Below, in pieces: positions 1 to 64,000 of a stretch of 64,000 nt of DNA. Source of the DNA: Ophelia neglecta. Taxonomy: Eukaryota. Positions within the stretch are counted from its first letter, which is position 1. Each line of letters opens with the position of its first letter. The translations under genes and the position numbers were made by a program. Location of the stretch: NCBI GenBank assembly GCA_965285935.1, contig CBDIWN010000008.1, forward strand, positions 806,001 to 870,000. Direction: 5' to 3'. The notes under the pieces are model-generated. The model worked only from the letters and a program-made list of their open reading frames with translations, was not told the origin of the DNA and searched no databases.

Positions 1-1663
1 TTACTTTTTCGACAAATTATCACTAATCGTTATCATTGTAGTGATACAGCCTGTAACCGGTGGGAGAGGTGAGTTGATTATACCTCATTTCAATCCTGGA
101 TCTGCTCGTACCTAGTCATCAGCTGTAACTTAAGTATATATGTTTAGGTATGTATATATGTATATATACATGTATAGTCGGCGACAACTTATCATTTTGT
201 CTTGTACTTTTTACTTCAGTAGCTCTGATACTTGAGAAAGTTGTAAACATAGTGTTGTGTCTTGAAGCGTCAGAACTACTGTTCATATGGTAATGAAAGC
301 TGCTGTTTTTCACATTGCCACGCTAAAAGTTATTCACACAACCAATTAAAATAAGATTTGCATGTGCATGAAACCGTAATACGTACTTTACCGAAACGCC
401 TTGAGAACAATACGCGGCGGGTTAGGGGGAGCCGCAAGTTCAGTCACGTCTGCTTATATGGTTATATGTAGGGCTAGTCAGCCACTCAACTTCGCCCCCT
501 GTTGGCCATTGGCGGAACTCATAATCATGCCCTTTTTGGAAAAGGCACGAGGAAAACCCTTGTTAGTTTAGCTATTCAGGTCGGTTTAAACGTCAGAGGG
601 CAAGGGCAAAACGGCGGTGATTAGGTGAGGACACAGGGGAAATGATCTCTACCCAAGATGTCTCGCCTGTATAACATGAATTCACGAAGATGCATTGTAT
701 ATGATATACCAATGTGATTACCAGTTTTATACCGGAACTATCTTTGCGTACCGAAGTACTGAACTTTGAAAATGGCTTATAGCCCAAGGAACAAGGTTCA
801 GTACGAGGTATATATAGAAAATCGAGGTATAGAACAGGCTTTGAATAATAGTCCCTGGGGAAAATAAGGTGGCCAACCAATTTAAAAAGCAAACATCAGC
901 CAAATTCAGCAAGACTGGTAACAGTATGTCCATGAGTCGAGCACTCTTTCCGAGCATATATATATACAAATATAATGTAAACAGGACCATTTTAAGTAAA
1001 TACCTCAACATCAGACTTGGCTGTGACAAAAGTGGACTGTTCTTTCTGCGCTATTATTACTTTCTCGTGCTCCCGGTGACTATCGTCAACAGACAGTGTT
1101 AACATTCCTTTTTATTCCCTATAAGACATTGTGAATAAGGCTATCGAGCACGGAAACAACCTGTGGCGACACCTAGCGAGCCTGAAATCCTTGGCAAGTA
1201 GTGACAAACATTTAAAACTAGAAAGTAGTGTACAGTGCTCTTTTTACGGAAAACTTACGTTTCTTTCAATTATTTACCTGTAAAAAGCAGTATATATTGT
1301 GGCGCGAAATGCCATATAGACATGCTATATAAGAACATAATTTCCACTCGTCTCCTCGTACGTATGCCTTATATCCGGTAAAGAGGGGGGAGGGGGGCTG
1401 TAAAGCCTGTTAATAAAGAAAAATCACTTTTGTTTAAACTTAATGTGTTCTTTAAAATAACGCTAGTTACTATCAGAGAATGACCTTACTTGATAAAAGA
1501 ATCTTAAGGTTGTTTTCATATCAGTCAGGCAGTTTATGTTAATTACGCATCGACTTATAAGGATTTTGTTTCGGCTGCCGTGTATACCTTCCCTTTTTAA
1601 TTACTTTATTAATGAGGCCGTGATGACAATTGAAAGCGCTTTAATTGTGTTGGGTACTATCAG

Positions 1664-4600
1664 TCTTTTGTAGATTTGGCAACACGAATGGATGTGTGTT
1701 TCCATGTCTGTGCACTACTGGTTGTGACAGGACGACATGGGCGTGTTTGTCCCCAGGATTATGTCAGTTGGACGATCCCTCGACAGCCGGAATAAGGAGA
1801 ACCGGGGCTGGCTGTAGAATAGGTAAACCTTTCCGTTTTTCATTACGTTGGACACATTTTAACAACCCATTAATGTGTTTACTACATTGGGAATATAGAT
1901 GCAATTAGTTGCTCACAAATATCGAAAAATTTCGGAAAGAAAGCTTTTTATCAATGTATCAATATTTTGTTTTAAATTGATAACCACAATCAAGATTAAA
2001 TAGGACTAAATTTCCAAAACACGAATAGTAGGAATAACATAGTTGAAGGTTCACATAAACCGTTAAAAGAATAAACAAAATTGATTGACTTAGGTATTAT
2101 TTACAGTGTTAGACACTGAATTCCCAGTCACATTATTTGCCGGATCACCAATACTACTCACAGAACCGGCAGACGATTACAAATACTACTTACACAATGA
2201 CGAGAGTAGTTACCGGGGAGACGATTACAAATACTACTCATACAAAAAACGAGAGTAGATATCTGACAGACGATTTAAATCAGTAGTCACGAACGACGCA
2301 TTAAATCGCTCCCAATTCGTCCCCACAATTATAACACAATCAGGGAAGATATGTTATGGCCTATATTACCACACTTTGCATTCATTGTTCATTAAGAATT
2401 GGGGAAAAGACATAAATGAAAGTAGAAAAGAGCGGATAACAAATGTTACTATTCACTGATATTGAAATTTCTATGGATATGTAATGTAGCTCGGGGAAGT
2501 CCTACCAGAATGGACAATGGGATAACTCCCACGCGGGTTTACAGTGGATGGTATTATTACCAATAGCATATACGAATGTGAAAATCTGCATTTCTAGTTC
2601 AATTACAATTGGGACAAGCCGGACAAAGTGTACAGCCGGGAGAACTTTAAATACAGATACAGTTAATTGCTAACATTGAATTTGTTATTGTTAGGTAATG
2701 TAGCCCTTGGAAAGATTGCGTATCAGAGTGGACAGTATACTAATTTACGCGCTGGTCTGGCCGTTGACGGATTCATCACAACGAATATAAGTCGGTGTGC
2801 ACACCCTGACGCTGGGCCAGGGAAAAGATCTTGGTGGTACGTCGACCTCCTAGAGTTCTACACGGTTGTCAGTGTCACCATTTTTAACAGAAAGGATATA
2901 CAGTCCAGGGCCTACAGTAAGTTAGTGTAGCTTAAAATGGTTATAATGTTTTATTTCTAGTGAACCTGACCTTTCAGACAGTTTGATAATTTGTTATGAT
3001 CAGGTTATAAAACAAAGGTAATTTTATTTCGAAGCATACAGTTAAGTGAGATATTTGAGGAATTATATTGTTTGGACAAACGAAAATTTACACTAGTTTA
3101 TGACTATGGTCAAATGATGGCCGTATCTCTTTATGATCCAGGGAACAGCCTAGCATACTACTAATTGGTCAAATTATCCGGAGAAAGACTGTCTAAGTAA
3201 GTTTTATGATTAAAAATGTAATAACCATCATTGTTTGATTACAAGTTAAGAAGTTCTTGACTGATTAATGCGTATGTGTTACTTGTTATGAAGGAATAAA
3301 CGAAATTTGCCTGTGCTGTTAAAATAATGAATTTAGGAGCACAAGCAAAAACTACAATTAAGATAATAATCCGGAAACTGGTAAAGCCCTCTAATAAAGT
3401 ACTGTTAGTGTTTCAGCTAACTTTTTCCATATCTGTGACTCTATGTATCTTTACCCCTTATCAGGGGTTTCAATTTGCTTATGACAACCGGGTGACAAAG
3501 TGTGAATTAATCTCGTCAATGCCAAAGACTAAGGCTGTCTAGGTTAACTATATGAGAGGTGGGGATAAGGGTGTAAGTCTATAAACCCAAACTACACATG
3601 GAAATTACCCTGGTTGATAGAGTTCGGATGCTTGTATGAGTGGGAATGTGGGAGAGGATAATTGAAATAATGTGAGGAGGGGATGGAAACATAAAATACA
3701 CAATTGTTTGTGTGATTGCGATTTTGATCGAAGCGTGACGCAGTAGATAATAACTAAATAACAATAACAGGTAAAGAGTTCATTCCACCCTCCCCCCCCC
3801 CTCCACCCCCCCCCCCCCCCCCGCAAACCTTCAGGGCTAAACCAAACGTATATAGTGTTAAACAAATTGACTTAGTCAAAGCTACGTTGGTCACAAACGT
3901 GTCAATAAAACAAAGGCAGGCGCCTCTGCATTGCTTTGAAGACTTTTTAGCATGTTGTGTAAAAGCTCCAGTTACTGATGGTGCTAGGACTTTGTTATAT
4001 CTCCTGCTGTTTTAATTAATAGAGCGAACAGGACAGTTTCGACTTGGAATAGGAAATGTGACTGATGGTGACAAGACTGATCTCTGCAAGGACTATACGA
4101 AAATCATACCTGAGGGGGGACACGACACCATACAGTGTAACTCACCAGTTACTGGCAGATACGTGACCATTATCCGAGATGCAAACGGATTTCAGCCCCG
4201 ATTTCTCGGACTGTGTGAGGTTATCGTTCAAGGATATAAACCAATCAGTACGGTCTTGTCCTCACTCTTTCCATCCAGTATTCGTTTTGACTTTGATCGA
4301 AATATATGGTGGCACTACATTTACTTTCATAATTACGTGTGCATACCTTTTTACAGGTAACACGGGGCATTAAAAATAAGCAAATACAGGGTGTAAAAAC
4401 TTATGGCGAATTATCACCTAGTTTTTGGATGTATCTTTTAACTTTAGTTTATCGAGCTTAGATGCTCAATTCTTAATTGCCTGTATTAATTAATTCAGAA
4501 AAATAGTACACCTAAAATCATTCTTATTTGGTTTATTCCTTTTTTTTTAACTAATGCCTGAAGGAAGCTGACGAATTATGGCAAGTTATGTCTAAGAATG

Positions 4601-7600
4601 TGACAATTCAACCATAATCAATGTCGAATGTTTAATTATTATAAACATAAGGTCGGGCCAAAATAGATACTAGATATCGACAATGTGTTTTGAATGATGA
4701 AATAACAAAACAAAAACCGCATATACACATTCAGACGCTGTTTATGATTTATTTATTGTTTTGTAGTTTGCGACAGTGGCAGATGTCAGTCTTGCAGTTC
4801 TATTTCTGGTTGCGAAAAATGTGCTCCGGGAAGTGAATACCCAGATTGTAAAAAGGGTTCGCGCTTTAATGCATTTTTATTTGGCTGGTAGTTATTTCCA
4901 TTTTTAATTTCTAGACATCACTGTTAGATGTAAATATCTAATAGGGGTACTATTTCTCCCTGTTATCTTCACCGCGTTCTTTATGATATATTTTACAGAA
5001 TGCGACGATAATGAGTATGGCGACAATTGTGGAGAACGATGTAGTGTGAATTGCTTTAGAAATAATTGGTCCACCAATCGATCATGTAATATCTCGAGCG
5101 GACGGTGCTTGATTAGCTGTAACGAAGATTATTGGGGTGACAGGTGTGAATACACGTGTAATATGAACTGTCGGCGAATAGTTGGTGAAAAAGTTTGTTC
5201 ACAAGGTAACGGTACTTGTACCCAGGGATGCCTGAACCCTTACTACGGTGACCAGTGTCAAAACTCCTGCAGTAGTGGATGTAGTGTCATCTCGGGCTCC
5301 AACACGTGTCACATTGATACAGGCGCGTGTAACTACGGCTGTCAAACTGGATTCTATGGCGATAACTGCAATAAATCATGTAGTAATCAGTGTATTGATG
5401 TCTGTGATAGTCATAGCGGGTTATGTAGTTGTACGATTAATGCTTACGGCGATACGTGCAATCATAACTGTAGTAGTCACTGTGAGACTATAGAAAACGC
5501 ACATATCTGTGAGAAGGACAGTGGAGTGTGTACTCATGGCTGCCAACTACCACCGTATAGTACCTGGTATTCTGGAGACCTATGTGACCGACCGATAAAT
5601 AAAAACTGTTTTCCTTAACAAAACAATTCAACGAAAAATGGACATATTGTTTAATTAAATTCAATCACTTATATCGATTTAATTGCGGTTGTTTTACAGT
5701 GTACTTGGCCTACCCATCGAACCAACCAATGAAGATTATCAGTACCACGGCAACATCTGTCACCATTGGCTGGCCTCACATCCTTGTGGTTTCAAATGCA
5801 AACACTAAATTTTATGGCTATAGAATTTATGCCATTACAGGAAACCGAAAAATATCTTTTGAGCATGCCATTTCCGAAAACAATATTTCGAAACAATATA
5901 ATCTGACATTAGATGGCCTACAGGAAAACACTGTATATGACATTAAAATTACCCTGTATCGTACAGTTTTGGGTAGAACAGAAGAGAGTAGAGATAGCTC
6001 GGTGGTTGTATCTGTAACTACAGGTAAACTTATGGGCACATTTGTCGTATCTTAGTAATAAGTGAAACATATTTAGCCAATAGAAAGATTGAATCTTACG
6101 TCAAGGTATATGTACGGCAATGTTCAATAGGTATTGTACGATGCAAAGGTCTATATGAGGAATTTGTTGCTACAAGTCATATTCCAGAACTACTGCTTTA
6201 TTTTAACCAGGGCAAACTTCGCCTCTCTCAACTGGCGCATTGGCAGGAATCGTCATAGCGGCTGTTGCAATTATCACCGCCATTGGCATTACTATTGGTT
6301 GTCTTATTATCAAGTGAGTTGTACCAGAATAAGGGACACTTTCTATTTTATTTTATTGAGCAACTACGGCATTACGGTACTTAAATTCTTAAGTTAAAAA
6401 AAACATATTTAACTGGTTTGATGTTATAAGGTCACTAGATATATGGTGATAGTAGTATAGATGAAAACTTGTAGCGTGAATTGGTGTTGTCAAACTGTTT
6501 CATATGTAAACAGGTCCCAAAAGCAAACCCATTCAAGGAATGAATCAACACAAAATGAGATTCAGGGTCAGCCTACCCAGGAAGTTGACTTCACTGACTT
6601 AAGCGCGTATGGCGAATCGTCTACGACACAAGGCGGCAATGGTAAGAGGTTTTTAATTGACATTTTTTAATTGATGAGGTTTCAACATTTAACCATAAAA
6701 TCATATATTTCATATGTCAAGGGTTTTCACGAGAATTATATTGAGAGAATACAAGACAATCTGTCAGAAATCAATGCTGATAAATTTGTTTTGGGAACTG
6801 GAAAATTGCATTTAAAATGCCGTTTTATCAATTTGAGATAATTAAGATATAGCGGCAGACGACTAATCTCTTTTTAGTATATGGGTGGATCTGTGAAAAT
6901 ATATGCCGATAAATTGGTAAATGGTTATGCCACATACAATAGCGCTTATGGGACATATTCTAAGATTGTACATGCATCCGAAAGTACGATTTTGGGGCAG
7001 GCGGCTATTAACGTGTTTTTGTTTGTTTAGCCGCAAACTGCGTTCTGGACAACACACATGTCAAAAATGGCAAACAAAGCTGAATGTTCTTGCAATGTAT
7101 AAGCAATAACATTATTGTAAGACATAGATGGGTTATATTGATAATTGTCTTGTGAACTTCTCTGACTGATCAAATGATCATTGTATACCAAAGAATACGC
7201 AAGTAATTTGGGGCTTTTTACTTTGTGCAGTTCTTTGCCTTAAGACATTTTTACTATCATGTTACAATGAAAAAAAGGTTTGGAGTTTTTGGGTTAAACA
7301 TTTCCATTGCCCAATGGAAATCACCATGGAATATGATTTTGCATGAATTTTAAATTGCATTGCAGTGTGCCAAAAGTATAAACCTATTTATGCAGTTCTT
7401 AATTTTCTATATTAGCTATATTTTCTATATTTCTATATCAGTTTCCATATAATTTCGTTTGGTTAATCACACTTAATGATCTTTTAATGCGTAAATAGTA
7501 TGGATTAAGGAATGTTTTTATATGCATTTCAGCCAATCTGACTGGAGAGGAAAATCCGACGTACGAACAGTTAAATATAAATGAAGACTATGGGAAATAA
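1664..7600 (+). CDS. Paralog A: F-type lectin / EGF-repeat / FN3 single-pass receptor with short Tyr-motif tail; 5'-partial, splice-donor lesion (secreted form or decaying gene)
   Basis: Exons 1664-1822 (Cys-rich, VFCRFGNTNGCVFPCLC), 2695-2916 and 4023-4247 (F-lectin: NVALGKIAYQS..AVDG..CAH..WWYVDL..VTIFNR / GRYVTI..LCEVIV), 4767-4856, 4999-5598 (5 EGF-like units), 5700-6023 (FN3), 6211-6313 (TM GALAGIVIAAVAIITAIGITIGCLII), 6514-6641, 7533-7600 (ANLTGEENPTYEQLNINEDYGK*). Intron phases match B and C. The donor after the large EGF exon reads AT, not GT. No signal-peptide exon found in the window. Confidence 0.85.
2150..2280. repeat. Imperfect ~49-bp tandem repeat
   Basis: agacgattacaaatactact.atac..aa..acgagagtag occurs twice, with partial flanking copies. 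Confidence 0.7.
2481..2588 (+). pseudogene. Degenerate copy of F-lectin exon 1 in an intron of paralog A
   Basis: gtaatgtagctcggggaag..taccagaatggacaatgggataactcccacgcgggttt..gtggatggtattattacc aligns with the start of the intact exons (e.g. 15913 gtaatgtagcgcttagaaagccggcctatcagagtgga..gcgggtttggccgtggacggtattattacc). It has indels and no acceptor AG. Confidence 0.75.
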
Positions 7601-9669
7601 ACGTGAAAGGTATCACAAAGAAAAGAACCTAAAAAAATTTCCGTTTCGCATAGTGGTTTTTGGGAACCTTATAATGCCACTTCCACTTCACTTTCGCCAG
7701 TCAATTCCCACCTTTTCATTTAAATACGGCTGATAATAAAAGTAGGGTTTAAACTAATCATTAACAGGTTTATAATGAACTAAACTCAATAACATCATAA
7801 AATCTAGGCCCAACATGGCTGAGCCTGAGAAAATCGTCGATCGCAATTTAATGTGTTGTTAGGAGCAACAATACCGATAATACGCAAATACTGAATTGTA
7901 AATTAAAACCGTTGCCTAATATTTTGTTCGTTCTCATAATATTTATTGGGGCAAGTTTCACTCAAATCGATAATTAAACTTTAATTATAGTCGCCATAAG
8001 TCAAATAATTGTATTGGTTCATGCTATCGAAAACTATATATGTAAATAGAAAGTTACCAGATATATGTATGTGTTACAACATAAACTTCTAGACGTGATT
8101 TGTCACCTATCAGGCTTTGCTGTGAAGAACACAAAATTTACATAGAAATCAAGTTTTTTTTTCAATAAATATATATGGTGTGTATTGAGCTATAGAGGAC
8201 ATATATATTTGGTTTAATATTTTTATGGTATAATATATTAAAAAAAGACAAAAATATGTTAGTCAATCCTTATCGTATTGTTATTTGGTGTCCGCAAAGT
8301 AAATTTTATGCTTTCCTCACAGCACACATGGATGCGCTTCAATTGAATGCACATGTGCATAGATACATTGAAATATTGTGCCGAAACACAAAGTAAAAGA
8401 GATGGGTGTTCATCTATCAAATCACAGTATGTACTTACATTGTAGTTGGCATATAATATGTCCGTTGTAGTAGGTACAGGTGAAATATTAAGAGTTGTGT
8501 CAGAATTACTATAAAAAGGAAACAAACATCAATATCCAATTGTAAAGCACCTGTTATATCAAAGGGTATGTTGCTCAGAGATATCTCAATAATCGCTTAT
8601 GACATATTTGTACATGTTTATCAGATAAAAAAGCAATGCTATAATTTTAAAAATTCATGATGGTATTATACTGCGCTGCTTTGTTATACATATATATGCT
8701 GCATAAATATCTTTTAAACTTGTTGGACCTGGCGTTAATGTGTCACTAAGTGAACACTGTAGTACGATGTAAGAGATGTCAAAATTTGACGAAATACATT
8801 AGAACGTTACGGCAATGTGAACAGTCTGTATTTAAATAACCGAACATAAAAATTGTATAACATTGGTTAATAGCTGAGTGGCCTTGTGAAAATTGATATT
8901 ATTCCTTCGAAAAAGTCAGCGCCCTTCCTATAGATTGACACAGTTACGTTCTGGAACATCCACCAACATCGGTTCTTCTAAAACCATTAATCCGTATAAG
9001 GACGCTTTGAACGACATTGATTGTTTATTAATTAGATCTACATGCTGTGTTAAAAGAAGAGTCTTACTTAATGTATTTTGAAATAGTACGATAAAATATT
9101 CGCCAAGCTATAAAGTTCATTTCAAAACGAAGTGCTTAAAAGAAAATTGTTTACAGACTCAATGTATCGAGTCATTTCACCGCTGTTGAGTGAAAGCCGG
9201 TTTTATGGGTGTTACACAAACGACCGAGGGTCACGATTTATACGAACCTTATGGTAAATAATTGTATACTGCCTTTAACTTTTACTCTAAAGTTTTAAGT
9301 ATATGGATAGATGTGCCCCTTGATTCGTTTTGCATGCCCTTATGCGTATTATTTATTGCATCTTGCGAAAATCAACACATGTAAAGTCACGCGCAAATGA
9401 CTTACCTCCGAAATGATAGACAGTGTTTTGGGTCAATGAAATGAAGTTTGCTCAGGCAGGTCCGGATTACCGCTCATGTTATATAAAAGTGTATTTTAAT
9501 TTTATTTCAAAATAACTATCGATTCTGATTTTATCTCTGCACATGATAGTCATATCAATGACTTTAAAAGCAATATAGATCGTTGTAGGTTGGACATGAC
9601 GTACGCTGTTCAAATGTGTTTACTGGTTGGTTGAAAAATTTACCTCGAGCGTTACCAGTCAGTCAGTTC

Positions 9670-9856
9670 AGGACTGATGAACCCGGGGTCAGTATAATGT
9701 GACTGGGTGGGGTTCCCTGTCTGGTGTCTACGACAGGTACACCAGTGAGGCAGTACTATAAAGAAAGCATTGAGCCCACTGTCACAAGTAGGCCAGACAG
9801 TGGTATGATCATATTTGTTGAAAGCCACGTAAAACCTTAAAACAACCAACCAACCT
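9670..9856 (+). mobile_element. Probable 5'-truncated invertebrate SINE fragment
   Basis: gtcagtataatgtgactgggtggggt..cagtgaggcagtactataaa..ttgttgaaagccacgtaaaacc followed by an (aacc)n tail resembles, from memory, the 3' half of SINEs common in molluscs. It is absent from the paralogous position near 22810. Confidence 0.55.
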
Positions 9857-11480
9857 AATCCTCACCGTCAGACACAAACATTTAATACGATACGTTATAC
9901 GATACACCCTATTACAGCACGAGCCTTGCCAGGTCTGCCCGCGGGAGCATAGAGTACCCACTGTGATCTATCTACTCTCCTGTGTCTTCCCCCTAGCTCG
10001 AAGTCTTATATTTTCTTTAATATCGTTTAAACCTGTGTACTTTTTTGTATTTACCGTATTAATGTGATCCGATGTGTTGTGCGCCAGGAACATTCTGTCT
10101 ATGTTCAAGAGGTAGTTTTAGGCTAAATTATATGAGAAAACATGTTTTAAGATTCCTATTCCTCGTTGCTTCTCTATACCTTCAAAGGGATGGCATGAGA
10201 ATATACACTTATAAAGTACACTGTAATGAATTGGGCTGCTGAGCCACCTTTCTATCGGATTACGAATAGGACAAAAAATACGGGTTCGATATGCCGCACG
10301 GGAAGACTTATATCTGCTCGTTATATCATTGGCATCCATATTAAAAATAGACGTGGGCGATACCGCCGCATGGGGGCGGCAAATACGTCGTGAAAGAGTG
10401 AGGTCATTTGGTAACACATTTGGTAGGACATGTTCTGAGGCATTTGCCTTCGTTACAGTCCCAGGTTAATAGGTGTGTTGTGCGGTATCAGAGAACGTAT
10501 GGCCAAAGAAAATTGAATAATTCACCATTAATCATAATATTGTCTACTAGATAATCCCTAAAACAGTTCCGAAGGCTTTCGTCTATTTTTAATCCCATGC
10601 TCGTTACAAGAGTTGAATGGGATTATATGACCCTGTTAACCGATCATGTCTGCATTATATACCATCAGGGTCGCGTGTCGATCTAAACTCAAAACACTAT
10701 TGCAAGTACCTTAAGGTGTGCAAATAAAGATGGATAGTGCTCACTATAGATAGGAAGAATTATCTTGAAAGAAGACGCATTGAAAGGACCCCCTCCCGTC
10801 TAATCTGTGATACTCGACATCCCATAGAAACCTCGTTATTATGTTTGAAATGTCGCTGATAATGATTTCCTTTTTTGTAGTTTTCCTCCAAAGCTTGTTC
10901 AAACGAAGATAAAACCAGTATCTTTGTATCATAGCGCGATGATCACCAGCCCTGCATGATACCTGACATAATCGTTTAAATAACGATTTAAGATTGATTT
11001 TCATACCCGCAACATATTTGACCAGGATTAAATTATATACGAAGATTATGGGAAGAAAACATATCGCATCTTCAATAAATACATAGTGGCGACAAATTGC
11101 GTTTTCAGGTTAATAAGCATTACATAAGACATATTCGTATGGATCCATTCTGAAATTCTTTCCGTTAATTCCTATGAGGCCAGTGACTGTCTGTCGAATG
11201 CAAAGGTATCTGATGTCTTCTATTCTGCTTCTTAGTTGATTTTATATGTGAAAATAGGCCCTTGTTCTTATGTGGCAAAAGCGTTTGTAACTTTATTTCA
11301 TAAAAATAAAATGTAAACGCATTGCGCTCAGTATAAATAAACCTGCTTCAAGGACCTTTACCATTATGTTCATGCTGGAATTGAGTTCCCGATGAATTAG
11401 AATAAATAGTTATGACATCCCTACAAACACCCCTGATTGTATAGCCACTTTGTTCGCTGCTAAGCGTGTTAAGTTTACTT

Positions 11481-11510
11481 AGTTCCAGACGACCGCTCAG
11501 CAAGGAGAAC
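11481..11510 (+). promoter_or_regulatory. Conserved splice-acceptor-like motif upstream of each signal-peptide ATG
   Basis: T-rich tract + AG followed by (a/g)cgaccgctc(a/g)g at 11481, 25321, 40531 and 58461. Orphan copies occur near 12565 and 38711. Confidence 0.55.
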
Positions 11511-11576
11511 GTTAAATTCATTTTTAATGTATAAACGTTCGGTAGATGTGCCTGTATGTATACGTGCTATTTGGAA

Positions 11577-14500
11577 ATGGCTCCTATCACGTGTCTGTGT
11601 TGGCTGGTCATTTCCAGCGTCTTTCTTTCAGCTAGAGTTGCTGGTCAGCCAGGTCAGTAGATACTACTATTTTCATTTTGCAATAACACAATTTTGTTGT
11701 TGGCAGTGGTATGATTCAGGATTCAAAAGTGTGGAGGCATCTTTTTGGCGATACAATGCAAGACGACAATAAATGAGCCAATGTTTTGTCACATGGAAAA
11801 ATATTAGTTAAAGTTGGTAACCCGTATGGTCAAAATGGTAAACTTTGTCGATAGATAAATCATACGGACCTTGAGCGTATGAAAATAAAATATGTATATT
11901 TGTAACATATGTATATATGTATATGCCACATCCGTCAGATGTTCCTCTTACATAACTGTTCCTTTTATGCTTTTCTGTGTATCGAGGATCCAACTCCGAA
12001 GGTAGACCTTAGTTGCACCGAAATATTATATACTAATTATAAAGAAAGTTAAAGTCAAAGTATTTAAATTATATTCGGCTGTAGTGGTCTGTTTATAGAG
12101 TTTACCGCTTTCACGTGTAACTATATCTAATACAACCCATCCTAATCCGACTGCATCTTATACCACCCGTCCTAATCTGACTATATCTTATACCACCCGT
12201 CCTAATCTGACTATATCTTATACCACCCGTCCTAATCTGAATTCATCCTATGGAACCAAACTACATCCTATAAAAATCTTCCTCATCTGACTACATCTTA
12301 TCAAACCCATTTTATTAGGACTTCATGTTATATGAAAATTGGCACATATGCCGAAATGAAAAGAACACGCCATTAGCATCATTTTATATGCAAAATGCAT
12401 ATGGCGTTCTTTTTTCATTCAGATTTTAAGGAGGGTAACATAAATGTGACAGTATGATTCAATGCAATATGAATTGGTAAAAATATATGGCATCGCTGCA
12501 AAAACGTTATCCTATACAAAGCCATGAAGTCGATGCTTAAACGGTGTGTATAGTGTTGTATTCACATTCAGGGCCGCTCGGAAACCAGGGTGTTAAGATC
12601 ATTTTAATGCACACACTAACTATAGCCATACCTATATTCCTCTCTAACCGGCTCATAATTCACTATAAACACTCGAATGGCAGTTATCTCATGGGAAGCA
12701 TGGCTTCGGTGTGACCCGAGACAACCTGTCACAAGCGAAATGCCGTCAGCTTTTGTATGTGTAATGCAATAAAGCTACGGTGAACGTTTGCCGGATCTTC
12801 GCCTGAAATTTAGAATATTAGGTGTTTAATATTACGAGGAGGCGCTGATAACCTCTAAATCCCTCAAGAGGATCCTACGTCCTGTAGATCTGCCAGGGAC
12901 CCTGACAATCTCTAAATCCGCCACGGCATTCTTTGCCTAAGAGCTTCAGCCCGTCACTGAAAGTTTGCTTGGCAAAAAGATATGCACATATAATGTCTTC
13001 CTTTTGTTGATTTTAACAGTAGACACGTAGCCCTGGTGTCAAGATGGCTGACGCGGGGATACGAATTCTGCAAGTTTAAAAGGTCATTTTTTTAGCTTCA
13101 CAGATAAATGTTCGACATATTTATTTCTTCGGGCTCTTGGAGAGTCAAACTACGATCAATGACTCCACTTAAGACTGCTCGTGCGTAGGTTCTAGTTACC
13201 ATTGTTTAGACCCACGCATTTAAACATTGCAAAGGCTTTGAGTGTTTAATTCCGCTCATCATAGGCTTGGGGCAATGTGCATCTGTTTCATCCCATCCAA
13301 TATTATCGATGTAAAACACCAATTCAAAACACACAAAGTCGAACTACGGTCAATTTCCCAGATGCCTTCTGCCTCTGCTGGCTTGTTCACGGGTATGTTC
13401 TTAATGTATTTAACAAATTTCATGGCATTTATATACACAGCAACTTGGTCCTCGCGGTAAAATAATGGGTATGGTCCAACCGTGCTGGTTTGTTTATTTG
13501 TTTATCACGGCATTGTCTTCTAGTAGTAGAGATGGCTTACACCTAGTTATTTTACAATGGGTGAAAATAGAATAATATTCTATTCTATTCCCTTCCAATC
13601 CCAATTTAATATTATTGAGCTGGTTAAGATTATTTTCATGTTCAGAGCATGGCACCCAGAAGTAATGATAGTGTATTTTTGTATCATTTAGCCACACGTC
13701 GCGTCCTCGAAGCTTGTTTTGATTAGAGGAGAGACATTGTAATTATTTGGTTTAAAGATGGCTGGTAAGAATAGTCATTCAGATCTGAATCTTTTGGTGC
13801 CGGTGTCTTTAAAGCCCTTTATCTATTGCATTGCCAATGAACATAGCTTGGGATTGCTTTCTGATGAGTTCGATTTAATGGACTAGTCTTTGCCAATGAT
13901 TTGCTTTGTGCGCCTGGAAGTTAGTGTATTGATTTCTGTTTTCAGTATTCGATAGCACCCTGTGTAAGATCACAGCCGCCGGTCGCGAGTACAATGGTAC
14001 ACTAGCCGTGACAACAAGTGGTATAATATGCCAGAGATGGGACAACCAGTCCCCTCATTCTCACACGTACAAAAACTCTAACAATTTTCCGGATTCGTCA
14101 TTGGCGGCAGCTAATAACTATTGCAGGAATCCTGACCCCGGATGGTTCGATGGTGTTTGGTGTTACACCTTGGATCCGAACACAAGATGGCAACTGTGTG
14201 ATATCCGATTCTGCTCAGGTAATCTATTCTGTATTTACCTATAACATGATTGTTTACTTTCATATACCTTGTCCGGTCAAAGTCCGATTTCCGAAACCAG
14301 CTGCACAAATAAACGATCGATGCGAGACAAAGATACGCAACCACACATGGCCCAATAGTCCGAAAGAAACATGAGCTGGTATAAATGCAAAACACGGAGT
14401 GGAATAATAGGTCAAAATTTTAAAAACAAAGATATAAGGGTTCTAAAGGCGATCGTGTAGACGATTTGGTTTGTTAGATACATGGCGATCTACTACGGAA

Positions 14501-17500
14501 ATAAAAGAAGGTTGGAATGGCCCAATAATTAGAAATTATTCTGAAATCACACTGACATGATATTGTTTGCCGCGTATCCACTCCCGTTGTTCAAAGAAGA
14601 TCCGCATGTATTTTGTAAGTCCGCATTTGTACACTGCGGAATAACTTCCGAAAAGCTTCATTGATTGTAGGACCAGCTCATCCAGAGCATTATTATATAG
14701 AACGGTTTATAGGATAATGCTGGTTGCGCTTTTCTATAGTATGAATGATAAACAATCCAACGACCGTAGCGTTTACAGGGAGGAATAAACAACGTTTGAG
14801 GAGATTGATGTTTTCTTTTATATGCGTTTTCCTATTTTAAGCTATGTTGCACACGCGTGGCGAGGTGAAATAGCCTTTGAGGACGTTTCAAATTTAGTAA
14901 TCGCCCTGCCATTCTACATAGGTGGGAACAACTCTTTAAACTAAGGCTTTGCTGTAAATATATTTACATTAACAGGAAATGAACACATATGTGTAATTCT
15001 TGTCAATTTATTTTAACTTATTTATTGATAAATAATATATGTATTAGTTACTAAAAGAATTTTATTTTTAGGGAAGGACGCGCAATTGTTAAGAATAAAT
15101 AGAGGGGATTTCAACCGGTGTTTCCACGGTGATATTCCTCTGGCCACAGTTTTAATGCCCATTATGTAACTCCTCTAATCTTTAGCTAGAAAATAGGCAT
15201 AATCCTAACATTTACACTCTCATATAAGCGCGATCTTGAATTTCTAGACCTGGTCGTCTACCTATTTACACCCAGCTTTTAACTTTGATATATATACCTT
15301 AGACAAAGTAATTGGATTATACGACAAGCATTGAAACAAATTAAAAGCGTATTTGTCTGCCAGTTTGTAGATTTGGCAACACGGCGGAATGTCTGTTTCC
15401 ATGTCTTTGCACTGCTGGCTGTGACATAACGACAGGAGCGTGTTTGTCCCGAGGATTATGTCAGCTGGACGATCCCACGACAGCCGGAATAAGGAGAACA
15501 GGAGCTGGTTGTGGAATAGGTAAAATTGTCGCTTTCGATTATGATAGTTGCGAGCCATGATAATTGTAATCATCATGAAGCGGATGAATGACCATTTTGT
15601 TTTGTCCGCCTGGTGTTCACTCCCGGTTTTTACTAAGCGGTTACCTGTTCGATATAAGTTAAGAAACAGCTCGATTTTTCTGGTTATTTTACCCGCATCT
15701 TTAAATCAGCAAGTGGGTGTATAATATGGAAGGCAGAAATGTATTTCAAATATGCCAGCGCACTCGGAGTGTCTATCAATAATTATCTACGGGTAGATAT
15801 AACGAAATTGTACATTAATTCCTCATTTAGAATTACGGTAACCAATGTAGAAGGCGGCGGATGCTGATAAAAAATCAAATAAGTTACTGACAATTTAACT
15901 TGTAATGTTTAGGTAATGTAGCGCTTAGAAAGCCGGCCTATCAGAGTGGAACCTGGAGGAATTCACAGGCGGGTTTGGCCGTGGACGGTATTATTACCGC
16001 TGACATATCCCAGTGTGCTCATTCTGACGCTAAGGCTGGGAACAGATCCTGGTGGTATGTCGATCTCCTAGAGACCTACACCGTTATCAGTGTCACCATC
16101 TACAACAGAAGAGGTTCACATTCCGGTTAGTTATATACTTTCAAGGTTTTATTTTTAACTTGACCTTCTGTCAGGGAGTGGGTTCAGGTGACATATCGAG
16201 AAATGTAAAATTGAAATGGACAGGATATAAAAGAAGGGTAATATACCTCTACCTTTATGACAATTAAGTGAGATACTCAAAAAAGTTTTTCAGAAAGAAA
16301 AAAAGTTTTTCAGAAAGAACGAAGATGTATACTGATGGGTAACTATGAAGGCTACACTACATATAATTTAGTGCCCAGCTCACTAGCTATTGGCTACATT
16401 ATCTTAAGAACTGGGCTTGGAAGAAACACCACCTAATAAAGGCCATGCAATGAACAATTTATTGTACGATCACTGCCTTTCTGCCTATTTGATATTTTTT
16501 TGATATTTTTTGGGGGTTCTTGTTATAACAGATTGGATGATTTTTGCCGAATAATTATTATCCAAATTATAATCATAAGTAATATTTGAGAAATAACTAC
16601 GGAAACTAGTTCCCGAGTACATTTGAACATGATAACTAGACTTCATAACTCGCCCAGTATGCCGAATTCGTCTCATTTGACTGTAGGCGTCACGGGATAC
16701 TGTGTTCACGGGTGACTCCATGCACAATGTATCGTCAGAAAAGAGACAAAAACAAGAGACACCACAGGGAAGTTACTACTGGCACTTTGAGACCGATGCC
16801 TTGAGATAATAACCAAAAACACCAGCATTGCCAGCATTTACCTTGAGATAGTTAGAATACATCAAGTTACTAATCTCACACAGACACTGGGCTATAAATG
16901 GTAACGGAGGCCATAGCGACTGATCTCCCAGAGGCAGGGTACATATTAAAAAAATTACTGACCCCTGGGGTAAAACTATTCCAGACTAGCACAGAAAGAT
17001 TGTTTGCTGCAAATGCAAACCGACTGTGGTCTACATTCCAGATATGACTTTTAACAACTGCAATGCTATGCTTATGTACATAAACATGACTAACAGAATT
17101 TTGCAATAAAAATTCACACTACCAACATTTTGTAGAAGTCTATGTCCTTTTGGCATATTATGCATATAAAGCCCCATCATTGATGTCGCAATTAAAGTAC
17201 TGTTATTGAGGTTGCAAGGGTTTTTCTTCTATTTCTTACAACTAGAGCGAACAGGACACTTCCGACTGGGAGTGGGAGACGTTACCGATGGTGACCAAAC
17301 CAGTCTTTGTAAGAACTATGCAGGCGTCGTACCTGAGGGAGGACATGACACCATAGACTGTAACTTGCCAGTTACAGGGCAATATGTCACCATAATCCGA
17401 GATGCAAATGGATTTGAACCCCACTTGCTTGGACTGTGTGAGGTTATGGTTCATGGATATAAACCAATACGTATGCTGAGTAGCAATATTTTTGTTTCAT

Positions 17501-20500
17501 AATGAAATTTTAATATAATGTTGCGGCTAACACTAAGCTTTCGTTCATGCAAAAAGTTTAATAACTAATATTATATTATTATCCGGTTTCTGCGTGGAAT
17601 TTTTGTTTGTTTGAGATCATACTGCTATAATTGGTTAATTTTAAATTTCATTATTAATTAATTAAGAAAAAAATCCATGGTAATATGATGGTTGCATTCT
17701 TTATTTGAGTATTGTAACTAATGGCTGATGACGCGGTTTGGTAAGCTAAAGCCAAGAATATAACTACATAGTTAGAACCAATGTTAAACGTTCCTTAACT
17801 AGTGTACATTAAACGTTGGGCCTAAATTATTATTAACGTTACTCATTGTTGTTTGATGGATAAATGTAAACAGAACTATGTACGGGCTATGTACTTGTAT
17901 GATTGGGTATCATGGAGAGCAGTGCGAGTACAACTGTATGGAGTACAGAAGTATGTACACATTCCGGTATTTAGTATGATTTGTCTTCCCATCGACAGAT
18001 TGTGACAGTGATCGTTGTCAGTCATGTAGTCCTCTTATTGGCTGCGACAAATGTGCTCCGGGAAGTAAATACCCAGATTGCAAAACAGGTAAATGAATTT
18101 TAGTATTTTCGATAGCGCTTTTCCTATGTAGTATTTGGAATTTTATTATGAGTGTTATATATCTAACTATTATCTGCCCCATATAATAATATACATGATT
18201 TGTAACCTTCTTTACAGAATGCGATAAAGAACATTTCGGCGACAATTGCGAAAAACGATGTAGTGATAATTGCCTAATAAATCGGGGGTCTAACTCTCGA
18301 TCATGTAAACTCTCTGACGGCGCTTGTCTCAATGACTGTAGAGAAGGCTTTTGGGGTGACATGTGTGATGGCACGTGTAATATGAACTGCCGGCGGATAG
18401 TTAGTGATGAAGTGTGTTCAAAAGATAACGGGAGTTGTACCCAGGGATGTCTGGACCCTTACTACGGAGACCAGTGTTTACAATCTTGCAGTAGTGGATG
18501 TAGAGTCGTCACGGGCTCCAACACGTGTCACATGCACACAGGGTCTTGTAATAACGGCTGTCTACCAGGGTTCTACGGCGCCCAATGCGATAAGACATGT
18601 AATAATCAGTGTCGTAGTCTCTGTGAGAGATACAGCGGGCTATGTACTTGTATGATTGGGTATTATGGAGAGCAGTGCGAGTACAACTGTAGTATTCATT
18701 GTGAGACAGTCGATAACACTCAGACCTGTGAAAAGGACAGCGGAGCGTGTAGTCACGGATGTCAGCTACCACCTTATAGTACCTGGTATACTGGAGATAT
18801 GTGTAGCCAACGCATAGGTAACAACTCGTTTTACTTAAAAACGATTCCACTGAACTGAATACAAATATACATTTACCTTCTTTTATGATTGTTTTACAGC
18901 GTACTTGGGTTACCCATCGAACCAAACTATGACAATCATCAACATCACAGCAACATCTGTCACCGTGAGCTGGCCCCACACAGTTGTTTTTCCCAAAGAA
19001 AACTTGCGTTTGTATGGCTACAGAGTCTATGCCATTACTGGAAATCAACAGACTTTATCTGATCATAAAATTGGTACCGACAGTGCTTTGAAAATATATA
19101 ATCTGAAAATAACTGGTCTGCAGGAAAACACTGTTTATAACATGAAGGTGACTCTGTATCGTACAGTGTCGGGAAGAACAGAGGAGAGTCGAAATAGCTG
19201 CATGGTCGTATCTGTTACCACATTACCAGGTAAATATGCGGGTATTTAAGGTCGTTCTTATATATGTAAAGAGAAAATTTAGAAAATGGGAAGCGCGAAA
19301 CTTGAAACAATGAATGGGCATTAAAATACATGCTACAAAACGGCTACCTGTTTAGGGTGCTGAGCTGTTAGTGCGTGGCACTTTGTGGATATGACTGCCA
19401 TGCGGGTTTGGGCGCATGCCGCATCAGCGCCGCAACGGCGGTACAGCCTATTTCACAGGAACCAAGAAATACATTATATGTTGGCCATTTTACCCATGTG
19501 TTATATTCCAATAAGCTGTTTATGTTGACCAGGGCAAAATTATCCACTGGAATCGGGCGCATTGGTAGGAATCGTAATAGCGTGTGTTGCATCACTCACC
19601 ATCGTTACCATAGTTATAGGCTGTCAATTTTTCAGGTAAGTGAAATTGATATTTTCTTATTGATTACATGTAACAGTTAAGGCATTAGGACAAATTCATT
19701 TCTTAGTTAAAACATCCCAATAGAATGTTATCTCGTGTATTATTTGTCTATTGTTATTATATGCATGCCTGCATATATTCATGTAGTCCCTTGCTGGAGT
19801 GTAGATATTTTATGTGGAATTGCTGTCATTTTTTCGCCGGTCCTACTTTTTCATATATGCAGAGTAAGAATTCACCAACGTTCAACGAACGAATCACAAC
19901 CAACTGACCACCAGGGTAACGCTACCAAAGGAGTTGAGTCCACTGAATTCAATTTTTACGAGGAACCGTCACTGGAAGCAACCGGCTATGGTAAGAGCTA
20001 ATGAGCTATATGGGTTTCTGTTTTATAATAATTCTTTATTTAATTTTACTGCATTACGAGGTCTGACCAAATAACGTAACGGGACAAAAAGATCCTCCTT
20101 TAATACCCCATGGTCACAGACTAATATTGGGAACTAGGGAAGTACATGTCTACCTAAATGTAGTTCTTCACTTTGATCGGTGTCGTGTATAGCGACAGTT
20201 AAGTATTTAGGTTCATATATTAGGTGCATAATATCTTAAAACTTATCGTTGTTTATAATAAGTGCATTTCCACTAATGGATGACACTGCTCGGGCAATGA
20301 TATTCCTTGCACTTTAATATATATGACTGTAAGGGAAGCGGGGGGCTTGGTCAGTTTCAACACACATGTTTCTACACGACACCATTATCAAGCTTGAAAA
20401 TGCAGGTTTCTGTGAATTTCGCTACGATTTATACATGCAATAATATCGCAGAAAACATGGGTTTTAACACTTGTTTAAGCAAATAGCAATGAACAATCTA

Positions 20501-20760
20501 CTTTCGAAGCTTTTCGTTAGTGCAGATTTCTTGGCCATGAGGAACACTATGGAATAGTGTTATGTTCTTTATTTTGCCATATTCCATTTCACTTGGAATT
20601 GTAGTCCTGTATGATCTTTAATAAATGTAATGTGCCATTTAAGGATGGTTTTATATGTTTTACAGCTAACCTGACGGAAGATGGGAAACCTATGTACGAA
20701 CAATTTCACCCAAATTCAGATTATGAAGAAATAGACAAGATAGGTGGCTCCAAGCAATAA
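11577..20760 (+). CDS. Paralog B: kringle + F-type lectin + EGF repeats + FN3 single-pass receptor with tandem Tyr-motif tail (~762 aa)
   Basis: Exons 11577-11652 (signal peptide MAPITCLCWLVISSVFLSARVAGQP), 13946-14218 (kringle), 15364-15519, 15913-16125, 17246-17470, 17999-18088, 18218-18817, 18900-19229, 19533-19635 (TM GALVGIVIACVASLTIVTIVIGCQFF), 19863-19990, 20666-20760 (ANLTEDGKPMYEQFHPNSDYEEIDKIGGSKQ*). All introns GT-AG; total 2289 nt, open frame. Confidence 0.88.
12121..12330. repeat. 30-bp minisatellite (ctatatcttataccacccgtcctaatctga)
   Basis: Four near-identical 30-bp units at 12121-12240, followed by degenerate units. Confidence 0.9.
13946..14218 (+). CDS. Kringle domain exon of paralog B (phase 1-1)
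   Basis: Flanked by ttttcag| and G|gtaatc. Translation LCKITAAGREYNGTLAVTTSGIICQRWDNQSPHSH..NNYCRNPD..VWCYTLDPNTRWQLCDIRFC has six Cys and the NYCRNPD and WCYT kringle motifs. Confidence 0.92.
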
Positions 20761-22104
20761 ACAATGGCTTATACAATTAAATGTTCGATAGGTTGCCTCA
20801 TTCTTCTTTGCATAGGGAATTCTCACCCCTAAAACTAAATGTAAATACGGCCTTAGAAGACGTAGTAAGCATTAAATTTATGATTTATTTGTATAGATTA
20901 CTAAAATAAATTTTCCTATCGCAATTCAATGATACGATTAGGACGAAGGCTACAAAAATAAACCAAAAAATATGACTTTAAAATCTTGACTTTAAATTTG
21001 TTCTGTACATTATGATTTATTTGCACAGTATCACTTGAAATTGATAATCGAATGAGTAAATGTTTTTCCCAACTAAAGTGCAACACTAAAGCATTTTTCA
21101 ATCAAACTACGATGATTTCTCACGTCCCTTTTAAGTTGTGTCAGGCCTTAGGGTATACTTGTTCATTTAATTTAACGTGAAGTGTTCATGAATTACGTTA
21201 TATAATTCAAGTAACGAATTTTACCTATCACGATGAATAATGAACAATTGACATACAAAGCGTGTTCATTTGTTCATATTTTTGAGGCCAGTATCGCATT
21301 GTAGAGCCATTTTTTAGGTTCCACAAGCTGTGAAAGAAAACCTGTTGGCTGGTATAGAATACGATTGCTGAATTGTGATTGCCGTAAATTTGGTACATTT
21401 ATTGCTTTTGTGAATGTTTGGCACACAAAATTGTATAATCGTAAGTAAATCAACTTTAATCAGAATAATATTAGCGCCTCTAATGTAAATTTTATTGTTT
21501 TCCGAGATCATATGTCTGTACTTATAAAATCGACTACATATATGGACATTTGTATTAAAGTGAGTGCACATATAGCTAGATAAAACAACATAATATGCCG
21601 AAAATATAGTATACGGCTTGATGAAACGGCATATTATACAAAATAACTATAGTATTTGCATTTGACCATTCAATGCCATTTGTACTTGGAAGGGAGGGAA
21701 AATTGAATTCAAGCATAAAGAATTTGTATGTGATCCTATTCTTAAAGAGTATGTCTTATATCCAATGTATATTCTTAAGACTTGACAAAAGCTGTTTATG
21801 ACATATTTTTATTCATATCTGGAAACGATATAATAAAATATATTTTGTAAAAGAGTTCAGTATGATTTAACTCGACCTTGAAAAAGTAGGTCAAGGTCAA
21901 AATCTGATAATGCGATCAGAATCGAAGCACATCACTTCCTATACGCTCCCAATGAAGGTTGAAGCCCTAGCTGCTCAAATAAAGAAGTGAAGTGACAAAG
22001 TCGCCAACTTTTGTTTGGTGTTACTATGGGTCCTTTGTGTATTCTGATTCGCACCAATTGTAAATTAGCTCTTGTCTGACTTTATTTCGTGTCCTTACCC
22101 GCAA

Positions 22105-22192
22105 CTCTCTCTCTCTCAGTATCTCTCTGTCTGTCTCTGTCTCTGTCTGTCTCTTTCCCTGTCCCTGTCTCCGTCTCCGTCTCTCTCTCTCA
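22105..22192. repeat. CT-rich compound microsatellite
   Basis: (ct)n, (ctgt)n and (ctctgt)n runs. Confidence 0.9.
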
Positions 22193-22194
22193 CT

Positions 22195-25100
22195 TAATAG
22201 CTGTGTGGCCTTGTGAACATTGATATTATTCATTCGAAAAAGTCAGCGCCCCTCCTATAAGTTAAAACAGTTAATTTTTTTGCTTCTAAGATACGCTCTG
22301 GAACATCCACCAACACCCGGTCTTCCAAAACCATTAATCCGCACAATGACGCTCTGAACGACACTGATCGTTTGTTAATTAGATCTACATGCTGTTTTAA
22401 AATTAGTCTAAAGAGTCTTACTTTTTGTATTGTGAGAAGTAAGGTTTTTCGAGTGTATTGTGTATAAAAATATTGTTTACAGTTTACATATCGTGTCTCT
22501 TCACCTCTGTTGAAACCCGTCTTTATTGGTGTTTCACAGTAAACAAACGAACGAGGGTTACGATTTATACGACCCTTATGGTAAAAAATTGTATACTGCC
22601 TCTAACTTAACCGTTAAGTTTTAAGAATATAGATAGATGTGCCCCTTATTCATTTTTCATGCCCTTATGCGTATTATTTATTATATTTTGCAACAACCAA
22701 CACGGGTATTCGCGCGCTAATGACTTAGATCCGTTGTACGTTGGATATGATGTACACTGTTTATATGTGTTTACTGATTAGCTGAACTTTTTACTTCCAG
22801 TGTTACCAGTCGGTCCAGTTAATATTAGGGTTAATGATCAATGCCACTAGTTGGTTATTTCGCGGGTATTTAGCCGAGGTCTGGACAAGCCTTTCTCCTC
22901 GTCAACACAACCAAAGCGTGGCCGAGGGAGTAGAGAGTCCAACGGTTATATATTTGTGGATAGATTAGTCGTACGGCCATTATAAGCACTTTGAGCGGAT
23001 ATTACAAGATATGTATATATGTATATGCCACATCCGTCACATGTTCCCTTACATAACTCAATTTCCTTTTATGCTTTTATGCCGCCCTCAGTTGAACTCA
23101 TGCCAGTTTTGTGTTGTGACTATGTCCCATTCAAAATGCCTTGTAATTTAGTCGACCCGATCTCTGACCAGTCGACAGCTTGGCGAGGTTCATATATTTG
23201 AATCTTAATTTACTCTCTTCAATTTATCATTTGTTATGTCCAGGAAAATTGGCAAAATAATTGCCGTTTTGAATCGAGTACTTATCCGACCTCCTCCAGT
23301 ATCAGGTATCGTAGAGCTTGGAGCAGCTACGTATTTTACCTTGATGTAAATTATTGCTGTTATGAGAATCGGCGTGTAGACATCTTGGATTCAGCTCGAT
23401 TCCGGCAACACCGGAAGTGTATTCACGGCAGATAGTACAAAAACCATAATCCGGGAATATCAATTAATCCCGTGATGTGCATCGCCCGGCAGGTATTTCA
23501 GAGTTACGCCACCCTATGGTTTATGCCTATGACCCCATCTCGGAGAGGGAATCAATTAATTGAGGGAAGTATTATCTCCGAAACTAGAGCACAGAAATAT
23601 AGGCCGTTTTGATCTGTATATATCTAGAAAGATGTCGCTGCTTCTGACCTGGTCGTTTTTTTGATGTGGACAAAGCACCTTTGATTGACAGCCATACTTC
23701 CCAGTAAACCTTAAGACGAGCAAACCATGCAAAGGAGAGCTTTTTCAGAGGCGGTGCGAAAATGCCTGAAGCATAAGCTGCCCCAAGATGAATCTCCGTA
23801 ACTACATCTATGACATATTGTAATGATACAGACTTCAATGTCAGGAAACGCCAGCAGCCAATGGTATTGAAACTGTATCAAAACAACTTTAGTTATGATG
23901 TTATCTGTATCCTTCCCAAAATACGTTTTATTAATTTATCAAATAGTATAGTCCCAGTATTTCCTCGTCCATCAGCGTTTTGATTTGGGATTAACACCTA
24001 GATGCGCATGACAACCAAACGTCTATAACATTAACGCAATTCCTGCCTATATATAGTTTAAGGTAAATATATCATAGTGAATCTACATTGCACTAAAGTT
24101 ATAATTTAGCAAAGGCTTGGGCATAGCATTTAGATTTGCATAGTAACCAAACTTTCATAAGCATAAGGCCACAGGCATGTTTCGAGAATCGTGACGTCAC
24201 AAAATCAACGTCATGAGGATTATACCAAAAAGATCCGCGGTATAGCACATTAGGAGGCATTTACCTTCGTTAAAGTGCCAGGCCAATAAGTGTGTTGTAC
24301 CGTATCAGAGAACGTTTGCCTTTATTCTTCAGGGCAGCAATGAACGTATCAGAGAACATACGCCCAAAGCAAAGTGGATAATTCACACCAAACCTTATGT
24401 TATCTAGTAGACAATTCCTACCACAGTTCCAGCGGCTTTCATCTATTTTTATTCCCATGCTCGTTAAAAGACTGACATAGGATTGTATGACCCTGTTAAC
24501 CGATCATGTCTGAATGATATACCATCAGGGTGGCGTGTCGATGTAAACTCAAAACACTATTACAAGTGCCTTAAGGTGTGCAAATAAAGATGGATAATTT
24601 CTTGAAAGAAGACGCATTAAAAGAACCCCCTCCTGTCTAATCTGTGATACTCAACAACCCATAGAAGCCTTGTTATTATGTTTGAAATGTCGCTGGTAAG
24701 GATTTCCTTGTTTGTAGTTTCCCTCCAAAGCTCGTTCAAACGAAGATAAAACCATTATTTATGTATCATAGCGCGATGATCACCAGCCCTGCTAGATACC
24801 TGATATAATCGTTTAAATAACTGTTTAAAATTGATTTTCATGCCCCAACATATTTGACCAGGATTAAATTATATACGACGATTATGGGAGGAAAACATAT
24901 CGCATCTTTTATAGATACATAGTGGCGACAAATTGCGTTTTCAGGTCAATAAGCATTACATTAGACATATACGTATATCATTCTGAAATTTTTCCCGTTC
25001 ATTCCTATGAGGCCAGTGAATGTCTGTCGAATGCAAAGATATCTGAATTGTCTTCTATTCTGCTACTAAGTCAATTTTATATCTGAAAATAGGCGCACGT

Positions 25101-25945
25101 CTTTATGTGGCAAAAACGTTCGTAACTTTATTTCATAAAAATAAAATGTAAACGCATTGCGATTAGTATGAATAAAACTGCTTCAAGTACCTTTACCATT
25201 ATGTTTATGCTGGAATTGAGTTCCCGATGAATTAGAATAAATAGTTATGACATCCCTACAAACACTCCTGATTGTATAGCCACTTTATTCACTGCTAGGC
25301 GTGTTGAGACGAGTTTATTTAGTTCTAGACGACCGCTCAGCAAGGAGAACTTTAAATTCATTTTTAATGTATGCACGTTCGGTAGATGTGCCTGTATGTA
25401 TACGTGCGATTCAGAAATGGCTCCTATCACGTGTCTGTGTTGGCTGGTCATTTCCAGCGTCTTTCTTTCAACTAGAGTCGCTGGTCAGCCAGGTCAGTTG
25501 ATATATGTTTGCTATTTTCGTTTTGCAATAACACAATATTTTTGTTTTTGGCAGTGGAATGATTCAGGATTCAAAAATGTGGAGACATCTTATTTATCGA
25601 TACAATGCAAGACGACAGTAAATTAGCTACTGTTATGTTTCATGTAAAAATATCAGTGTATGTTGGAAACTCGTATGTTCCTACTGTTAAACTTTGTGGA
25701 TGAAAGGTCATACGGACTTTATAAGCACTTGAAACGAATACTAGCAGATATGTATATATATATATATGTAACGTTATTAGCCACATCCGTCACATGTTCC
25801 TCGTAACGTTACATAACCCCATTTCCTTTTATGCTTTTCTGTGCATCGAAGATCCAACTCCGGAGATAGACCTTAGTTGCACCGCAATATTACATATTAA
25901 TTATAAAGAAAGTTAAAGTTAAAGTGCTTAAATTATATTCGGCTG
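22195..25945 (+). repeat. Duplicated intergenic / first-exon block, copy 2 (upstream of paralog C)
   Basis: Colinear homology to 8868-12080, interrupted by mostly different sequence at about 22820-24290. Confidence 0.9.
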
Positions 25946-28900
25946 CGGAGGTTATTCTGAATAATGAGCTGGGACCTGGACCATGGGAAAATAAAATGGG
26001 CAAGAAAGCAATCAAAATTAGGTGACTGTCTAAAAATGATCCTTTGGTAATGAAAAGCATAAAAACCACTATATTCGCCGACCTAGCCCCAACACCCTTT
26101 CATACAACCTGGGTTGGGCTCCGCCTCTGCTGTTTGTCCGGCGGAAGAACAGTATCGGGAAAGGTCTCATCCCTCTACCCAAGCCTTGCTTATGTGGTGA
26201 ACGATTTGAACCCCCACATCTCTCCACCCCCAACCCTTACACCTTGGTTGGATATTCCCCTCTGATGCTTGAAACATTTGAAAGACGGTGCTGAATGATA
26301 CTTCTATGTTAGATATGCCATGCCCCAGAAATCTGCGAGTCTGCTTGGGCCATGTTCGTTGATCAAGGTGGTCACATATGAATAAAAGCTAGTATCTGAC
26401 CTTCTGGGCTAAGGTTCGACGATTGTGGGCCTTTTCAAACGGGACATTCTAGCTGGCTGATGCCCATATCTTCAATATGGTTGGCTGAGTTAACAATTCG
26501 GCAAATTGGGGTAGGCAGAATAGGTAAAAAGCATTAGGGTAACTAATGTCTATTCTGGAAAATACTATAAATTTGCATGTGCATAACATTTTTTGACAAT
26601 AAAATTTGGAATAACGGATAAGGCACAATTACTATTATATAATCCTGTGTTTGCGTATTTTCAGTACCCTCACATTTATTAAGGGATTGAATATGACATT
26701 CCCACCACAGATTCATTTCATTTCACTCGAGGAGCAATCGAACATACTTTTTTGGCAAAAGGCTAAGACAAAATAAAATAGGTTTTTTTAGATAAGAAAA
26801 CCAGCCCTTCATCAGAAGGTCTACTATATTGTGCATATTACATAACCGCATACACCAATAGAAAGCTAATGTCAAAGCTACATACTTTCACCATGCTGCT
26901 TGTATTTGAATCGTTTGTGATTATTTAGTGAACAATCAAGTCGGTTTCCTTTAAAACAAAATTGAATTATGTTAAAAGGGGCAATATAAGGTAGTCTTGA
27001 ACGACAATATACTCTTCATTTGTATAAGGGCTTGACACTAAACAGAAGAAAAATAATGTTTGTGAGATGTTAAATGGCTTGCTACCCCTCATGCAGTATT
27101 TATCTCAATATTATAGAGATATTTAAATTTCGTTAGATTCGACAACAATAAATCGCCAACGTTCAATCCTTTTCAATAGTTTATTGAATACATCCCCACA
27201 TGCCAGACAGGCAGTAAATAATACAGACTTGATCCGTTAAGAGGGTCATATCAGGCGCTTTGCCTTCTTTTGAACGAGCAAGGGAAATACAAATAGTAAA
27301 AGACTTCAACACCAACAGGTAAAAATTGTGAGCATATTAAGTCAACGGGATAATTCTAAAGGCTTTGGTGAGAGCGAGGGTGGAGGGGGGGGGGGGGGAC
27401 GGGGGCGTAATTCAATGCATTCCCAAACTACCAGTTTGAATCCGACATATACTTCTCTCACTCTCAATCTCAATGGTCTGATTTGTCAACTTTCTTTGCA
27501 CACCTTGAAGTGCTAGCAATAGTTTTATTATTGAATTAATCTCGACATGTCGGAGAGAGAGCAAATGGTATGCTCATGGTACCTGGGTAGTACCGAACGG
27601 GTTGTGGGTTTTTAATTTCTTCTGTGTACAGAAGAGTGTTTTCATGAGAGTACGAAAATAAGATATAAATAAGCCTAAATGGAATAATAAATGGAAGCAA
27701 AATAATCAAATTTTCAGCAAAATGTGATTCCTATTTATTTACTTATAAATACTTCAAAATATTGTCTGATGACTACATGGTTTTCAATCAACCCCCGACT
27801 ATTATTAAAACACTACTTCATGCTGTGTACTAGTCACGATAATTGGTGCCCCGTGTAAGATTAGGAGTTGAACTAGGCTTATTAACGTCATCTCCGACTG
27901 GCAGTATTCAAGAATTCATGCATGCTACTAAAGTATGTTAATTAAGCACTAAGTCTTCGAATCGTTTGGGCAACTGTACTGTGGGTTTCAGCGTAAAATT
28001 AAATATTACCCAAGTAATGGATTTCTTCGATCTTATGATCAAGTAGCAAGGGGCGGGAGAAGGGGGGGGGGGGCGACTGCTCTTACTACTTGTTAAGATA
28101 AGGCTAGTGAAACCCTTGGTTTGCGTATACATTTAAGATGCGAAGATAAAAAAAAATCCCAACGGTTGTTTATCGAAAATGTAACAAGCTGTCACCCTGG
28201 AGATTGATATGAGAAGAGAATTGATAGATCACATCCCGTTCCATGCAAAGCAAAAACCAAAAAAAAACTAACGTGACGCATATACCAAAAAAAAACCTGT
28301 TTGCGTATCATGGAAAGTAATTGTCCTTCCTCACAGAATAAGAGAAATAAAAATGAGATAAAAAAGGATCTCGCAATAGGAAAGATAAGTCATGCATATT
28401 GAACACTACTCAGTGAAACAAAAACTATCTGATAAGGGTAGGCGTGATATGGAGAATGGGTTTATGTATGTATTGGAATCAAGCTTTGTCCCGATACCCT
28501 TCTAGAAATAACTTCATTGAAATAAAAGGGAAATTTCGATTTGGGAATCAGAAACCATCTTAACTCGTATATATCTTATGTTTAATAAAGCACATCAGCC
28601 AAATTGACGCAGCTCACCAATTAAACTAGTTTTTTAGATATTCTTTTTTTCATCAGGTCCGTGTTTGTTTGGGCGCACTGCGGACTGCGTATACCCCTGT
28701 TTGTGTACCAATGGTTGTGACCGGATGACAGGAGATTGTATTAATGGAGGGCAGTGTCCGTTGGATGATCCTGCCATCATACGAAAAGCCGGACCTGGAT
28801 GCATACTCGGTAAAATTGTTTGCCTGCTTTATTTAAAACATATAAACTATTGAAACGTATGCATATTTCGGTCTTCTAATATACTTAGGGTGTACACTTT

Positions 28901-31900
28901 AGTCACTTAATAAACAACGTCACTAGATGCACATCAGGAAGTGCGTGGCTCGTGCTAACGTTTAAAAAATGAATGTATTTAAGATTTTGGGAACACGAAA
29001 TCATATTTTTATTTGATACACACCAGCGTGTATTATTAAACGTCTGAACTAAGCGAACACTTTTCTGTAAACCAAGAAACATCTTCACAGCTCTAAATGG
29101 AAGACGCCGCCAATATATCAGACATATTTCATAGCAAGCTAAGACAGTATTAACTGTAAAGTATGTTACTAAAGTATGTTACGAGAGGTCCCCAAACCTT
29201 TAACTCTAAAGCATGACAACATCACACTGTCATTAAGTACTTTAAAAACAATGCCTCAAACAAAAGGTGACGTTGTATTTTAGTTATTAATAAATAACAT
29301 CTCTAACTTTTACGCGATCGGCATTGTCTAACAGCCCTGTGATGCTAATGATTTGTTTAAGACATTTTCCGACAAAAACCCTTAGTGTTGCCATTATTTT
29401 GTTTTTCCCATAATTAAAGGTTACCAGCTGTTGCTAACATCTTTTTTTGGTAGCCTTTACCATCACAACGCGTTTCAAAATTTTGTCAGCCTGATTTTAT
29501 TCCTTGTCCTGCATGCCGAGTTTCGAAGTTTACACCTAAGAAAATGGCAAAAAAAATTATGCTCTGACTTTTTTCCAAATTTTATCGTTCCGTTGTTTCG
29601 TTGTCTGGAAATTGGCTCCTGTCCCGAAAAAGGCAATGACATCGACTTAAATCGAATGCATGGAATTAAGCTAACTGCTGTATTGGGTTTTGCACGACTT
29701 TCACTTATCGCTTGCAGCGCTCTTAATTTATATTGATTGATACAAATAAAAAATCTTAGTATCAAAGATACCTCAAGCTAGTAGTATGCGCCTTTATATT
29801 TTAGCTTACCAACTTCCTGGTCGACTACTCGGTCTGTCTTCACTACGCAGCCTGGCGCATTGCTTCACTGATGGAAACATTATTGACAGATCGCAGGGTA
29901 TATAAAATATTAATATGAACTGGTTGCCTAAAACAGAAAACCGTTGAAATAAAGGATTTCGAGCCGCGCGAATATCACGAACGGGAGACTTGCATACAGC
30001 CTAGCATCAGATGTAATAGTCAAGCATCAACCGAACAAACTTACGGCTTCACCAAGGGCGAAATCTCCCCATGATGTCCCCAATAAATTAACACTGCCCA
30101 AATCTCAACGGCGAACGTGATGAACAAAACTGATATATTTCTCGCCTAAACTAGATGCACTGCTTCAACTTTGATACATATTAATTACTGGGCAGGGCTC
30201 TTGCGCTTTCTATTGTAGTTTTATACCGTCATAGGAGGCTATCTTTGGTAGAACCTGTGTATGTTCCACGGGTAAATGGCACAAACTCTGCCGCATCGAT
30301 ATCCCTGGAAAAAGAGTTGTTCCAATCAGTAATAGTTTTGGGAAAATACATTTGGTAGGATGAGGTTCTGCAGGTTGGTATTATGAAAAGTTGTCTGTCC
30401 AATCCTCTGGTATTGTATCCCCAAGATGAATGAAAGTAGCTATATGGGAATGAAGATAGATGGGGAAGAATCTGACACAATATCATAAAACTTACAGAGC
30501 CGTTGGCATTTTTCTATAGCAAACATTTATTACTGAAACGAAGTACCATTCTAATGTTTCCGAGCTGGCTGGTATAAAATAATTCATACCTTTTGAAATA
30601 TGTATTTATGTGAGTCACGAAAGCATGAAAGTGACGTATTACTTAACAGCCTGTTGAATTAACACATTTGTATTTAAATAGGTAACGTTGCTAAGGGGAA
30701 GCCAGCTTTTCAAAGTGGACAATATGGTAATTTAATCGCGGGCTTGGCCGTGGATGGTCTCCTCATTAAAGATGACCTGACCTGTGCACACCCATTGGCT
30801 CAGCGTGGTATGAGAGGTTGGTGGTACGTTGATCTAGAGGATACCTACACAGTAGTCAGTGTCACCATCTTTAACAGAGGTCAACCTCCGTATTACAGTA
30901 AGTTGGCGATGGAATATTTGGTAAACTGACATAATGCTGGCCGTAAATATACATCGGTTTTATTTTAAGTATGACATTCTATCACCGGCATAAGGGGCTC
31001 CCTAGAAGGGTATGCAAACAAAAGATGAAATTTATGTTCCCACGGATGAAGATTTATTGCTACTAAAAAAATGAATTGGTGTAATCGCGACCACAAATAT
31101 AATTGTTCATATGTACCAACAACTCGATATTTTTCCATCGCAGTGGGGTCGCGGTGGGAATGGGTGGCCAATTTCTTATCATTTATTTCTCTTCGTCTGC
31201 TAGTAGCTGCGTCACTCACAAACATATGATTAATGCAATAGAAACAAAAGTATTTTCTACAAGGGCAATATATATTATTTAAACTTCTACTTTTTCATGA
31301 AATATAATCATATATCAACTCGTGAAAAAAATGACCTACTTATTTCTCGCAAACATTGTCAAATTGGCAGATATTATCTGCTTCAGACCGTGATATTAAG
31401 TCATAAGAAAGATCAGGTAAAGATTTCTATTTGAAAACTTTAAACGTATTTAAAAGGGCAGTAGATCAATACAGCCAACCGTTGGCTTTTTATATGTTGA
31501 ATTAGAAAACGGGTACAATGTAGACTAATATTCTTTAATATAATACATTACCCGATAACTGTGCTCTTGAGAGCGAGGCCATTGCGTCCTTTGGGCTACT
31601 GCAGATGTATCCGGTATTTTTTATTCACAGAACGCACTGGTAACTTCCGCCTTGGAGTTGGTTCCCAGACTAACGGTGACCAGACAAGTCTTTGTAAGAA
31701 ATACACAGGTGTAGTTCCTCAGTCAGGACACGACACCATACAGTGTAACTCACCCCTCAGCGGCAGATACGTCACCATTATCAGATATGCAGGCGGGTAT
31801 GATGACAACCAATTTTCTCTGTGCGAGGTTTTAGTTCATGGATACAAACCTATTGGTATGTTAAAACCAGTACACAACGTCTTCCTTGGATGTATGTAAC

Positions 31901-34900
31901 CAACTGATATTGTGACCATTTGAATTAGACAATGGCTGCCTGTGGAATAAATACCGACAGACACCATAGCTTATTGTCGCCATTGAATAAAATACCCTAA
32001 CTATTTATATCGATGTTCAGTTAATATTTGATATTAATTATGTACAAGGGCTCAGCCGACCTTTACCTGAACACAAAAGGAAAACATAAGCATTCTGCTT
32101 CTTTTCCAATTGTTTAATATAATTAATAATGCACATGTTATTAATGCACAATTATTATGATTATTGAAAATGTACATGGATTTGTGATACAATGAATTCA
32201 ATGCAACATCTTCAACATCAACAACAAACTATGATAACGCTGTTGTTATTCTGGCACTTGACTTTTATCACCTGTTGTTCAGCTGAATTCTTCTGTTTTT
32301 ATATATAGAAGCTGGTGTACTAAAGAAAATGTAATAAAGTATTAATTCTGCTCCTAGTAATTAACCTGTCATTGCAGTGTGTGAGAGTAATCGATGTCAG
32401 TCGTGCGATCCTTTAATTGGCTGCACTAACTGCACTCAGAATTCTAAGTACCCCGACTGTGAAGGTAGGCTCACTGTATCGACGTGAGAACAAAAACAGG
32501 GCTCTCGCTTATTGTACATATTTGAGTACAAGATTAAAAATATCATTATGTCTTAAAATGTATACCTTTCTGGGAGGAATTACTTCTCATTATAATATTC
32601 TACACGTTTTTGCAATCTGTCTTACAGAATGCAGCCATGAAGAATACGGGGACAATTGTGAAGGACGATGTAGTGCTAATTGTTTTGGATATCAGTATTC
32701 TACCTCTCGTTCGTGTTCCATCTCTAACGGAAGTTGCATAAATGGCTGTAGAGAAGGCTATTGGGGTGAGAAGTGTGAAAACATGTGTAGTATGAACTGT
32801 CGACAGATATCTGGGGAAGAAGTGTGTTCACTTAGTAATGGTAGTTGCACCCAGGGATGTTTGGAGTCTTACTACGGAGACCAGTGTCAACACTCCTGTA
32901 GTATTGGATGTAATAACAACTCGGACTCCAACATGTGTAATATGGACACAGGGTCTTGTATCAACGGCTGTCAACCAGGGTTCTACGGCGCCCAATGCAA
33001 TAAAAGATGTAGTAATCAGTGCCGTGGTATATGTGAGAGGTTCGGAGGGCTTTGTACTTGTATGATTGGGTATTACGGAGAGCAGTGCGAGTACAACTGT
33101 AGTATTCATTGTGAGACTATAGAAAACACACCGACATGTAAGAAGGACAGTGGGGCGTGTAGTCACGGATGTCATCTACCACTGTATAAAAACTGGTATA
33201 CTGGAGATATGTGTACCCAACCCATAGGTAACACCATGGTTTATTTTAAAAGCGGGTCATCTTAAATTGGTCGTATTATATCCAACAAATACAAAGTCCT
33301 ATTTTAATTTGATTATGATCGTTTTACAGTGTACTTGGGTTACCCAACGAACCAAACTATGACAATCATCAACATCACAGCAACATCTATCACCGTGGGC
33401 TGGCCTCACACAGTTGTTGTTCCCAAAGAAATGGCGCGTTTTTATGGCTACAGAGTCTATGCCATTACAGGAAATCAACGGATTTCATATGATCAATCAA
33501 TTACTACCAACACTGCTTTGAAAACATATAATCTGGTTATAACTGGCCTACAGGAAAGCACTGTTTATGACATTAAGATTACCCTGTATCGTAGAGTTTC
33601 GGGAAGAACCGAGGAGAGTAGAGATAGCTCCATGATTGTTTCTGTTACCACTTTACCAGGTAAATATGTGGGTATTCACGGTTGTCGCTTAAAAAATCAA
33701 TGGGTAATACAATTTACTACAGTACTGATACCTGCCAATGGTGCTGTGCTATCGATGTGCCACGTTGTACAGATGTGACTGCAGTGCGGGTTAGGGCAGT
33801 GTTAATTAAGCTTATCCAGAGCACGCCACGCAGCACCGCAGCAATGGTGACCCAGAATATTTCACAGGAATATATACTTCTATTAGGAAATATAGACTAC
33901 TTGTGAAATATGCTGTGTCACCGACGTTTCAATGTTCCAACAAAGCTGTTTATGTTGACCAGGGCAAAACAATTCAGTGTCGCCGGGGGCATTGGCAGCA
34001 ATCGTCATAGCGTGTGTTACATCAATCATCACCGTTGTCATAGGTATATGCTGTCTAATCTTCAGGTAAGTGTATACAACGGAAATGTTCTCATTCATTT
34101 CATGGAACAGCATGCATGCATTTTTAAGTTAAACAAACCCAATACAATTTCATTGTGTATTACTTGTCTTATGTTATTTAATGCTTGCCTGTAGATTCAT
34201 TCATAAAACCCAAGATGATGTGTGGATATGTTGTGCGCAGTTGTGGTCTTTTGTTCTCCGATCTTATTTTTTTCTATATGCAGAGTACGAATGCGCCAAC
34301 ATTCAACGAACGAATCACAAACAACGGACCACCAGGGTAACGCTACAGGAATTGAGTCCACTGACTTCAACGTATATGAGGAACCTTCACTGGAAGCAAC
34401 CGGCTATGGTGAGAGCCAATGAGCTATTTGGGTTTTGGGTGATAATAATTTTTTTCTTTATTTGAATGCAGTACAAGGTTTGACCAAGTGATCATTAATT
34501 TCATATAATACAATGGGTATGTGAAGTACATGAGCAAGGAATGTCCGTAAATACCCCGTGGTAACATTATAATATTTTCAACTAAATAAATTTCTACTTG
34601 AATGCCTTTTGTCCGTTTGAAATACTTATTAATATAACTGAAGACAAGTATTTCGGGTCATACCTTAGCAGCATAAAATCTTAAAACTCATCGTGGTTTA
34701 TAATGCGTGCATGGACGCTTATGGACAATACTACTTGGGCAATGATATTCTTTGCACTTGTATATATATGACGCTGAGAGAAGGGGTGGGTTTTAAATTG
34801 GTCAGTTTCAACACACGTGTTCCTAGACGACATCATTGTCAGCTTAAAGATATAAATTTCTGTGAATTTAGCTACAATTTATACAAGCAATAACATTACA

Positions 34901-35277
34901 CAACGACATTGGTTTCCACCCTTGTATAAGTAAATTACAACGAGCAAATTATTTTCGAAGTTTTTTTATCGAAGCTTTTTTATTTCGAAGCATATTGATT
35001 GAGGATCTTTTTTGTGATTATTGCAGATGTTAGCCAACATGTATTTTTTGCAATCTGAAAAGTATAAACATATTAATGATGTTCATTATTTAACCATTCT
35101 TGAATTTCACGTGGAGGTAAAGGCCTTTATGACTTTTAATAATCTAATATTTGAATTAAAGGACGGTTTTATATGTTTACAGCTAACCTGACGGTAGAGG
35201 GCAATCCAATGTACGATCAATTACACGCTTATTCGGATTATGAAGATGTAAACAAGACAGTTGACACCAAGGAATAA
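25417..35277 (+). CDS. Paralog C: F-type lectin + EGF repeats + FN3 single-pass receptor with NPxY / tandem Tyr-motif tail (~669 aa)
   Basis: Exons 25417-25492 (signal peptide), 28657-28809, 30682-30897, 31631-31855, 32378-32464, 32628-33227, 33330-33659, 33963-34065 (TM GALAAIVIACVTSIITVVIGICCLIF), 34284-34408, 35183-35277 (ANLTVEGNPMYDQLHAYSDYEDVNKTVDTKE*). All introns GT-AG; total 2010 nt, open frame. Confidence 0.9.
30290..30480 (-). mobile_element. 3'-end relic of a non-LTR retrotransposon ORF2 (CR1/L2-like)
   Basis: The minus strand encodes YNTRG..FIIPTCRTSSYQMYFPKTITDWNNS, matching the RT..Y..SFFPRTIxxWNxL-type C-terminus of these elements. Confidence 0.55.
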
Positions 35278-38200
35278 ACAAGGATTTATCTCTTTAAATG
35301 TTCGAACACTTGAAATCTGATTATGCCCCATTCACGTTTGCAAAGGGAATTCGTGATAAGGTCATTTGTCGCAAGTTAATTATACATTTAGGATGAAGAC
35401 TACAGTTAAAAAAAAACGAAATAAATTGTGACTTTAAAATGTTGAATTTTAATTGGTTCTGTCCAATATGAAATATTGGCAAACTTTCACTTGAATTTAA
35501 TAATTGAATGAGTAAATGTATGGTACAAATAATCTGGCACACTAAAGCATAATCACATTAATCACGCGGTGATGTATACTCGTGGTACATATAAGTACCA
35601 CATAATACACTTCAAGGAACGATTTTTACAGATCACGATGCAGAATGAACGATTGACATACAAAGCGTGTTTATTGTCCGCATTTATGGGGCCTGTATCG
35701 AGTTGTAGAGACAATATTATATTCAACAAGGTGAGAAAAAAATCAATTAGCTATGATTTCAGAATTGTGATTGCTCAACAATTAGTATATTCATTGCTTC
35801 TGGGAATGTATGGCACCCAAAAAAGTACAATAGTACATCAAATTGATCAGTATTATATTACTGCCTGTAATGAGAATTGTCTTTTCTTACGAGATCGTAT
35901 GTCTGTACTTATTAAATCGACTACATACATAAAAAGTTGAAGTAGAGTGAATGCACACATAGCTAGACATATTATACATAACAGCCACAGTATTTGCATT
36001 TTACCACCAAATCAGATAATAAAGAATAAAGAATTTGGATGGCATCCCATTCTTATATAACAAATCTTATATCCAAATATGTTTTCGTCAGACTCCAGAA
36101 AGTTATAATGAACTTTATTCGGTATAAGAACTAAGTAGCTATGCAGAAAGTAATACGTTGTAATTTTTGTACAATAAAATATCAAGGTTGTATTAATAGT
36201 GAAAGAACGTGTGTTTTATTATCATAATCCTGCTTCATTCGTCCAAATTGGTGATATTGGATGCATAATCGTTGAATAGTTTTGTCACTAGAATTCTAAT
36301 AACGGCACCTACATAGTTAACTGTGTTCCCAGTTTAGTGCGCCCAATTTATTATATAATATTATATCGATTAAATAAGGATAATTTGTGCCTGGCATAAG
36401 GGTTAAATTCTTATATAGGCCGATTACCGATGGCCGCCATTTTGATGTTATGCTAAAAATGCTCAATAATCCCAAAATGAAAAGCAGATTCCAACTCAGT
36501 ACCCCCAGTGATCCATGGTCAAAAAGTCGGCCAAACGAAAAGTATCTCATCAGAATTGACGTGTTAATGTACATAGAACCAGCGATTATATACTTCTATC
36601 AGTTGGTAAATATAGGAGGGGGGGGGGGGGGTCAATCGAATAAAGATACGCTTTTGGTACACCATTTGTCTTGGGTAAAGGTATGGTTTCTAAGCCTCTA
36701 GCTGTTAACATGTATGCAATTGCATCCCCAAAATATACTACCCCCCCCCCTCCCCCACCCCCTGGACCTTATACATTTCAATCTACTCCCTATAGCTAGC
36801 TACTAGTGGTACAGTTCCATGGAGTTTGCAAAGGGATGGCATCGGCTTTATTCTCACCCCTAGCTCTTCTTTCTCATTGCGCCACTCGATATCTCCCTCT
36901 CCACCCTTCTGATCCTTTGCATCTTCCATGAACTCCCTTCATTATCCAATCGTGCATCCTCTTGTTGAATTACTGCCCCACACGTTTCTCCCTAGAACCC
37001 TACTTGTGAAACATTGATCCTACTCCCTTAAAATATCTGCCATGATGCCGCCGTACTGGAAAACCTGCTACAAAGGTACCGGATACCGGAGTGTCCTTCT
37101 TTATAAAATCGACAAAATGACAATTATAGCCAAAGTTTTTCTTCTAATATGTCTATATTATCTCCTTTCATAGTGATATGGCACACAGATTGAATGGGCA
37201 CGTACCAGGCCATTAATCTATGATGGTTTGCAGGAACATTTTATGCCTGACTTGGTCTAGAAGCATATGTTACTGAGAAGTGACATTTGCAATTAAAGCG
37301 GGCTGAGGCTATATCAACTGCATGCTTAGTTAAACAATGAGCAAATTTACAGCCTACCTACTTAGACGCGGTTTACCTTGAGATGGTTTTTGGACCTGAC
37401 ATAGTGCCTGGAATTATATATGAAGTTGACATATTTGTGACAGATATACTTTGATATAATACCTTGTATTTGGTCTTGATGTCCGTTTGGCTATTATTGG
37501 TAATTATTTTCACTGTGCGATGAAATGAACTGCTTGGTGATATGACCAGCACATAAAAAAATGCTTTGCTGCATAATTAAATGGTCAGCTATGGAGAACG
37601 TGCACATGTAATTCTTAATGCAGTTAATTAGAGTTCTGGTATATGTTACATGACCCTTATAATCACCAGTATTGTCATAATCATGTACACATAAACAATA
37701 GAGAACAGTAGTACCCTTACAGAGTCATTAATGGTACATTGTTGGAAGATATACAATGTATACGAGCTAATATAACTGTCACCCAAAAAGTGGCCTATAT
37801 TATATTTTTTACAAGATAGAAGTTACTTATTCTACTATGCCTCCTGCAGGTAGTTTGTGTCGGATGTCTGGCAGAAACAGCGGTGATCTGTATCTAGGAA
37901 TGACTACCGACACTGTGCTACCTTAGTGAATAGCTGTGTAGGGTACCGATGCCAAGCTATGTGGGGCTAAAGCTGTCGGAACAAATGTAAGAAGCCATTG
38001 GACCAAACTGCATCCGTAACCCGCAACTAACTTAATGACAATACACTGGTTCTTCAAACTTATTCGGATCATTATATCTCGAAGAGCAGAGAAAGGTAAT
38101 CGGAGAACAAATCACTTTTTTTTCTGGTTATTGCCGAGCCTTGAAATCCAAAAGTGTTATCCATACTGTCAATAGAGCTCATTGTGTCGGGTACGGGGCC

Positions 38201-40028
38201 TGTGGTATTGCTTGTTTGGCCCGGGCCCTCTGCCAGCTGTTCATTGTGCTAGCCCGTGACCCCTGCCGAGTCTGTCCTATATATGTCGGTGGAGCACCTC
38301 TGTTGAACAAACCGAGGGCTGGAAGAGCCAGCAAGCTACCGAAAACCAACCGAGCAGAACTGTCTAGCCTATCAAGGATGCCTTGTCTACGGAGATACCG
38401 ATTCCGGAGCCGGCCGAAGCGCCCTACCTGATCTAACGGGACCCGAATGCCTATCCTGCCCTTGTGTCTTCCTCCTCCGTCCGTGATGCTATTCCCCAGC
38501 CTCCCTTAGCCCCGGTCCCCGGCCCGTGTATATCAGCCCTGGTCCCGGGCCCGTGTATATATCTCCCCAGGACCCCCAGCCATGGTTAAGGTGGTCAGCG
38601 TATGTGTGAATGTATATATGTGAATGCCATGTAGACTATAGAACCTGTATCGAAAGAAGGCTAGGCTAATACAATACACGTATGCTTAGCGCTGTGGAGA
38701 TGAATGTTTTTAGTTTTAGGCGACCGTTCGGAAACAAGAATATATTTCAAATTCTCATGTACATGTACTATGTGCATACATACAGTTATTTCTATCCAGC
38801 TAGGTGTTTACAATAAACACACCAATGTAGCTGGATATGCCGTCACCGGCTATGTTAATAATTCTACTTTGTTCGAAATGAAATCCTTTGACTTGAAATC
38901 ATGACTTGAATACAGAAATGCGCACAACCATACATATATGCATGTACTTTATTGCGGCAGGAGCCAATTTGGCGGTTGCGATCAGCCAATGGCAACACAG
39001 CATTCACACTATCCCGCCCCGATGGTTAGAACTATGGTGACCTTACAATTATACAGCACACTGTGTGTTTACATTGGATTGATACAGCCTCTTTTATAAA
39101 CCATAGCGTCTCCGAAGTATATTTCATCTTTGTTTTAAGTGGACAACTTATTCGTTTGTAATGGGCTTTGACTTGGACATGCGTTTGATATTTGCAGGCC
39201 TGCAACTGGCCTTTTCTGATGAATTCTGATTGAAATAATTGTTAATGCCAATGAATGTTCTATAATATTTGTCGGCGGTTAAAATAAATATACTCCCTAC
39301 CGGCATTTTTATTTCAAAAGTCATATGAACTAAAAGCTATAATAGTGTTAATATATTCAATGAAATTTTCAGCCAAACAACTTATCGTGTACCAGTTAAC
39401 GTTCACGGCAAACAAACTAGTATTAGCGTAAGGCAAATTTTCTTTGTATTTTAATGAACACGAATCTGACTACATTTGCACACGCCTTGACATTATTACA
39501 TTGCATGTGGTTTCATGAGGACAAAGTACAGTCCATTCTTTGATTTCCTGTAACATACTTGTTTGCCTGTAAATATTTTGTTCACGTGGCATTAGTTTGA
39601 CTCGTACATATATATTCATATTATATGGGCTATACAAAAGCCAATCGCTTCAGATACATTTACTGAACATTCATATACAAGTTTGAAGTAACTGACATGA
39701 GATGAATGTTAAGTGATTTGAACCGGCATGACATATGCCATATGACAAATCAGTACTTGTTATGTCTCTGGCCTATATGGGGATCATGTTATAAAACCAT
39801 TGTTCAGCTCAGGATCGTTTTCTATACGAGCAAAACGAGTGTGACCACTTCTAATTGATATACGTAAATTGTGTGAAGGAAATATTTTACAACATTAATA
39901 AACATATGATGGCGACAAATTGAATGTATTAAGCTAATAGACATTAAATGTATATTCTTGCCCGTTAGAAATCATCCTCTCTACCAGATCATTCTTATGC
40001 AGGTCAGTGCCAAGTAAGGCCTCTTTGT

Positions 40029-40274
40029 AGGCATACTGGAAAAGCTGATACGAAATACCAGATACGAGACGCAGATACGAGATGCGAGGTGTTTAAAACG
40101 TATCCATATGGACTAGGTTAGGGTTAGGGTGAAGGGTTAAGTAAGTTATGATTTAGTTAGGTTGCTAGCTTAACCCTACCCCTAACCCTGTCATAACCCA
40201 ACTCTATCTTATTTTTTCGTATCTGTGTATCTCGTATTTCCTTCGTATTTCGTATCAGGTTTTCCAGTATGCCC
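40029..40274. mobile_element. MITE with ~29-bp terminal inverted repeats and inward TTAGGG-like tracts
   Basis: Left ggcatactggaaaagctgatacgaaatac (40030-40058) is the reverse complement of right gtatttcgtatcaggttttccagtatgcc (40245-40273) with 1 mismatch. The flanks ctctttgt / ctctttat look like an 8-bp target-site duplication. No ORF. Confidence 0.85.
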
Positions 40275-40652
40275 CTCTTTATTTATCTCTTAGGCCTGTG
40301 CGGAGGCATGTTACATGTCAAATTGTTCTTATATGGTACAATATTCAAAAGTTATTTAATAAGAATAAACTTCGTGCGCTCCGTGCAAACACATGCCCCA
40401 AATGCTTTACATCAATGTTTATACTAGTATTCATTCTAATATGAATGCGTGTAAATATATGACATCCCTGCAAATAAGGGATTTGAAAGCCACCTTGTCT
40501 GTTTCTTATCGTATCCACGCACATTTATTTAGTTCCAGACGACCGCTCAGGGAACGGTAAGTTAGATTTAATTTAAATTCACAAACTTACTGTATACCAA
40601 CCCATATCAATTCTAGCCAGCTTCGCAATAACACATTCATGGTGATTTGAAA

Positions 40653-43600
40653 ATGGCTCCTCTGATTAATGTGTGCTTGATAGTCAGTTCCACTGTCTTT
40701 CTTACAGCTAGAGTTGTTGGTCAACAAGGTTAGTAAATGTATCTTAACTATAATTATGTGTATTACATTTATACAATCTTGTTGTAGGCAGCGGCATGAT
40801 TTGATATTAAAATGTGTGAAAGTGTGTTTTATTTGAGACACAATGCAAGACGATAATGAATGAGCTACTCTCTTGTCACATATAAAAATAATAAAAGTGT
40901 GAGTTGCCTAACGGTTATATTTTATGTTGAATTTTGGTGATGCATTATCCCTAAATGTATCAGAAATATGTGGCCTGGTCGAAGCCGACGATACATCTTA
41001 AAATCTTAACCAAAATCGTAACACTAACTACAGACCATCCCCTTCGCACCAGTCGAGGTGAATTGTTCTGAATCATTTGCTTGCTCCACAATTTATAATT
41101 CCTGACCTCCAGTACCCTTGCGACTACCCAAAGATCGCTAAGAGTATACCTTCATCACACGCCAAATCTAAATGTATAAATTAAATTGAGAATAAGCGAA
41201 AGGTATAGTTGCGGCCCTCAAGGGTTACACGGGGCAGAAGCCTTCAATAGTGAGAAACGAAGTAGGGAGAGAGGGGGGGGGGGGGAGCAGCTGTCCGGGA
41301 TTTGGCATGGCTAAAGTTTGACCTCCCATAAGCTAGGTATAATATTACCATTATAAAGTAAATGTAATAAAGCGATGTAAAAATATTAGTGACCTCCGCC
41401 AGTAAGGTTATACATATTTCACGGCTTAAAATGGTCTCTTGGTGCAAGAATGAGCTTCGCCAACTTCTAAATCCGTCCATGGAATCTTAGTCAAATGCAT
41501 GACTGATTGTTTGCAAAGTGGTGAATTCTATACGTGAAGTATGTGCATACACGCTACGTGCAAATACCATCACCATCCTATAATACACAGTCAATGATCA
41601 TCGCTTTGTATTGGAAGTAGGTCAACGACTAAATAGCTTAATACTTTGAAAGGCAAACTTGTCAAGCTTCAGTATTCATGACTCCATTTTGTACTGTTCT
41701 AAAGAATATATATCGATGAATATCTGGTCTAGTCTGAAACATTTGTCTCAATCTATTACGCTAATACACAATTACAATGAAGCCGACGGAAAGTTCTTGG
41801 GTGCGGTAAGGCTAGACATACGCGAGCACTGCATTTCTGTCGTGCAAGTGCAAAGGGCAGTGACTCCCGCTTTCGCGCGATGGCTTACTTTCCAGAAGAA
41901 ACAGACTTTAGTGCAAAACCGCTGACCCGTTAAGAGAGTTTTTTAACATCAATTGTAACATTCAAACTGTATATTCTTCTTCAGGTCTATGTAGATTTGG
42001 TCATACTGCGGACTGTGTATTTCCCTGTCTGTGTATCAATGGCTGTAACAAACTTACAGGAGCTTGTTTAAATGGAGGACTGTGTTATTGGGATGATCCT
42101 GCCACCATGCGGAGAACTGGACCAGGGTGTAAAATTGGTAACCTTTCTCATTTTTGTCTATAGTACATAGATCATCTTTGGAAGTATTATACAATCTACT
42201 AAGTAAATTAATTGTATCCCTTAAGTCATTTCTTACAACGCTCACCAAACGAAAAAGGCACCCGGGTCACACTCTAGCTGGCTATAGCTAAACTGTTCAA
42301 AGTGTTCATAAAAACATAATTATTTTCCATTTAGAATTAAGAAATCCATTTTCTATGAACTCCACATCCAATACATATTTCATATATCCAAACCAGGAAA
42401 TATTACCACGTGTGTATATGAAAGTCTTAATGAACAAACACCATTTATGTATTCAGTCTTTTCAATTAAATCTCCAGATAACAATTATCATAATAGTAAA
42501 AATGTAAGCACCCGTTAATACTTCGTTAATACATGATTCGTTCAAAAAGCTAAGACTATCACAAACACCGGTTTATTACCAATGATTAACATACAATCTT
42601 TGCCCTGAAACAGAGAAATTACATAAGCTCATTTAATTTAATTTAAGCTCACGTGAAAAGTGTGCTATTTATATATTAAAACCCGTTATTAACTGTGATG
42701 AATATAGCCAGTAAGTATATTTGACTACCATTCATGTATTCCGTCCTAACCTGGATAGGTTCCCACTTATGAAACAATCAGGAGTTCTGACAAACATAGA
42801 CTTTTAGAAAGCTTTAGTAATATAATAAGTTGTTTCCATACTACACATAGGGATCTTTTTGTATAAAGAAACTTGCAATAACTTCTTTGTCGTGGACGGG
42901 TTCACCATTAGTAAGAAAATAACTATGCTATAACTATGTTTTCTTCTAGTAATTACCTCCCTCGTCATTTTTTATAATATTGTGTTTAGGTAATATAGCA
43001 AAGGGGAAGCCAGCTAATCAAAGTGGTCACTGGAATAAGCTTGTAGCAAGTCTGGCAGTGGATGGTATAGTCAGCACACATATTAGTCAGTGTGCACACC
43101 CTGATGCAGGGTTTGGTAAGAGAGCATGGTGGTACGTAGATCTACAAGATACCTACACAGTGACTAGTGTCACGATCTACAACAGAGGTGATTATCCGGC
43201 GCATGGTAAGTGGACGACTGGAAAACTAACTCTGGTTACTATGCGCACGCAATAGGGTTTGATATATTACATGGACAGAAAACGGGTGTAATGTGTAGTA
43301 TTTTACACAAGAGGGCAGATTTTGTTCACCCGGAGCATCGCATGAAATAATCCAAGAAGTACAATCAGAAAAAAAATAATGTTGTAAGAATTGTTATGAA
43401 CACAATACAAAAATAGAAACAAATAAAATAAATTGAAAGAAGTATTTTTTGGCAACATTACAGGTGTATATTCATTCACTTTTTCGACCATTTCATTTAA
43501 TGAGATTTTATTATATAAATAAGTTGTGTCTCAAATCATACGTCATATATTGTGTAAACATCGCTAATATAACATTAATCTCTGCATTGAAAATGTGCTA

Positions 43601-46600
43601 AAAGACCATCATTTGATTCTTATTTGAACTGTTTAAAGACATGCAAAGTGTAAAACCGCTGACCCGTTAAGAGAGCGTGCTCAAACTTTATACAAATTAA
43701 TCTATAATATGCAACCCACTAATAATAACATATATGAAATTTCAGGTGTTTAGGTTAGTGGTAATATTAAGTTTTATTCGATACTGCCCTTTGCCTCTGC
43801 ATCAGTTTAGATACTGTCATCTGCCATTACTATCAGCACAAATTTTCCATTCTGAACCCCATTCCACTGAGAGCGCCTTGTTCATAGCGCTCGATTCTGC
43901 ACAGATTTAAAGTCACTACTTAGCTCCCGGTAAGGCCTATGTGCCACACCTGGCAGGCAAATTCCAACACTGGACGCACAATTGAGTTATATTCTACCAA
44001 TAAATCCTGAGGTGACAGGACACTTTTTGGGCTGTTTTAAACTGTATGAATGGGGAGAGAAGCTCGGGTCATAATATAAGATAAGTGGGTCTCCAATGGC
44101 AGATCGCTAGAGAGCTATGCTCCCAGCAAATTACAGTGAAAATGTCTATCTTCTATTCTGACATTGTGATATGGGGTTATTTTTGGCCGAGATCACCATT
44201 TCTTTGGTTTTCCTGGCGTTCAATTTTGTTATTTTAGGCCAGTTATTTATTTTCACAGAGCGTACCGGTAATTTTCGCCTTGGAGTTGGTCACCAAACTC
44301 ACGGGGACGTTACAAGTCTCTGTAAATTGTAAACGGGAATCGTTCCTCAGGGAGGAAATGTTACCATACAATGTAACCCGTCTCTTAACGGCAGATACGT
44401 CACCATTATCAGAACGCCCGAGGCCACTGTTGAACCTCAATTCCTTGCTTTGTGTGAGGTGATTGTTCATGGTTATAAACCTATTGGTATGTCAAACCCT
44501 CACATCTCGAATATATAACTTAATAAAAAGTGTGTTTATTTTAAATATTTGCTTCATGCACAAAGAGTAAATTTCGATGAGTAGAATCTACCTTTTGGTT
44601 ATTGTCGCCAATTACGAATTTAAAATTTTATCGGTGGGCTGTTTACATTTGATATTAGATAGATATAAACGCACTACGGAAAATTATATCAACCCTCTAA
44701 ATTTACCTTGTTGTTTGCCTGAAGCTTGCAGTTGCTTTTTAATGCCCACTTGTTATTACAGTGTGTGAGAGTAGCCGTTGTGAGTCGTGCGATCCTTTAA
44801 TTGGCTGCTCTACATGTACCCAGAACTCTAAGTACCCAGAGTGTAAAGGTAGGAGTACCCTGTTAACTTTCATTATATGTTAGACAGTTTGAGGTAGGCT
44901 TACCATGTTAACGTACATTATCTTTTAGACAATATCAAGGTAGGCTTACCGTGTTAACGTTCATTATATGTTAGACAGTGCCATAATAGTAACATCCCGT
45001 ACCATGCTAAATAATAATAAACGTTATAAACTTGAATTATGACAAATGATCTATCTTACAGAATGTGACAAAGACCATTATGGTATCAACTGTAATTACC
45101 AATGTAGTGCGAATTGCCTCTTTGTTCAGGATCCCAACTCTCGGCAATGTTCTCTCTCTGATGGAACTTGTATGAATGGGTGTATTCCAGGCTATTGGGG
45201 AAATACATGTAATAGTGGGTGCAGTACTAACTGCCACCGTATTGATAGCTTAGAAGTCTGTAACCGACACTCTGGTAGTTGTACTCAGGGGTGTAACGCC
45301 CAATACTACAGAGATAAATGTGAGATGAGCTGCAGCAATGGATGTAATGATATCTCGGGCTCCAACATTTGTCACAGAGTATCAGGAGATTGTAACAGCG
45401 GTTGTAAAAGTGGCTATTATGGTACGATGTGTTCCTCAACCTGCAGCGCAAATTGCGTTAATCAGATATGTTCTGTCGATGATGGACGCTGCACTAGTGG
45501 CTGTCTGGAACAATACTTTGGAGACCAGTGTCAGAGCCAATGTAACCATAAATGTCTTGTTGTCACAGGCTCTAACATTTGTCACAGAGATACAGGACAT
45601 TGTAACAAGGGGTGTCAAAATGGTTACTACGGTGATACATGTACCTTACCCTGCAGCGACTACTGTGATGGTATAAATGGAAAACCTATATGTGCCCGAG
45701 ACAACGGAACATGTTCCCGGGGTTGTAAGGATGGCAGGTTCGGTGGATATTGTGGCTCAGAGTGCGGTTCAGGTTGTAAGCCGGTCAACAAGACAGCCTC
45801 TGGGTCTTGTGACCAGTTTAGCGGAATTTGTAACAATGGGTGTAAGGACGGTTTTTATGGCGAATACTGCAATAAAACCTGTAATAATCAGTGTCTCGGT
45901 GAGCATAGTAACCCCGGGTGTGACAGGTATAGCGGGGCGTGCGTCTGTCACAGTGGTTTTTATGGGATAAACTGCGATCAACCATGTAGTAGTCACTGTG
46001 AGGCTGTAGATTACATAATGGCTTGTCATCAATACAGTGGAGCATGTAGTGACGGTTGTCAGCTTGTATCGTACCATACATGGTATACTGGAGATCAGTG
46101 TATCCAACCTATTAGTAAGTGTAATCGGTTTCATTCCACTTATTGCATTATTTAAGAAAAAACATTTATAGAAGAATGTAAAATAATCAATGTTCTACCA
46201 GCAAGGGCCCTTGGCTGATGGTTCCTGATGATTTAACGGTCTATTCTCGATTAATGATTTTGCTTTACTACCGTCTATCTACTCCATTTTTATAATTAAC
46301 GAAAGCACATTAATGAAAACACTATCTACTCCGGTTTTGTTAATTAATGTAAACACTATACAAGAATTTTGTTGTTTCATGCGAACAGAATACGTGGAGT
46401 ATCCTGAGGGAAACACAGTTACCATTACCAAGTTGCAAACTGACAGCGTAACCATTGAATGGCCGCATGTTAAAACTATTCCATTGAATACAGCGGCTGT
46501 CTTTGGCTACAAAATCACTGCGTACAGTACAAATAGGACAAAGGTTGAACCGTTTATGATAGCAATCAGAGAAGATGACATCTTAATGAAATACAACCAA

Positions 46601-49600
46601 ACATTGCCAAATCTGGCTGCCAATTCTACGTATCGGATCACAGTAAACATCTATCGGCAATTGCCTGGGATAAAAGAGGAAGACTCCCGCAAAGCCACGA
46701 CAGTATCAGCTACTACTTTGGCTGCACAGGATCAAGGTAAATAAAACTAAAGTCACATTGAACATATAATTATTTTGTCACAAATATCGAAAATAAGTCA
46801 GGAAAAAGTGGTGTCGTATTTAGTTGCGTCAAACGCATATCTTCTCCTGCAACTTCAATATTTTTATGGCAAGCCAAACTATCAGCCGTGTAAGTTTAAT
46901 TCCCCCTATCAAACTACTTAGATTTTGTTAGAACCTATACTTAGCAATATACTTCTACGTGGAATTTATATATACGCAGATATATTAATGTGCAGTAAAA
47001 CCTTTCAGAGGTATAATGTAATTTATAAGACGATGCTCTATACGTTCACTTCATAAGGAATCAAATGATAACAATATGTTTACAACTAATTGACCAACAT
47101 CAATTTCGCATATCTGTGCAATCATCCAGACCCGAGCGTCAGTGCGAGTGGCCTGCCAGGACTGGTCGGTCCTATTACCGGATCTGTCGTGGCCTTCCTG
47201 CTAATAGCTGTCCTTGTTGTAATTCTTGTTGTAGTTTTTCTCAGGTGTGTACAAATTGAAAAATATTCATCTCGTAGGCCCTACGATTTAGGCACATTAT
47301 TTCACATTATGGTTTTAGTTTGCCACATAATTGACAGCACTTCTTGAAAAGGATTACGCAATAACATCGCCACCAATTCTATAACACAAACAACACATCA
47401 TTTTACTATCGTAGAAGGAAATGGCGCAAGAAATCACAGGACAATGTTGGTTCTAAAATTGATGATATGCCAAGTTATGCGTCTGTTAAAAAACCATCCC
47501 GTAAGTAGCGCACCTTTTTGTATGTAAAATAAAATGTTGCTTAGATACTCTCAGTAAAATGCTATGTATGCTATGGATAGGTTTCAACAAGATGTTTTTC
47601 TTTGTTTTTCCAATGCATAGGACGTGCTAAAGACCTTGTCGACACGCAATTTGTGAAAGAAATATGCAACCCAAGCTTTGAGGGTACCTTAGATGAGGAC
47701 AAGCCCAATACGATATATTACGACTTCCCTGCTACAAAAAAACTTGATGAAGGAACTTGTGTTAAAGGGGGAGACCTTGAAGCTTATATTGGGGCTCGGA
47801 AATACACAAAGGATGGTCTGAGAAAAGAATTTGATGTTAGTAACCTTCTGTTATGATATAATTTTATTTTGAATCGGCGTATAAAATAGCTCGAGTTCAC
47901 TGGCTACTCTGCTCAGTTTTAAACTGAAAACTGTAGGTGTGATAAAACTGTAAGGTAAAGCTACGACATGTTTCCAAAGAAATCAAGTTTCTAGACCATT
48001 ACGAAATACCACTACCTACATTTTATGTACCCCGCTGATAACATATATTGGCATTTGTTGTATACATGTTGACAACCAAATCAGGCGGGATTTGCCGACA
48101 TACAACGTGTTTTATTTTCAATACAAAACGAATCTATCATTGTGATTTCCAATCATTGGAAAACCAACACAGCGTTGATGATATCTCAAATCGGATGTGT
48201 TATTTGAAACCATTGTTACCATCACGAATATAATATATAAAATGTGGGAAATTGTCTTTTATAAGGCCGCACACCAAGCTTTTCGCGATTGACATCTAAT
48301 ACCTAGTCATTTTATACGATAAAGTATTGAACTATTTGTGAAGGAATAACTCTTTGTCTATCTCCCTATTTGTTTATTTGTCTGTTTGATTTAGTCCTAT
48401 CATTATATATTTTAAGATTGATTTAAGCAATGTCGGTTTTTTAAGGACCTGCCTAAAGGAGAACTTAACCCGTGTGACGTGGCCAAGCAGCCAAACAACA
48501 TCCATAGGAATCGATTTAAGAACATCAGAGCCTGTATGTGTTTTTGATTATACCCGTCAACTACCTTTTAAAAGTACTTGTTTGACAATTAAATAGTGAA
48601 AAGAACGTAAAGTGGCAATGTGTGGTGTAAAAAGAGCCAACATGAAAATTTCGTGTGTCATATTTCACTATTCATTTCATGAGTCATTTTTCACTATTCA
48701 TTTCACAAGCCATATTTTACTATACATTTCATATACATTTCGACATTAAATGACCTCGCTTAGTACCACTAGTCATTATATCACTATTTATATTTCTACA
48801 GATGACTATTCTCGAGTGGTTTTGGAGGCTACTGTAGATAACTCGGACTACATCAATGCCAGCTTCATTACGGTAAACACGATTACCGTTATATGGAACA
48901 TGGTTTAAGCTTCCTGTAAAACCCTATCGGTAAAAAGTTATAAATGTTGCGTTTATCGAGAAATACAGCAATAAATAATTATACCCTGCCAATTACACAT
49001 TTTAAATGGATGTTTAAGTGTAAGCACCTTAGTGACATTGAAAATGCCATTTACTGATATTATAACTAGTATCCACAAGTACAGATATTGAGCTAGCCGG
49101 CAATTTATCATGGCTATTTCACATCTGTAGCAGAATATTGTATACATCTTTTTAAGTAACGTCTTCAGGCCTGCAATATTCAGTATAGAGAGAGGAACGA
49201 GTCTAATTAGTATTAATGACAACATTGGTCACGTGATTAACATGTATGGTGTAAACAATCAAGTCTTGCCCTAATCAAGCCATTCATTACTAAATAAAAG
49301 TGATAATGGGGTAGAAATTTGGATATCGACTGTCATTTAAGGATATATAAACTATTTATCTATCCATATAAGTGACATTGCCATTTTTACCAATCTTATG
49401 CTGCAATGCATTTGTAGGGGTTTACATGTACCTTAACTGAGTCACATATGCTTTCCAGAGTGTCTCTGATAGTTTAAATAACGTACATCTCAGGTCATTT
49501 TCAATCGTACAATCAAAATGGTGTATACATTCCAGGGTTATCCTCACAAGACAAACCATTACGTAGCCACACAAGGTAAGTGAATAAAGTTCTGATGCAG

Positions 49601-52600
49601 TTATCAAGCAATTAGATAAGTTGTCACAATTCAGGTTTACAAATTCATTAAGATAAAGATTGAAAAAAGTTATGATAATTAAATATAATTTATAATAACA
49701 TTTTAAAACAATATATTAAGAATAAAAATATTAAAACAAAACCTATGCAACTATTTTTATTTATAATTAGAAAATTAAATACCAACAAAATCAGAATAAT
49801 ATTCCAAACGAGTATCAAACACTACTTTTGAAATTTTTTTTTCCAGGACCGAAGCCTGAAACAGCCTGCGCGTTATGGTCTATGGTCTGGCAGTTACAGT
49901 CAAATCGTATTGTTATGGCAACACGAATTAAAGAACTCACCAAGGTTTGTCAGTGTGAAACAGTATGAATTTTATGATATATTGTATTATTTTGGTATTG
50001 AGGTATGAAATCCCGTTTAAGTGTTTCAACAGAAACATTGACCATTCCAATTCGTTTTATTAATTACAGACAAAGTGTGTACCGTATTGGCCCGAGGAAG
50101 TTGGAGAGAGTGTAACCTATGATGATATTACAGTGACTACCACGGCCTGTGATTCATATGCCGACCATAATCTAACAATCATCAGCATACAAAAAGGGGT
50201 AGGTTTTACCTTTTTACACACTTAACTATATAGGTAATAAGTAAACGAACATACATTGGTTTGTGCGTCAATTTCTCTAGTCTTTCTTTTTTGCCTTCAC
50301 ATTTTTACCTATCTATAATAGCACATGTCACGAAATGTACGACAAATCTACGAAAAGCTATGGCTTGCGTCAACAAAATATGCATACCATCTGTCCAAAA
50401 ATAATCAAAATATTCAATTTAAGCCTTTCTTTAGTTTAGCTTATACATGCAGCCCACCGGATTCCCAATACTCATTCATTAGTTTAGTGCCAACTTACGA
50501 GCGCAGTGCTCAGTAGTAATACACTGTAGCTGGAATATGTTATCATTTGAGATTCTCTAACACATGAATCGTCATATAGTGTGGTCACCTTGTCCAACCT
50601 CCGTTTTTACCTATCAATTCAATATATTGCCACCACTAATTAATATAGAAACAATCAACACAATATATATTTGAAATAAGAAAAATAATGTTTTCCTATT
50701 CTAGAATGAACAAAGGACAGTAAAGCACTTCCAATTCCTTTCCTGGCCAGACAAACAGGCCCCAGAGCACGCATTTCCTCTCTTGGCCTTCAGAAGAAAA
50801 CTGAGATCATTTGACGGGGAGGGAACAGGACCAATCGTCGTCCACTGCAGGTCAAATAACCGATTACAAGCACACACTTAGTTTGATTAAGAACAATTCA
50901 AGGGTATTTATAAAGGTACAACACATTTAAGAATAAATATATATAATTTTCTCTCTAGTGCGGGAATAGGACGCACAGGGACATTGATTGCTCTGGACTA
51001 TCTTCTTGACCAAATGAAAGGAGAAGGAAAGGTAGACATCTTCAAATGTGTGACACAACTCAGAAATGAACGCATGGACATGGTTCAATCCTTGGTAAGA
51101 CTTTTTTGTGATAATAGTCTAGTTGAGAGGATTCTAGGCTTTCACATGAGCCAATGTTACATGTTTCATGTCAGCAACCATGAGTGTAGATCCAATGGCC
51201 ATGTGTTGAAGCAATAAGAATGTTGCTTCTAGAAAGCTTTTCGTTTTTATCTGACTCATTGATTATAGAAAGTCGGCCGTCGACTTCTCAAAAAAAAAAA
51301 TTCTTAATGTAGATAGTAGTAATTCATCTTTTAATTATGATGTTCAGTGTTAAAAATTCGATATCAAATTTTGAACCTAGCTACATATCACTGACTGCTG
51401 TTATCCGGCAATTGGTACCATAAGGTAACTTTTCTCCTACTTTCAGTCACAATATGAATTCATTTACGAGGCACTGCTAGACGCATACCAGCAAGGAGAG
51501 ACCGCCATTCCGTGTAACCTCTATCCTGAGAGGTATACACAACTGATAGACGGAAATGAATATTCCAATGAGGTTCCCATCGAAGAACAGTTCAAGGTGG
51601 GTTTTGTATACATATAATTAAATTCCATTCATTTGCGTTTTTGCTGCAAAATTTCATCATTGATTAATTGACAAAAAATTTCAATACATTAGTATTTGGA
51701 GATTAAATTATTATGCCAATTATGAATAATTGCATTTATTTAATCGTATTTGTATCATTTTCTAAATTTACATTCACATTATTCAATATGATAATGTTTA
51801 ATGTATGAAAAAGTGTAAAAGTAAAATGCAATTTATGTTATCTATAAAAACACTAAAATAACAATTTGGCAAATTTTAAATGTCATCCGGTTGTATTTCC
51901 ATCGTACGATACAATCATGGCATGATTTACAGATCCTCTCCAAAATGAAACAACACAAGAAGTCAGCTGACAAACTTAGTGCTCTGAGTAAGGAAAATAA
52001 GCGGAAGAATCGAGATGCTGATATAGTGCCAGGTACATAGTTATATATAACGGATATACAAATTGATCCTCTATGGAATTGTGTGTTCGTTTGCTGAATC
52101 AAATAAGTCAACGCAACCATCTGTGTACTATTGTTTTCCTCTATAGATAATAAACACAGGTTGTTTCTATCTACGAGATGTTCGGGCACAAATGACTATA
52201 TCAATGCCGTTTTCGTCAACGTATGTACGAGTTTAAGTACATCTCAACCTACATTCAGCTTTTCCACCCTAGCAGTTATCTTCCTTTTAGATTGCTGAAT
52301 AACTATTCATATATGTCTTCGCATTAGTGAGGGTCTCCTTAATGATGATTTCCGGCTGATTAGTGGACAATTCTTAATTCATAATTTCACTGTTTTGAGT
52401 CTTTCGTAAGTACCGAATCAATATAACTAAAAAGCCACTAATAGTTGGAATACTCTTGGTTTCTTCCACTATTTATTAGAGTTATCTGTCGGAGAAGACA
52501 TTTATTGCGACCCAATTGCCATTACCTGATACTATCATTGACTTCTGGCGTTTGGTGTACGAACAAAAGTGCCACACTGTGATTACTGTAGAAACATCGT

Positions 52601-53788
52601 CCCCTGACCCCGAGGTAGATGACCGTGTTTCTTTCAAGACAAGAATGCAATACGAATAGCCAGAAGTTAAGTTATCGAATTTACATATATCTAACTATAT
52701 AAACTGGGTCCATATATATCATCAGGATTGTCCCAAGTACTGGGATTTGGAGAAAGGGGAAGTTAGGCATTTTGGTGACCTTGAGGTGCGCATCGATTCA
52801 AAAGACGAAGATGAGAAAGATGTCATAGAAGAAAGAAAATTCACAGTGTCATTTTCCTCAAGTGTAAGTCTATCAATTTAAAACTCATGGATTACTTGGC
52901 ATATGGCAATTATTAAGCGTCAACAGAAATATATTATTTTTGATTACAACATTATTTTAATTATATCGGTTATATAATAAATTACAGAACCAGCCAGTAA
53001 GAGTCTGCCATATATTGTTCAAACAACGTCCAGATATCCAAAATCTGCCAGTCATGGAGGACACGTTAAATTTGTTAGAACGGATTCAGAAGAGTCAACG
53101 ACAAGCTGAAGTTGGAAACATTGTTATGCAATGCAAGTAAGTTATAAACACATTACCACTGTTTGTAAAAGAACTAACACACACATAAATAAGCCAGCTT
53201 CAACCCTATGTTACATCTTTCTTAAAACTCTTCTGAACTCTCATTGCCTTGTGGTCACGCGTGGTAAGGTGATATGTGATAAAGGAGAGTATTGATCTCT
53301 TTAAAGCAGCCCGAACCCTAATTAACTTATCATTTACTACTTCTGTATTTCTCAGAGATGGAGCTAGTCGAAGTGGAATGATATGTGCGGCACATTATAT
53401 GCTGGAGAAGATGCAGGAAGAGCGCGAGGTGGACGTCTTTCTTGCTGTTAGGGTTGTATCTCTACACAGACAACAATTTGTCAACAATTTGGTAAGTAAT
53501 ATAACTAATCGGTGTATTGCCGGAAGGATTTTCAAGAATTGTTCAAAAGGTTACTTTTCTGTAATTGATAAAATAATTTAAAATTTCAAAAGGTCTGTGT
53601 ATATTCAACAACATTAATTTGCAATGATAGTACACTATTTATACATCTGTTATCTGAATCATGTATATTAAGATATCGCCACAGGTAAGATCCATATTTC
53701 CATTTCTTAACAGGACCAGTATCGTTTCTTACATGGTATTGCAATGGAGTATATTACAAGGAACAAGCTCTATGGAACCTTTAAGTAG
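40653..53788 (+). CDS. Paralog D: receptor-type protein tyrosine phosphatase with F-type lectin / 9 EGF-like units / FN3 ectodomain and tandem PTP domains (~1413 codons; one internal TAA at 44330-44332)
   Basis: 25 exons: 40653-40728, 41985-42137, 42990-43205, 44259-44486, 44762-44848, 45062-46114, 46389-46736, 47130-47244 (TM), 47415-47500, 47621-47835, 48446-48533, 48802-48872, 49536-49575, 49847-49944, 50070-50198, 50705-50850, 50959-51094, 51447-51596, 51933-52032, 52147-52220, 52480-52614, 52726-52863, 52988-53136, 53356-53491, 53714-53788. Total 4242 nt with all intron phases consistent. Confidence 0.9.
44847..44980. repeat. Three ~45-bp tandem copies that include the 5' splice donor
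   Basis: aggtagg..tacc.tgttaac.t.cattat.t.ttagaca at 44847, 44892 and 44938. Confidence 0.8.
48446..51596 (+). CDS. PTP domain D1 of paralog D (catalytic motifs intact)
   Basis: Spliced motifs in canonical order: [75 protein letters not shown]. Confidence 0.95.
51933..53788 (+). CDS. PTP domain D2 of paralog D (probably a pseudophosphatase)
   Basis: [42 protein letters not shown]; WPD loop reads RPD; P-loop VMQCKDGASRSG; Q-loop reads FVNNLDQY; TAG at 53786-53788. Confidence 0.9.
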
Positions 53789-56599
53789 TTTACTTCGATA
53801 CTACATTCATTTAAGATGATTAGAATGAAGCCACTGTTCTCATGCATAGATTGTGTGTTCGCTTGCTTTGTTATAACACATTCACCCTGGTTGATTTTTG
53901 ATTCGATATTTTATTTCCTTTCAATAAGATTGGGATAATTTTTATAAGGAACTATGTATTATCACCGTTGTTATGAAGACTTTGAAGTAAACATTTCAAA
54001 TAGTACGCCATTATAGTAGTATGGGCAAATTAAAAGATTAAATTCGGTATATATTTGTAAAAGATTATATTTGTACATGGTTTATTGCTTAAATATATGT
54101 TGAAAATCTGATATAAACGTTTATACGCAGTGCCATTTGAACATTAAATTTACAAAAATCCGGGCATTCTAGAACCCATGTATTTGTTAATATTAGGAAA
54201 TTAAAAGATAGTCTGCTCTACCATGTTTTTGAGTGGGGGAGGGGGGGGGGGGTTGCAATGGCATATGCAATGGACAAAGAAACTTTTAAAGTGCATTATA
54301 ATTTTTCTGGGAAGCACTATAATAATGAATTGGATAGGGATGGGAGGCTTTGCAAGCACAATTTCAAATGAATACAAACTAATTTCTTTATTTACTACTT
54401 CTTTTTTTGTACACATTTATTTTGAGACAAGACATATTACTTAGTATTCATATAAGAAATTGTAATCAGTCCAACGTATACTGTTCAATTCTCCAACCGT
54501 ATGTAAAGTTTGAATATAAAGACAAATACAAACGCCAGAAATAAACCCATCAGGAAGTGACTGTTGCGTCTGTTTCATTTGTGATAAAGTTACTGTTACT
54601 TAGAAGTATCATATTCATTATTATATGTGCTCTGATTAATTTTTTAAATCCCATTGCTTTATCAATCATTGAGCATTAAAAAATTATTTTCGTGTTCAAT
54701 AATGCACTGTGGTTTTTTCATGTGTTTTACAACTTCTTTGTATGTTACTATCCATATCTATTACAATTATATGATTTGCCTCAACTGTGCTTGCTTCTCC
54801 TCGGCCAAAAATGTTTATTGATGTACTTTATTGCTGGAATGGCGCTTTCTATAGAGTTAATAAATAGCTTGTTTTATGTCAGATACTGTTATATTCGTCC
54901 ACAGTTATTTTCAGTCAAAAAAAACATGTTAATCGAACGTCATCGTTCGTGGAAAATAACCTTCACTAAGACCTCAGTTGATGATCCAATTTGATTAAAC
55001 TAAGTATGCTAGGCTGTTTATTATATCTTCTTCCACCTTATAGTAGGGATAAATACACGTGGTATTAGGTATTAATTGAGGCATATATTCAACCGTAAAT
55101 GAGAAAACTGATGACTGTTATATATACCATATATTTTCAATGTTCGCTTGAACTGTTACGAATGCTTGCTTCTATTTGTATTAATCATGTATAGTTCAAA
55201 TAAATGATGTGTCAAGCTTCGTTGGATTCAATATTAGTTGTACAATTTTGAAAATGAAAGCATTTATATTTTGGCAGATATTTAGTTATAGGTAGATAGA
55301 TATGATTTTATTGGACATTTGCCTCTGGCCCTTGGACAAAGATAATTATACATACAGATACATTTTGCTTCCGGTTTACACTTTACATTACAATTTCAGT
55401 TTAGTTTAATGATACATTTATTAATCTACTACATACATGTATTAACCACAGCGAGCATAGCCCAATGCACGGGCCGCAGCCTTCCGCCACAACCCCCGCG
55501 CACCACCCACAATCACTTGCCCATGAGCAGTACACGAGGGCCGTAGCAGACAACGACAAAAAATGGAGACTATAGCAAATGTCCCACTTTCAACTTGTAA
55601 ATAAAATGTCTTGAAACTTTATAGGTTAAATTCCAACACATTATCAGTTGATTCAATGGACATTTATGTAAGTAGAACACCGATAACGAAATGTTCCTTT
55701 TCGCAATTTCTAATCAGCGGTATAGACGCCTTTCGCAGGTAATCACCGTGGCTGACTGCATAGCGACCAATCTCGGCCGTACTATCACCGCCGATTGGTA
55801 GGTCTGCGAAATATATCTACATGCTCAGGCTTAATGAGATACATGCAGTATTATGACAGGATAGGCCCCTAAAGAGAATTTGCACTTTGTTTATGAATCT
55901 AAGTTTTGTACCGTATTTTTTCATTGTTGGTATATTGGCGGCGAAATGTTATTTTGAAAAATAATGAGGCCTTGGACCCCTGGACATATCTTTGGCTCAT
56001 TATACATCCTCATGATGGCTCACGACATCACTGAGACCCCCCTACCCTCGGACATGGAAAAGCGAACACCTCCCAACCCACGGACAAAAAACGGCTGCCG
56101 CCCACCACGCCTGAAGATAAATTCTGGAAAAGCCCTTATATTGAAAATGCAGCCAATCATTCTACGGTATGCCTTAATGGGGACGCCTGAAATAATTTAG
56201 TGAAAAGCGTTGGCAGTATTAGGTTGATAAGCCACAACCACCGGTTGCTAGTTTTTTAAACATTTTAGGACAACGGAGAGCTTTATTGACGTGCGGTCAA
56301 CCGGTATGGATTAGAGAAGCCTCCCAAGATAAGGAAAATATGACAATCAGTAATTTTGATCGCATAATTCAAAACATTAACGATTCGATTCAGGTTTGTT
56401 TTCAATAATTGTTTTGTACTATTACGACATTTGCAGCTCTAGTTATATTAATCCTATACATGCGTTTGGCGCCATTTTTCCTTCAGCCGTGTATTGAGCT
56501 TACGTTATAATCTATTGTCGCCATCAATGCATTGACGGAATGGCCAAGCTTTCGTTTATTTAGGGCGGGTCATCCATCTTAGGTATTGCCGCTTTGGCC

Positions 56600-57700
56600 G
56601 ACGTAGTGGTAATACCCCCACCTCCGGAAACCTGTTAAAGTCATCCATCACAACAATCAAATATTCCCCTGAAGACAACAGCCCTTTAAATCCATAGACA
56701 CCTCCTTACACAGCCTTCTGGTAAAGGGATGGGTTTAAATAGCTCAGACGGCGCTCTGACATGTAGGGGGTCACTCGGGGATGATGTAATAATTCTAGTT
56801 CAGCCTGCTAGCAAGGAGGTTACAGTACTGCATACCAATAGTCTGCACTTGAATGTGGGGCTAGACTACAGATTTGCAGCGGTTCCATGTTCATTGCGAA
56901 ACCTGTAGCTATCACACAAATGTGAAATTTACCCTCTAAAGTGTTAATCATCCCTGAAAGTTGTGTTTTGATTACTTCAACAAGCACTATGTAAGGGCTT
57001 TTAAAACATCATTCCCATGTTAAATTCCCATATGAACAGCTGAAAGTAGCCCCACTTATCCCAGCCTGACCACTGCCTTTTAATTGCAATCAGCTTTGAA
57101 GGTAAGAAAAGTGGTTGTTGGTCAGCAGTATGAAACATATCCGTTTCTGGCCCTATTGCCCCCTGCCATCGACTGCATTGTTTCACAAATGTCCCTACAC
57201 GGCTATCGATTACACGGAACCAAACGTTTTCACTGAAGAGTGTTACTGATTCTGAGTCGTCCTGCCTCTATTCACGTGACCAAATTCATCATACACCTAT
57301 CATGCACAGTTTCTGCCTGGATCCTGGATAATGTCATTGCCTTCGGAACTGATTCTTGACAAATGTATCTGAGTTATTATTCTGCTTCATAACATCTGGG
57401 TGTCTGCTCAAAACCCAGCAGAATTTGACTCACCTCTTCCTGGTTTAAAAATCAGTTTGTATACATAAGGCGTGAGTCTAACCTTCCATCGCTCTACTCT
57501 TGCTGACATTGACTTCTGGCGACTGAAGATGTTTAACAGTGGCTTGTGGTCAGTATTTATCTCAAAAAGTGAAACATAGAGATACTAAAGTAAAGTTACA
57601 CTCCCACTAATAGAACTAGCATCTGTTTTTTTTCTGCTTGCGAGTACCGACTCTCAACAATAGATATTGCTCTGTTATCATAACTGAAAACATAACTGAA
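56600..57700 (-). mobile_element. Decayed Ty3/Gypsy LTR retrotransposon pol fragment (RNase H towards integrase)
   Basis: The minus strand reads, with frameshifts, YSQAEK, then NTDHKPLLNIFSRQKSMSARV, then ERW, then an LSRHP segment. These are hallmark Gypsy RNase H motifs. Boundaries are approximate. Confidence 0.6.
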
Positions 57701-58605
57701 ACAGGTTCTAGTACAATAACCTTTGTCTATAATTAAAAAGAGTTTGTGCTTTTATCATATGTGCACATGTTACCGGCATTATCGCTCATTGGGGACAAGA
57801 CTAAAAACAAGATAACACAAATATGTAGGTACTACCGAATGTTTTTGCGTTTGAGCAATCTGAAGTAACACCCCGGACATTACTCCTGTTCTTAGCTATA
57901 AAACAAACTGATACAGCAGTTAACTTACATATTAATTTGTCTTTCGTGCACAGTGAAAATCCGCCGTACAGTTCCTGAACGTCTGACGAGAAGGAAGTAT
58001 CACTGACTAGTGTGTGTCCCTGCTCAGGCGGTTCATTGTTTCATACATATGTCTGTAGAGTAATTCATCGTTATAACCGCCCCCGCCCCCCCCCCCCCCC
58101 TCCCTCCCCACTGGGTAAGATAACATAAACCAGTCCATGTCCCAGTGTATATCTTTGATTTAATTTGCTTTAAGTTAACCCCATGGAGAACGTCTTTTAG
58201 TCCCCTTATTTGTATTGTAATGTTACATGATGTTTGTTTTCACTGCTAACAGATTATTTCCTGTTATTCATGACGAGTATCATCCCCGTCGTGTGTAAAT
58301 ACCATCCGATTGAATTAATATTGTAACAAAGGTGGTGGATAACCCATGAGACTTCCACTTCAATATAGTACACGTCTAAAAATATATAACATGGCTGCAA
58401 ACACGTAATCCTTCAGCCATAAAGTATGTTTGTTAAACGGGGTGTAGACTGGTGTATTTACTTTCAGGCGACCGCTCGGGAACCAGGAAGTAAATATCAT
58501 TATAAATATTCGTATTCAATGAAGGCATATCTGTAAGTCACTTCTATCTGGTATAGTGTTCACAATAAACACCCTTATGGAGGTGTGTGTACGTGCAATT
58601 CGATA

Positions 58606-61600
58606 ATGTCTCCTATCATTTACATTTGTTTGCTGGTCAGTTCAAGTGTTTACCGATCAAGAGTTACCGGTCAGACAGGTTAGTAGATATGTTCTTTTTA
58701 TGAACTTATTGTTATTACTCGATCCCCTTGTTGTTGGCCGCGGCATTATTAAGTATTCATAGTTGTTTTAACTTATTGTTAACCCGTAAAGTTAAACAGT
58801 GATTATTATGAAAATAGAGTCAGAAAGCATCTGAAGCACACATATGATATGGTCAGGAATGCTTTAAAAATCAGTTGCCGTCGTGGTGTTGACTATACAT
58901 GTTCTTAAGTTACAACCAAAATCGTGACATTAGCCAAAGACGACCTGTTCACGTCAGAAAGACCTGCAGAGCTTGACACATTGCTTGCCCAACATTAGTA
59001 TCTAGGTCTTATTATTTCACTATCCCACCAGTGACATTAAACGCATTGGAAGGGAAGGTATCCGTTTCCAATGAACATGATATTAAATCATCAAATCACT
59101 GCACCTGGGATCTTAAAGCTCACATTAATATCAATCTCGTATGTAAAGTTTTGTGTTGTATCCAGGGCCGGTTGCGTCCCGCAAATAGAGAACGGCGCCA
59201 GGGGGTGGGTTTGGGGAGCGGCCTTCGGAAAAGGGTGGCATAGTTGTCACTTCCCGCAAGCGAGATTTCAAAGAAGCGTTTTTATTGAAAACAAACTTAG
59301 AACGCTATCGAGAATAACGGAAGGCCTCCGTGATAAATTAAGGATATTTGACAGCTTGGATGAACTATTTTGTACAAAATGTGATAAGGTTGCTCTGACA
59401 ACCTCTAAATCTATAAAGGGTGTCTGACAATCTCTAGATCCGACAGTATAACTACTTATCGATCCGCCAGATTGCTCCAGAGGGCTCTGACAACGTCAAG
59501 GGGCCTGACTGCAGCTAGACCCGCTAGAGAACCTGGCAATCTCTAGATCCCCCACCGGACTCTTAACCAAGAGCATTAGTTCGCCTCAGAGTATTTGCAT
59601 GACTGTCGGCTATACACACAGTGCCTTGAATACACAGGATATAAGTCTCATTATATGTTTGTACTGGATGTTTAAGGAACCCCGGTTTCTATTTGAAGTA
59701 GGCAAAAGACTGCTATAAGAACCTTTCGGCTCAGAGGATTCTCTTATATTTCGGATCCCGTTTTGTACCCTACTGTGGGTTTAACATCGTGTTTGACAAA
59801 CTTCTGAATTCATATTTCATTTTGTAGGCTACCGATGAATTATTATTTTTGTCTGTCTAGCTTGAAAAATAATTATTTATAATATTGTAACACATCAGTG
59901 AATATGGAAAACCTCAGCGTGGAAATTTCTTATGGGTATAGTAAGGTAAAGGAAATCAGGGGATTGTATGGTGGTTTGTCAGTGCTTCATTTGGTATTTT
60001 TGTGCTGCGAGTTTGACCCACAATAATACCAAATGCACATAGTTCTGACCGCAAAATAATACTGTTTGCCGCATTGATGGTTTGTCAATGCTTCATTTGG
60101 TATTTTTAAAAATGATACCGTTTGCCGCATTGACCGAGGCAAAAAAAGGATCACAAATACAATTACTATTACAAGTACTAAAGCTAGTATGGCGCTTTTG
60201 ATGCTTGGAAACGAAACAAGACAAATTAATAGTTTATACTGAGTAAACGCTATTAACAAATTTATCCGAAAATGGAACGAAATTCCGCTGCGGAGGCCGA
60301 TATGAGGTTTGGAGGACGAAGGAAGAATAAAATAGCTCAGGGTTGTAGAATTTAATTGCATCTATTGCATCATATATAATTATTTTATGTATGTCATTGA
60401 TTTGAACTGTTTTATTTGAACTGATTCATGTAATACTTGGGAAGAACAATTTGCTGACAGCGTGCTTCAGGGTAAAGATAGTTGATAAAAATTGAAATAT
60501 CTGACTTTCAACGGAATTAGTTAGTGCCCTCGGATACGTTCAGCTAACAACAGGACGCTCGTCAAACGCACACAACGTTAGTAGCGCTACAATGCTGTCG
60601 TGTCAAAATATACTACTAATATGAAATTTTATAATTCGTCGATGTATTCTTCTAAACAAGTAGGTTCATGTGTCGCAGATTACGTTTGATATGTTTGGCC
60701 CACCACACTCCTCGTTGTAAATTAGTTTTTCTTTTTGGCCCGACTTTTTGGAACAAACTTTTACGAATCAAAGAAAGCCGTGGTGCCCTAAGAAAATGTT
60801 CAAGAATACTTATTTGTTTCATGTTTTTGTCGAACATCAAGTCCTACCATTTAAACGTTTCCCTTGACATTTTTCCCTCAGGTCTGTGTAGGTTTGGGAA
60901 TATTACTGGCTGTGTATTTCCCTGTCACTGTACCAACGGTTGTGATCAGACGACAGGAGATTGTATCGACGGAGGTGAATGTGAATGGGATGACCCTGCC
61001 ATCATACGGAGAGAAGGGCCTGGGTGTAAACGCGGTAAAATTTCTGTTTCTATTCATATTAAAACGGTAAAAATAGAGTATCTTTGAAAGTGTTATACTG
61101 TGTACTTAACAACTTTCATTTAACCATTACGTCATTTCCCGAAACCGTTTAACAAGCAGACACCTGGCGCACATTATCGCTAATACTAGCTAACTTTCAA
61201 GTTCTTTTTTGTGTAATATAAGATATAAACACTCCATAATTCTCATTTTAATAATATGATTTACATTTTTCTTCAACATTCAAAATATAATCAATAACTA
61301 TATGCAGTATATAATTAATATATTAGGAAATATCAGAACTACCCTGACAACGTTGAAAAGAATAAATACTATGCCATGGGGATATGTGAATTTATGAATG
61401 CACTTACGACACCTATTTATTCAATCAAAACCTAAGAGAGCCCAAACTCTAAGAACAATAACTAGAAACTTTAGGAGAATGGATAACTTTGCTAGGCGTA
61501 AAATGTCTACAAGAGCTGTGAATTGGATCTTCTGCCAATGTTGGAGACAAAGGAATGTTTGGAATCACTAGCACCAGTATATGCAAATATTGTAAATTTG

Positions 61601-64000
61601 CCATTTAAGAGTTGTACTTTTCAATATATGTTGAAGAATGCTGTGAAAAAAAACAATTTAGAAAGCTGGCGTGAGCAAAAATATAATGGCCAACTACATT
61701 TGTGATTCAAATATATCATATTTGTCTAAAGTTCTGAACAGACTGTTGCCCTGAGACTGTCTGAACATTTGGTTGTAAATGAGCTCGGAGAGACGTTCCA
61801 GACAACCTATAAACAATAACATAGTGCAGAATAATATTCATTAATTTGTTCATGTCTTTTTATATATCTCGATCTGCCAGCGGCTTTGAAACATTAATCA
61901 TTCATCTCTGCTGGATCGTATACAGCTGAGAGTATGTATATAGGAAGAGAAGCCCTCAATTGGTTTAAATCATACTTGGGTGGTCTTACCGAGAACGTTG
62001 AGATTTGTAGCGACCTGTCTTATCCTACTTTTTTTAAATGTGAGGTTTTCAACAGGGACGTATTCTAGGACATATTTTGTTTCTTATATGCACACTCCCT
62101 TTGGGGGATATTGTAAGTTTTTCTCAACGTATCCACTTTCGTCGATATGCAGATGATACACAATTATATTCCTCGCTTTGATGGTGGTTCATCTGACAGG
62201 GAAACACCATGGAATACAAAGCTAGAATTATGTATCAAAGATTAAAGGGAATGGATAGCTACAAGCTTCGGCCAAAATATTACGACCAGTTAATAGATAA
62301 TGCTGCCATTGCCATTGGAGAAACTGAAGTCATTTGGTGTAAATCAGCAAGAAGCATGAGAGCTATTTTTCAAAGAATGTGGCTCCTGATTAAGCACATT
62401 GATGGCATGTGTTCTAGTGGCTCTGTATACGTAGGAAATATGATTGTTATGGCAATGAATAAGACTGTGATATTACTATAATATAGTATATAGAGCTGTA
62501 AAAACCTATAGTGCAGGAAGAGGGCGGGTCTACACGTGTCAAACAATGTTTGCATGCCCTTTTTCCGATCCCTACCCGAACCAATAATGTCTCAACCTCT
62601 TCCCGCGTCAGACCTGGAGTGAAATGCAAATAAATATTTATGCCCTACCAGAGAAATGCTTGTATAGTATGCATCGCATACAATATGATGCTTTTAAATT
62701 TCTTGTTTTGTATTATTCTATGATTATGAGGATCGTTTTATGCATTTGCTGGTAAAGTGTATTTTCCGTTCTGTTCGCCCTTGTGGTTTACTCAATAGGT
62801 TATTCTATGATTAAATACAGCATAATAGACCAGACTGTTTTATCAGTATTTTGTATAAACAGGTAATATAGCGAAGGGAAGGCCGGCATATCAAAGTGGA
62901 CAAGTTTTCAATTTAGCCGCTGATCTGGCCGTCGATGGTAGAATCGTTACATGGGCATTTCATTGTGCACATCCTGATGCTGGGCCTGGGAAGAGAGCCT
63001 GGTGGTACGTCGATCTAGAGGATATCTACACAGTTGTTAGTGTCACCATCTTAAACAGAGAGGATTCTCCATATCATAGTAAGAAAAGAAAAAAAACGAC
63101 GGCCATATCTAAAGACAGAAATAGAATAATTATCTTAGGTGCACGATAGTAGCATCAATCACATCATTACTTATAATTGTTTTCGTCCCTCCCATGCTGT
63201 TCTCATTGGCAAAAAAATAAATTCTAAATTGTACTTTATGTGTATGCTTTTGATAGACCACCAGTACGAGTATTGCTACTTACACATCTAATATATTTTA
63301 GCATTAAAACTAATTGAAGTCCCATGAGTTGGAGTTCCCATTTAATACAGGGGTCGAAGGCAAATGTAACCTAGGCTTGTGAATAATTCCCTCTAAAACA
63401 GGATACAACTTTAATACAAAATCATTTGCGAAGCAACCATCGCAAAACTAAATATTTTGTGTCCTTGATTGTTAGCTACGGTACTGGTAAAGCAAGCTTA
63501 ACACACAATGTGAATACGTGGTGAAAAGGTAAAGAGGTATTTCCCACAACACACTGTTTTTGGTATTAAATCTTCCACTATTTTATTAGAATTCATTCTA
63601 TAAGTGTAAACTTCACCAACAAAATAGCCTGGTGAGCTACTTAAAAACATGTCAACACAACCTCGAGATAATGTACACATAGCCCTTAAGCAAAACACCA
63701 TTTGTTGATTTATAAATTAATTATCAGTCACACCCATATTCGTCTGTACAACACATGATTCAAGGTTACTGTAAGTGTCGCTCTGAGGACTATGTATTTG
63801 TATCCAGGAATACCATTTTACAGATCTTACAGCTAATTTTCGCCTTGGAGTTGGATCCGAGACAGACGGTGATTTAACAAGTCTCTGTAAGAATTATACA
63901 GGAGTCGTTCCTAGAGCAGGAAACGACACAATATATTGTGACTCGCCCCTCAGCGGCAGATACGTCACCATTATCAGAAATGCAGGCGGGTATCAAGTCC
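58606..64000 (+). CDS. Paralog E: F-type lectin receptor family member, 3'-partial (runs off the window)
   Basis: Exons 58606-58678 (signal peptide MSPIIYICLLVSSSVYRSRVTGQT), 60882-61034 (Cys-rich), 62863-63078 ([39 protein letters not shown]), 63824 to window end ([29 protein letters not shown]). Confidence 0.88.
61480..62450 (+). mobile_element. Decayed CR1/L2-clade LINE reverse transcriptase fragment in an intron of paralog E
   Basis: Frameshifted RT motifs in the correct order: LDLLP..KECLESLAPVYANIVNL..LKNAV, LSKVL..RLSEHL..FQTTY, LDL.AAF, QG.ILG.ILF, RYADDTQLY (about 62143-62170). Confidence 0.8.

What the first reader, a model, noticed from the sequence alone, without database searches (positions are those of the whole stretch)
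1664..64000. Candidate paired-receptor system: one F-lectin/EGF/FN3 ectodomain family wired to either a Tyr-motif tail or a tandem tyrosine phosphatase
Seen: five tandem paralogs share exon structure and intron phases wherever they can be compared. A, B and C end in tails of about 65-75 aa with Tyr motifs, while D ends in D1+D2 PTP domains. Established: F-type lectin domains bind fucosylated and related glycans; EGF-stalk receptors of the CED-1/Draper/MEGF10 type signal through NPxY and YxxL motifs; vertebrate paired receptors (Siglec, LILR, KIR) are tandem clusters with related ectodomains and opposite outputs. Inference: this is an invertebrate glycan-sensing cluster whose inhibitory arm carries its own phosphatase instead of recruiting SHP-1/2, and the short-tailed neighbours could be its substrates. 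I cannot establish novelty without a database search.
Basis: partly seen in the sequence, partly recalled or inferred. Interest (0 to 1): 0.9.

Follow-up and report, generated by a model that had tools for sequence, protein, structure and literature searches.

The report
Lectin receptors with swappable phosphatase tails
This window is part of a very large invertebrate gene family of sugar-binding surface receptors whose near-identical outer parts are joined either to a short tyrosine-motif tail or to a built-in tandem tyrosine phosphatase, a layout that resembles vertebrate paired immune receptors and that I could not find described.

Summary
Five + strand tandem paralogs (A-E) share one exon plan: signal peptide, 8-Cys module, F-type lectin (two exons), 6-Cys module, one EGF-array exon, FN3 and TM. 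All ectodomain introns are phase 1.

A, B and C end in tails of 65-74 aa with NPxY/YxxL-type motifs. D ends in tandem PTP domains.

Corrections:
- D carries one in-frame TAA (44330-44332) in its lectin exon. Its closest paralogs have TAT or TTT there.
- A has lost the canonical donor of its EGF exon.
- A-C are not D's closest partners. They form ectodomain group I. D and E belong to group II.

In 264 kb around the window, group II holds both PTP-tailed and short-tailed genes. Their ectodomains are 73-96% identical in protein. DNA identity is 87% through introns and stops just after the FN3 exon.

PTP-type ectodomains are not one clade (AU p=0.0015). Lectin exon 2 has dN/dS of about 1.1, against 0.16-0.18 for the PTP exons.

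Genome-wide there are at least 150 FN3-exon copies, and 42 of them have a PTP exon downstream.

Function (matched receptors with different phosphotyrosine outputs) remains inference: no RNA data were available.

Two other first-stage notes had flagged this family on other DNA of the same genome.

The parts
1664..7600 (+). Gene A (group I, short tail). Signal exon lies off the window. Exons: 1664-1822, 2695-2916, 4023-4247, 4767-4856, 4999-5607(?), 5700-6023, 6211-6313, 6514-6641, 7533-7600.
   Evidence: Open frame of 641 aa, all sites AG/GT, provided the weak donor at 5607 is used. The tail holds NPTYEQL and EDYGK.
5595..5607 (+). Lost canonical donor of A's EGF exon. A reads ATAAAT where B and C have ATAG|GTAACA. 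A weak GTTTTC donor 13 nt downstream keeps phase 1.
   Evidence: read directly from the sequence.
11577..20760 (+). Gene B (group I, short tail), 10 exons: 11577-11652, 15364-15519, 15913-16125, 17246-17470, 17999-18088, 18218-18817, 18900-19229, 19533-19635, 19863-19990, 20666-20760.
   Evidence: 671 aa, no internal stop. The tail holds NFYEEP, KPMYEQF and SDYEEI.
25417..35277 (+). Gene C (group I, short tail), 10 exons: 25417-25492, 28657-28809, 30682-30897, 31631-31855, 32378-32464, 32628-33227, 33330-33659, 33963-34065, 34284-34408, 35183-35277.
   Evidence: 669 aa, no internal stop. F-lectin exons match 3CQO and 1K12. FN3 scores 30.8 bits against a cut-off of 25.
40653..53788 (+). Gene D (group II, receptor tyrosine phosphatase), 25 exons, all AG/GT, about 1414 codons with one internal stop.
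42990..44486 (+). D's F-type lectin domain, two exons: 42990-43205 and 44259-44486.
   Evidence: Pfam F5_F8_type_C and NedA-like domain match exon 2. The exons are homologous to C's, which match solved F-lectins.
44330..44332 (+). In-frame TAA in D's lectin exon, at the conserved Tyr position (CK[NKL]Y-TG in paralogs).
   Evidence: The closest paralogs L024 and L025 read TAT and L023 reads TTT. The reads did not resolve it.
45062..46114 (+). D's EGF-array exon: 351 codons and 56 Cys. Group I has 32 Cys and the other group II genes have 38.
   Evidence: The best database matches are molluscan proteins named MEGF10/11 or SREC-like.
46389..46736 (+). D's FN3 exon.
47130..47244 (+). D's transmembrane exon (phase 2 donor).
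48446..51596 (+). D's PTP domain D1, 8 exons including the small exon 49536-49575. It reads [13 protein letters not shown] and an intact Q loop.
51933..53788 (+). D's PTP domain D2, 7 exons. It reads RPD in place of WPD. C-x5-R is kept but the Q loop is lost. The stop codon TAG is at 53786-53788.
58606..64000 (+). Gene E (group II, short tail), cut by the window end. Exons: 58606-58678, 60882-61034, 62863-63078, 63824->64000. The rest lies at C16:870055-873414.

Best explanation
The window is a slice of a lineage-specific, tandemly arrayed family of type I membrane receptors. The best database matches are molluscan.

Every member has the same ectodomain, one module per phase-1 exon: signal peptide, 8-Cys module, F-type lectin domain, 6-Cys module, MEGF/SREC-type EGF array, one FN3, then the TM. 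Behind the TM sits one of two cytoplasmic cassettes:
- a 65-75 aa tail with four conserved tyrosines: N(V/F)YE(E/K)P, GY, NPxY overlapping YxxL/F, and 9 residues later (S/T)DYE(D/E)(I/V);
- or a juxtamembrane region plus a catalytically complete D1 and a degenerate D2 tyrosine phosphatase.

Shown here:
- There are two ectodomain groups. Group I (A, B, C) has short tails only in the stretch examined.
- Group II (D, E and their neighbours) carries either cassette on ectodomains that are 73-96% identical.
- The switch point lies in the FN3-TM intron.
- Ectodomains and tails have been re-assorted by recombination or gene conversion.
- The loops around the F-lectin His/Arg motif change faster than silent sites, while the PTP exons are under strong purifying selection.
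- Genes are born and die. Of the 12 genes examined, D and g883 carry nonsense codons, g788 is truncated and A has lost a donor.

Inferred:
- The receptors bind variable glycan ligands.
- A multivalent ligand would co-cluster short-tailed and PTP-tailed receptors of like specificity and equal ectodomain length.
- The phosphatase would then act in cis on the tyrosine-phosphorylated tails or on the kinases that serve them, which would set the threshold or sign of the response.

This is the logic of a paired receptor, with the phosphatase built in rather than recruited through an ITIM.
For: Architecture and phases.

F-lectin: 3CQO at E 9.4e-10 (exon 2) and 7.2e-08 (exon 3); 1K12 at 2.8e-4. The His of CAH and the Arg of NR are invariant in all 12 genes.

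PTP: Pfam hits on both domains. D1 is closest to LAR/PTPsigma and PTPalpha/epsilon. The PTP exons of g767 and g913 are intact.

Pairing:
- Per-exon protein identity of g913 (PTP) to g751 (short) is 88/73/91/90/84/90%. To g767 (PTP) it is 92/75/84/83/79/83%.
- blastn of g913 against g751 gives 87.2% over 2.1 kb including introns, ending about 45 nt after the FN3 exon. g913 against g883 gives 87.0% over 2.4 kb, ending 24 nt after it.
- g913 against g767 gives only 80.5% in the ectodomain part but 94.0% over 7.6 kb of the PTP part.
- In the ectodomain tree, groups I and II split at 100/100. Holding the PTP-type genes together is rejected: AU p=0.00145 for all three, p=0.024 for g767+g913.

Selection:
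- Group II dN/dS is 1.12 for lectin exon 2 and 0.34-0.67 for the other exons. It is 0.16-0.18 for the PTP exons at dS 0.48.
- The variable columns cluster in four loops next to the His and Arg.

Genome-wide:
- At least 150 FN3-exon matches.
- 42 of them have a D-type PTP D1 exon 2.8-6.1 kb downstream on the same strand.
- Among the 21 FN3 exons at least 88% identical to g913's, 10 are PTP-linked.

Shared 5' flanks and signal exons are 88-92% identical between the two tail types.
Against: - There is no expression evidence. The only runs found are DNA contigs of one sample.
- D, the only PTP-type gene in the window, has a premature stop. 4 of the 12 genes examined look damaged, so part of the array may be non-functional.
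- The F-lectin motif is non-canonical: H-x28-R instead of H-x26-R, the Asp is not always present, and the last basic residue is displaced. Fucose binding is not assured.
- The sign of signalling is open. The tail's last motif fits the ITIM/ITSM consensus, the YxxL-x5-YxxI spacing is one residue short of an ITAM, and RPTPs can activate Src-family kinases.
- Contig C16 is probably a haplotig of C7 at about 90.5-91.1 Mb (98% identity). Copy numbers are therefore inflated, and some 'paralog' comparisons could be allelic.
- dN/dS near 1 over short exons and few genes can also mean relaxed constraint.
Confidence: 0.55

Rival explanations
1. This is a birth-and-death multigene family with exon shuffling and no functional pairing. 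Short-tail genes would be MEGF10/SREC-like endocytic or engulfment receptors, with NPxY acting as an internalisation signal. PTP-type genes would be ordinary RPTPs that happen to have captured the same ectodomain. The two would work in different cells or pathways.
For: Phase 1-1 exons make shuffling easy. Molluscan F-lectin+EGF+TM proteins without a PTP exist and are named MEGF10 (P0095). Group I has no PTP partner in the 264 kb examined. There are no expression data.
Against: Ectodomain re-assortment between the two tail types is recent and repeated: 87% nucleotide identity through introns, AU rejection of a single PTP clade, and a near 1:1 mix of tails among FN3 exons at least 88% identical. 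The 5' flanks are 88-92% identical between types. This is easier to understand if keeping matched ectodomains on both tails is useful.
Confidence: 0.28
2. The locus is largely a decaying array. D and many of its neighbours would be pseudogenes, and the apparent system an evolutionary relic with little present function.
For: D has a TAA in exon 3. g883 has a stop in exon 2 and no TM or second-tail-exon match. g788 has a truncated EGF exon and half an FN3. A has lost a donor. A few genome-wide hits contain stops.
Against: B, C, g767 and g913 are open with canonical splice sites in all the exons I examined. D has only one defect in about 1414 codons. The PTP exons show dN/dS of 0.16-0.18. More than 95% of genome-wide FN3 and PTP exon hits have no stop.
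Confidence: 0.08
3. The family serves self or partner recognition rather than microbial glycan sensing, for example allorecognition, gamete or larval settlement recognition, or cell adhesion. The lectin loops would diversify against the animal's own polymorphic glycoproteins.
For: Diversifying lectin loops and apparent differences in gene content between C16 and C7 are also typical of allorecognition and reproductive loci. RPTPs with adhesion-type ectodomains act in cell-cell contact.
Against: Nothing here speaks directly against it. It changes the ligand and not the paired-output mechanism, so it overlaps with the best explanation.
Confidence: 0.2

Closest known systems
Vertebrate paired receptor clusters (KIR, LILR, Siglec, Ly49, PIR, SIRP)
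   Same: Tandem clusters. Closely related ectodomains sit on alternative signalling tails. Ectodomains are exchanged between the two forms by recombination or gene conversion. Ligand-binding surfaces evolve fast. Genes are born and lost, and gene content may vary between haplotypes.
   Different: The fold is F-lectin/EGF/FN3 rather than Ig or C-type lectin. No TM charge is present for an ITAM adaptor. The tyrosine motifs sit in the receptor's own tail. The counter-arm is a covalently attached tandem PTP rather than an ITIM that recruits SHP-1/2. Opposite outputs have not been shown.
CED-1 / Draper / MEGF10 / Jedi-1 and SREC (SCARF) receptors
   Same: The EGF arrays have the same cysteine pattern. 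The best database hits carry these names at E down to 2.5e-36, with at most 40% identity. All are single-TM proteins with short tails holding NPxY and YxxL-type motifs.
   Different: No EMI or NIM domain was detected. An F-type lectin sits at the N-terminus and an FN3 next to the membrane. The tail spacing is YxxL-x5-YxxI, not a canonical ITAM. The family is massively expanded.
Classical tandem-domain receptor PTPs (LAR/PTPsigma type R2A, PTPalpha/epsilon type R4, CD45)
   Same: TM followed by a juxtamembrane region, then an active D1 ([14 protein letters not shown] loop) and a degenerate D2. The D1 exons match these proteins best (E 2e-17 to 4.5e-21).
   Different: The ectodomain is F-lectin + EGF array + one FN3, not Ig/FN3, MAM or carbonic-anhydrase-like. 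There are dozens of copies per genome. They are interleaved with non-PTP genes that share the same ectodomain.
F-type lectins (Anguilla agglutinin 1K12, striped bass FBP32 3CQO) and molluscan F-lectin/EGF membrane proteins (e.g. Elysia P0095)
   Same: Sequence similarity across both lectin exons. The framework His, WW-VDL and NR residues are conserved. The Elysia-type proteins also combine an F-lectin with an EGF array and a TM.
   Different: The canonical H-x26-R-x-D-x4-R/K motif and the CC pair are altered. Here the domain is one module of a signalling receptor. The Elysia proteins have no FN3 and no PTP form was seen among them.

Membership tests
F-type lectin (FTP/fucolectin) domain | Sequence similarity to experimentally solved F-type lectin domains. 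| tested here: met
   C's exon 2 against 3CQO gives E 9.4e-10. It also matches 1K12 (2.8e-4) and 3LE0 (4.4e-4). Exon 3 against 3CQO gives 7.2e-08. Pfam F5_F8_type_C and NedA-like domain match D's exon 2 above the cut-off.
F-type lectin (FTP/fucolectin) domain | Fucose-binding motif H-x(24-26)-R-x-D-x4-(R/K). The motif itself is recalled from the literature. | tested here: inconclusive
   His and the first Arg are invariant in all 12 genes, but the spacing is H-x28-R. The Asp is present in A, D, E and g913 only. A conserved Arg (in ERTG) follows 6-10 residues later, and E lacks it.
F-type lectin (FTP/fucolectin) domain | Beta-sandwich fold and actual binding of fucosylated glycans. | not testable with these tools
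   The domain is split over two exons.
Classical receptor-type PTP with tandem D1-D2 | Two Y_phosphatase domains behind a TM segment. | tested here: met
   Pfam PF00102 matches exon series 48.8-51.2 kb and 52.5-53.6 kb. The TM exon is at 47130-47244. The exon chain is in phase.
Classical receptor-type PTP with tandem D1-D2 | D1 catalytic signature: WPD loop, HC-x5-R and Q loop. | tested here: met
   Read directly from the sequence: [18 protein letters not shown] and RNERMDMVQ in D, g767 and g913.
Classical receptor-type PTP with tandem D1-D2 | An uninterrupted reading frame, meaning a functional gene. | tested here: not met
   D has a TAA at codon 173. The neighbours g767 and g913 are open in all the exons I compared.
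CED-1/Draper/MEGF10 engulfment receptors | N-terminal EMI (and NIM) domain. | tested here: not met
   No Pfam family matches the 8-Cys exon even at E up to 1. An F-lectin follows it instead.
CED-1/Draper/MEGF10 engulfment receptors | Atypical EGF array, plus NPxY and YxxL/ITAM in the tail. | tested here: met
   The EGF exon matches MEGF10/11- and SREC-named proteins. NPxY-xxL is present in A, C, g751 and g901. It is degenerate in B (KPMY) and E (NQMY). The spacing is one residue short of an ITAM.
Paired (activating/inhibitory) receptor cluster | Tandem genes with closely similar ectodomains and different cytoplasmic outputs. | tested here: met
Met for group II: 73-96% protein identity and 87% nucleotide identity including introns, up to the FN3-TM intron. 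10 of 21 near-identical FN3 exons are PTP-linked.
Paired (activating/inhibitory) receptor cluster | An ITIM on one form, and a charged TM residue recruiting an ITAM adaptor on the other. | tested here: not met
   The TM segments have no charged residue. The motifs sit in the short tail itself, and the other form has an intrinsic PTP.
Paired (activating/inhibitory) receptor cluster | Opposite signalling outputs on the same ligand in the same cell. | not testable with these tools
   No RNA runs were found. No biochemistry is available.

The most novel reading that the evidence does not exclude
This would be an invertebrate, germline-encoded recognition system of matched receptor pairs. Recombination in one intron (FN3-TM) repeatedly places the same fast-evolving F-lectin ectodomain on either a tyrosine-motif tail or an intrinsic tandem phosphatase. 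Each ligand specificity would then exist in two signalling versions that co-cluster on the ligand. The phosphatase would replace the vertebrate ITIM-SHP relay, making this an independent invention of paired-receptor logic.
Probability: 0.3. Interest if true: 0.85.

Novelty: new variant of a known kind. Interest (0 to 1): 0.72.

Why it matters
Paired receptors are regarded as a hallmark of vertebrate immune gene clusters. In them the inhibitory arm recruits a cytosolic phosphatase. A large invertebrate family that reaches the same layout with an F-lectin ectodomain and a covalently attached RPTP would be a convergent solution.

It would give comparative immunology a tractable case. The switch point is a single intron. 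The variable loops are defined. Natural matched pairs and natural null alleles, such as D, exist for testing.

It would also give a biological role to the unexplained expansions of 'MEGF10-like' and 'receptor-type tyrosine-protein phosphatase' genes seen in lophotrochozoan genome annotations.

Tried and rejected
- **FN3 profile against 1.84 billion representative proteins.** Only 77 hits came back. The top ones are bacterial multi-FN3 proteins. One 203-aa Logan fragment (P0003, run ERR14113986) is D-like. That library holds little of this family.
- **Word-indexed protein searches.** The length window of 0.55-1.75x excludes the full-length relatives of single exons. They returned only molluscan MEGF10/SREC-like and Elysia F-lectin/EGF proteins. 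No F-lectin+PTP architecture could be looked for.
- **Sequencing runs.** Only three DNA contig sets of one sample were found, and no RNA. The table of differences was truncated and does not show position 44330-44332, so the stop is neither confirmed nor refuted. Exon bins have several-fold more summed depth than intron bins. I attribute this to paralogs at least 90% alike and not to expression. None of the listed joints lies on a splice junction.
- **Literature.** I found no paper that describes an F-lectin RPTP or a phosphatase-type paired receptor. One snail genome paper only lists 'PTPRK' among expanded families in a figure legend. One search failed on term length.
- **Considered and rejected.**
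  - The ATG at 1623 as A's start: it is in the wrong frame relative to exon 1.
  - Reading D's TAA as selenocysteine or an intron: it is TAA, it lies inside a conserved exon, and the paralogs have Tyr or Phe there.
  - Alternative splicing of one gene into both forms: no short-tail exons lie inside the PTP-type genes.
- **Complex prediction.** Not attempted. D1 is split over eight exons and cannot be given by reference.

Full report
**What is in the window**

The window (G000:C16:806001-870000, + strand) is AT-rich animal DNA with no N runs. All-against-all BLASTP of stop-to-stop ORFs shows five co-linear sets of + strand exons.

Reading the boundaries gives one exon plan for all five genes:
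- A signal-peptide exon. B and C encode MAPITCLCWLVISSVF... and D and E encode related peptides. A's lies upstream of the window.
- An 8-Cys exon.
- Two exons that together make one lectin domain.
- A 6-Cys exon.
- One large EGF-array exon.
- One FN3 exon.
- One TM exon.

Every ectodomain intron is phase 1 and the TM donor is phase 2. I checked phase and stops exon by exon in a script:
- B (671 aa) and C (669 aa) are open, with AG/GT at every site.
- A is open (641 aa without its signal exon) only if a weak GTTTTC donor replaces the canonical donor of its EGF exon, which now reads AT.
- D is a 25-exon gene (40653-53788) with canonical sites throughout and exactly one internal stop.
- E is cut by the window end.

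**Domain identities**

C's lectin exons match solved F-type lectins. Exon 2 hits striped-bass FBP32 (3CQO, E 9.4e-10), eel agglutinin (1K12, 2.8e-4) and the streptococcal F-lectin 3LE0. Exon 3 hits 3CQO at 7.2e-08. Pfam places D's exon 2 in F5_F8_type_C and the NedA-like domain above the cut-off.

The framework His (CAH) and Arg (NR) are invariant in all 12 genes I examined. The canonical motif is altered, however, to H-x28-R with a variable Asp and a displaced last Arg. The fold assignment is therefore good, but fucose binding is not assured.

- FN3 passes Pfam's cut-off (30.8 bits).
- The EGF exon has only weak Pfam hits. It matches molluscan proteins named MEGF10/11 or scavenger receptor class F at E down to 2.5e-36 and at most 40% identity.
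- The 8-Cys and 6-Cys exons match no Pfam family.

D's cytoplasmic exons match Y_phosphatase twice. D1 reads [14 protein letters not shown] and an intact Q loop, and is closest to LAR/PTPsigma and PTPalpha/epsilon. D2 reads RPD, keeps C-x5-R and lacks the Q loop.

**Tails**

The tails of A, B and C are 65-74 aa, encoded by two exons. They carry N(V/F)YEEP (absent in A), GY, NPxY overlapping YxxL/F (KPMY in B) and a last (S)DYE(E/D)(I/V) (EDYGK in A).

The last motif fits the ITIM/ITSM consensus. The YxxL-x5-YxxI spacing is one residue short of a canonical ITAM. This comparison rests on my own knowledge of those consensus sequences. The sign of signalling cannot be read from the sequence.

**D's stop codon**

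D reads CKL-TAA-TG where paralogs have CK(N/K/D)Y-TG. Its three closest paralogs are 91-94% identical in DNA. Two read TAT and one reads TTT at that codon.

D's PTP exons differ from those of g767 and g913 with dN/dS of 0.16-0.18 at dS 0.48. D was therefore under purifying selection for most of its history. The stop is recent, allelic or an assembly error.

The only sequencing runs available are DNA contigs of one sample. They did not resolve the position.

**The neighbourhood changes the picture**

The 264 kb hold 12 genes, all on the + strand:

| Gene | Ectodomain group | Tail | Note |
|---|---|---|---|
| g751 | II | short | |
| g767 | II | PTP | |
| g788 | I | short | EGF and FN3 truncated |
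| A | I | short | EGF-exon donor lost |
| B | I | short | |
| C | I | short | |
| D | II | PTP | nonsense codon |
| E | II | short | |
| g883 | II | short | stop in exon 2 |
| g901 | II | short | |
| g913 | II | PTP | |
| g934 | I | short | |

Group I and group II ectodomains separate at 100/100 support. A-C are therefore not D's nearest partners. Their FN3 is 31% identical to D's.

Within group II, PTP-tailed and short-tailed genes have ectodomains 73-96% identical per exon. g913 (PTP) is as close or closer to g751 (short) than to g767 (PTP).

At DNA level:
- g913 aligns to g751 at 87.2% over 2.1 kb including introns. The alignment ends about 45 nt after the FN3 exon.
- g913 aligns to g883 at 87.0% over 2.4 kb, ending 24 nt after that exon.
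- g913 aligns to g767 at only 80.5% across the ectodomain part, but at 94.0% over 7.6 kb of the PTP part.

The AU test rejects a tree that holds the three PTP-type ectodomains together (p=0.00145), and also one that holds g767+g913 together (p=0.024). I defined the groups by tail type before building the tree. Recombination violates the tree model, so I read this as evidence of mosaicism and not as a dated history.

The 5' flanks and signal exons of both tail types are 88-92% identical. This makes similar regulation plausible but does not show it.

**Selection**

Among six group II genes, lectin exon 2 has mean dN 0.141 and dS 0.126, a ratio of 1.12. The other ectodomain exons give 0.34-0.67.

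The variable columns of exon 2 fall into four short patches: after QSG, before CAH, after DAG and after NR. The framework between them is invariant. These are the loops next to the His and Arg of the F-lectin site. That they correspond to the binding-site loops of solved F-lectins is recalled from the literature and was not tested here.

The samples are small, and a ratio near 1 also fits relaxed constraint.

**Genome-wide**

- The FN3 profile finds at least 150 exon copies out of 299 candidates. They lie on C16, on C7 at 79-104 Mb (including an array at 89.1-89.96 Mb spaced about 10 kb apart), on C2 and on C5.
- D's WPD exon finds at least 150 PTP exons.
- By coordinates, 42 FN3 exons have a D-type PTP exon 2.8-6.1 kb downstream on the same strand.
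- Of the 21 FN3 exons at least 88% identical to g913's, 10 are PTP-linked by this test.
- A's 3' region has a 98% identical, co-linear copy on C7. C16 is therefore probably a haplotig or a very recent duplicate, and counts are upper estimates of distinct loci.

**How it probably works**

Shown: the modular architecture, the two alternative cassettes, the switch point, the mosaic history, the fast-evolving lectin loops, the conserved phosphatase and the gene turnover.

Inferred:
- The ligands are glycans.
- Receptors of like specificity and equal ectodomain length co-cluster on a multivalent ligand.
- D1 then acts on the phosphorylated tails or on their kinases.

Because both forms have the same ectodomain size, exclusion of the phosphatase by size, as proposed for CD45, is unlikely. 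Co-ligation is the more natural reading.

**Comparison and novelty**

The system works like a vertebrate paired-receptor cluster, but it fails that family's molecular definition. It has no Ig or C-type lectin fold, no charged TM residue and no ITIM/adaptor split.

The short-tail genes resemble Draper/MEGF10/SREC in their EGF array and tail motifs. They lack EMI and add an F-lectin and an FN3. The PTP genes are classical tandem RPTPs with an ectodomain that I did not find described.

Full-text searches returned no description of an F-lectin RPTP or of a phosphatase-type paired receptor. Novelty is therefore likely but not proven.

Two other first-stage notes on other pieces of this genome (s1-730838, s1-734093) describe the same family. 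They are unchecked, and my genome-wide counts agree with them.

**Verdict**

Mechanism confidence is moderate. This is a new variant of known kinds, and of high interest to comparative immunology if expression and biochemistry bear it out.

Noticed in passing
G000:C5, about 96-112 Mb, 5-7 Mb and 16-19 Mb (outside the window): More than 100 further matches to D's PTP D1 exon at 62-74% identity, in dense arrays. Only one FN3 hit of this family lies nearby. The genome seems to hold other very large RPTP expansions with unknown ectodomains.
   Followed up: no
G000:C7:89127277-89964686: About 45 FN3 exons of this family, all on the + strand and roughly 10 kb apart, with no PTP exon match between them. 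This looks like a long, uniform array of short-tail-type genes.
   Followed up: no
window 6400-9400 and G000:C7:90993734-90996724: A's tail and 3' flank have a 98% identical, co-linear copy on C7. Downstream of it, however, C7 has group II-type FN3 exons where C16 has B and C. C16 may be an alternative haplotype with different gene content.
   Followed up: partly
window 5595-5607: Gene A's EGF-exon donor reads AT where all paralogs read GT. Only a weak GTTTTC donor 13 nt downstream keeps the frame, so A may be mis-spliced or decaying.
   Followed up: partly
C16:885432-885650 (L002) and C16:790820-793563 (L011): g883 has an in-frame stop in lectin exon 2 and no detectable TM or second tail exon. 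g788 has an EGF exon cut to 92 aa and only the second half of its FN3, with 2.7 kb between exon 4 and the FN3 remnant. Both look like pseudogenes.
   Followed up: partly
C16:763258-763352 and 765400-765494 (L014/L013): The signal-peptide exon and 5' flank of PTP-type gene g767 are present twice, 2.1 kb apart. This is a local tandem duplication.
   Followed up: no
G000:C7:90865897-90868381 (L024 covers part): This gene's lectin exon 3 is 91% identical in DNA to D's. Its FN3 exon, however, is only 63% identical in protein to that of g913, about as distant from g913 as the E-like short-tail genes and as D itself. No PTP exon was scored downstream. It may be a short-tailed partner of the D subgroup, or another mosaic.
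   Followed up: no
window 44000-49999 (read laying): Summed contig depth is several-fold higher over exons than over introns in all three DNA runs, and many variant contigs were laid. This is consistent with many paralogs at least 90% alike and with a highly polymorphic sample.
   Followed up: partly
L021 (Logan contig of run ERR14113986): A 203-aa predicted protein (P0003) holds a D-like FN3, read-through intron sequence and a TM-like stretch. The family, or this same species, is therefore present in another public data set of unknown organism.
   Followed up: partly
D2 domains: window 52988-53491; C16:778013-778749; C16:923880-924612: The D2 pseudo-phosphatase domains differ in which catalytic residues they keep. 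D has RPD with C-x5-R. g913 has RPD with C-x5-H. g767 has WPD with C-x5-H.
   Followed up: no

Follow-up and report, generated by a model that had tools for sequence, protein, structure and literature searches.

Our analysis identified five F-type lectin domains (FTLDs; paralogs A-E) in the window, i.e. the whole stretch of 64,000 nucleotides of Ophelia neglecta DNA that was analysed. All of them lie on the plus strand at the positions claimed in the initial annotation, and each is encoded by two exons that are flanked by AG and GT and in phase 1 in all copies. Paralog A comprises exon 1 at 2695-2916, with the loops QYTNLR (CDR1) and FITTNISR (CDR2), the His of CAH, the Arg of NR and the CDR4 start KDIQSRAY, and exon 2 at 4023-4247, with the split codon K, RTGQFR, GRYVTIIR and LCEVIVQGYKPI. 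An identical copy of the first of these exons is present on contig C7 (locus L001). Paralog B is located at 15913-16125 (TWRNSQ, IITADISQ, NRRGSHS) and 17246-17470, where Gln replaces the Arg of GRYV, and paralog C at 30682-30897 (QYGNLI, LLIKDDLT, NRGQPPYY) and 31631-31855. Paralog D occupies 42990-43205 (HWNKLV, IVSTHISQ) and 44259-44486; in the latter exon an in-frame TAA (44330-44332) stands at the Tyr position of its relatives. Exon 1 of paralog E spans 62863-63078 (QVFNLA, RIVTWAFH, NREDSPYH); its exon 2 (63824-64000) ends at the window edge, and the remainder past the window end was taken from locus L019. Exon-1 coordinates include the bases of the split codon. The loops following QSG (first sequence given for each paralog) and VDG (second sequence) had been quoted exactly in the initial annotation, and the intron that it had placed within a loop is indeed found inside CDR4. 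In alignment with eel agglutinin the variable loops correspond to its CDR1, CDR2 and CDR4, and CDR4 differs in length too.

Each FTLD is predicted from the DNA to head its own gene of a single-pass membrane-receptor family, with a unit order of EGF-like, FTLD, Cys-rich module, EGF-like repeats, FN3, membrane anchor and a short tail with tyrosine motifs. For paralog B, tblastx between units located a Cys-rich exon at 18001-18084, an EGF-like repeat exon at about 18217-18843 and an FN3 exon at about 18902-19252. Comparison of B with C by tblastx added a membrane-anchor exon (GALVGIVIACVASLTIVTIVIGC) at 19514-19642, a terminal exon with the Tyr-motif tail and stop at 20629-20787, and cytoplasmic exons between these two (within 19514-20787), all on the plus strand. 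Blocks equivalent to the Cys-rich, EGF and FN3 blocks of B were also found 3′ of A, C and D by tblastx and self-blastn. The FN3 copy of paralog A (5699-6055) had a hit to Pfam fn3 (E=3e-6), the EGF-like exon had no hit to a Pfam EGF family at E≤0.1, and NPxY-type motifs were found at 7553 in A and at 35203 in C. A check of RNA runs found none that contains the stretch. A separate EGF-like exon lies upstream of each lectin, and within 1-4 kb downstream each lectin pair has EGF, FN3, anchor and stop-ending tail exons of its own, with 6-8 kb of unrelated DNA before the next unit. Upstream of paralog B we also detected an open frame encoding a kringle domain (14008-14244, plus strand; Pfam PF00051, E=4.2e-17, 62.7 bits), which contains the only match to YCRNP in the window.

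The five stretches are assigned to FTLDs of the fucolectin type by their similarity to known FTLDs and to the family profile. Specifically, phmmer searches against PDB with paralog A matched exon 1 to striped-bass FBP32 (3CQO, E=6.5e-10) and eel agglutinin (1K12, E=8.1e-7), and exon 2 to 3CQO (E=2.1e-7). Pfam PF22633 gave 25.4 bits for exon 1 and 17.2 bits for exon 2, each below the cut-off of 27.8 with the exons scored apart. A search of representative proteins returned 910 proteins at E≤0.001, none of those searched exceeding 53% identity to the window domains, and the closest clusters in the ESM Atlas bear the name Fucolectin and stem mostly from Mollusca. FTLDs are described as clamped by the disulfides Cys50-Cys146 and Cys108-Cys124 and the salt bridge Asp64-Arg131 in eel numbering, and as carrying a cation motif hhDGx of two small hydrophobic residues, Asp, Gly and a small hydrophilic residue (excerpts of PMC5712786). 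The Cys of CAH is present in all 38 exon-1 copies and the three exon-2 Cys in all 31 exon-2 copies, and from the alignment of these four invariant columns we infer both clamping disulfides. All copies but L044, which has Asn, keep the Asp of WWYVDL (37 of 38), and the Arg of GRYV is retained in most (25/31), the exception being the B-type copies, with Gln in six of six. The cation motif reads AVDG in 37 copies and GVDG in one, with Asp-Gly in 38/38; the following residue is F, I, L, I and R in A-E, and thus not small hydrophilic there. The four Cys, the AVDG motif and the Asp of WWYVDL are under purifying selection.

The proposed contrast between a nearly constant framework and differing loops was borne out, with a mean identity among the five window copies of 82% in the framework and 32% in the loops. 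In exon 1 of these copies 28 of 31 loop columns but only 12 of 42 framework columns are variable (Fisher p=9e-8), a test that is generous because loop columns were partly picked for their variability. Within the framework, B reads GQYVTIIR instead of GRYVTIIR, and D and E begin with NIA instead of NVA.

The family is large, with 442 candidates in the genome and at least 150 scored copies (all E≤1.4e-15) on contigs C7, C16, C5 and C2, from which 38 exon-1 and 31 exon-2 copies were used in the selection analysis. Stop codons were found in four of 150 scored genome matches. Three of the 38 aligned copies carry one, stops having been read in D, L036 and L015, and a further stop-bearing copy, L009, was removed before alignment. 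The TAA of paralog D had no alternative letter listed in contigs from three runs of one sample, and among D-type copies the same stop occurs in L036 and Tyr in L013. Paralog D, with this stop, and paralog E, whose basic triad ends in Leu instead of Arg, are probably impaired copies.

Codon-likelihood tests were run with custom code rather than PAML or HyPhy. With loop boundaries that were drawn after the variability was seen, omega was 0.24 for the framework, 1.05 for the pooled loops (no different from 1), 2.67 for CDR1 (p=0.009), and 0.90, 0.85 and 0.69 for CDR2, CDR3 and CDR4. The M1a/M2a-type test on exon 1 gave an LRT of 37.0 without and 16.0 with gamma rates (p=3.4e-4), the latter with a positive class of p2=0.126 (about 12.6% of codons) and omega 2.67. 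Posterior values above 0.7 were obtained for columns 14 and 17 (CDR1), 31 (CDR2), 40 (CDR3) and 67 (CDR4), the last aligned to Cys82 of the eel lectin, and the site-by-site test detected beta>alpha at two of 147 codons at FDR 5%, namely column 17 (CDR1) and column 42 (CDR3). In exon 2 no positive class was found once rate variation was allowed (LRT 0.18), and its variable loop DANGFQPRFLG had an omega of 1.14. Among subfamilies, the E-type (14 copies) reached about 11.5 in CDR1 (p=6e-4) and 1.83 in the pooled loops (p=0.02), the D-type clade had a loop omega of 0.94, and the loops of B-type copies are nearly identical. Based on the exon-1 mixture tests and the CDR1 omega, positive selection seems to have acted on a minority of loop codons, most strongly in the E-type subfamily; these codons cluster in CDR1, while CDR2, CDR3 and CDR4 contribute single positions, and the rate of most loop codons is close to neutral. 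Diversifying selection across the loops, as initially proposed, is thus supported for CDR1 and a class of exon-1 codons, but not for the pooled loops, CDR2-4 or exon 2. Among the window copies dS is saturated (0.65-2.4), and pairwise dN/dS is 0.05-0.24 in the framework and 0.30-0.91 in the loops, where a value was obtained for 8 of the 10 pairs and none exceeds 1. Loop values at or below 1 with evenly spread divergence had been named as counter-evidence to diversifying selection; the former is what we see between A-E, but divergence is far from evenly spread and the exon-1 site model is significant. The bulk of the loop difference between A-E is old and fits weak constraint.

Such values raise the question of birth-and-death drift alone, in which the loops of a stable beta-sandwich tolerate change and many copies are redundant or dying, with no selection for new ligands. 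The pooled loop omega and the values for CDR2-4 are as expected from drift, as are the stop-bearing copies, the triad Arg lost in E and the lack of a positive class in exon 2. Presumed bottom-side loops vary as well (omega 0.74 at exon-2 columns 10-18; exon-1 column 53 flagged). However, omega above 1, as found for CDR1 overall and in the E-type clade, is impossible under neutrality, the M2a-type test holds with gamma rates, and the sites with high posterior values all lie in loops that contact the ligand in the eel structure. Moreover, framework and triad are clearly constrained, and most lineages were therefore functional. We consider drift alone a possible but unlikely account.

The His-Arg-Arg triad is intact in A-D, and E alone, one of 31 copies, is without the last Arg. 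Overall, His is present in 36 of 38 copies, the first Arg in 36 of 38 (shifted by one residue in the two others) and the last Arg in 30 of 31, with per-site purifying selection at p=2e-4, p=0.013 and p=0.06, respectively. The statement that the sugar-binding motif differs in every paralog was therefore too strong: spacing and adjacent residues do vary, but the triad is kept in A-D. With the split codon read through, the stretch after the first Arg is RKD-x7-R (A), RRG-x4-R (B), RGQ-x5-R (C), RGD-x5-R (D) and RED-x5-L (E), exactly as annotated. The strict fucose motif is given as HX24RXDX4(R/K) (PMC5712786, seen in excerpt) and was matched by none of the five window copies; the triad is retained and the strict fucose pattern is absent. 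All 38 copies examined have a His-Arg spacing of 28, compared with 26 in eel agglutinin in the PDB-match alignment, an acidic residue at Arg+2 occurs in 23 of 38 copies, and five to nine residues separate the two Arg in CDR4. This spacer is canonical in B only, which has Gly at the acidic position. The eel-type Cys-Cys pair, reported missing in the initial annotation, was found in the CDR4 loop of none of the 38 copies.

These departures might also indicate that the domain no longer binds sugar and that its loops track a protein or lipid partner, for instance in self/non-self or gamete recognition, like other domains of the F5/8-type-C fold. The longer His-Arg spacing, the CDR4 spacer, the missing Cys-Cys pair and a CDR2 two residues shorter than that of the eel lectin fit such a loss, and relatives of the same fold bind phospholipid (PMC5712786, in part). 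We judge it quite unlikely, since a near-universal His, Arg and Arg under purifying selection is hard to explain without a sugar site, and the C-terminal domain of FBP32 is likewise without Cys-Cys yet keeps the triad.

Pervasive diversifying selection on all ligand loops including the sugar-binding motif, with one glycan per paralog, would agree with loops that all differ among A-E, with the variable length of CDR4, and with the M2a model without rate variation, which marks 10 exon-1 sites, every one in CDR1-4. Once rate variation is included, the positive class shrinks to about 13% of the codons in exon 1 and vanishes from exon 2. The conserved triad, the omega values below 1 for CDR2, CDR3 and CDR4, the pairwise loop values and the nearly identical B-type loops also speak against it, and we regard this explanation as very doubtful.

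The histories of the two FTLD exons conflict. Each exon rejects the tree of the other: delta lnL is 112.7 (AU p=6e-14) for exon-1 data on the exon-2 tree, 63.7 (AU p=6.6e-6) when these data are limited to framework columns, and 85.4 (SH p=1e-4) for exon-2 data on the exon-1 tree. No PHI signal for recombination was detected within exon 1 or within exon 2 (p=0.54-0.96). The conflicting trees of the half-domains indicate recombination between them, across the intron that splits CDR4. We propose that this intron or its vicinity holds the breakpoints of recombination or gene conversion events that re-pair N-terminal halves (CDR1 to CDR3 plus the beginning of CDR4) with C-terminal ones. The conserved triad is predicted to still hold a fucose-like sugar with an axial hydroxyl, and the variable loops would form an extended site choosing the rest of the glycan, by which the family might offer many specificities on one signalling chassis. 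In our view the reading as a whole, i.e. tandem receptor paralogs with fixed framework and triad, a mixture of drift and selection in the loops, exon-half recombination and an extended glycan site, is reasonably probable.

Among previously described FTLDs, the eel fucolectins (1K12; eFL-1 to 7 of A. japonica) likewise conserve the triad, and their isoforms vary most in CDR1 and CDR2 (PMC5712786, excerpts). The fold cysteines and the cation motif of eel agglutinin align with those of the window copies. However, eel isoforms strictly keep CDR4 including the Cys82-Cys83 bridge, whereas it is variable and without Cys-Cys in the window copies, whose loop after the His is two residues longer; moreover, eel fucolectins are soluble serum lectins. 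The best solved match by both exons is FBP32, whose C-terminal domain keeps the triad and has no Cys-Cys pair (PMC5712786). FBP32 differs in that it is a soluble two-domain lectin. The intron of the window copies falls within CDR4 and thereby on the binding face of the domain. Sperm bindin of the Pacific oyster carries an FTLD with eight positively selected sites around the sugar pocket, and recombination at the mid-domain intron has been described (PMC5712786, in part). The window family resembles it in the few positively selected sites at the pocket, in mid-domain intron recombination and in the loss of the basic triad from some copies. In contrast, bindin is a secreted acrosomal protein of one or few genes with one to five tandem FTLDs, and its diversity arises from alleles and alternative splicing (same excerpts), whereas the window family has a single FTLD in each gene and numbers at least 150 tandem paralogs, every one of them predicted to carry EGF, FN3, membrane anchor and tail. 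This predicted layout as a membrane receptor speaks against a secreted protein of the bindin kind. Likewise, a single gene with five tandem lectin repeats and variable splicing as in bindin is hardly credible: the lectin exons could be joined in any number because all are phase 1-1, but each lectin has its own upstream EGF-like exon and downstream exons to a stop, and unrelated DNA separates the units.

Engulfment and scavenger receptors of the Draper/CED-1/MEGF10 type have EGF repeats and tails with NPxY and YxxL motifs. The window receptors resemble them in Cys-rich EGF-like units of the form C..G(Y/F)(Y/W)G..C, a single anchor and a short tail with NPxY-like and further Tyr motifs. To our knowledge a lectin head and FN3, both present in the window receptors, have so far not been described from receptors of this type.

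Uncharacterised multi-FTLD proteins of the gastropods Babylonia areolata (P0002) and Nucella lapillus (P0001) are among the best full-length matches, with 44-48% identity to exon 1. Like the window copies, P0002 contains an FTLD that lacks Cys-Cys, has a long CDR4 and precedes an EGF-like motif, but this protein comprises eight FTLDs. In P0001, 37 exon-1-like half-domains are strung together, each ending just past the first Arg, which suggests the same intron position as in the window copies.

F-type lectins combine a rigid sugar-binding fold with rim loops that set the fine specificity. By motif scan and frame extension we identified five F-lectin-like domain copies in the window (A-E), all on the plus strand and with two exons apiece. 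Exon borders were read from the genomic DNA (AG and GT junctions, phase 1 throughout) and place the lectin exons at 2695-2916 and 4023-4247 in A, 15913-16125 and 17246-17470 in B, 30682-30897 and 31631-31855 in C, 42990-43205 and 44259-44486 in D, and 62863-63078 and 63824 to the window end in E, where the remainder was taken from paralog locus L019. The domains of D and E start with NIA. The initial annotation had described hypervariable ligand loops on a nearly constant framework. Its loop strings match all five copies exactly and the distinction itself holds, with exon-1 identities among A-E of 82% in the framework and 32% in the loops, and with 12 of 42 framework columns but 28 of 31 loop columns being variable. 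Likewise, none of the copies has the Cys-Cys pair that had been reported as absent, and an intron does lie within the sugar-motif loop (CDR4). The claim that the sugar motif differs in every paralog stands in part: the number of residues between both Arg of the motif varies (9 in A, 6 in B, 7 in C, D and E), but the three basic residues are retained in A-D. In E, Leu replaces the last Arg of the triad (His, Arg, Arg).

Exon 1 matched striped-bass FBP32 (3CQO, E=6.5e-10) and eel agglutinin (1K12, E=8.1e-7), and exon 2 matched 3CQO (E=2.1e-7). Scores against Pfam PF22633 were 25.4 bits for exon 1 and 17.2 bits for exon 2, both under the cut-off of 27.8, and are half-domain values since the exons were scored one by one. 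In the alignment to the eel lectin, the His of CAH corresponds to His52 and the Arg of NR to Arg79, and the first Arg of exon 2 was placed at Arg86 via the C-terminal domain of 3CQO. Read against the review PMC5712786, this alignment identifies CDR1 as the stretch after QSG, CDR2 as that after VDG and CDR4 as that after NR. Relative to the eel lectin, CDR2 is two residues shorter and the stretch after the His two residues longer, and none of the five window copies contains the strict motif HX24RXDX4(R/K). Little or no variation is seen in the AVDG cation motif and in the four cysteines of the fold. Among the copies compared, the triad is largely kept (His in 36/38, first Arg in 36/38, last Arg in 30/31), with a spacing from His to first Arg of 28 residues in 38/38. 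A search of representative proteins returned no relatives above 53% identity; the best database matches, at 44-53% identity, are multi-FTLD proteins of gastropods and amphioxus that are still uncharacterised, and the nearest ESM Atlas clusters are named Fucolectin and are mostly from Mollusca.

Selection was estimated from 38 distinct exon-1 and 31 exon-2 sequences, comprising the window copies and paralogs from loci of the same assembly (L001-L050). This sample represents 38 of at least 150 copies: 45 matches were extracted, and 7 of them were discarded as exact duplicates. Also excluded were L009, which a stop interrupts, L049, which is truncated at the locus end, and one spurious L033 motif. 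Exon 2 is missing for 7 copies, either because their locus stops short of it or because its motif could not be located. We used a Goldman-Yang-type codon likelihood (F3x4) with pruning on fixed nucleotide ML trees (GTR+G4) for each exon separately, implemented in our own code and not in a standard package. Global omega was 0.56 for exon 1 and 0.44 for exon 2. With loop boundaries partly set after seeing the data, partition estimates were 0.24 for the exon-1 framework, 2.67 for CDR1 (p=0.009 versus omega=1), 0.90 for CDR2, 0.85 for CDR3, 0.69 for CDR4 and 1.05 for the pooled loops; in exon 2, the loop DANGFQPRFLG reached 1.14 and the remaining partitions were below 1.

Site tests detected beta>alpha at p<0.05 in 4 of 73 exon-1 codons and 0 of 74 exon-2 codons, and 2 of all 147 reached an FDR of 5%, namely column 17 (CDR1) and column 42 (CDR3). 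Purifying selection at p<0.05 was found at 23 codons of exon 1 and 19 of exon 2, and affects the triad at the His (p=2e-4) and the first Arg (p=0.013), with a trend only at the last Arg (p=0.06). The comparison of M1a with M2a gave an LRT of 37.0 for exon 1 and 7.9 for exon 2. When gamma rates across codons were included, exon 1 retained its positive class (LRT 16.0, p=3.4e-4, 12.6% of codons at omega 2.67) and the exon-2 signal was gone (LRT 0.18). Exon-1 sites with a posterior >0.7 under the gamma-rate test were columns 14, 17, 31, 40 and 67. Column 67 aligns with eel lectin Cys82, for which PMC5712786 gives a contact to the fucose ring, and column 31 adjoins positions aligned with Phe45/Tyr46, where gap placement is uncertain. 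Synonymous rates in columns 25-32 (CDR2) and 65-72 (CDR4) were 1.7-1.9 times the exon average, which could stem from old lineages retained in the loops, from micro-conversion that went undetected or, in CDR4, from alignment noise.

The signal differs between subfamilies. E-type copies (n=14) showed omega values of 11.5 in CDR1 (p=6e-4), 1.83 in the pooled loops (p=0.02) and 0.50 in the framework, the corresponding values for D-type copies (n=6) were 0.55, 0.94 and 0.17, and B-type copies (n=6) were too similar for an estimate. Synonymous divergence among the window copies A-E themselves is saturated (dS 0.65-2.4); a loop dN/dS could be obtained for 8 of the 10 pairs and was 0.30-0.91. Positive selection thus appears to act on a minority of rim codons, above all in CDR1 and in the E-type lineage. 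Loop divergence among A-E is mostly old and close to neutral, and most of these differences are therefore no proof of adaptive diversification. The diversifying selection proposed in the initial annotation was recovered by dN/dS for CDR1 and an exon-1 site class, but not for CDR2, CDR3 and CDR4 as whole partitions or for exon 2.

Exon-1 and exon-2 trees were compared for the 31 copies with both exons. The exon-2 tree was rejected by exon-1 data (delta lnL 112.7, AU p=6e-14) and the exon-1 tree by exon-2 data (delta lnL 85.4, SH p=1e-4). Convergence of the loops as the source of this conflict is ruled out, since exon-1 framework columns alone also rejected the exon-2 tree (delta lnL 63.7, AU p=6.6e-6, SH p=0.0013) and the exon-1 framework tree was likewise rejected by exon-2 data. 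The PHI test gave no signal of recombination inside either exon (p=0.54-0.96). Reciprocal rejection of the trees together with this null result indicates that paralogs have exchanged one half of the binding site for another, with breakpoints that lie between the exons and would fall in the 0.7-1.3 kb intron separating them. CDR4 length differences sit at the 3' end of exon 1. In a by-eye comparison of the two sequences, the B donor matches the A donor after a 9-base gap, and the change in CDR4 length between A and B would thus appear to be an indel and not a slid splice site.

Self-comparison and tblastx of the units against one another revealed a Cys-rich EGF-like exon upstream of each lectin. 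Each lectin is followed by a small Cys-rich exon, a large exon with EGF-like repeats, an FN3 exon (Pfam fn3, E=3e-6), a hydrophobic membrane-anchor exon, cytoplasmic exons and a terminal exon that carries NPxY-like and other Tyr motifs and then a stop. All tails observed in the window are of this short Tyr-motif type, and no tyrosine-phosphatase signature was detected there by pattern scan. A single multi-repeat lectin gene is ruled out because every unit has downstream exons and a stop of its own, and the five lectins hence head five separate tandem genes. A protein search with the EGF-like exon of B returned 5 candidates, none of them scored, and was limited to proteins between 0.55 and 1.75 times as long as the query. 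Gene A sequence was present in none of the RNA runs searched. Upstream of the B lectin, at a distance of 1.7 kb, there is an open frame with a Kringle domain (14008-14244, Pfam E=4e-17), of which no equivalent was seen in the window ahead of A, C, D or E. Outside the exons, conservation within the window is highest in a 1.6-kb block that occurs between units A/B (10485-12081) and B/C (24346-25945). Its two occurrences are 86% identical, and it probably represents a repeat or intergenic DNA that was duplicated.

A six-frame search of the assembly with A exon 1 returned 442 candidates, of which 150 were scored, every one at E<=1.4e-15, and we therefore give the family size as at least 150 copies. 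Matches were located on C7 (87-93.6 Mb), on C5 and C2, and along all 0.96 Mb of C16, the contig that holds the window; 4 of the 150 scored matches have an internal stop. In read contigs covering the D lectin exons (42957-43241 and 44211-44495), word depth over the conserved exon parts exceeded intron depth by a factor of up to about 25, which fits many near-identical copies sharing 31-mers. These contigs are short, from one sample and with paralogs mixed. They show other letters at CDR2 positions 43073, 43076 and 43079 of D, which with so many near-identical copies are indistinguishable from cross-mapped paralogs and were not used as alleles.

In mechanistic terms, scaffold and triad are constrained, the rim loops vary, some codons are under positive selection and half-domains appear to have been exchanged. 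By analogy with the eel and bass structures described in PMC5712786, the triad would still bind fucose, or a sugar like it, by its axial 4-OH, and CDR1, CDR2 and CDR4 would touch subterminal sugars, so that changes there may retune specificity. The gene architecture suggests a signalling receptor that presents the lectin domain. Eel fucolectins and oyster bindin are published cases of loop variation on a constant FTLD frame, of positive selection at the pocket and of recombination in mid-domain, and FTLD expansions have been described in molluscs, hemichordates and amphioxus (PMC5712786). Oyster sperm bindin shares positive selection and mid-domain recombination with the family described here, which, unlike in the bindin setting, consists of at least 150 tandem membrane receptors with signalling tails. 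No description of an FTLD-EGF-FN3 receptor was found among the full-text literature matches listed. What would be new is this receptor architecture combined with a family of such size, the diversification processes being already known. Receptors in these numbers and in tandem are as expected for a germline glycan-recognition repertoire in an antibody-less animal. We consider it possible, although rather unlikely, that hundreds of signalling receptors with lectin heads form a germline repertoire in a mollusc-like animal and serve an invertebrate immunity or self/non-self system, with binding sites renewed by positive selection on the apex loop CDR1 and a few further ligand-contact positions and by half-domain shuffling among paralogs through the CDR4 intron, i.e. 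bindin-like tricks on a chassis resembling paired receptors. If the selected loop positions alter glycan preference, the family might offer a tractable model of innate receptor diversification and a source of lectins with new specificities.

Some copies are probably impaired, namely E with its Arg to Leu replacement and D with an in-frame TAA at 44330-44332, for which the read contigs of one sample contained no alternative letter. The same TAA occurs in the D-type copy L036 (C16, about 85-95 kb), D and L036 both being otherwise open, and L013 has Tyr at that codon, which suggests that the stop was copied with the gene; either this or skipping of the exon is probable. All six B-type copies, including B at 17377-17379, have Gln instead of Arg in GRYV (GQYV). 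The replaced Arg aligns with eel lectin Arg131, partner of Asp64 in a salt bridge that PMC5712786 calls strictly conserved in the F-type fold. Two near-identical B-type copies, L015 (C7:90969807-90973013) and L011 (C16:787051-790257), lie at corresponding positions upstream of A; lectin exon 1 contains a TAA in L015 and is open in L011. The A exons are identical between C7 (L001) and C16. With respect to C7:90.5-91.1 Mb, C16 may represent a haplotig or a segmental duplication of recent date. Finally, a Nucella lapillus protein of 2865 aa (P0001) consists of 37 exon-1-like half lectin domains in a row. It is most likely a gene model mis-joined across a similar tandem array, and its string of half-domains indicates that a gastropod has the intron at the same place.

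Follow-up and report, generated by a model that had tools for sequence, protein, structure and literature searches.

Loss of a splice donor ahead of the transmembrane exon in one copy of a lectin-EGF receptor family, with a predicted anchor-less read-through product

Gene A and its paralogs

The window, a 64-kb stretch of Ophelia neglecta DNA, carries a receptor gene (gene A) and its paralogs B, C and D, all on the forward strand. The gene A model has ten exons, which encode a signal sequence, an EGF-like module, an F-type-lectin-like domain in two exons, a short and a 600-nt EGF exon, an FN3 domain, a transmembrane (TM) segment and a cytoplasmic tail in two exons; all of its splice sites are GT-AG except the donor at 5599. 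Exon 1 (1..68), with an ATG 5 nt ahead of the window, ends in a phase-1 GT donor, is conserved in the sister copy A′ described below and encodes a signal peptide predicted by a hydrophobicity scan, not by SignalP. The first Cys-rich EGF-like module (1664..1822) is modelled with 8 cysteines and has a Gly-to-Trp change derived in A. The two halves of the lectin-like domain (2695..2916 and 4023..4247) are followed by a short EGF-like exon (4767..4856, 6 cysteines) and the large EGF-repeat exon (4999..5598, 32 cysteines), both modelled as phase 1-1. Beyond a 101-nt intron with an intact AG acceptor (5599..5699) lie an open FN3 exon with intact splice sites (5700..6023; Pfam fn3, E 2.2e-6, above cut-off), an intact TM exon (6211..6313), the first cytoplasmic exon (6514..6641) and the last exon (7533..7600), in which YEQL is kept and the second tyrosine motif reads YGK and a stop. 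When spliced through the ancestral junction, gene A is open from its ATG to the normal stop and encodes 663 aa. A second signal-exon-like sequence resembling exon 1 lies on the same contig (C16) at about 796568-796640, 9.4 kb before the window; no downstream exons were found between it and gene A, and it may be a relic or an alternative first exon.

Protein searches give few relatives. The best named relatives of the large EGF exon are mollusc MEGF6-like proteins, with 3 distant mollusc proteins among 32 candidates. As queries, the second lectin exon and the FN3 exon returned nothing at E <= 0.001, and a representative protein library gave 18 distant, unnamed FN3 matches. A C-terminus from the same species is present in none of the EGF-exon or FN3 protein matches found.

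The first lectin exon matches Pfam F5_F8_type_C_2 below the curated cut-off (E 2.2e-5) and, in sequence rather than in predicted fold, the F-type lectins FBP32 (PDB 3cqo, E 6.5e-10) and AAA (PDB 1k12, E 8.1e-7). With these lectins, as far as the available text of PMC5712786 describes them, gene A shares a His, an Arg-x-Asp (R-K-D) and a hydrophobic-hydrophobic-DG element. It differs from them in motif spacing and in that the domain sits in an EGF/FN3 receptor. The fucose motif as given there, HX24RXDX4(R/K), is absent from gene A, where the His-Arg gap is 28 and the next Arg follows the Asp after 3 residues; the gene A sequence AVDGF fits the first four positions of the cation motif h2DGx but not the last, a small hydrophilic residue. 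Because the spacing deviates, the ligand of gene A need not be fucose. F-type lectin domains with a deviant motif are described in the same source.

Paralog B (11577..20760) has an intact 762-aa model that adds a kringle exon (13946-14218; Pfam E 3.4e-22). This exon sits between the signal and EGF exons, is absent from the A and C models and has the phase 1-1 form of exon shuffling. The intron before the short EGF exon of B also holds a 56-nt piece (17883-17938) that is 98% identical to part of the large EGF exon of B (18636-18691). Paralog C (25417..35277) has an intact 669-aa model. Paralog D is part-modelled, with an approximate extent of 40653..53581, and is followed by tyrosine-phosphatase exons (50891-51214 and 53273-53581), next to the short-tailed A-C. 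The intron between the EGF and FN3 exons varies in the family: in copies L006, L011 and L004 it is stop-free and in frame, so that its retention would keep the membrane form, and in B it is shorter (82 nt) and not stop-free in frame.

The closest known receptors by architecture are those of the Biomphalaria LG5R cluster, as described in the available part of PMC13712769. Subgroup 1B (scavenger class F-like) consists of clustered single-pass receptors with a signal peptide and fucolectin-like and EGF-type regions, like A-C, and the cluster has, beside these short-tailed members, the phosphatase-bearing subgroup 1C, similar to paralog D. Gene A has the signal peptide, fucolectin-like domain and EGF-type repeats of subgroup 1B; the single TM with a small cytosolic part is encoded intact in gene A and absent from the predicted read-through product described below. 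The likeness is one of architecture, and gene A differs from the snail receptor in having FN3 before the TM.

A splice donor disabled by one base

Window positions 5595-5603 read ATA A|ATAAAA, with A at base 5599, so that AT (5599..5600) stands in place of the GT donor (+1 G>A). At the same junction B (exon end 18817, GT donor at 18818) and C (33227, donor at 33228) read ATA G|GTAAC, and D (46114, donor at 46115) reads ATT A|GTAAG. The first-pass annotation had described gene A as lacking the donor before FN3 and TM, and a survey of 42 family junctions agrees: GT is present in 39, a GT shifted by a 1-nt insertion in one, and AT in two, which are gene A in the window and its 99.9%-identical counterpart on contig C7. 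This survey covers the species' own genome (two stitched regions and 32 loci, two of them without a row), and its copies are related rather than independent.

Reading through the dead site continues the frame as INKNCFP to a TAA at 5616-5618, exactly as first annotated. The tail NKNCFP plus stop (5599..5618) adds a 51st, unpaired cysteine to the 50 of the ectodomain in a predicted 462-aa product. The last EGF repeat is complete ahead of this stop, which precedes the FN3 exon; the FN3 domain, TM and tail are thereby removed, as the annotation had stated. The same base also makes the hexamer AATAAA (5598..5603), a candidate polyadenylation signal; its proposed origin in the donor change holds, as A′ reads AGTAAA there.

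The donor seems to have been poor beforehand. Its G form, A|GTAAAA, lacks both -1G and +5G, as does A′, in contrast to all 27 modelled donors of A-C and the other 38 GT junctions, which have at least one of the two. Judged by these positions, the gene A donor would be the weakest of the family even before the 5599 change. A single G>A that both removes the donor and makes AATAAA is possible at only one of the 39 GT junctions, namely A′. Among the 27 modelled donors, -1A occurs in 4, AAA at +3 to +5 in 7, and both together in none; by such counts, the coincidence of donor loss and new hexamer is a modest one. Among the literature titles listed, none describes a naturally occurring substitution that destroys a donor and makes AATAAA at once, which is a weak negative.

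U12-type splicing at this junction was considered and rejected: no U12-like donor was found in window 1-5700. For the same reason the branch-like TTCCTTAAC at 5611-5619 is regarded as a chance occurrence.

Base 5599 in the sister copy and in sequencing runs

The 47 matches listed in the species' own genome (40 of 93 candidates scored) include three close matches to the gene A junction region: the window itself, the counterpart on C7, and A′. The C7 counterpart is 99.9% identical and also has A at 5599. The block around it, about 20 kb long, is nearly identical to C16 (99.9%), possibly through double assembly of a single haplotype, and the counterpart therefore does not count as independent evidence. 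The sister A′ (C7:91080198-91081236, minus strand) is inverted, 97% identical and reads ATA A|GTAAAA, so that the two donors differ by one base.

A check of the reads at 5599 had been suggested, and contigs of three sequencing runs (X1, X2 and X3) bear on it. All three hold A at 5599, at depths of about 26, 28 and 16, or roughly one-copy depth, with G-bearing contigs beside it. The contigs are DNA-like, being genome-sized and running through introns; no RNA run carrying the sequence is among the matches listed in the sequencing-run search. In X3 a single contig covers 5474-5629 with no other letter and continues 30 letters past 5599. The runs share one sample label, possibly that of the assembly's source, and thus exclude a consensus error rather than give a population frequency. 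The A at 5599 is a real base. Sequencing or assembly error, raised at first as an alternative and suggested by the adjoining A run and by a C7 counterpart that may duplicate the same haplotype, is scarcely credible given three runs with A at about one-copy depth, the uniform X3 contig and a sister copy with G.

The position also appears to vary. In X1 and X2 an unaltered window-like contig stops at 5598, and branching occurs exactly at 5599 on a window-like background; the A′-type letters at 5571 and 5582 occur in only one of the three G-bearing contigs. A G form on a window-like background is inferred from this pattern, and 5599 would therefore vary, either in gene A itself or in a copy very close to it. 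This haplotype reading comes from contig tables, and Logan contigs drop variants; for the latter reason the absence of window letters at 5076 and 5190 was rejected as proof of other individuals.

X1 and X2 each contain, in one contig, a second lesion of the same donor, in which window 5543..5613 is swapped for one letter, a net 70-bp deletion. Its predicted product ends in KMDILFN 16 codons later and lacks the last EGF cysteine, and the new AATAAA is lost with the donor. None of the close assembly matches carries this variant. Separately, the C7 copy of A (L002) has T>C (Leu to Pro) at the position matching window 5581, a letter absent from those listed for the run contigs, which may be an assembly error.

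Probable erosion and age of the gene A lineage

Gene A belongs to a large family, with at least 150 FN3-exon matches in its own genome (of 371 candidates, 150 were scored). At C7:89.1-90.0 Mb some 30 lectin-family receptors, closely related to one another, form an array with conserved two-tyrosine tails and several broken members. C16 may represent another haplotype of the C7 cluster at 90.4-91.1 Mb, which the start of C16 matches at 92-95%; the end of C16 is repeat. A survey of about 700 nt per copy in the own genome (the final 240 nt of the EGF exon plus FN3 and TM) found lesions in 10 of 43 copies: A twice, a deleted B-like copy twice (C16 and C7), and six others. One of 44 rows was dropped as too divergent, the TM exon was not scorable in 7 of the 43, and single-base frameshifts could be assembly errors. 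The non-A lesions, in 8 of 41 other copies, all lie before the TM exon. The deleted B-like copy sits just upstream of A (C16:784161-793970 and C7:90966910-90975309); the end of its EGF exon and the first half of FN3 are missing, and a short piece of this region is repeated on C16. Another B-like copy (C16:123358-124727) has its EGF exon match in two pieces about 330 nt apart, which suggests an insertion in the exon, and a Cys in place of the second tail tyrosine.

The tail had begun to decay before the donor was lost in A alone. The family tail has two ITAM-like tyrosine motifs five residues apart, and 30 of the 32 other tails scored keep the second. In both A and A′ (tail at C7:91076840-91076907) a shared 1-nt deletion turns this motif into YGK and a stop, and another stop interrupts the A′ tail five codons from its end. 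When B and C serve as outgroups, the amino-acid changes between A and A′ comprise 14 derived in A, 11 derived in A′ and 18 unpolarised; in both copies several derived changes fall on glycines kept by B and C, two of them in the A ectodomain.

Between A and A′, pN/pS is 0.84 upstream of the donor (11 synonymous, 31 non-synonymous) and 0.52 downstream (9 and 14). The two sides do not differ significantly (Fisher p 0.40), and the comparison has little power because neither departs from neutrality. For the FN3 exon the ratio is 0.41 (5 synonymous, 6 non-synonymous), a value near the 0.37 obtained from non-independent pairs of 22 intact copies in the array; hence no additional decay is seen in the exons that follow the lost donor. 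The donor lesion therefore looks young, in line with the branching of the X1 and X2 contigs at exactly 5599, and pN/pS cannot show a long-standing soluble form.

These observations are best explained, with a probability of roughly 0.55, by a recent, still-variable loss-of-function change in a dispensable and already eroding receptor copy, with some TM-less by-product possible. A family of that size, lesions in 10 of 43 surveyed copies, loss of the tail motif in both A and A′, derived changes at glycines and a young lesion all favor a null variant; the intact state of the signal exon and the lectin domain, and of all 50 cysteines in the ectodomain, stands against it. We propose that dispensability of the copy, rather than selection for a decoy, accounts for the persistence of the A allele.

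Predicted transcript fate and cryptic donors

The G-to-A change would abolish the donor of the intron between the EGF and FN3 exons. In human data, short introns are recognised as units of their own, errors in this intron definition lead to their retention, and long exons favor activation of cryptic sites over skipping, with exons showing cryptic activation being longer than skipped ones (available text of PMC2234086). In gene A the 101-nt intron follows a 600-nt exon, itself preceded by a 142-nt intron. It is predicted to be mostly retained, in which case translation would stop at 5616 and read-through could give only the 462-aa signal peptide-lectin-EGF protein without an anchor. A retained-intron stop that lies ahead of three further junctions is a likely target of decay. 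Most retained transcripts would thus be degraded or unproductive, while a fraction might be polyadenylated at the hexamers at 5598 or 5654 and secreted, and another rescued by cryptic donors. The amount of TM-less protein is predicted to depend on intronic polyadenylation versus decay. Some secreted product is plausible if gene A is transcribed, because the TM-less protein expected from retention is the same whether or not polyadenylation occurs.

Rescue of the membrane form, by an in-frame cryptic GT or by skipping of the phase 1-1 exon with FN3, TM and tail kept, is conceivable because cysteine and serine codons (TGT/AGT) set many GTs in the right phase. Between 5300 and 5690, 20 of the 33 GTs listed are in frame. 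The nearest, TAT|GTGACC at 5584..5585, lies 15 nt upstream of the lost donor. In a crude count of U1 pairing, which is no trained model, it scores 11, with 13 for 5380 and 15 for 5329, whereas the real donor in its G form scores 12 and two working A donors score 11-12. The T5581C change of the C7 copy would strengthen the 5584 site, but it may be an assembly error. The length of the EGF exon also agrees with the human preference for cryptic activation. On the other hand, cryptic use would cut EGF repeats, 5584 itself costing the last EGF cysteine while keeping FN3 and TM, and the same cryptic sites sit unused in intact paralogs. Rescue as the main outcome is unlikely; null, rescued and soluble outcomes can mix in one animal.

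A possible soluble product

The first-pass annotation had also proposed that one substitution may turn a receptor into a soluble lectin-EGF protein. The TM-less product stands as the prediction on retention. Its elaboration as a functional decoy or opsonin, secreted to compete with membrane paralogs or to tag microbes, is weakened by the pre-TM breaks elsewhere in the family, a hexamer without a downstream element above background and an in-frame cryptic donor at 5584. This route would have lost U1 binding expose AATAAA at 5598 or a second hexamer, ATTAAA (5654..5659), in the intron downstream of the read-through stop, with cleavage just after the stop escaping decay; the free terminal cysteine could dimerise the product. 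That one base both kills the donor and makes the hexamer, that the last EGF repeat is complete, and that the donor was already weak, the tail half lost and the same donor hit a second time all agree with such a route. However, AATAAA at 5598 sits 13 nt before the stop codon, so that early cleavage would cut into the frame. The hexamer is also frequent on this strand, with 90 in the 64-kb window (1.4 per kb), six of them in gene A before 5598, including one inside the large EGF exon at 5370. No U/GU-rich excess follows the 5598 site (T fraction 0.33 versus a median of 0.35 over the 90 sites in the window), and composition downstream of both hexamers is like background and like that of the terminal hexamers of A itself. 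The 70-bp deletion, which removes the last EGF cysteine and the new hexamer too, and the frequency of breaks before the TM speak against a selected decoy as well; that one junction was hit repeatedly could reflect selection no less than decay.

Known soluble receptors offer both parallels and differences. In the Flt1 In13pA mouse, as far as PMC13742059 is available, the 5′ splice site ahead of the TM exons is lost and the frame runs a short way into the intron to a stop, giving an anchor-less ectodomain (sFLT1, made by intronic polyadenylation), as predicted for gene A, where likewise the donor before the TM is disabled and an in-frame stop follows a complete ectodomain with a predicted signal peptide. 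There, engineered 5′ splice-site mutations gave a full switch to the soluble form without skipping or cryptic use, and by analogy the gene A product could work like sFLT1. Flt1, in contrast, already had a conserved natural intronic site, its antagonist product is shown, and four mutations were engineered, whereas gene A has a new candidate signal ahead of its stop and a predicted product. The Caenorhabditis elegans DAF-2B protein is similarly a secreted, non-signalling receptor ectodomain made by altered splicing (PMC7041946, PMC13421766, in the parts available), but that isoform is regulated, comes from a single-copy gene and has a demonstrated decoy action, and the gene A case concerns a variant of the genome itself in one copy among very many. 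The snail cluster provides a haplotype-specific truncation before the TM: Gene Model 104 has a stop there on the resistance haplotype, which its authors, in the available text of PMC13712769, read as likely non-functional. The snail lesion is a nonsense codon, and that of gene A is a donor loss that also makes AATAAA.

Weighing both sides, the functional decoy is rather unlikely, and the null allele, offered at first as an alternative, is the more likely of the two given the 8 of 41 broken copies, the common hexamers and the cryptic donor. A broader scenario would have the A lineage in stepwise conversion from signalling receptor to decoy, with the tail halved, the donor weakened, and then the donor lost and a polyadenylation signal gained. 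Other haplotypes would arrive at a similar state by the 70-bp deletion or the tail stop, membrane and soluble forms would coexist as alleles, and array truncations before the TM would be a source of soluble immune lectins, not junk. This scenario is improbable.

Meaning for the receptor family

If the preferred reading of a null variant holds, the 5599 change simply adds to the lesions of a receptor array under birth-and-death turnover and is of importance for annotation only. If the soluble protein is produced, gene A would be a natural one-base switch from membrane to secreted protein with both states at hand, and a clean test of whether, in an invertebrate, loss of U1 suffices to switch on a newly arisen polyadenylation site. 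A further question that it would inform is whether pre-TM truncations in lophotrochozoan lectin-EGF clusters, such as that on the snail resistance haplotype, are dead genes or soluble effectors.

Follow-up and report, generated by a model that had tools for sequence, protein, structure and literature searches.

Paralog C, at positions 25417-35277 of the window (the whole 64,000-nucleotide stretch of Ophelia neglecta DNA analysed here), is a recombinant, mosaic gene in which the exon trees of adjacent segments conflict significantly. We read it as an intact chimeric receptor that mounts a sensor from the branch of paralogs D, E, F, G and H on the stalk, FN3 domain, transmembrane helix (TM) and tail of the A/B/K branch. 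The parts were likely joined by unequal crossing-over in the tandem array; for the product we predict a glycan-type ligand and signaling through its YxxL-x7-YxxL tail. We place the probability of this reading at roughly 0.78. It is C, not B, that carries the foreign sensor, as outgroup-rooted trees and even B-A distances show.

Architecture of Gene C and Its Neighbors

Gene C comprises 10 exons, located where the sequence-only reading had placed them, with canonical AG/GT ends and an open frame of 669 codons. The predicted product of 669 aa runs from a signal peptide through a Cys-rich module, an F-type lectin, EGF repeats and an FN3 domain to a TM helix and the YxxL-x7-YxxL tail. Exon lengths of 153 and 87 nt and the motifs quoted earlier are as described. 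All ectodomain exons are phase 1-1, so exon swaps keep the frame. The features, all on the + strand, are as follows (C16 is the contig of gene C; paired numbers are branch supports).

1664..7600, +, paralog A from its Cys-rich exon: ancestral-type sensor, tail without the first Tyr
11577..20760, +, paralog B, with an intact frame, an ancestral-type sensor and a short tail bearing YxxL-x7-YxxF
24346..25416, +, promoter block that C has in common with B and with two D-bodied genes (at C16:116k and at C7:90.998 Mb), matching B at 86% along 1.6 kb
25417..25492, +, C exon 1, 76 nt, encoding a signal peptide of B/C type; 97% to B, with B, C and the D-bodied pair in one 100/100 clade
25945..25952, +, breakpoint 1, end of B similarity in intron 1; all B-copy blastn matches stop here
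28657..28809, +, C exon 2, Cys-rich module, 153 nt; sister to F 98/87
30682..30897, +, C exon 3, first half of F-type lectin; FBP32 3cqo E=8.8e-10, eel lectin 1k12 E=2.6e-4; sister to G 95/83
31631..31855, +, C exon 4, second half of F-type lectin; 3cqo E=1e-7; inside a C-K clade (20 rows) 96/99
32378..32464, +, C exon 5, small EGF-like, 87 nt, D type; with D 85/74, inside C-H 88/94
32465..32627, +, breakpoint 2, intron between D-H-type sensor and A/B/K-type stalk; D match ends at 32469, B match starts at 32591
32628..33227, +, C exon 6, 600 nt, the long exon of EGF repeats, built as in A/B/K; its first unit falls in an A/B/C/K clade (96/90), and in its last unit B pairs with C (99/96)
33330..33659, +, C exon 7, FN3 domain, B type; Pfam fn3 E=3.5e-7; B+C 98/98
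33963..34065, +, C exon 8, TM helix without a charged residue in translation; 78% nt to B
34284..34408, +, C exon 9, tail part 1; the ITAM-like motif opens at its end, with the first Tyr at codon 34405-34407; 89% nt to B
35183..35277, +, C exon 10, second part of the tail, carrying the remainder of YxxL-x7-YxxL with its second Tyr at 35212-35214, then an ITIM-like SxYxxV at 35233-35250 and the stop (from the sequence, a motif census and the consensus given in PMC5112662)
40653..53787, +, paralog D, a receptor tyrosine phosphatase whose two PTP domains match Pfam Y_phosphatase at E=1e-10 and 3e-13
58606..64000, +, 5' part of paralog E (gene c16_864)

The likely signal exon of A is unlike that of the rest of the family, so A cannot be used to polarise the promoter swap. 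In this assembly D has an in-frame TAA in lectin exon 2 (44330-44332). Paralog E was rejected as a phosphatase because its part beyond the window encodes a short tail of ITAM type and no phosphatase. The family is large, with 150+ lectin-exon matches in the genome.

Conflicting Ancestries of Sensor and Backbone

Throughout its sensor, C is closer to the D, E, F, G and H groups than to A and B. Mean nucleotide identities are 72-79 vs. 62-64% for the Cys exon, 68-73 vs. 61-63% for lectin exon 1, 72-80 vs. 67-69% for lectin exon 2 and 74-84 vs. 62-66% for the small EGF exon. The identities bear out the earlier suggestion that the Cys exon, lectin exon 2 and small EGF match D or E rather than A/B, but the swapped block also takes in lectin exon 1. 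Two derived indels tie the sensor to D-H. One is the shorter Cys exon, in which two residues are missing after DDP, a state common to D/E/F/G/H/K, whereas the longer A/B form is present in most outgroup genes; this module has no Pfam match. The other is the 87-nt small EGF exon, whose length was given correctly but is common to D only, E having 90 nt.

The two ends of the gene track B, as had been claimed. The 800 nt before the ATG are 92% identical between C and B, with D/E reaching only the alignment floor of about 70%; across genes, identity of C over this segment is 90-93% to four of five B copies (86.5% to the fifth), to the second C copy and to both D-bodied genes. The whole B-like 5' block spans 24346-25945, and downstream of breakpoint 1 intron 1 of C matches relic C-type pieces, not B. 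In the 3' part, identity to B is 86.5% in the distal EGF, 86.7% in FN3, 78% in the TM exon and 89 and 79% in the tail exons, while the introns and flank align at 69-77% (intron identities from global alignment were discarded as inflated, their floor being about 70%). The likeness of the distal EGF to B holds for the second half of the long EGF exon, but the first half is no nearer B than A. Window identity between C and B in exon 6 is 65-83% in the first half and 80-97% in the second, which places a soft, gradual third breakpoint near 32930.

Trees were built from 46 paralogs on C16 together with outgroup clusters. In the concatenated sensor tree (31 rows), C falls inside a C-H clade (98/93, or 100/98 with K) as sister to E (97/96), and A and B group with the outgroup clusters; in the backbone tree (29 rows), B and C pair at 99/98 inside an A/B/C/K clade (96/97). 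AU tests on the sensor reject B+C (p=6.7e-14), A+B+C (1.1e-5) and A+B+C+K (5.2e-6), and on the backbone C+D+E+H (p=8.4e-73). Two-breakpoint chi-square values for four D/E/H parents are 116-162 against a permutation maximum of 22-24, reached in 0 of 200 permutations. The earlier proposal of recombination is thus upheld by both the exon trees and the breakpoint tests. The last-EGF tree leaves out one frameshifted B copy.

Could the conflict arise from mis-assembly, or from exons evolving at different rates? C16 shares sequence with C7:90.4-91.1 Mb, in part at 99-100%, it holds exact duplications, and no intact C was found on C7, all of which would suit an assembly chimera. However, the same mosaic is carried by two diverged C copies (the second with intron 1 only 86% identical), a mis-join would not produce the 20-30% divergence that separates C from each candidate parent, and short-read contigs bridge breakpoints 1 and 2. 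These contigs come from three runs of one sample and study, possibly the assembled individual; at breakpoint 2 each run yields one contig (32424-32866/32898) with one other letter or none. Rate variation is countered by synonymous sites and indels, which show the same switch. We reject the assembly chimera on the two diverged copies and the bridged breakpoints, and consider either artifact scarcely credible.

The Recombinant Gene and the Age of the Proposed Exchanges

Synonymous divergence (pS) identifies the recombinant. Between B and A it is even, at 0.41 in the sensor, 0.41 in the first EGF unit, 0.47 in the last EGF unit with FN3 and 0.40 in TM plus tail; the exception to this 0.40-0.47 range is the Cys exon, at 0.21. 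Between C and B it falls from 0.68 in the sensor to 0.36 in the first EGF unit, 0.30 in the last, 0.16 in FN3 and 0.22 in TM plus tail. Since B diverges evenly from A, C is the recombinant; B as the sensor recombinant was rejected on these distances and on the fall of A and B with the outgroups. The converse history, in which C retains the original sensor of the B/C lineage and A and B are recombinants or B took the sensor of A, would draw on the recent homogenisation of the A-B Cys exon and on K (on C2), a relative of the A/B/C stalk that also bears D-H-type Cys and lectin exons. Yet the K and C sensors are not sisters, K lying outside the 98/93 clade with C and keeping the A/B small EGF (97/95). 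The stalk outgroups M and N have sensors that are not of D-H type, and this history needs more events than two independent gains. Together with the even B-A divergence over sensor and stalk, these observations make it very improbable.

A recombinant C might still be the product of one conversion in which a B-like short-tail gene received the sensor of a phosphatase receptor, yielding an activating decoy for that receptor. In its favor, the donor clade holds all 13 phosphatase genes on C16, the small EGF exon of C is D-like and both ends of C are B-like. The closest sensor among 23 sampled phosphatase genes, however, is 72% identical in amino acids, the same as to F, and in two genome-wide lectin-exon searches (150 candidates scored each) the next matches after the C copy stand at 75 and 80%. 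The sensor of C has a pS of 0.44-0.57 to every D-H gene compared, which exceeds the 0.16-0.30 between B and C in the 3' part and is too high for a recent conversion of the kind described for Xenopus CEACAM pairs. Non-coding DNA in the 5' block is 92% identical, against 69-77% in the 3' introns. With the sensor older than the B-C 3' similarity, and the two B-like ends unequal in age, a single conversion tract, or a single insertion into a B backbone, was rejected; we regard the decoy as improbable. The description of the sensor as "phosphatase-like" likewise lacks support, E being a short-tail gene and the donor clade holding both tail types.

The chimeric reading of C instead calls for at least three exchanges, because the B-like stretches at its 5' and 3' ends are not equally old. 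In the first, an old event within the intron at 32465-32627, a D-H-clade sensor would have come to sit on an A/B/K stalk; a later one would have made B and C alike from midway through the long EGF exon as far as the 3' flank; and the youngest exchanges would have spread one promoter and signal exon over B, C and the two D-bodied genes. A C7 gene following A combines the upstream DNA of B, a C-type intron 1 and a D body, with the switch inside the shared block. In the signal-exon tree the root has support of 82/89, and grouping of the promoter/signal block with K is not rejected (p=0.31). The nearest relative of C is F at exon 2, G at exon 3 and D at exon 5, with no resolved sister at exon 4, on short alignments of 84-222 columns in which the small-EGF placement is unstarred; as the sister changes by exon, the sensor of C may itself be composite. 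Other mosaics in the family are K on C2 and G at C16:596k (chi-square 100 and 111; 0 of 200 permutations).

Predicted Ligand, Tail and Pair-Like Sets

F-type lectins bind fucose through a motif of the form His ... Arg-x-Asp-x4-Arg/Lys. In C, whose matches to solved F-type lectins are listed above and whose Pfam F5_F8_type_C_2 match (E=3.4e-5, below cut-off) covers half a domain, the His and first Arg align with 1k12 at a His-Arg spacing of 28. The Asp after the conserved Arg is Gln, so the ligand, judged from sequence, may be other than fucose. In a protein search with lectin exon 2, none of 16 candidates gave a score.

The tail fits the ITAM core YxxL/I-x6-8-YxxL/I as YxxL-x7-YxxL; against the full consensus, as given in the accessible part of PMC5112662, it has Ala rather than Asp/Glu at -3, with Glu at -4. 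Clustering by ligand would lead to phosphorylation of the two Tyr by a Src-family kinase and docking of a tandem-SH2 protein. It is also conceivable that the history is as described and the short tail is inhibitory or adaptor-like, its Tyr docking SHP2-type phosphatases rather than a Syk-type kinase, so that phosphatase and short-tail forms are not opposed. The third Tyr of C fits the ITIM consensus SxYxxV, B has YxxF at its second site and A lacks the first Tyr; moreover, of 43 SH2 matches in the genome, the tandem cluster examined, on C2, is SHP2-like, and no Syk or Shark orthologue was identified in it. On the other side, the pair of YxxL sites, spaced by 7 residues, conforms to the ITAM core, which is kept in 35 of the 51 short-tail genes examined, and SxYxxV is absent among the D- and E-type tails listed. 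An inhibitory tail therefore seems unlikely to us, if worth keeping in mind.

With an activating tail, D- and E-type sensors on both phosphatase and short tails would give opposed outputs. As judged from their sequences, the D and E subfamilies are pair-like sets, in which genes with opposed tails have similar sensors and lie interspersed on the sensor tree. On C16, 18 D/E short-tail genes have sensors 78-89% identical to that of a phosphatase gene, and tail type changes 9 times on the sensor tree vs. 4 on the FN3 tree (33 of the 46 C16 genes). The likeness to vertebrate paired receptors that had been drawn for C fits these subfamilies, but not C, which has no such phosphatase twin in this assembly among the 23 sampled and whose sensor pS is far from the near absence of synonymous differences expected of a recently converted pair.

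More broadly, and leaning somewhat against it ourselves, we suggest that the array could be a germline mix-and-match immune receptor system of four exchangeable modules (promoter and signal, lectin sensor, EGF/FN3 stalk, TM and tail). In each pair the "off" member would be a receptor phosphatase and the "on" member an ITAM receptor, and crossovers at shared promoter blocks would exchange entire gene bodies between haplotypes; at the schistosome-resistance loci of snails, the 1B genes with their short tails would then be ITAM partners of the 1C phosphatases.

Comparison With Known Systems

The engulfment receptors Draper, CED-1 and MEGF10 resemble C in having an EGF-repeat ectodomain, a single TM and an intrinsic tyrosine motif read by a tandem-SH2 kinase. 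Unlike in C, we know of no F-type lectin or FN3 in them, nor of a large shuffled array.

Our literature search, in which most subscription journals and supplements lay outside the scope, returned no paper on lectin-EGF-FN3 receptors paired as ITAM vs. phosphatase, or on their exon mosaics. A profile of 20 lectin-1 exons gave 145 matches among 7988 scored, in a weak search; the 120 listed are generic F-type lectins, with no close relative and no snail protein, and the likeness to the Biomphalaria LG5R genes is one of architecture. In the accessible part of their description, LG5R 1B and 1C are clustered single-pass genes with a signal peptide, a galactose-binding/fucolectin domain and EGF repeats, whose cytosolic part is either a small tail (1B) or a pair of PTP domains (1C), with presence/absence between haplotypes and broken copies. 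By architecture C fits subgroup 1B and D fits 1C. In contrast to the genes here, that text reports no domain signature in the short tails ("ITAM" has 0 matches in the main text) and no exon-level mosaics, and does not list FN3 for 1B/1C. The MEGF/GBD receptor tyrosine phosphatases at SudRes1 of Biomphalaria sudanica similarly combine a GBD, multiple EGF, TM and tandem PTP with extracellular diversity; according to the available text, 16 of 17 such genes lie in or near one chromosome region linked to schistosome resistance (PMC12297450). That study centres on phosphatase forms, with "ITAM" at 0 matches in its main text and far fewer copies than here (PMC12297450).

The CEACAM paired receptors of Xenopus and human likewise place similar ligand-binding exons, kept alike by recombination, on opposed tails, and have ITAM-like tails in which a YxN site is present and an intron interrupts the first YxxL (PMC5112662, available part). 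Sensor identity is 80-93% in CEACAM pairs, which in Xenopus show almost no synonymous change, vs. 78-89% in the D and E subfamilies; CEACAMs differ in pairing an Ig fold with an ITIM tail, against an F-type lectin and an intrinsic phosphatase here, and in an intron phase of 0 rather than 1 within the ITAM-like motif (PMC5112662). They differ from C itself, which lacks a matched partner.

Mosaic genes are expected in tandem immune-type clusters, and C alone is a clean case of a known process. Two schistosome-resistance peaks in snails, however, cover receptors of this architecture, whose short tails have been described without a recognisable domain; in the present family the short tails have an ITAM-like motif that is conserved, and sensors pass from one tail type, phosphatase or ITAM-like, to the other. 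C adds that sensor exchange reaches across deep family branches as well. If the same were true in snails, it would provide a testable on/off model for those resistance loci.

Gene Array and Anatomy

The window (G000:C16:806001-870000, within a 762-Mb animal assembly; C16 is its contig, and C2, C5 and C7 are other contigs of the same assembly) holds a few members of a large receptor family. Lectin exon 2 of gene C has at least 150 matches in the assembly (150 of 150 scored, of 318 candidates), distributed over C16, C7, C5 and C2. Our survey covered the whole of C16 (962,826 bases), C7:90.74-91.10 Mb and portions of distant clusters; C16 and C7 are probably two haplotypes. Among 46 gene models on C16, 13 carry phosphatase exons, 27 have a short tail and six are truncated or unresolved. 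Extracted exons of 19 of the 46 contain a stop or frameshift, and some of these may reflect faulty extraction of the long EGF exon. Near-identical multi-kb repeat arrays without family exons occupy C16:690-745k and 944-963k.

Genes referred to by letter
A: window 1664..7600 (from the Cys exon on), plus strand
B: window 11577..20760, plus strand
C: window 25417..35277, plus strand
D: window 40653..53787, plus strand, receptor phosphatase with two PTP domains
E: window 58606..64000 (5' part), plus strand, with a short tail lying just beyond the window
F: C16:477-508k, truncated gene
G: C16:596k
H: C16:606k
K: C2:112.4 Mb; two genes at C2:112.41-112.44 Mb, another chromosome, with a stop in the Cys exon that was sampled
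M and N: C7:89 Mb
O: other C7 clusters
X: C5

Gene C comprises 10 exons with canonical splice ends and a 669-codon frame, encoding in order a signal, a Cys-rich module, an F-type lectin in two exons (matching FBP32 and eel lectin), a small EGF, a 600-nt EGF-repeat exon, FN3, an uncharged transmembrane segment (TM) and a tail reading YxxL-x7-YxxL, then SxYxxV. Every ectodomain exon is in phase 1-1. Lectin exon 2 of D has an in-frame TAA (window 44330-44332), the remaining extracted ectodomain frame being open. The exon that probably encodes the signal of A (window 1-69, its first few bases lying outside the window) does not resemble other signal exons of the family; the A copy at C7:91.08 Mb has it too. 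At 5607, A uses a weak donor that is shifted in position. In B and its copies, the intron before the small EGF exon contains a 54-nt copy of B's own long-EGF exon (window 17880-17940). In the F genes (C16:477-508k, C7:90.94 Mb), similarity to the family stops about 195 codons into the long EGF exon, and no FN3 was found at either locus; these genes may encode secreted forms or be decayed. Additional F-type signal exons lie at C16:511-520k.

Gene C is a Mosaic

On sequence grounds, C is a real and well-supported mosaic, and we could trace the ancestry of its modules and place their borders. The sequence-only reading had described D/E-like Cys-rich, lectin and small EGF exons between B-like ends. 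The D/E-like portion holds, as the four sensor exons show 61-69% identity with A/B against 68-84% with the D-H groups (the D/E/F/G/H sensor branch). The B-like 3' part stands for the distal EGF, FN3, TM and tail exons (78-89% identical to B) but not for the first half of the long EGF exon; the FN3 of C is only 42-46% identical to those of D/E/H. Exon-by-exon trees and a breakpoint test, which that reading had proposed, agree with a mosaic: informative sites flip at both sensor borders (chi-square 116-162, reached by 0 of 200 permutations), and the trees, each with 38-46 rows drawn from 46 selected genes, conflict. C falls with F for the Cys exon, with G for lectin exon 1, within a C-K clade for lectin exon 2, with D (unstarred) for the small EGF, with A/B/K for the first EGF unit, and with B for the last EGF unit and FN3. 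In AU tests with concatenated trees (sensor 31 rows, backbone 29 rows), each segment's history was rejected for the other.

A mis-join at the borders is excluded by short-read contigs that bridge the intron-1 border as well as the sensor-stalk intron; they come from three runs of a single sample, which may be the assembled animal, so that this support is not independent. The mosaic recurs in a second C copy (C16:539-556k), which is 86% identical over intron 1 and sensor and carries a 7.4-kb insertion, one frameshift and one stop. No intact C was seen in C7:90.74-91.10 Mb.

Direction, Number and Age of Exchanges

Because the distant clusters carry a longer Cys exon and an A/B-type small EGF, and the A and B sensors group with them in the concatenated tree, the D-H sensor is the derived type. 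Synonymous differences per site (pS) between B and A are even, at 0.40-0.47 for sensor, stalk and tail with the Cys exon (0.21) as the exception; those between C and A rise to 0.66 in the sensor versus 0.40-0.46 elsewhere, a pattern that places the foreign block in C, not B. The K genes join D-H-type Cys and lectin exons to an A/B-type stalk. Since K retains an A/B small EGF and is not the sister of C, parsimony favours a separate sensor swap. G (C16:596-603k) has D-type EGF exons fused to an A/B/C-type FN3; no TM exon was found in that interval.

One conversion event does not account for the mosaic, as the B-like segments differ in extent and age. B and C become similar only from midway through the long EGF exon (pS 0.16-0.30 thereafter), and sites joining B and C, tested against A, number 19 versus 21 in the first EGF unit and 35 versus 10 in the last. 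Between the sensor of C and its closest relatives, pS is 0.44-0.49, comparable to the A/B/C/K split, which means an old swap or an unsampled donor. The promoter block, at 92% identity in non-coding DNA, is far younger. It is common about equally to B, C, the second C copy and two D-bodied genes. Ahead of its D body, the D-bodied gene at C16:97-117k has intron 1 of the C type and the decayed remains of a C-type Cys exon. On C7, the DNA is 100% identical to the window as far as about 8100, gene A included, then loses identity over the B promoter, is C-like beyond the signal exon and continues into a D body. Remnants of C-type intron 1, Cys exon or lectin exon 1 lie upstream of other genes (C16:112-119k, 416-418k and 488-490k; C7:90.876 and 90.896-90.898 Mb), which shows that 5' ends of the C type used to be more numerous.

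The modules of C were probably joined by exchange between tandem paralogs, through unequal crossing-over or conversion; symmetrical exons and the common promoter block would help such exchanges.

Sensor Pairing and Signalling

The sequence-only reading called the sensor of C phosphatase-like and matched it to D or E. D is a phosphatase, but E is short-tailed, and no phosphatase closely matching the C sensor was found in a set of 86 complete-sensor genes that included 23 phosphatases; after its own copy, the best matches were F and one D phosphatase, equal at 72%. Likeness to paired receptors accordingly fails for C but survives for the D/E subfamilies: on C16, each of the 18 D/E genes with a short tail has a sensor 78-89% identical to that of a phosphatase gene, and the nine A, B, C and H genes reach only 64-72%. 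Across 33 of the 46 genes on C16 (types D, E, C and H), tail type changes nine times on the sensor tree versus four on the FN3 tree. E phosphatases cluster no more than shuffled labels on the sensor tree (238/500) and are clustered on the FN3 tree (0/500). We regard the pair-like sensor pattern of D and E as real.

The motifs of C suggest recognition of a glycan-type ligand, with tail phosphorylation and tandem-SH2 docking. Of the exons compared within E and within D, lectin exon 1 is under the weakest constraint (pN/pS 0.95 and 0.69, respectively). Of 51 short tails, a count that includes haplotype duplicates, 35 retain the ITAM core; B has YxxF, and the first Tyr is missing from A. That the tail of C is simply activating is disfavoured by its acidic residue at -4, by a third Tyr fitting the ITIM consensus in PMC5112662, and by the tandem-SH2 genes examined, an SHP2/PTPN11-like tandem cluster (C2:96.40-96.67 Mb). 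This cluster has 19 SH2 exon matches, mostly N-/C-SH2 pairs (top PDB match PTPN11, E=3e-35). The PTP active-site motif occurs in just two copies in the 200 kb read, and some copies may be SH2-only.

Comparison with Known Receptors

Biomphalaria LG5R subgroups 1B and 1C (PMC13712769) and SudRes1 (PMC12297450) have the same architecture as this family. "ITAM" is absent from the main texts of both, although their supplements may bear on this, and our literature searches found no description of phosphatase-versus-ITAM pairing in such receptors, or of such mosaics. The mosaic of C arose by a known process within a family of known architecture, whose phosphatase-versus-ITAM modularity is apparently undescribed. 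The closest working analogue is the CEACAM paired receptors (PMC5112662).

Follow-up and report, generated by a model that had tools for sequence, protein, structure and literature searches.

A premature stop codon in a lectin exon of a receptor-type phosphatase gene of Ophelia neglecta: a probable recent null allele in a variable receptor cluster

Gene D of the window (the whole 64,000-nucleotide stretch of DNA analysed, C16:806001-870000 of the assembly) is a receptor-type phosphatase (PTP) gene with a single in-frame TAA in its fourth exon, and the question is whether this stop is real and, if so, whether the receptor is lost. The cluster to which the gene belongs was examined over the whole of C16 (962,826 bases) and over C7:90.43-91.06 Mb. 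We consider it likely that the TAA is a real, recent null allele that silences this copy, in a cluster whose members are likely to be rapidly gained and lost; the null allele is probably haplotype-specific.

Gene D was modelled as 25 exons running from ATG to TAG (40653-53788), with AG/GT ends at all 24 introns and a length of 1412 or 1413 codons, depending on which of two candidate acceptors is taken for exon 9. The predicted product carries, in order, a signal peptide, a Cys-rich module, an F-type lectin domain, EGF-like repeats, a fibronectin type III (FN3) domain, a transmembrane (TM) segment and the PTP domains D1 and D2, and a single TM segment followed by tandem D1 and D2 is the layout of a receptor-type PTP (Table 1). 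The canonical D1 motifs take the forms WPD, HCxxGxGRT and Q-loop, and all of them are present in D1 of gene D. In gene D the Tyr of the pTyr loop is replaced by Phe, as it is in six of the seven other complete genes of the subfamily; the remaining one gave no match to the search motif. Codon 173 is the sole internal stop, so that the frame from leader to PTP is interrupted there, and every other exon was free of lesions; the initial annotation, which had reported the in-frame TAA, no further lesion in 25 exons and intact D1 motifs, was correct on each of these points. Protein searches with exon 4 and with exon 7 returned no match at E 0.001, and a search with exon 6 returned 11 matches at 32-36% identity, the named ones being bivalve proteins.

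Table 1. Features of gene D, its paralogues in the window and its broken siblings (window positions, except where C16 is given)
Feature	Position	Strand	Basis or remark
Exon 1, ATG and signal-peptide-like leader, gene D	40653..40728	+	hydrophobic N-terminus judged by eye
Exon 2, EGF-like Cys-rich module, phase 1-1, gene D	41985..42137	+	exon model; no match in Pfam
Exon 3, F-type lectin N-terminal half, phase 1-1, gene D	42990..43205	+	PF22633, PF00754; PDB 3cqo, 1k12
Exon 4, F-type lectin C-terminal half, 228 nt, phase 1-1, AG/GT, gene D	44259..44486	+	PDB 3cqo FBP32, E 1.5e-9
Premature TAA, codon 173, gene D	44330..44332	+	in frame in exon 4; 154 nt before next junction
12 bases identical in gene D and C16:87.3k around the stop	44327..44338	+	bounded by differences at 44326 and 44339
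Exon 5, short Cys-rich module, phase 1-1, gene D	44762..44848	+	exon model
Exon 6, EGF-like Cys-rich repeats, 1053 nt, phase 1-1, gene D	45062..46114	+	homologues named MEGF6/MEGF10-like or PTP
Exon 7, FN3 domain, phase 1-1, gene D	46389..46736	+	Pfam fn3 E 1.6e-4, under curated cut-off
Exon 8, TM segment, gene D	47130..47244	+	hydrophobic run judged by eye
Exons 9-10, juxtamembrane region, gene D	47415..47835	+	exon model
Exons 11-18, PTP domain D1, Q-loop, gene D	48446..51596	+	motifs; Pfam Y_phosphatase on exon 16
Exons 19-25, PTP domain D2 and normal TAG, gene D	51933..53788	+	exon model
Gene A paralogous lectin exon, Tyr TAT	4023..4247	+	
Gene B paralogous lectin exon, Tyr TAT	17246..17470	+	
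Gene C paralogous lectin exon, Tyr TAC	31631..31855	+	
Gene E paralogous lectin exon, Tyr TAT	63824..64000	+	cut by window end, start approximate
C16:398k, one TAG, codon 487, exon 6	C16:406.5-407.6k		otherwise intact
C16:576k, stops at codons 1252 and 1291	C16:576-594k		both in exon 22, 138 nt, phase 0-0, D2

Across C16 and the C7 segment we counted 72 copies of the lectin exon and 22 PTP-bearing loci, of which the gene D subfamily accounts for 9, including a partial one, and a second subfamily for 13. The codon that is TAA in gene D encodes Tyr in all four of its paralogues in the window, as had been claimed, and in the 72 copies it reads TAT 65 times, TAC four times, TTT once and TAA twice. 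Beyond the window, the same TAA is found in a second copy, and stops occur in many further ones. Nonsense codons are present in three of the eight complete 25-exon genes of the gene D subfamily, the remaining five being open with the same catalytic motifs. The other two broken genes are C16:398k, the closest PTP sibling of gene D overall, and C16:576k, where the effect of the stops would be confined to D2, through truncation or shortening. Of the 13 loci in the second subfamily, 3 are defective in splicing or frame within exons 11-25, and an automatic scan flagged a stop or frameshift in exons 2-7 at 23 of the 72 loci, a rough count given that the manual check was confined to the gene D subfamily. 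Since lesions are this frequent among siblings, gene D is no singular case of a phosphatase gene that is flawless but for one stop. One TGA is common to C16:464k and C7:90930k, which lie in 98%-identical blocks and on that similarity are likely an allele pair; stops therefore recur across the haplotypes in the assembly. Within the clade of gene D, three of the four C16 members are broken (87.3k, 398k and D), which leaves 655k as the sole open one there; the two C7 members are both open, and the two stretches thus differ in which lectin variants can signal.

The second copy with TAA at this codon, C16:87.3k (C16:87253-87609), lies 763 kb from gene D and is heavily decayed, having an AA acceptor on this exon, an early stop in exon 6 and no PTP exons. 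Its exon 6 also holds a 5,576-base LINE-like insertion (C16:80496-86071), in which frames resembling ORF1, an endonuclease and a reverse transcriptase, and a tail of short repeats, were labelled by eye. A search with the TAA pattern gave a third match, on C1. In this region C16:87.3k belongs to the six-member clade of gene D, and an alignment of exons 4-5 from 19 genes contains one site only that is exclusive to the two. The chance of coincidence was estimated from 309 possible nonsense changes, assuming 10-20 independent hits; a match to the gene D stop would then be expected by chance in 3-6% of cases, and some match anywhere in the cluster in 14-46%. From these comparisons, micro-conversion or descent is favoured, though not decisively, over chance for the shared TAA, and parallel mutation is a possible source. 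A very short gene conversion may have carried the stop between gene D and C16:87.3k, in either direction, although the identical stretch of 12 bases is short for a conversion tract. In humans, a disabling mutation can pass from pseudogene to gene by conversion, as from CYP21A1P to CYP21A2. The likeness is that a disabling change is common to a multiply broken and an otherwise intact copy of one cluster; the differences are the shortness of the identical stretch here and that the direction, and even a shared origin, are putative.

If gene D is a null allele, exon 4 would be spliced in as in its siblings and the mRNA would probably be degraded by nonsense-mediated decay (NMD). NMD is expected of a stop that precedes a later junction by more than 50-55 nt, and in gene D the distance is 154 nt, with 21 junctions downstream. 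Any product that escaped would be a 172-residue fragment with half a lectin fold, lacking both membrane anchor and phosphatase, and this receptor would be lost on this haplotype. Of the explanations put forward in the initial annotation, a recent or polymorphic null allele is the one that gains support, from the presence of the stop in the assembly, the splice sites of exon 4 that match those of siblings and the frequency of lesions among these siblings. The absence of visible decay elsewhere in the 25 exons counts against a null allele; however, intact PTP exons point to a young hit rather than to a maintained rescue isoform.

Relaxed selection on D1 was considered as a sign of decay and rejected. 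Gene D has 10 nonsynonymous and 0 synonymous private changes in D1, versus 16 and 20 in the five intact siblings (Fisher p 0.0024). However, at 5 or 6 of these 10 sites gene D has the residue of the second PTP subfamily, which makes them retained or converted states, and over exons 7-25 the nonsynonymous to synonymous counts are 22:9 for gene D versus 58:44 (p 0.21). The D1 changes, being mostly shared with the second subfamily, are consistent with a young lesion. The WPD loop (exon 16, 50705-50850) also reads QAPEHA, as in the second subfamily, where the gene's own subfamily has LTPDHP; by comparison of the copies this would be either a retained ancestral state or the result of conversion across subfamilies.

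An error of base calling or polishing, with TAT as the true codon and gene D an intact receptor phosphatase, had also been proposed, and we regard it as unlikely. A single base is at issue within an otherwise perfect 4.2-kb frame, and Tyr stands at this codon in 69 of the 72 copies, both of which would suit an error. The substitution error rate was bounded with a 24,526-base duplicate on C16 that shows 6 mismatches and 1 gap, giving at most ∼1.2e-4 per base, with the caveat that joint polishing could hide errors. Since 607 of the 12,708 single-base changes in gene D would make a stop, ∼0.02 false stops are expected per gene, versus the three in eight genes observed. The two TAA loci have different letters on both sides of the shared stretch, so the stop was not copied by whole mis-mapped reads, and C16:661k and C7:90868k, which share the same 18-base context, read TAT. 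Nonsense substitutions are moreover common in the cluster, one of them shared by two haplotypes, and the error bound and this sharing together disfavour the proposal.

Public data bear on the same point. They consist of contigs from three runs of one sample in one study (shares 0.52, 0.47 and 0.45). The contigs match the intron stretches unique to gene D with 0 differences (43156-43286; 101/101 31-mers unique in the examined cluster), and so the public sample carries a D-like copy. Among the 18 of 26 pieces listed, six overlap the stop codon by alignment, one of them by a clipped end, and their differences fit paralogues. Depth is zero at 44285-44308, a hole that was set aside as evidence because the contigs are filtered. 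A contig with the flank of C16:87.3k mismatches the assembly's copy over this stretch: over 44310-44376 it has 4 differences from gene D and the 87.3k copy of the assembly has 2, and the count of four fits a Tyr codon in the contig. If the public sample were the assembled animal, this contig would point to an error. The sample holds a variant of the family that has no match in the assembly and is probably another individual, and the contig then suggests polymorphism.

A second alternative accepts the stop as real and has exon 4, or exons 3 and 4 together, skipped in frame to give a working lectin-less receptor phosphatase. The claim that exon 4 (228 nt, phase 1-1) can be skipped with the frame kept holds in the exon model, the joint skip of exons 3 and 4 is equally frame-neutral, and D1 and D2 are intact. 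Skippability is no special trait of this exon, however: all seven extracellular introns of gene D are phase 1, which makes each of the six internal extracellular exons phase 1-1. The stops of all three lesioned PTP genes of the subfamily fall in frame-preserving exons, but such exons make up 2637 of the 4236 coding bases of gene D (62%), so three out of three would arise by chance with a probability of ∼0.24, and C16:398k, the closest PTP sibling, is broken in a different exon. Splice sites were scored with a rough matrix built from gene D's own introns. The splice sites of exon 4 are strong, its acceptor scoring 8.4 bits (rank 7 of 24) and its donor 8.1 bits (rank 6 of 24), the same as in siblings, so that weakened or distinctive sites of the kind expected for a cassette or poison exon are absent, and the sole in-frame AG downstream of the stop scores −8.9 bits. 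Two cryptic donors that keep the frame, at 44267 (5.3 bits) and at 44321 (4.5 bits), were rejected, since their use would drop most of exon 4 anyway.

The fold of the lectin domain weighs further against skipping. Exons 3 and 4 are similar to F-type lectins of solved structure and to F5_F8 models: exon 3 matches PF22633 (E 1.4e-8), PF00754 (E 3.6e-7) and 1k12 (E 8.5e-7), aligning to residues 27-81 of the eel lectin, and exon 4 aligns to the C-terminal part of both FBP32 domains. The two exons thus correspond to the halves of the domain in AAA (1k12) and MsaFBP32 (3cqo), and gene D shares with these lectins a putative His-Arg-Arg triad and the CxH and LCEV cysteines, the His, the first Arg and the CxH cysteine being in exon 3. 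The fucose-binding triad motif is given as HX24RXDX4(R/K), and the cation motif as h2DGx with x a small hydrophilic residue, in the available text of PMC5712786. Gene D has the His, Arg-Gly-Asp and Arg at a longer spacing, H-x28-RGD-x5-R, and AVDG followed by Ile as x at the cation position; it differs also in that its domain is a module of a membrane receptor, cut by the stop. Matched by motif to the residue list in the available text of PMC5712786, exon 4 would supply the equivalents of eel lectin Arg86, Cys108-Cys124, Arg131 and Cys146, of which the Arg86 equivalent would be the third triad Arg and the Cys146 equivalent would pair with an exon 3 cysteine. Skipping exon 4 alone should therefore leave an unfoldable half domain, half a barrel with an unpaired cysteine, so that the clean lectin-dead phosphatase envisaged in the initial annotation gives way to misfolding as the more likely outcome; a joint skip of exons 3 and 4 would be cleaner but is unsupported. 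Taken together, rescue by skipping is distinctly improbable. Two loops of exon 4 (44294-44309 and 44400-44440) are highly variable among copies, with near-identical flanks and mosaic sharing between genes.

A more elaborate version is about as doubtful and, if anything, slightly less credible: stops in frame-preserving ectodomain exons would turn inhibitory-type receptors of the cluster into ligand-blind phosphatases, and gene D would skip exons 3-4 and arrive at the cell surface as an EGF-FN3-PTP receptor, a lectin-independent brake on PTP-less, ITAM-like partners, its stop having arrived by micro-conversion from the dead paralogue. A literature search, supplements aside, turned up no paper describing this locus or a skipped isoform. 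Were skipping to rescue a ligand-blind phosphatase, the finding would matter more; nothing here supports it.

It is very unlikely that the receptor is lost while the locus still yields a useful product, be it the 172-residue fragment in secreted form or a phosphatase made in the cytosol from an internal start. The leader, exons 2-3 and the PTP exons are intact, and vertebrate PTPRE, which gives cytosolic isoforms from internal promoters, offers a precedent, but the C-terminal half of the lectin fold would be largely missing from the fragment, and intact PTP exons are expected anyway after a recent hit. Stop-codon readthrough or RNA recoding that restores the full protein can practically be dismissed, having nothing in its favour beyond the intact remainder of gene D, given that termination is tight at UAA when the next base is A, and that no more than 2 of the 72 copies have the stop, of which one is plainly dead.

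A real null allele has parallels in snails, the likeness being one of architecture as described in the available text of two reports. The 'scavenger class F-like' groups 1B and 1C of Biomphalaria glabrata LG5R are, as here, clustered single-pass receptors with a signal peptide, a fucolectin/galactose-binding domain and EGF-like repeats, with tails of two PTP domains (1C) or a short tail (1B) and with haplotypes that differ in copy number (PMC13712769). The RPTPs of Biomphalaria sudanica SudRes1 likewise combine GBD, MEGF, TM and tandem PTP in a paralogue-rich variable region, and haplotypes there too differ by whole genes (PMC12297450). Gene D fits the layout of LG5R 1C and SudRes1 (leader, fucolectin/GBD, EGF-like repeats, TM, two PTP), and the cluster resembles both in its tandem arrangement with PTP-less relatives and in gene-content differences between haplotypes, taking C16 and C7 to be such. 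Compared with LG5R, an FN3-like exon is additional in the genes here, as is a kringle in some of them, and PTP-bearing members are more numerous, with 22 loci in the two stretches and 4 genes in 1C (PMC13712769). A link to phenotype is a further point of difference from LG5R, and the tie to schistosome resistance by GWAS belongs to SudRes1 only (PMC13712769, PMC12297450). In B. glabrata LG5R, a premature stop that is specific to one haplotype precedes the TM segment of Gene Model 104 (PMC13712769), and the best reading of the gene D stop is an ordinary fate in a birth-and-death receptor cluster, as reported there. As a null allele it adds another loss to a receptor cluster of fast turnover and illustrates cleanly the origin of presence/absence variation in a kind of cluster that snail GWAS has tied to parasite resistance.

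Blocks as long as 24.8 kb are common to C16 and the C7 segment at 98-99.7% identity, yet the two stretches differ in gene content. Judged from these blocks, the two are probably haplotypes, C16 being an unplaced or unpurged second haplotype, and the cluster may extend past the C7 segment examined. A true allele of gene D was sought on the C7 segment and none was found, the best C7 copies being 89-91% alike over long stretches. C16 alone has 15 PTP-bearing loci; gene D is not the only phosphatase in a family of five genes, redundancy had been understated by the earlier label of a 'putative inhibitory member', and an inhibitory role remains an analogy. The tail exon of the PTP-less gene C (35183-35277) has 40 matches in the cluster, most with Tyr-x-x-Leu, five residues and Tyr-x-x-Ile/Val, an ITAM-like arrangement whose spacing is one short of the textbook ITAM; the first Tyr is lost in some PTP-less copies.

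Several further features of the cluster were noted. Gene B has a kringle exon (13933-14241; Pfam E 5.3e-22), which is lacking from the gene D model. C16 and C7 show large copy-number differences and a switch of orientation near C16:490k and C7:90.95 Mb. PTP genes are included in tandem duplications of very recent date at C16:144691-193736 and 191726-221627 (99.9% identity), and two adjacent near-identical copies within them have different broken donors. Multi-kilobase repeat arrays lie at C16:944811-962826 and 694-740k, with a period of ∼3 kb at the contig end.
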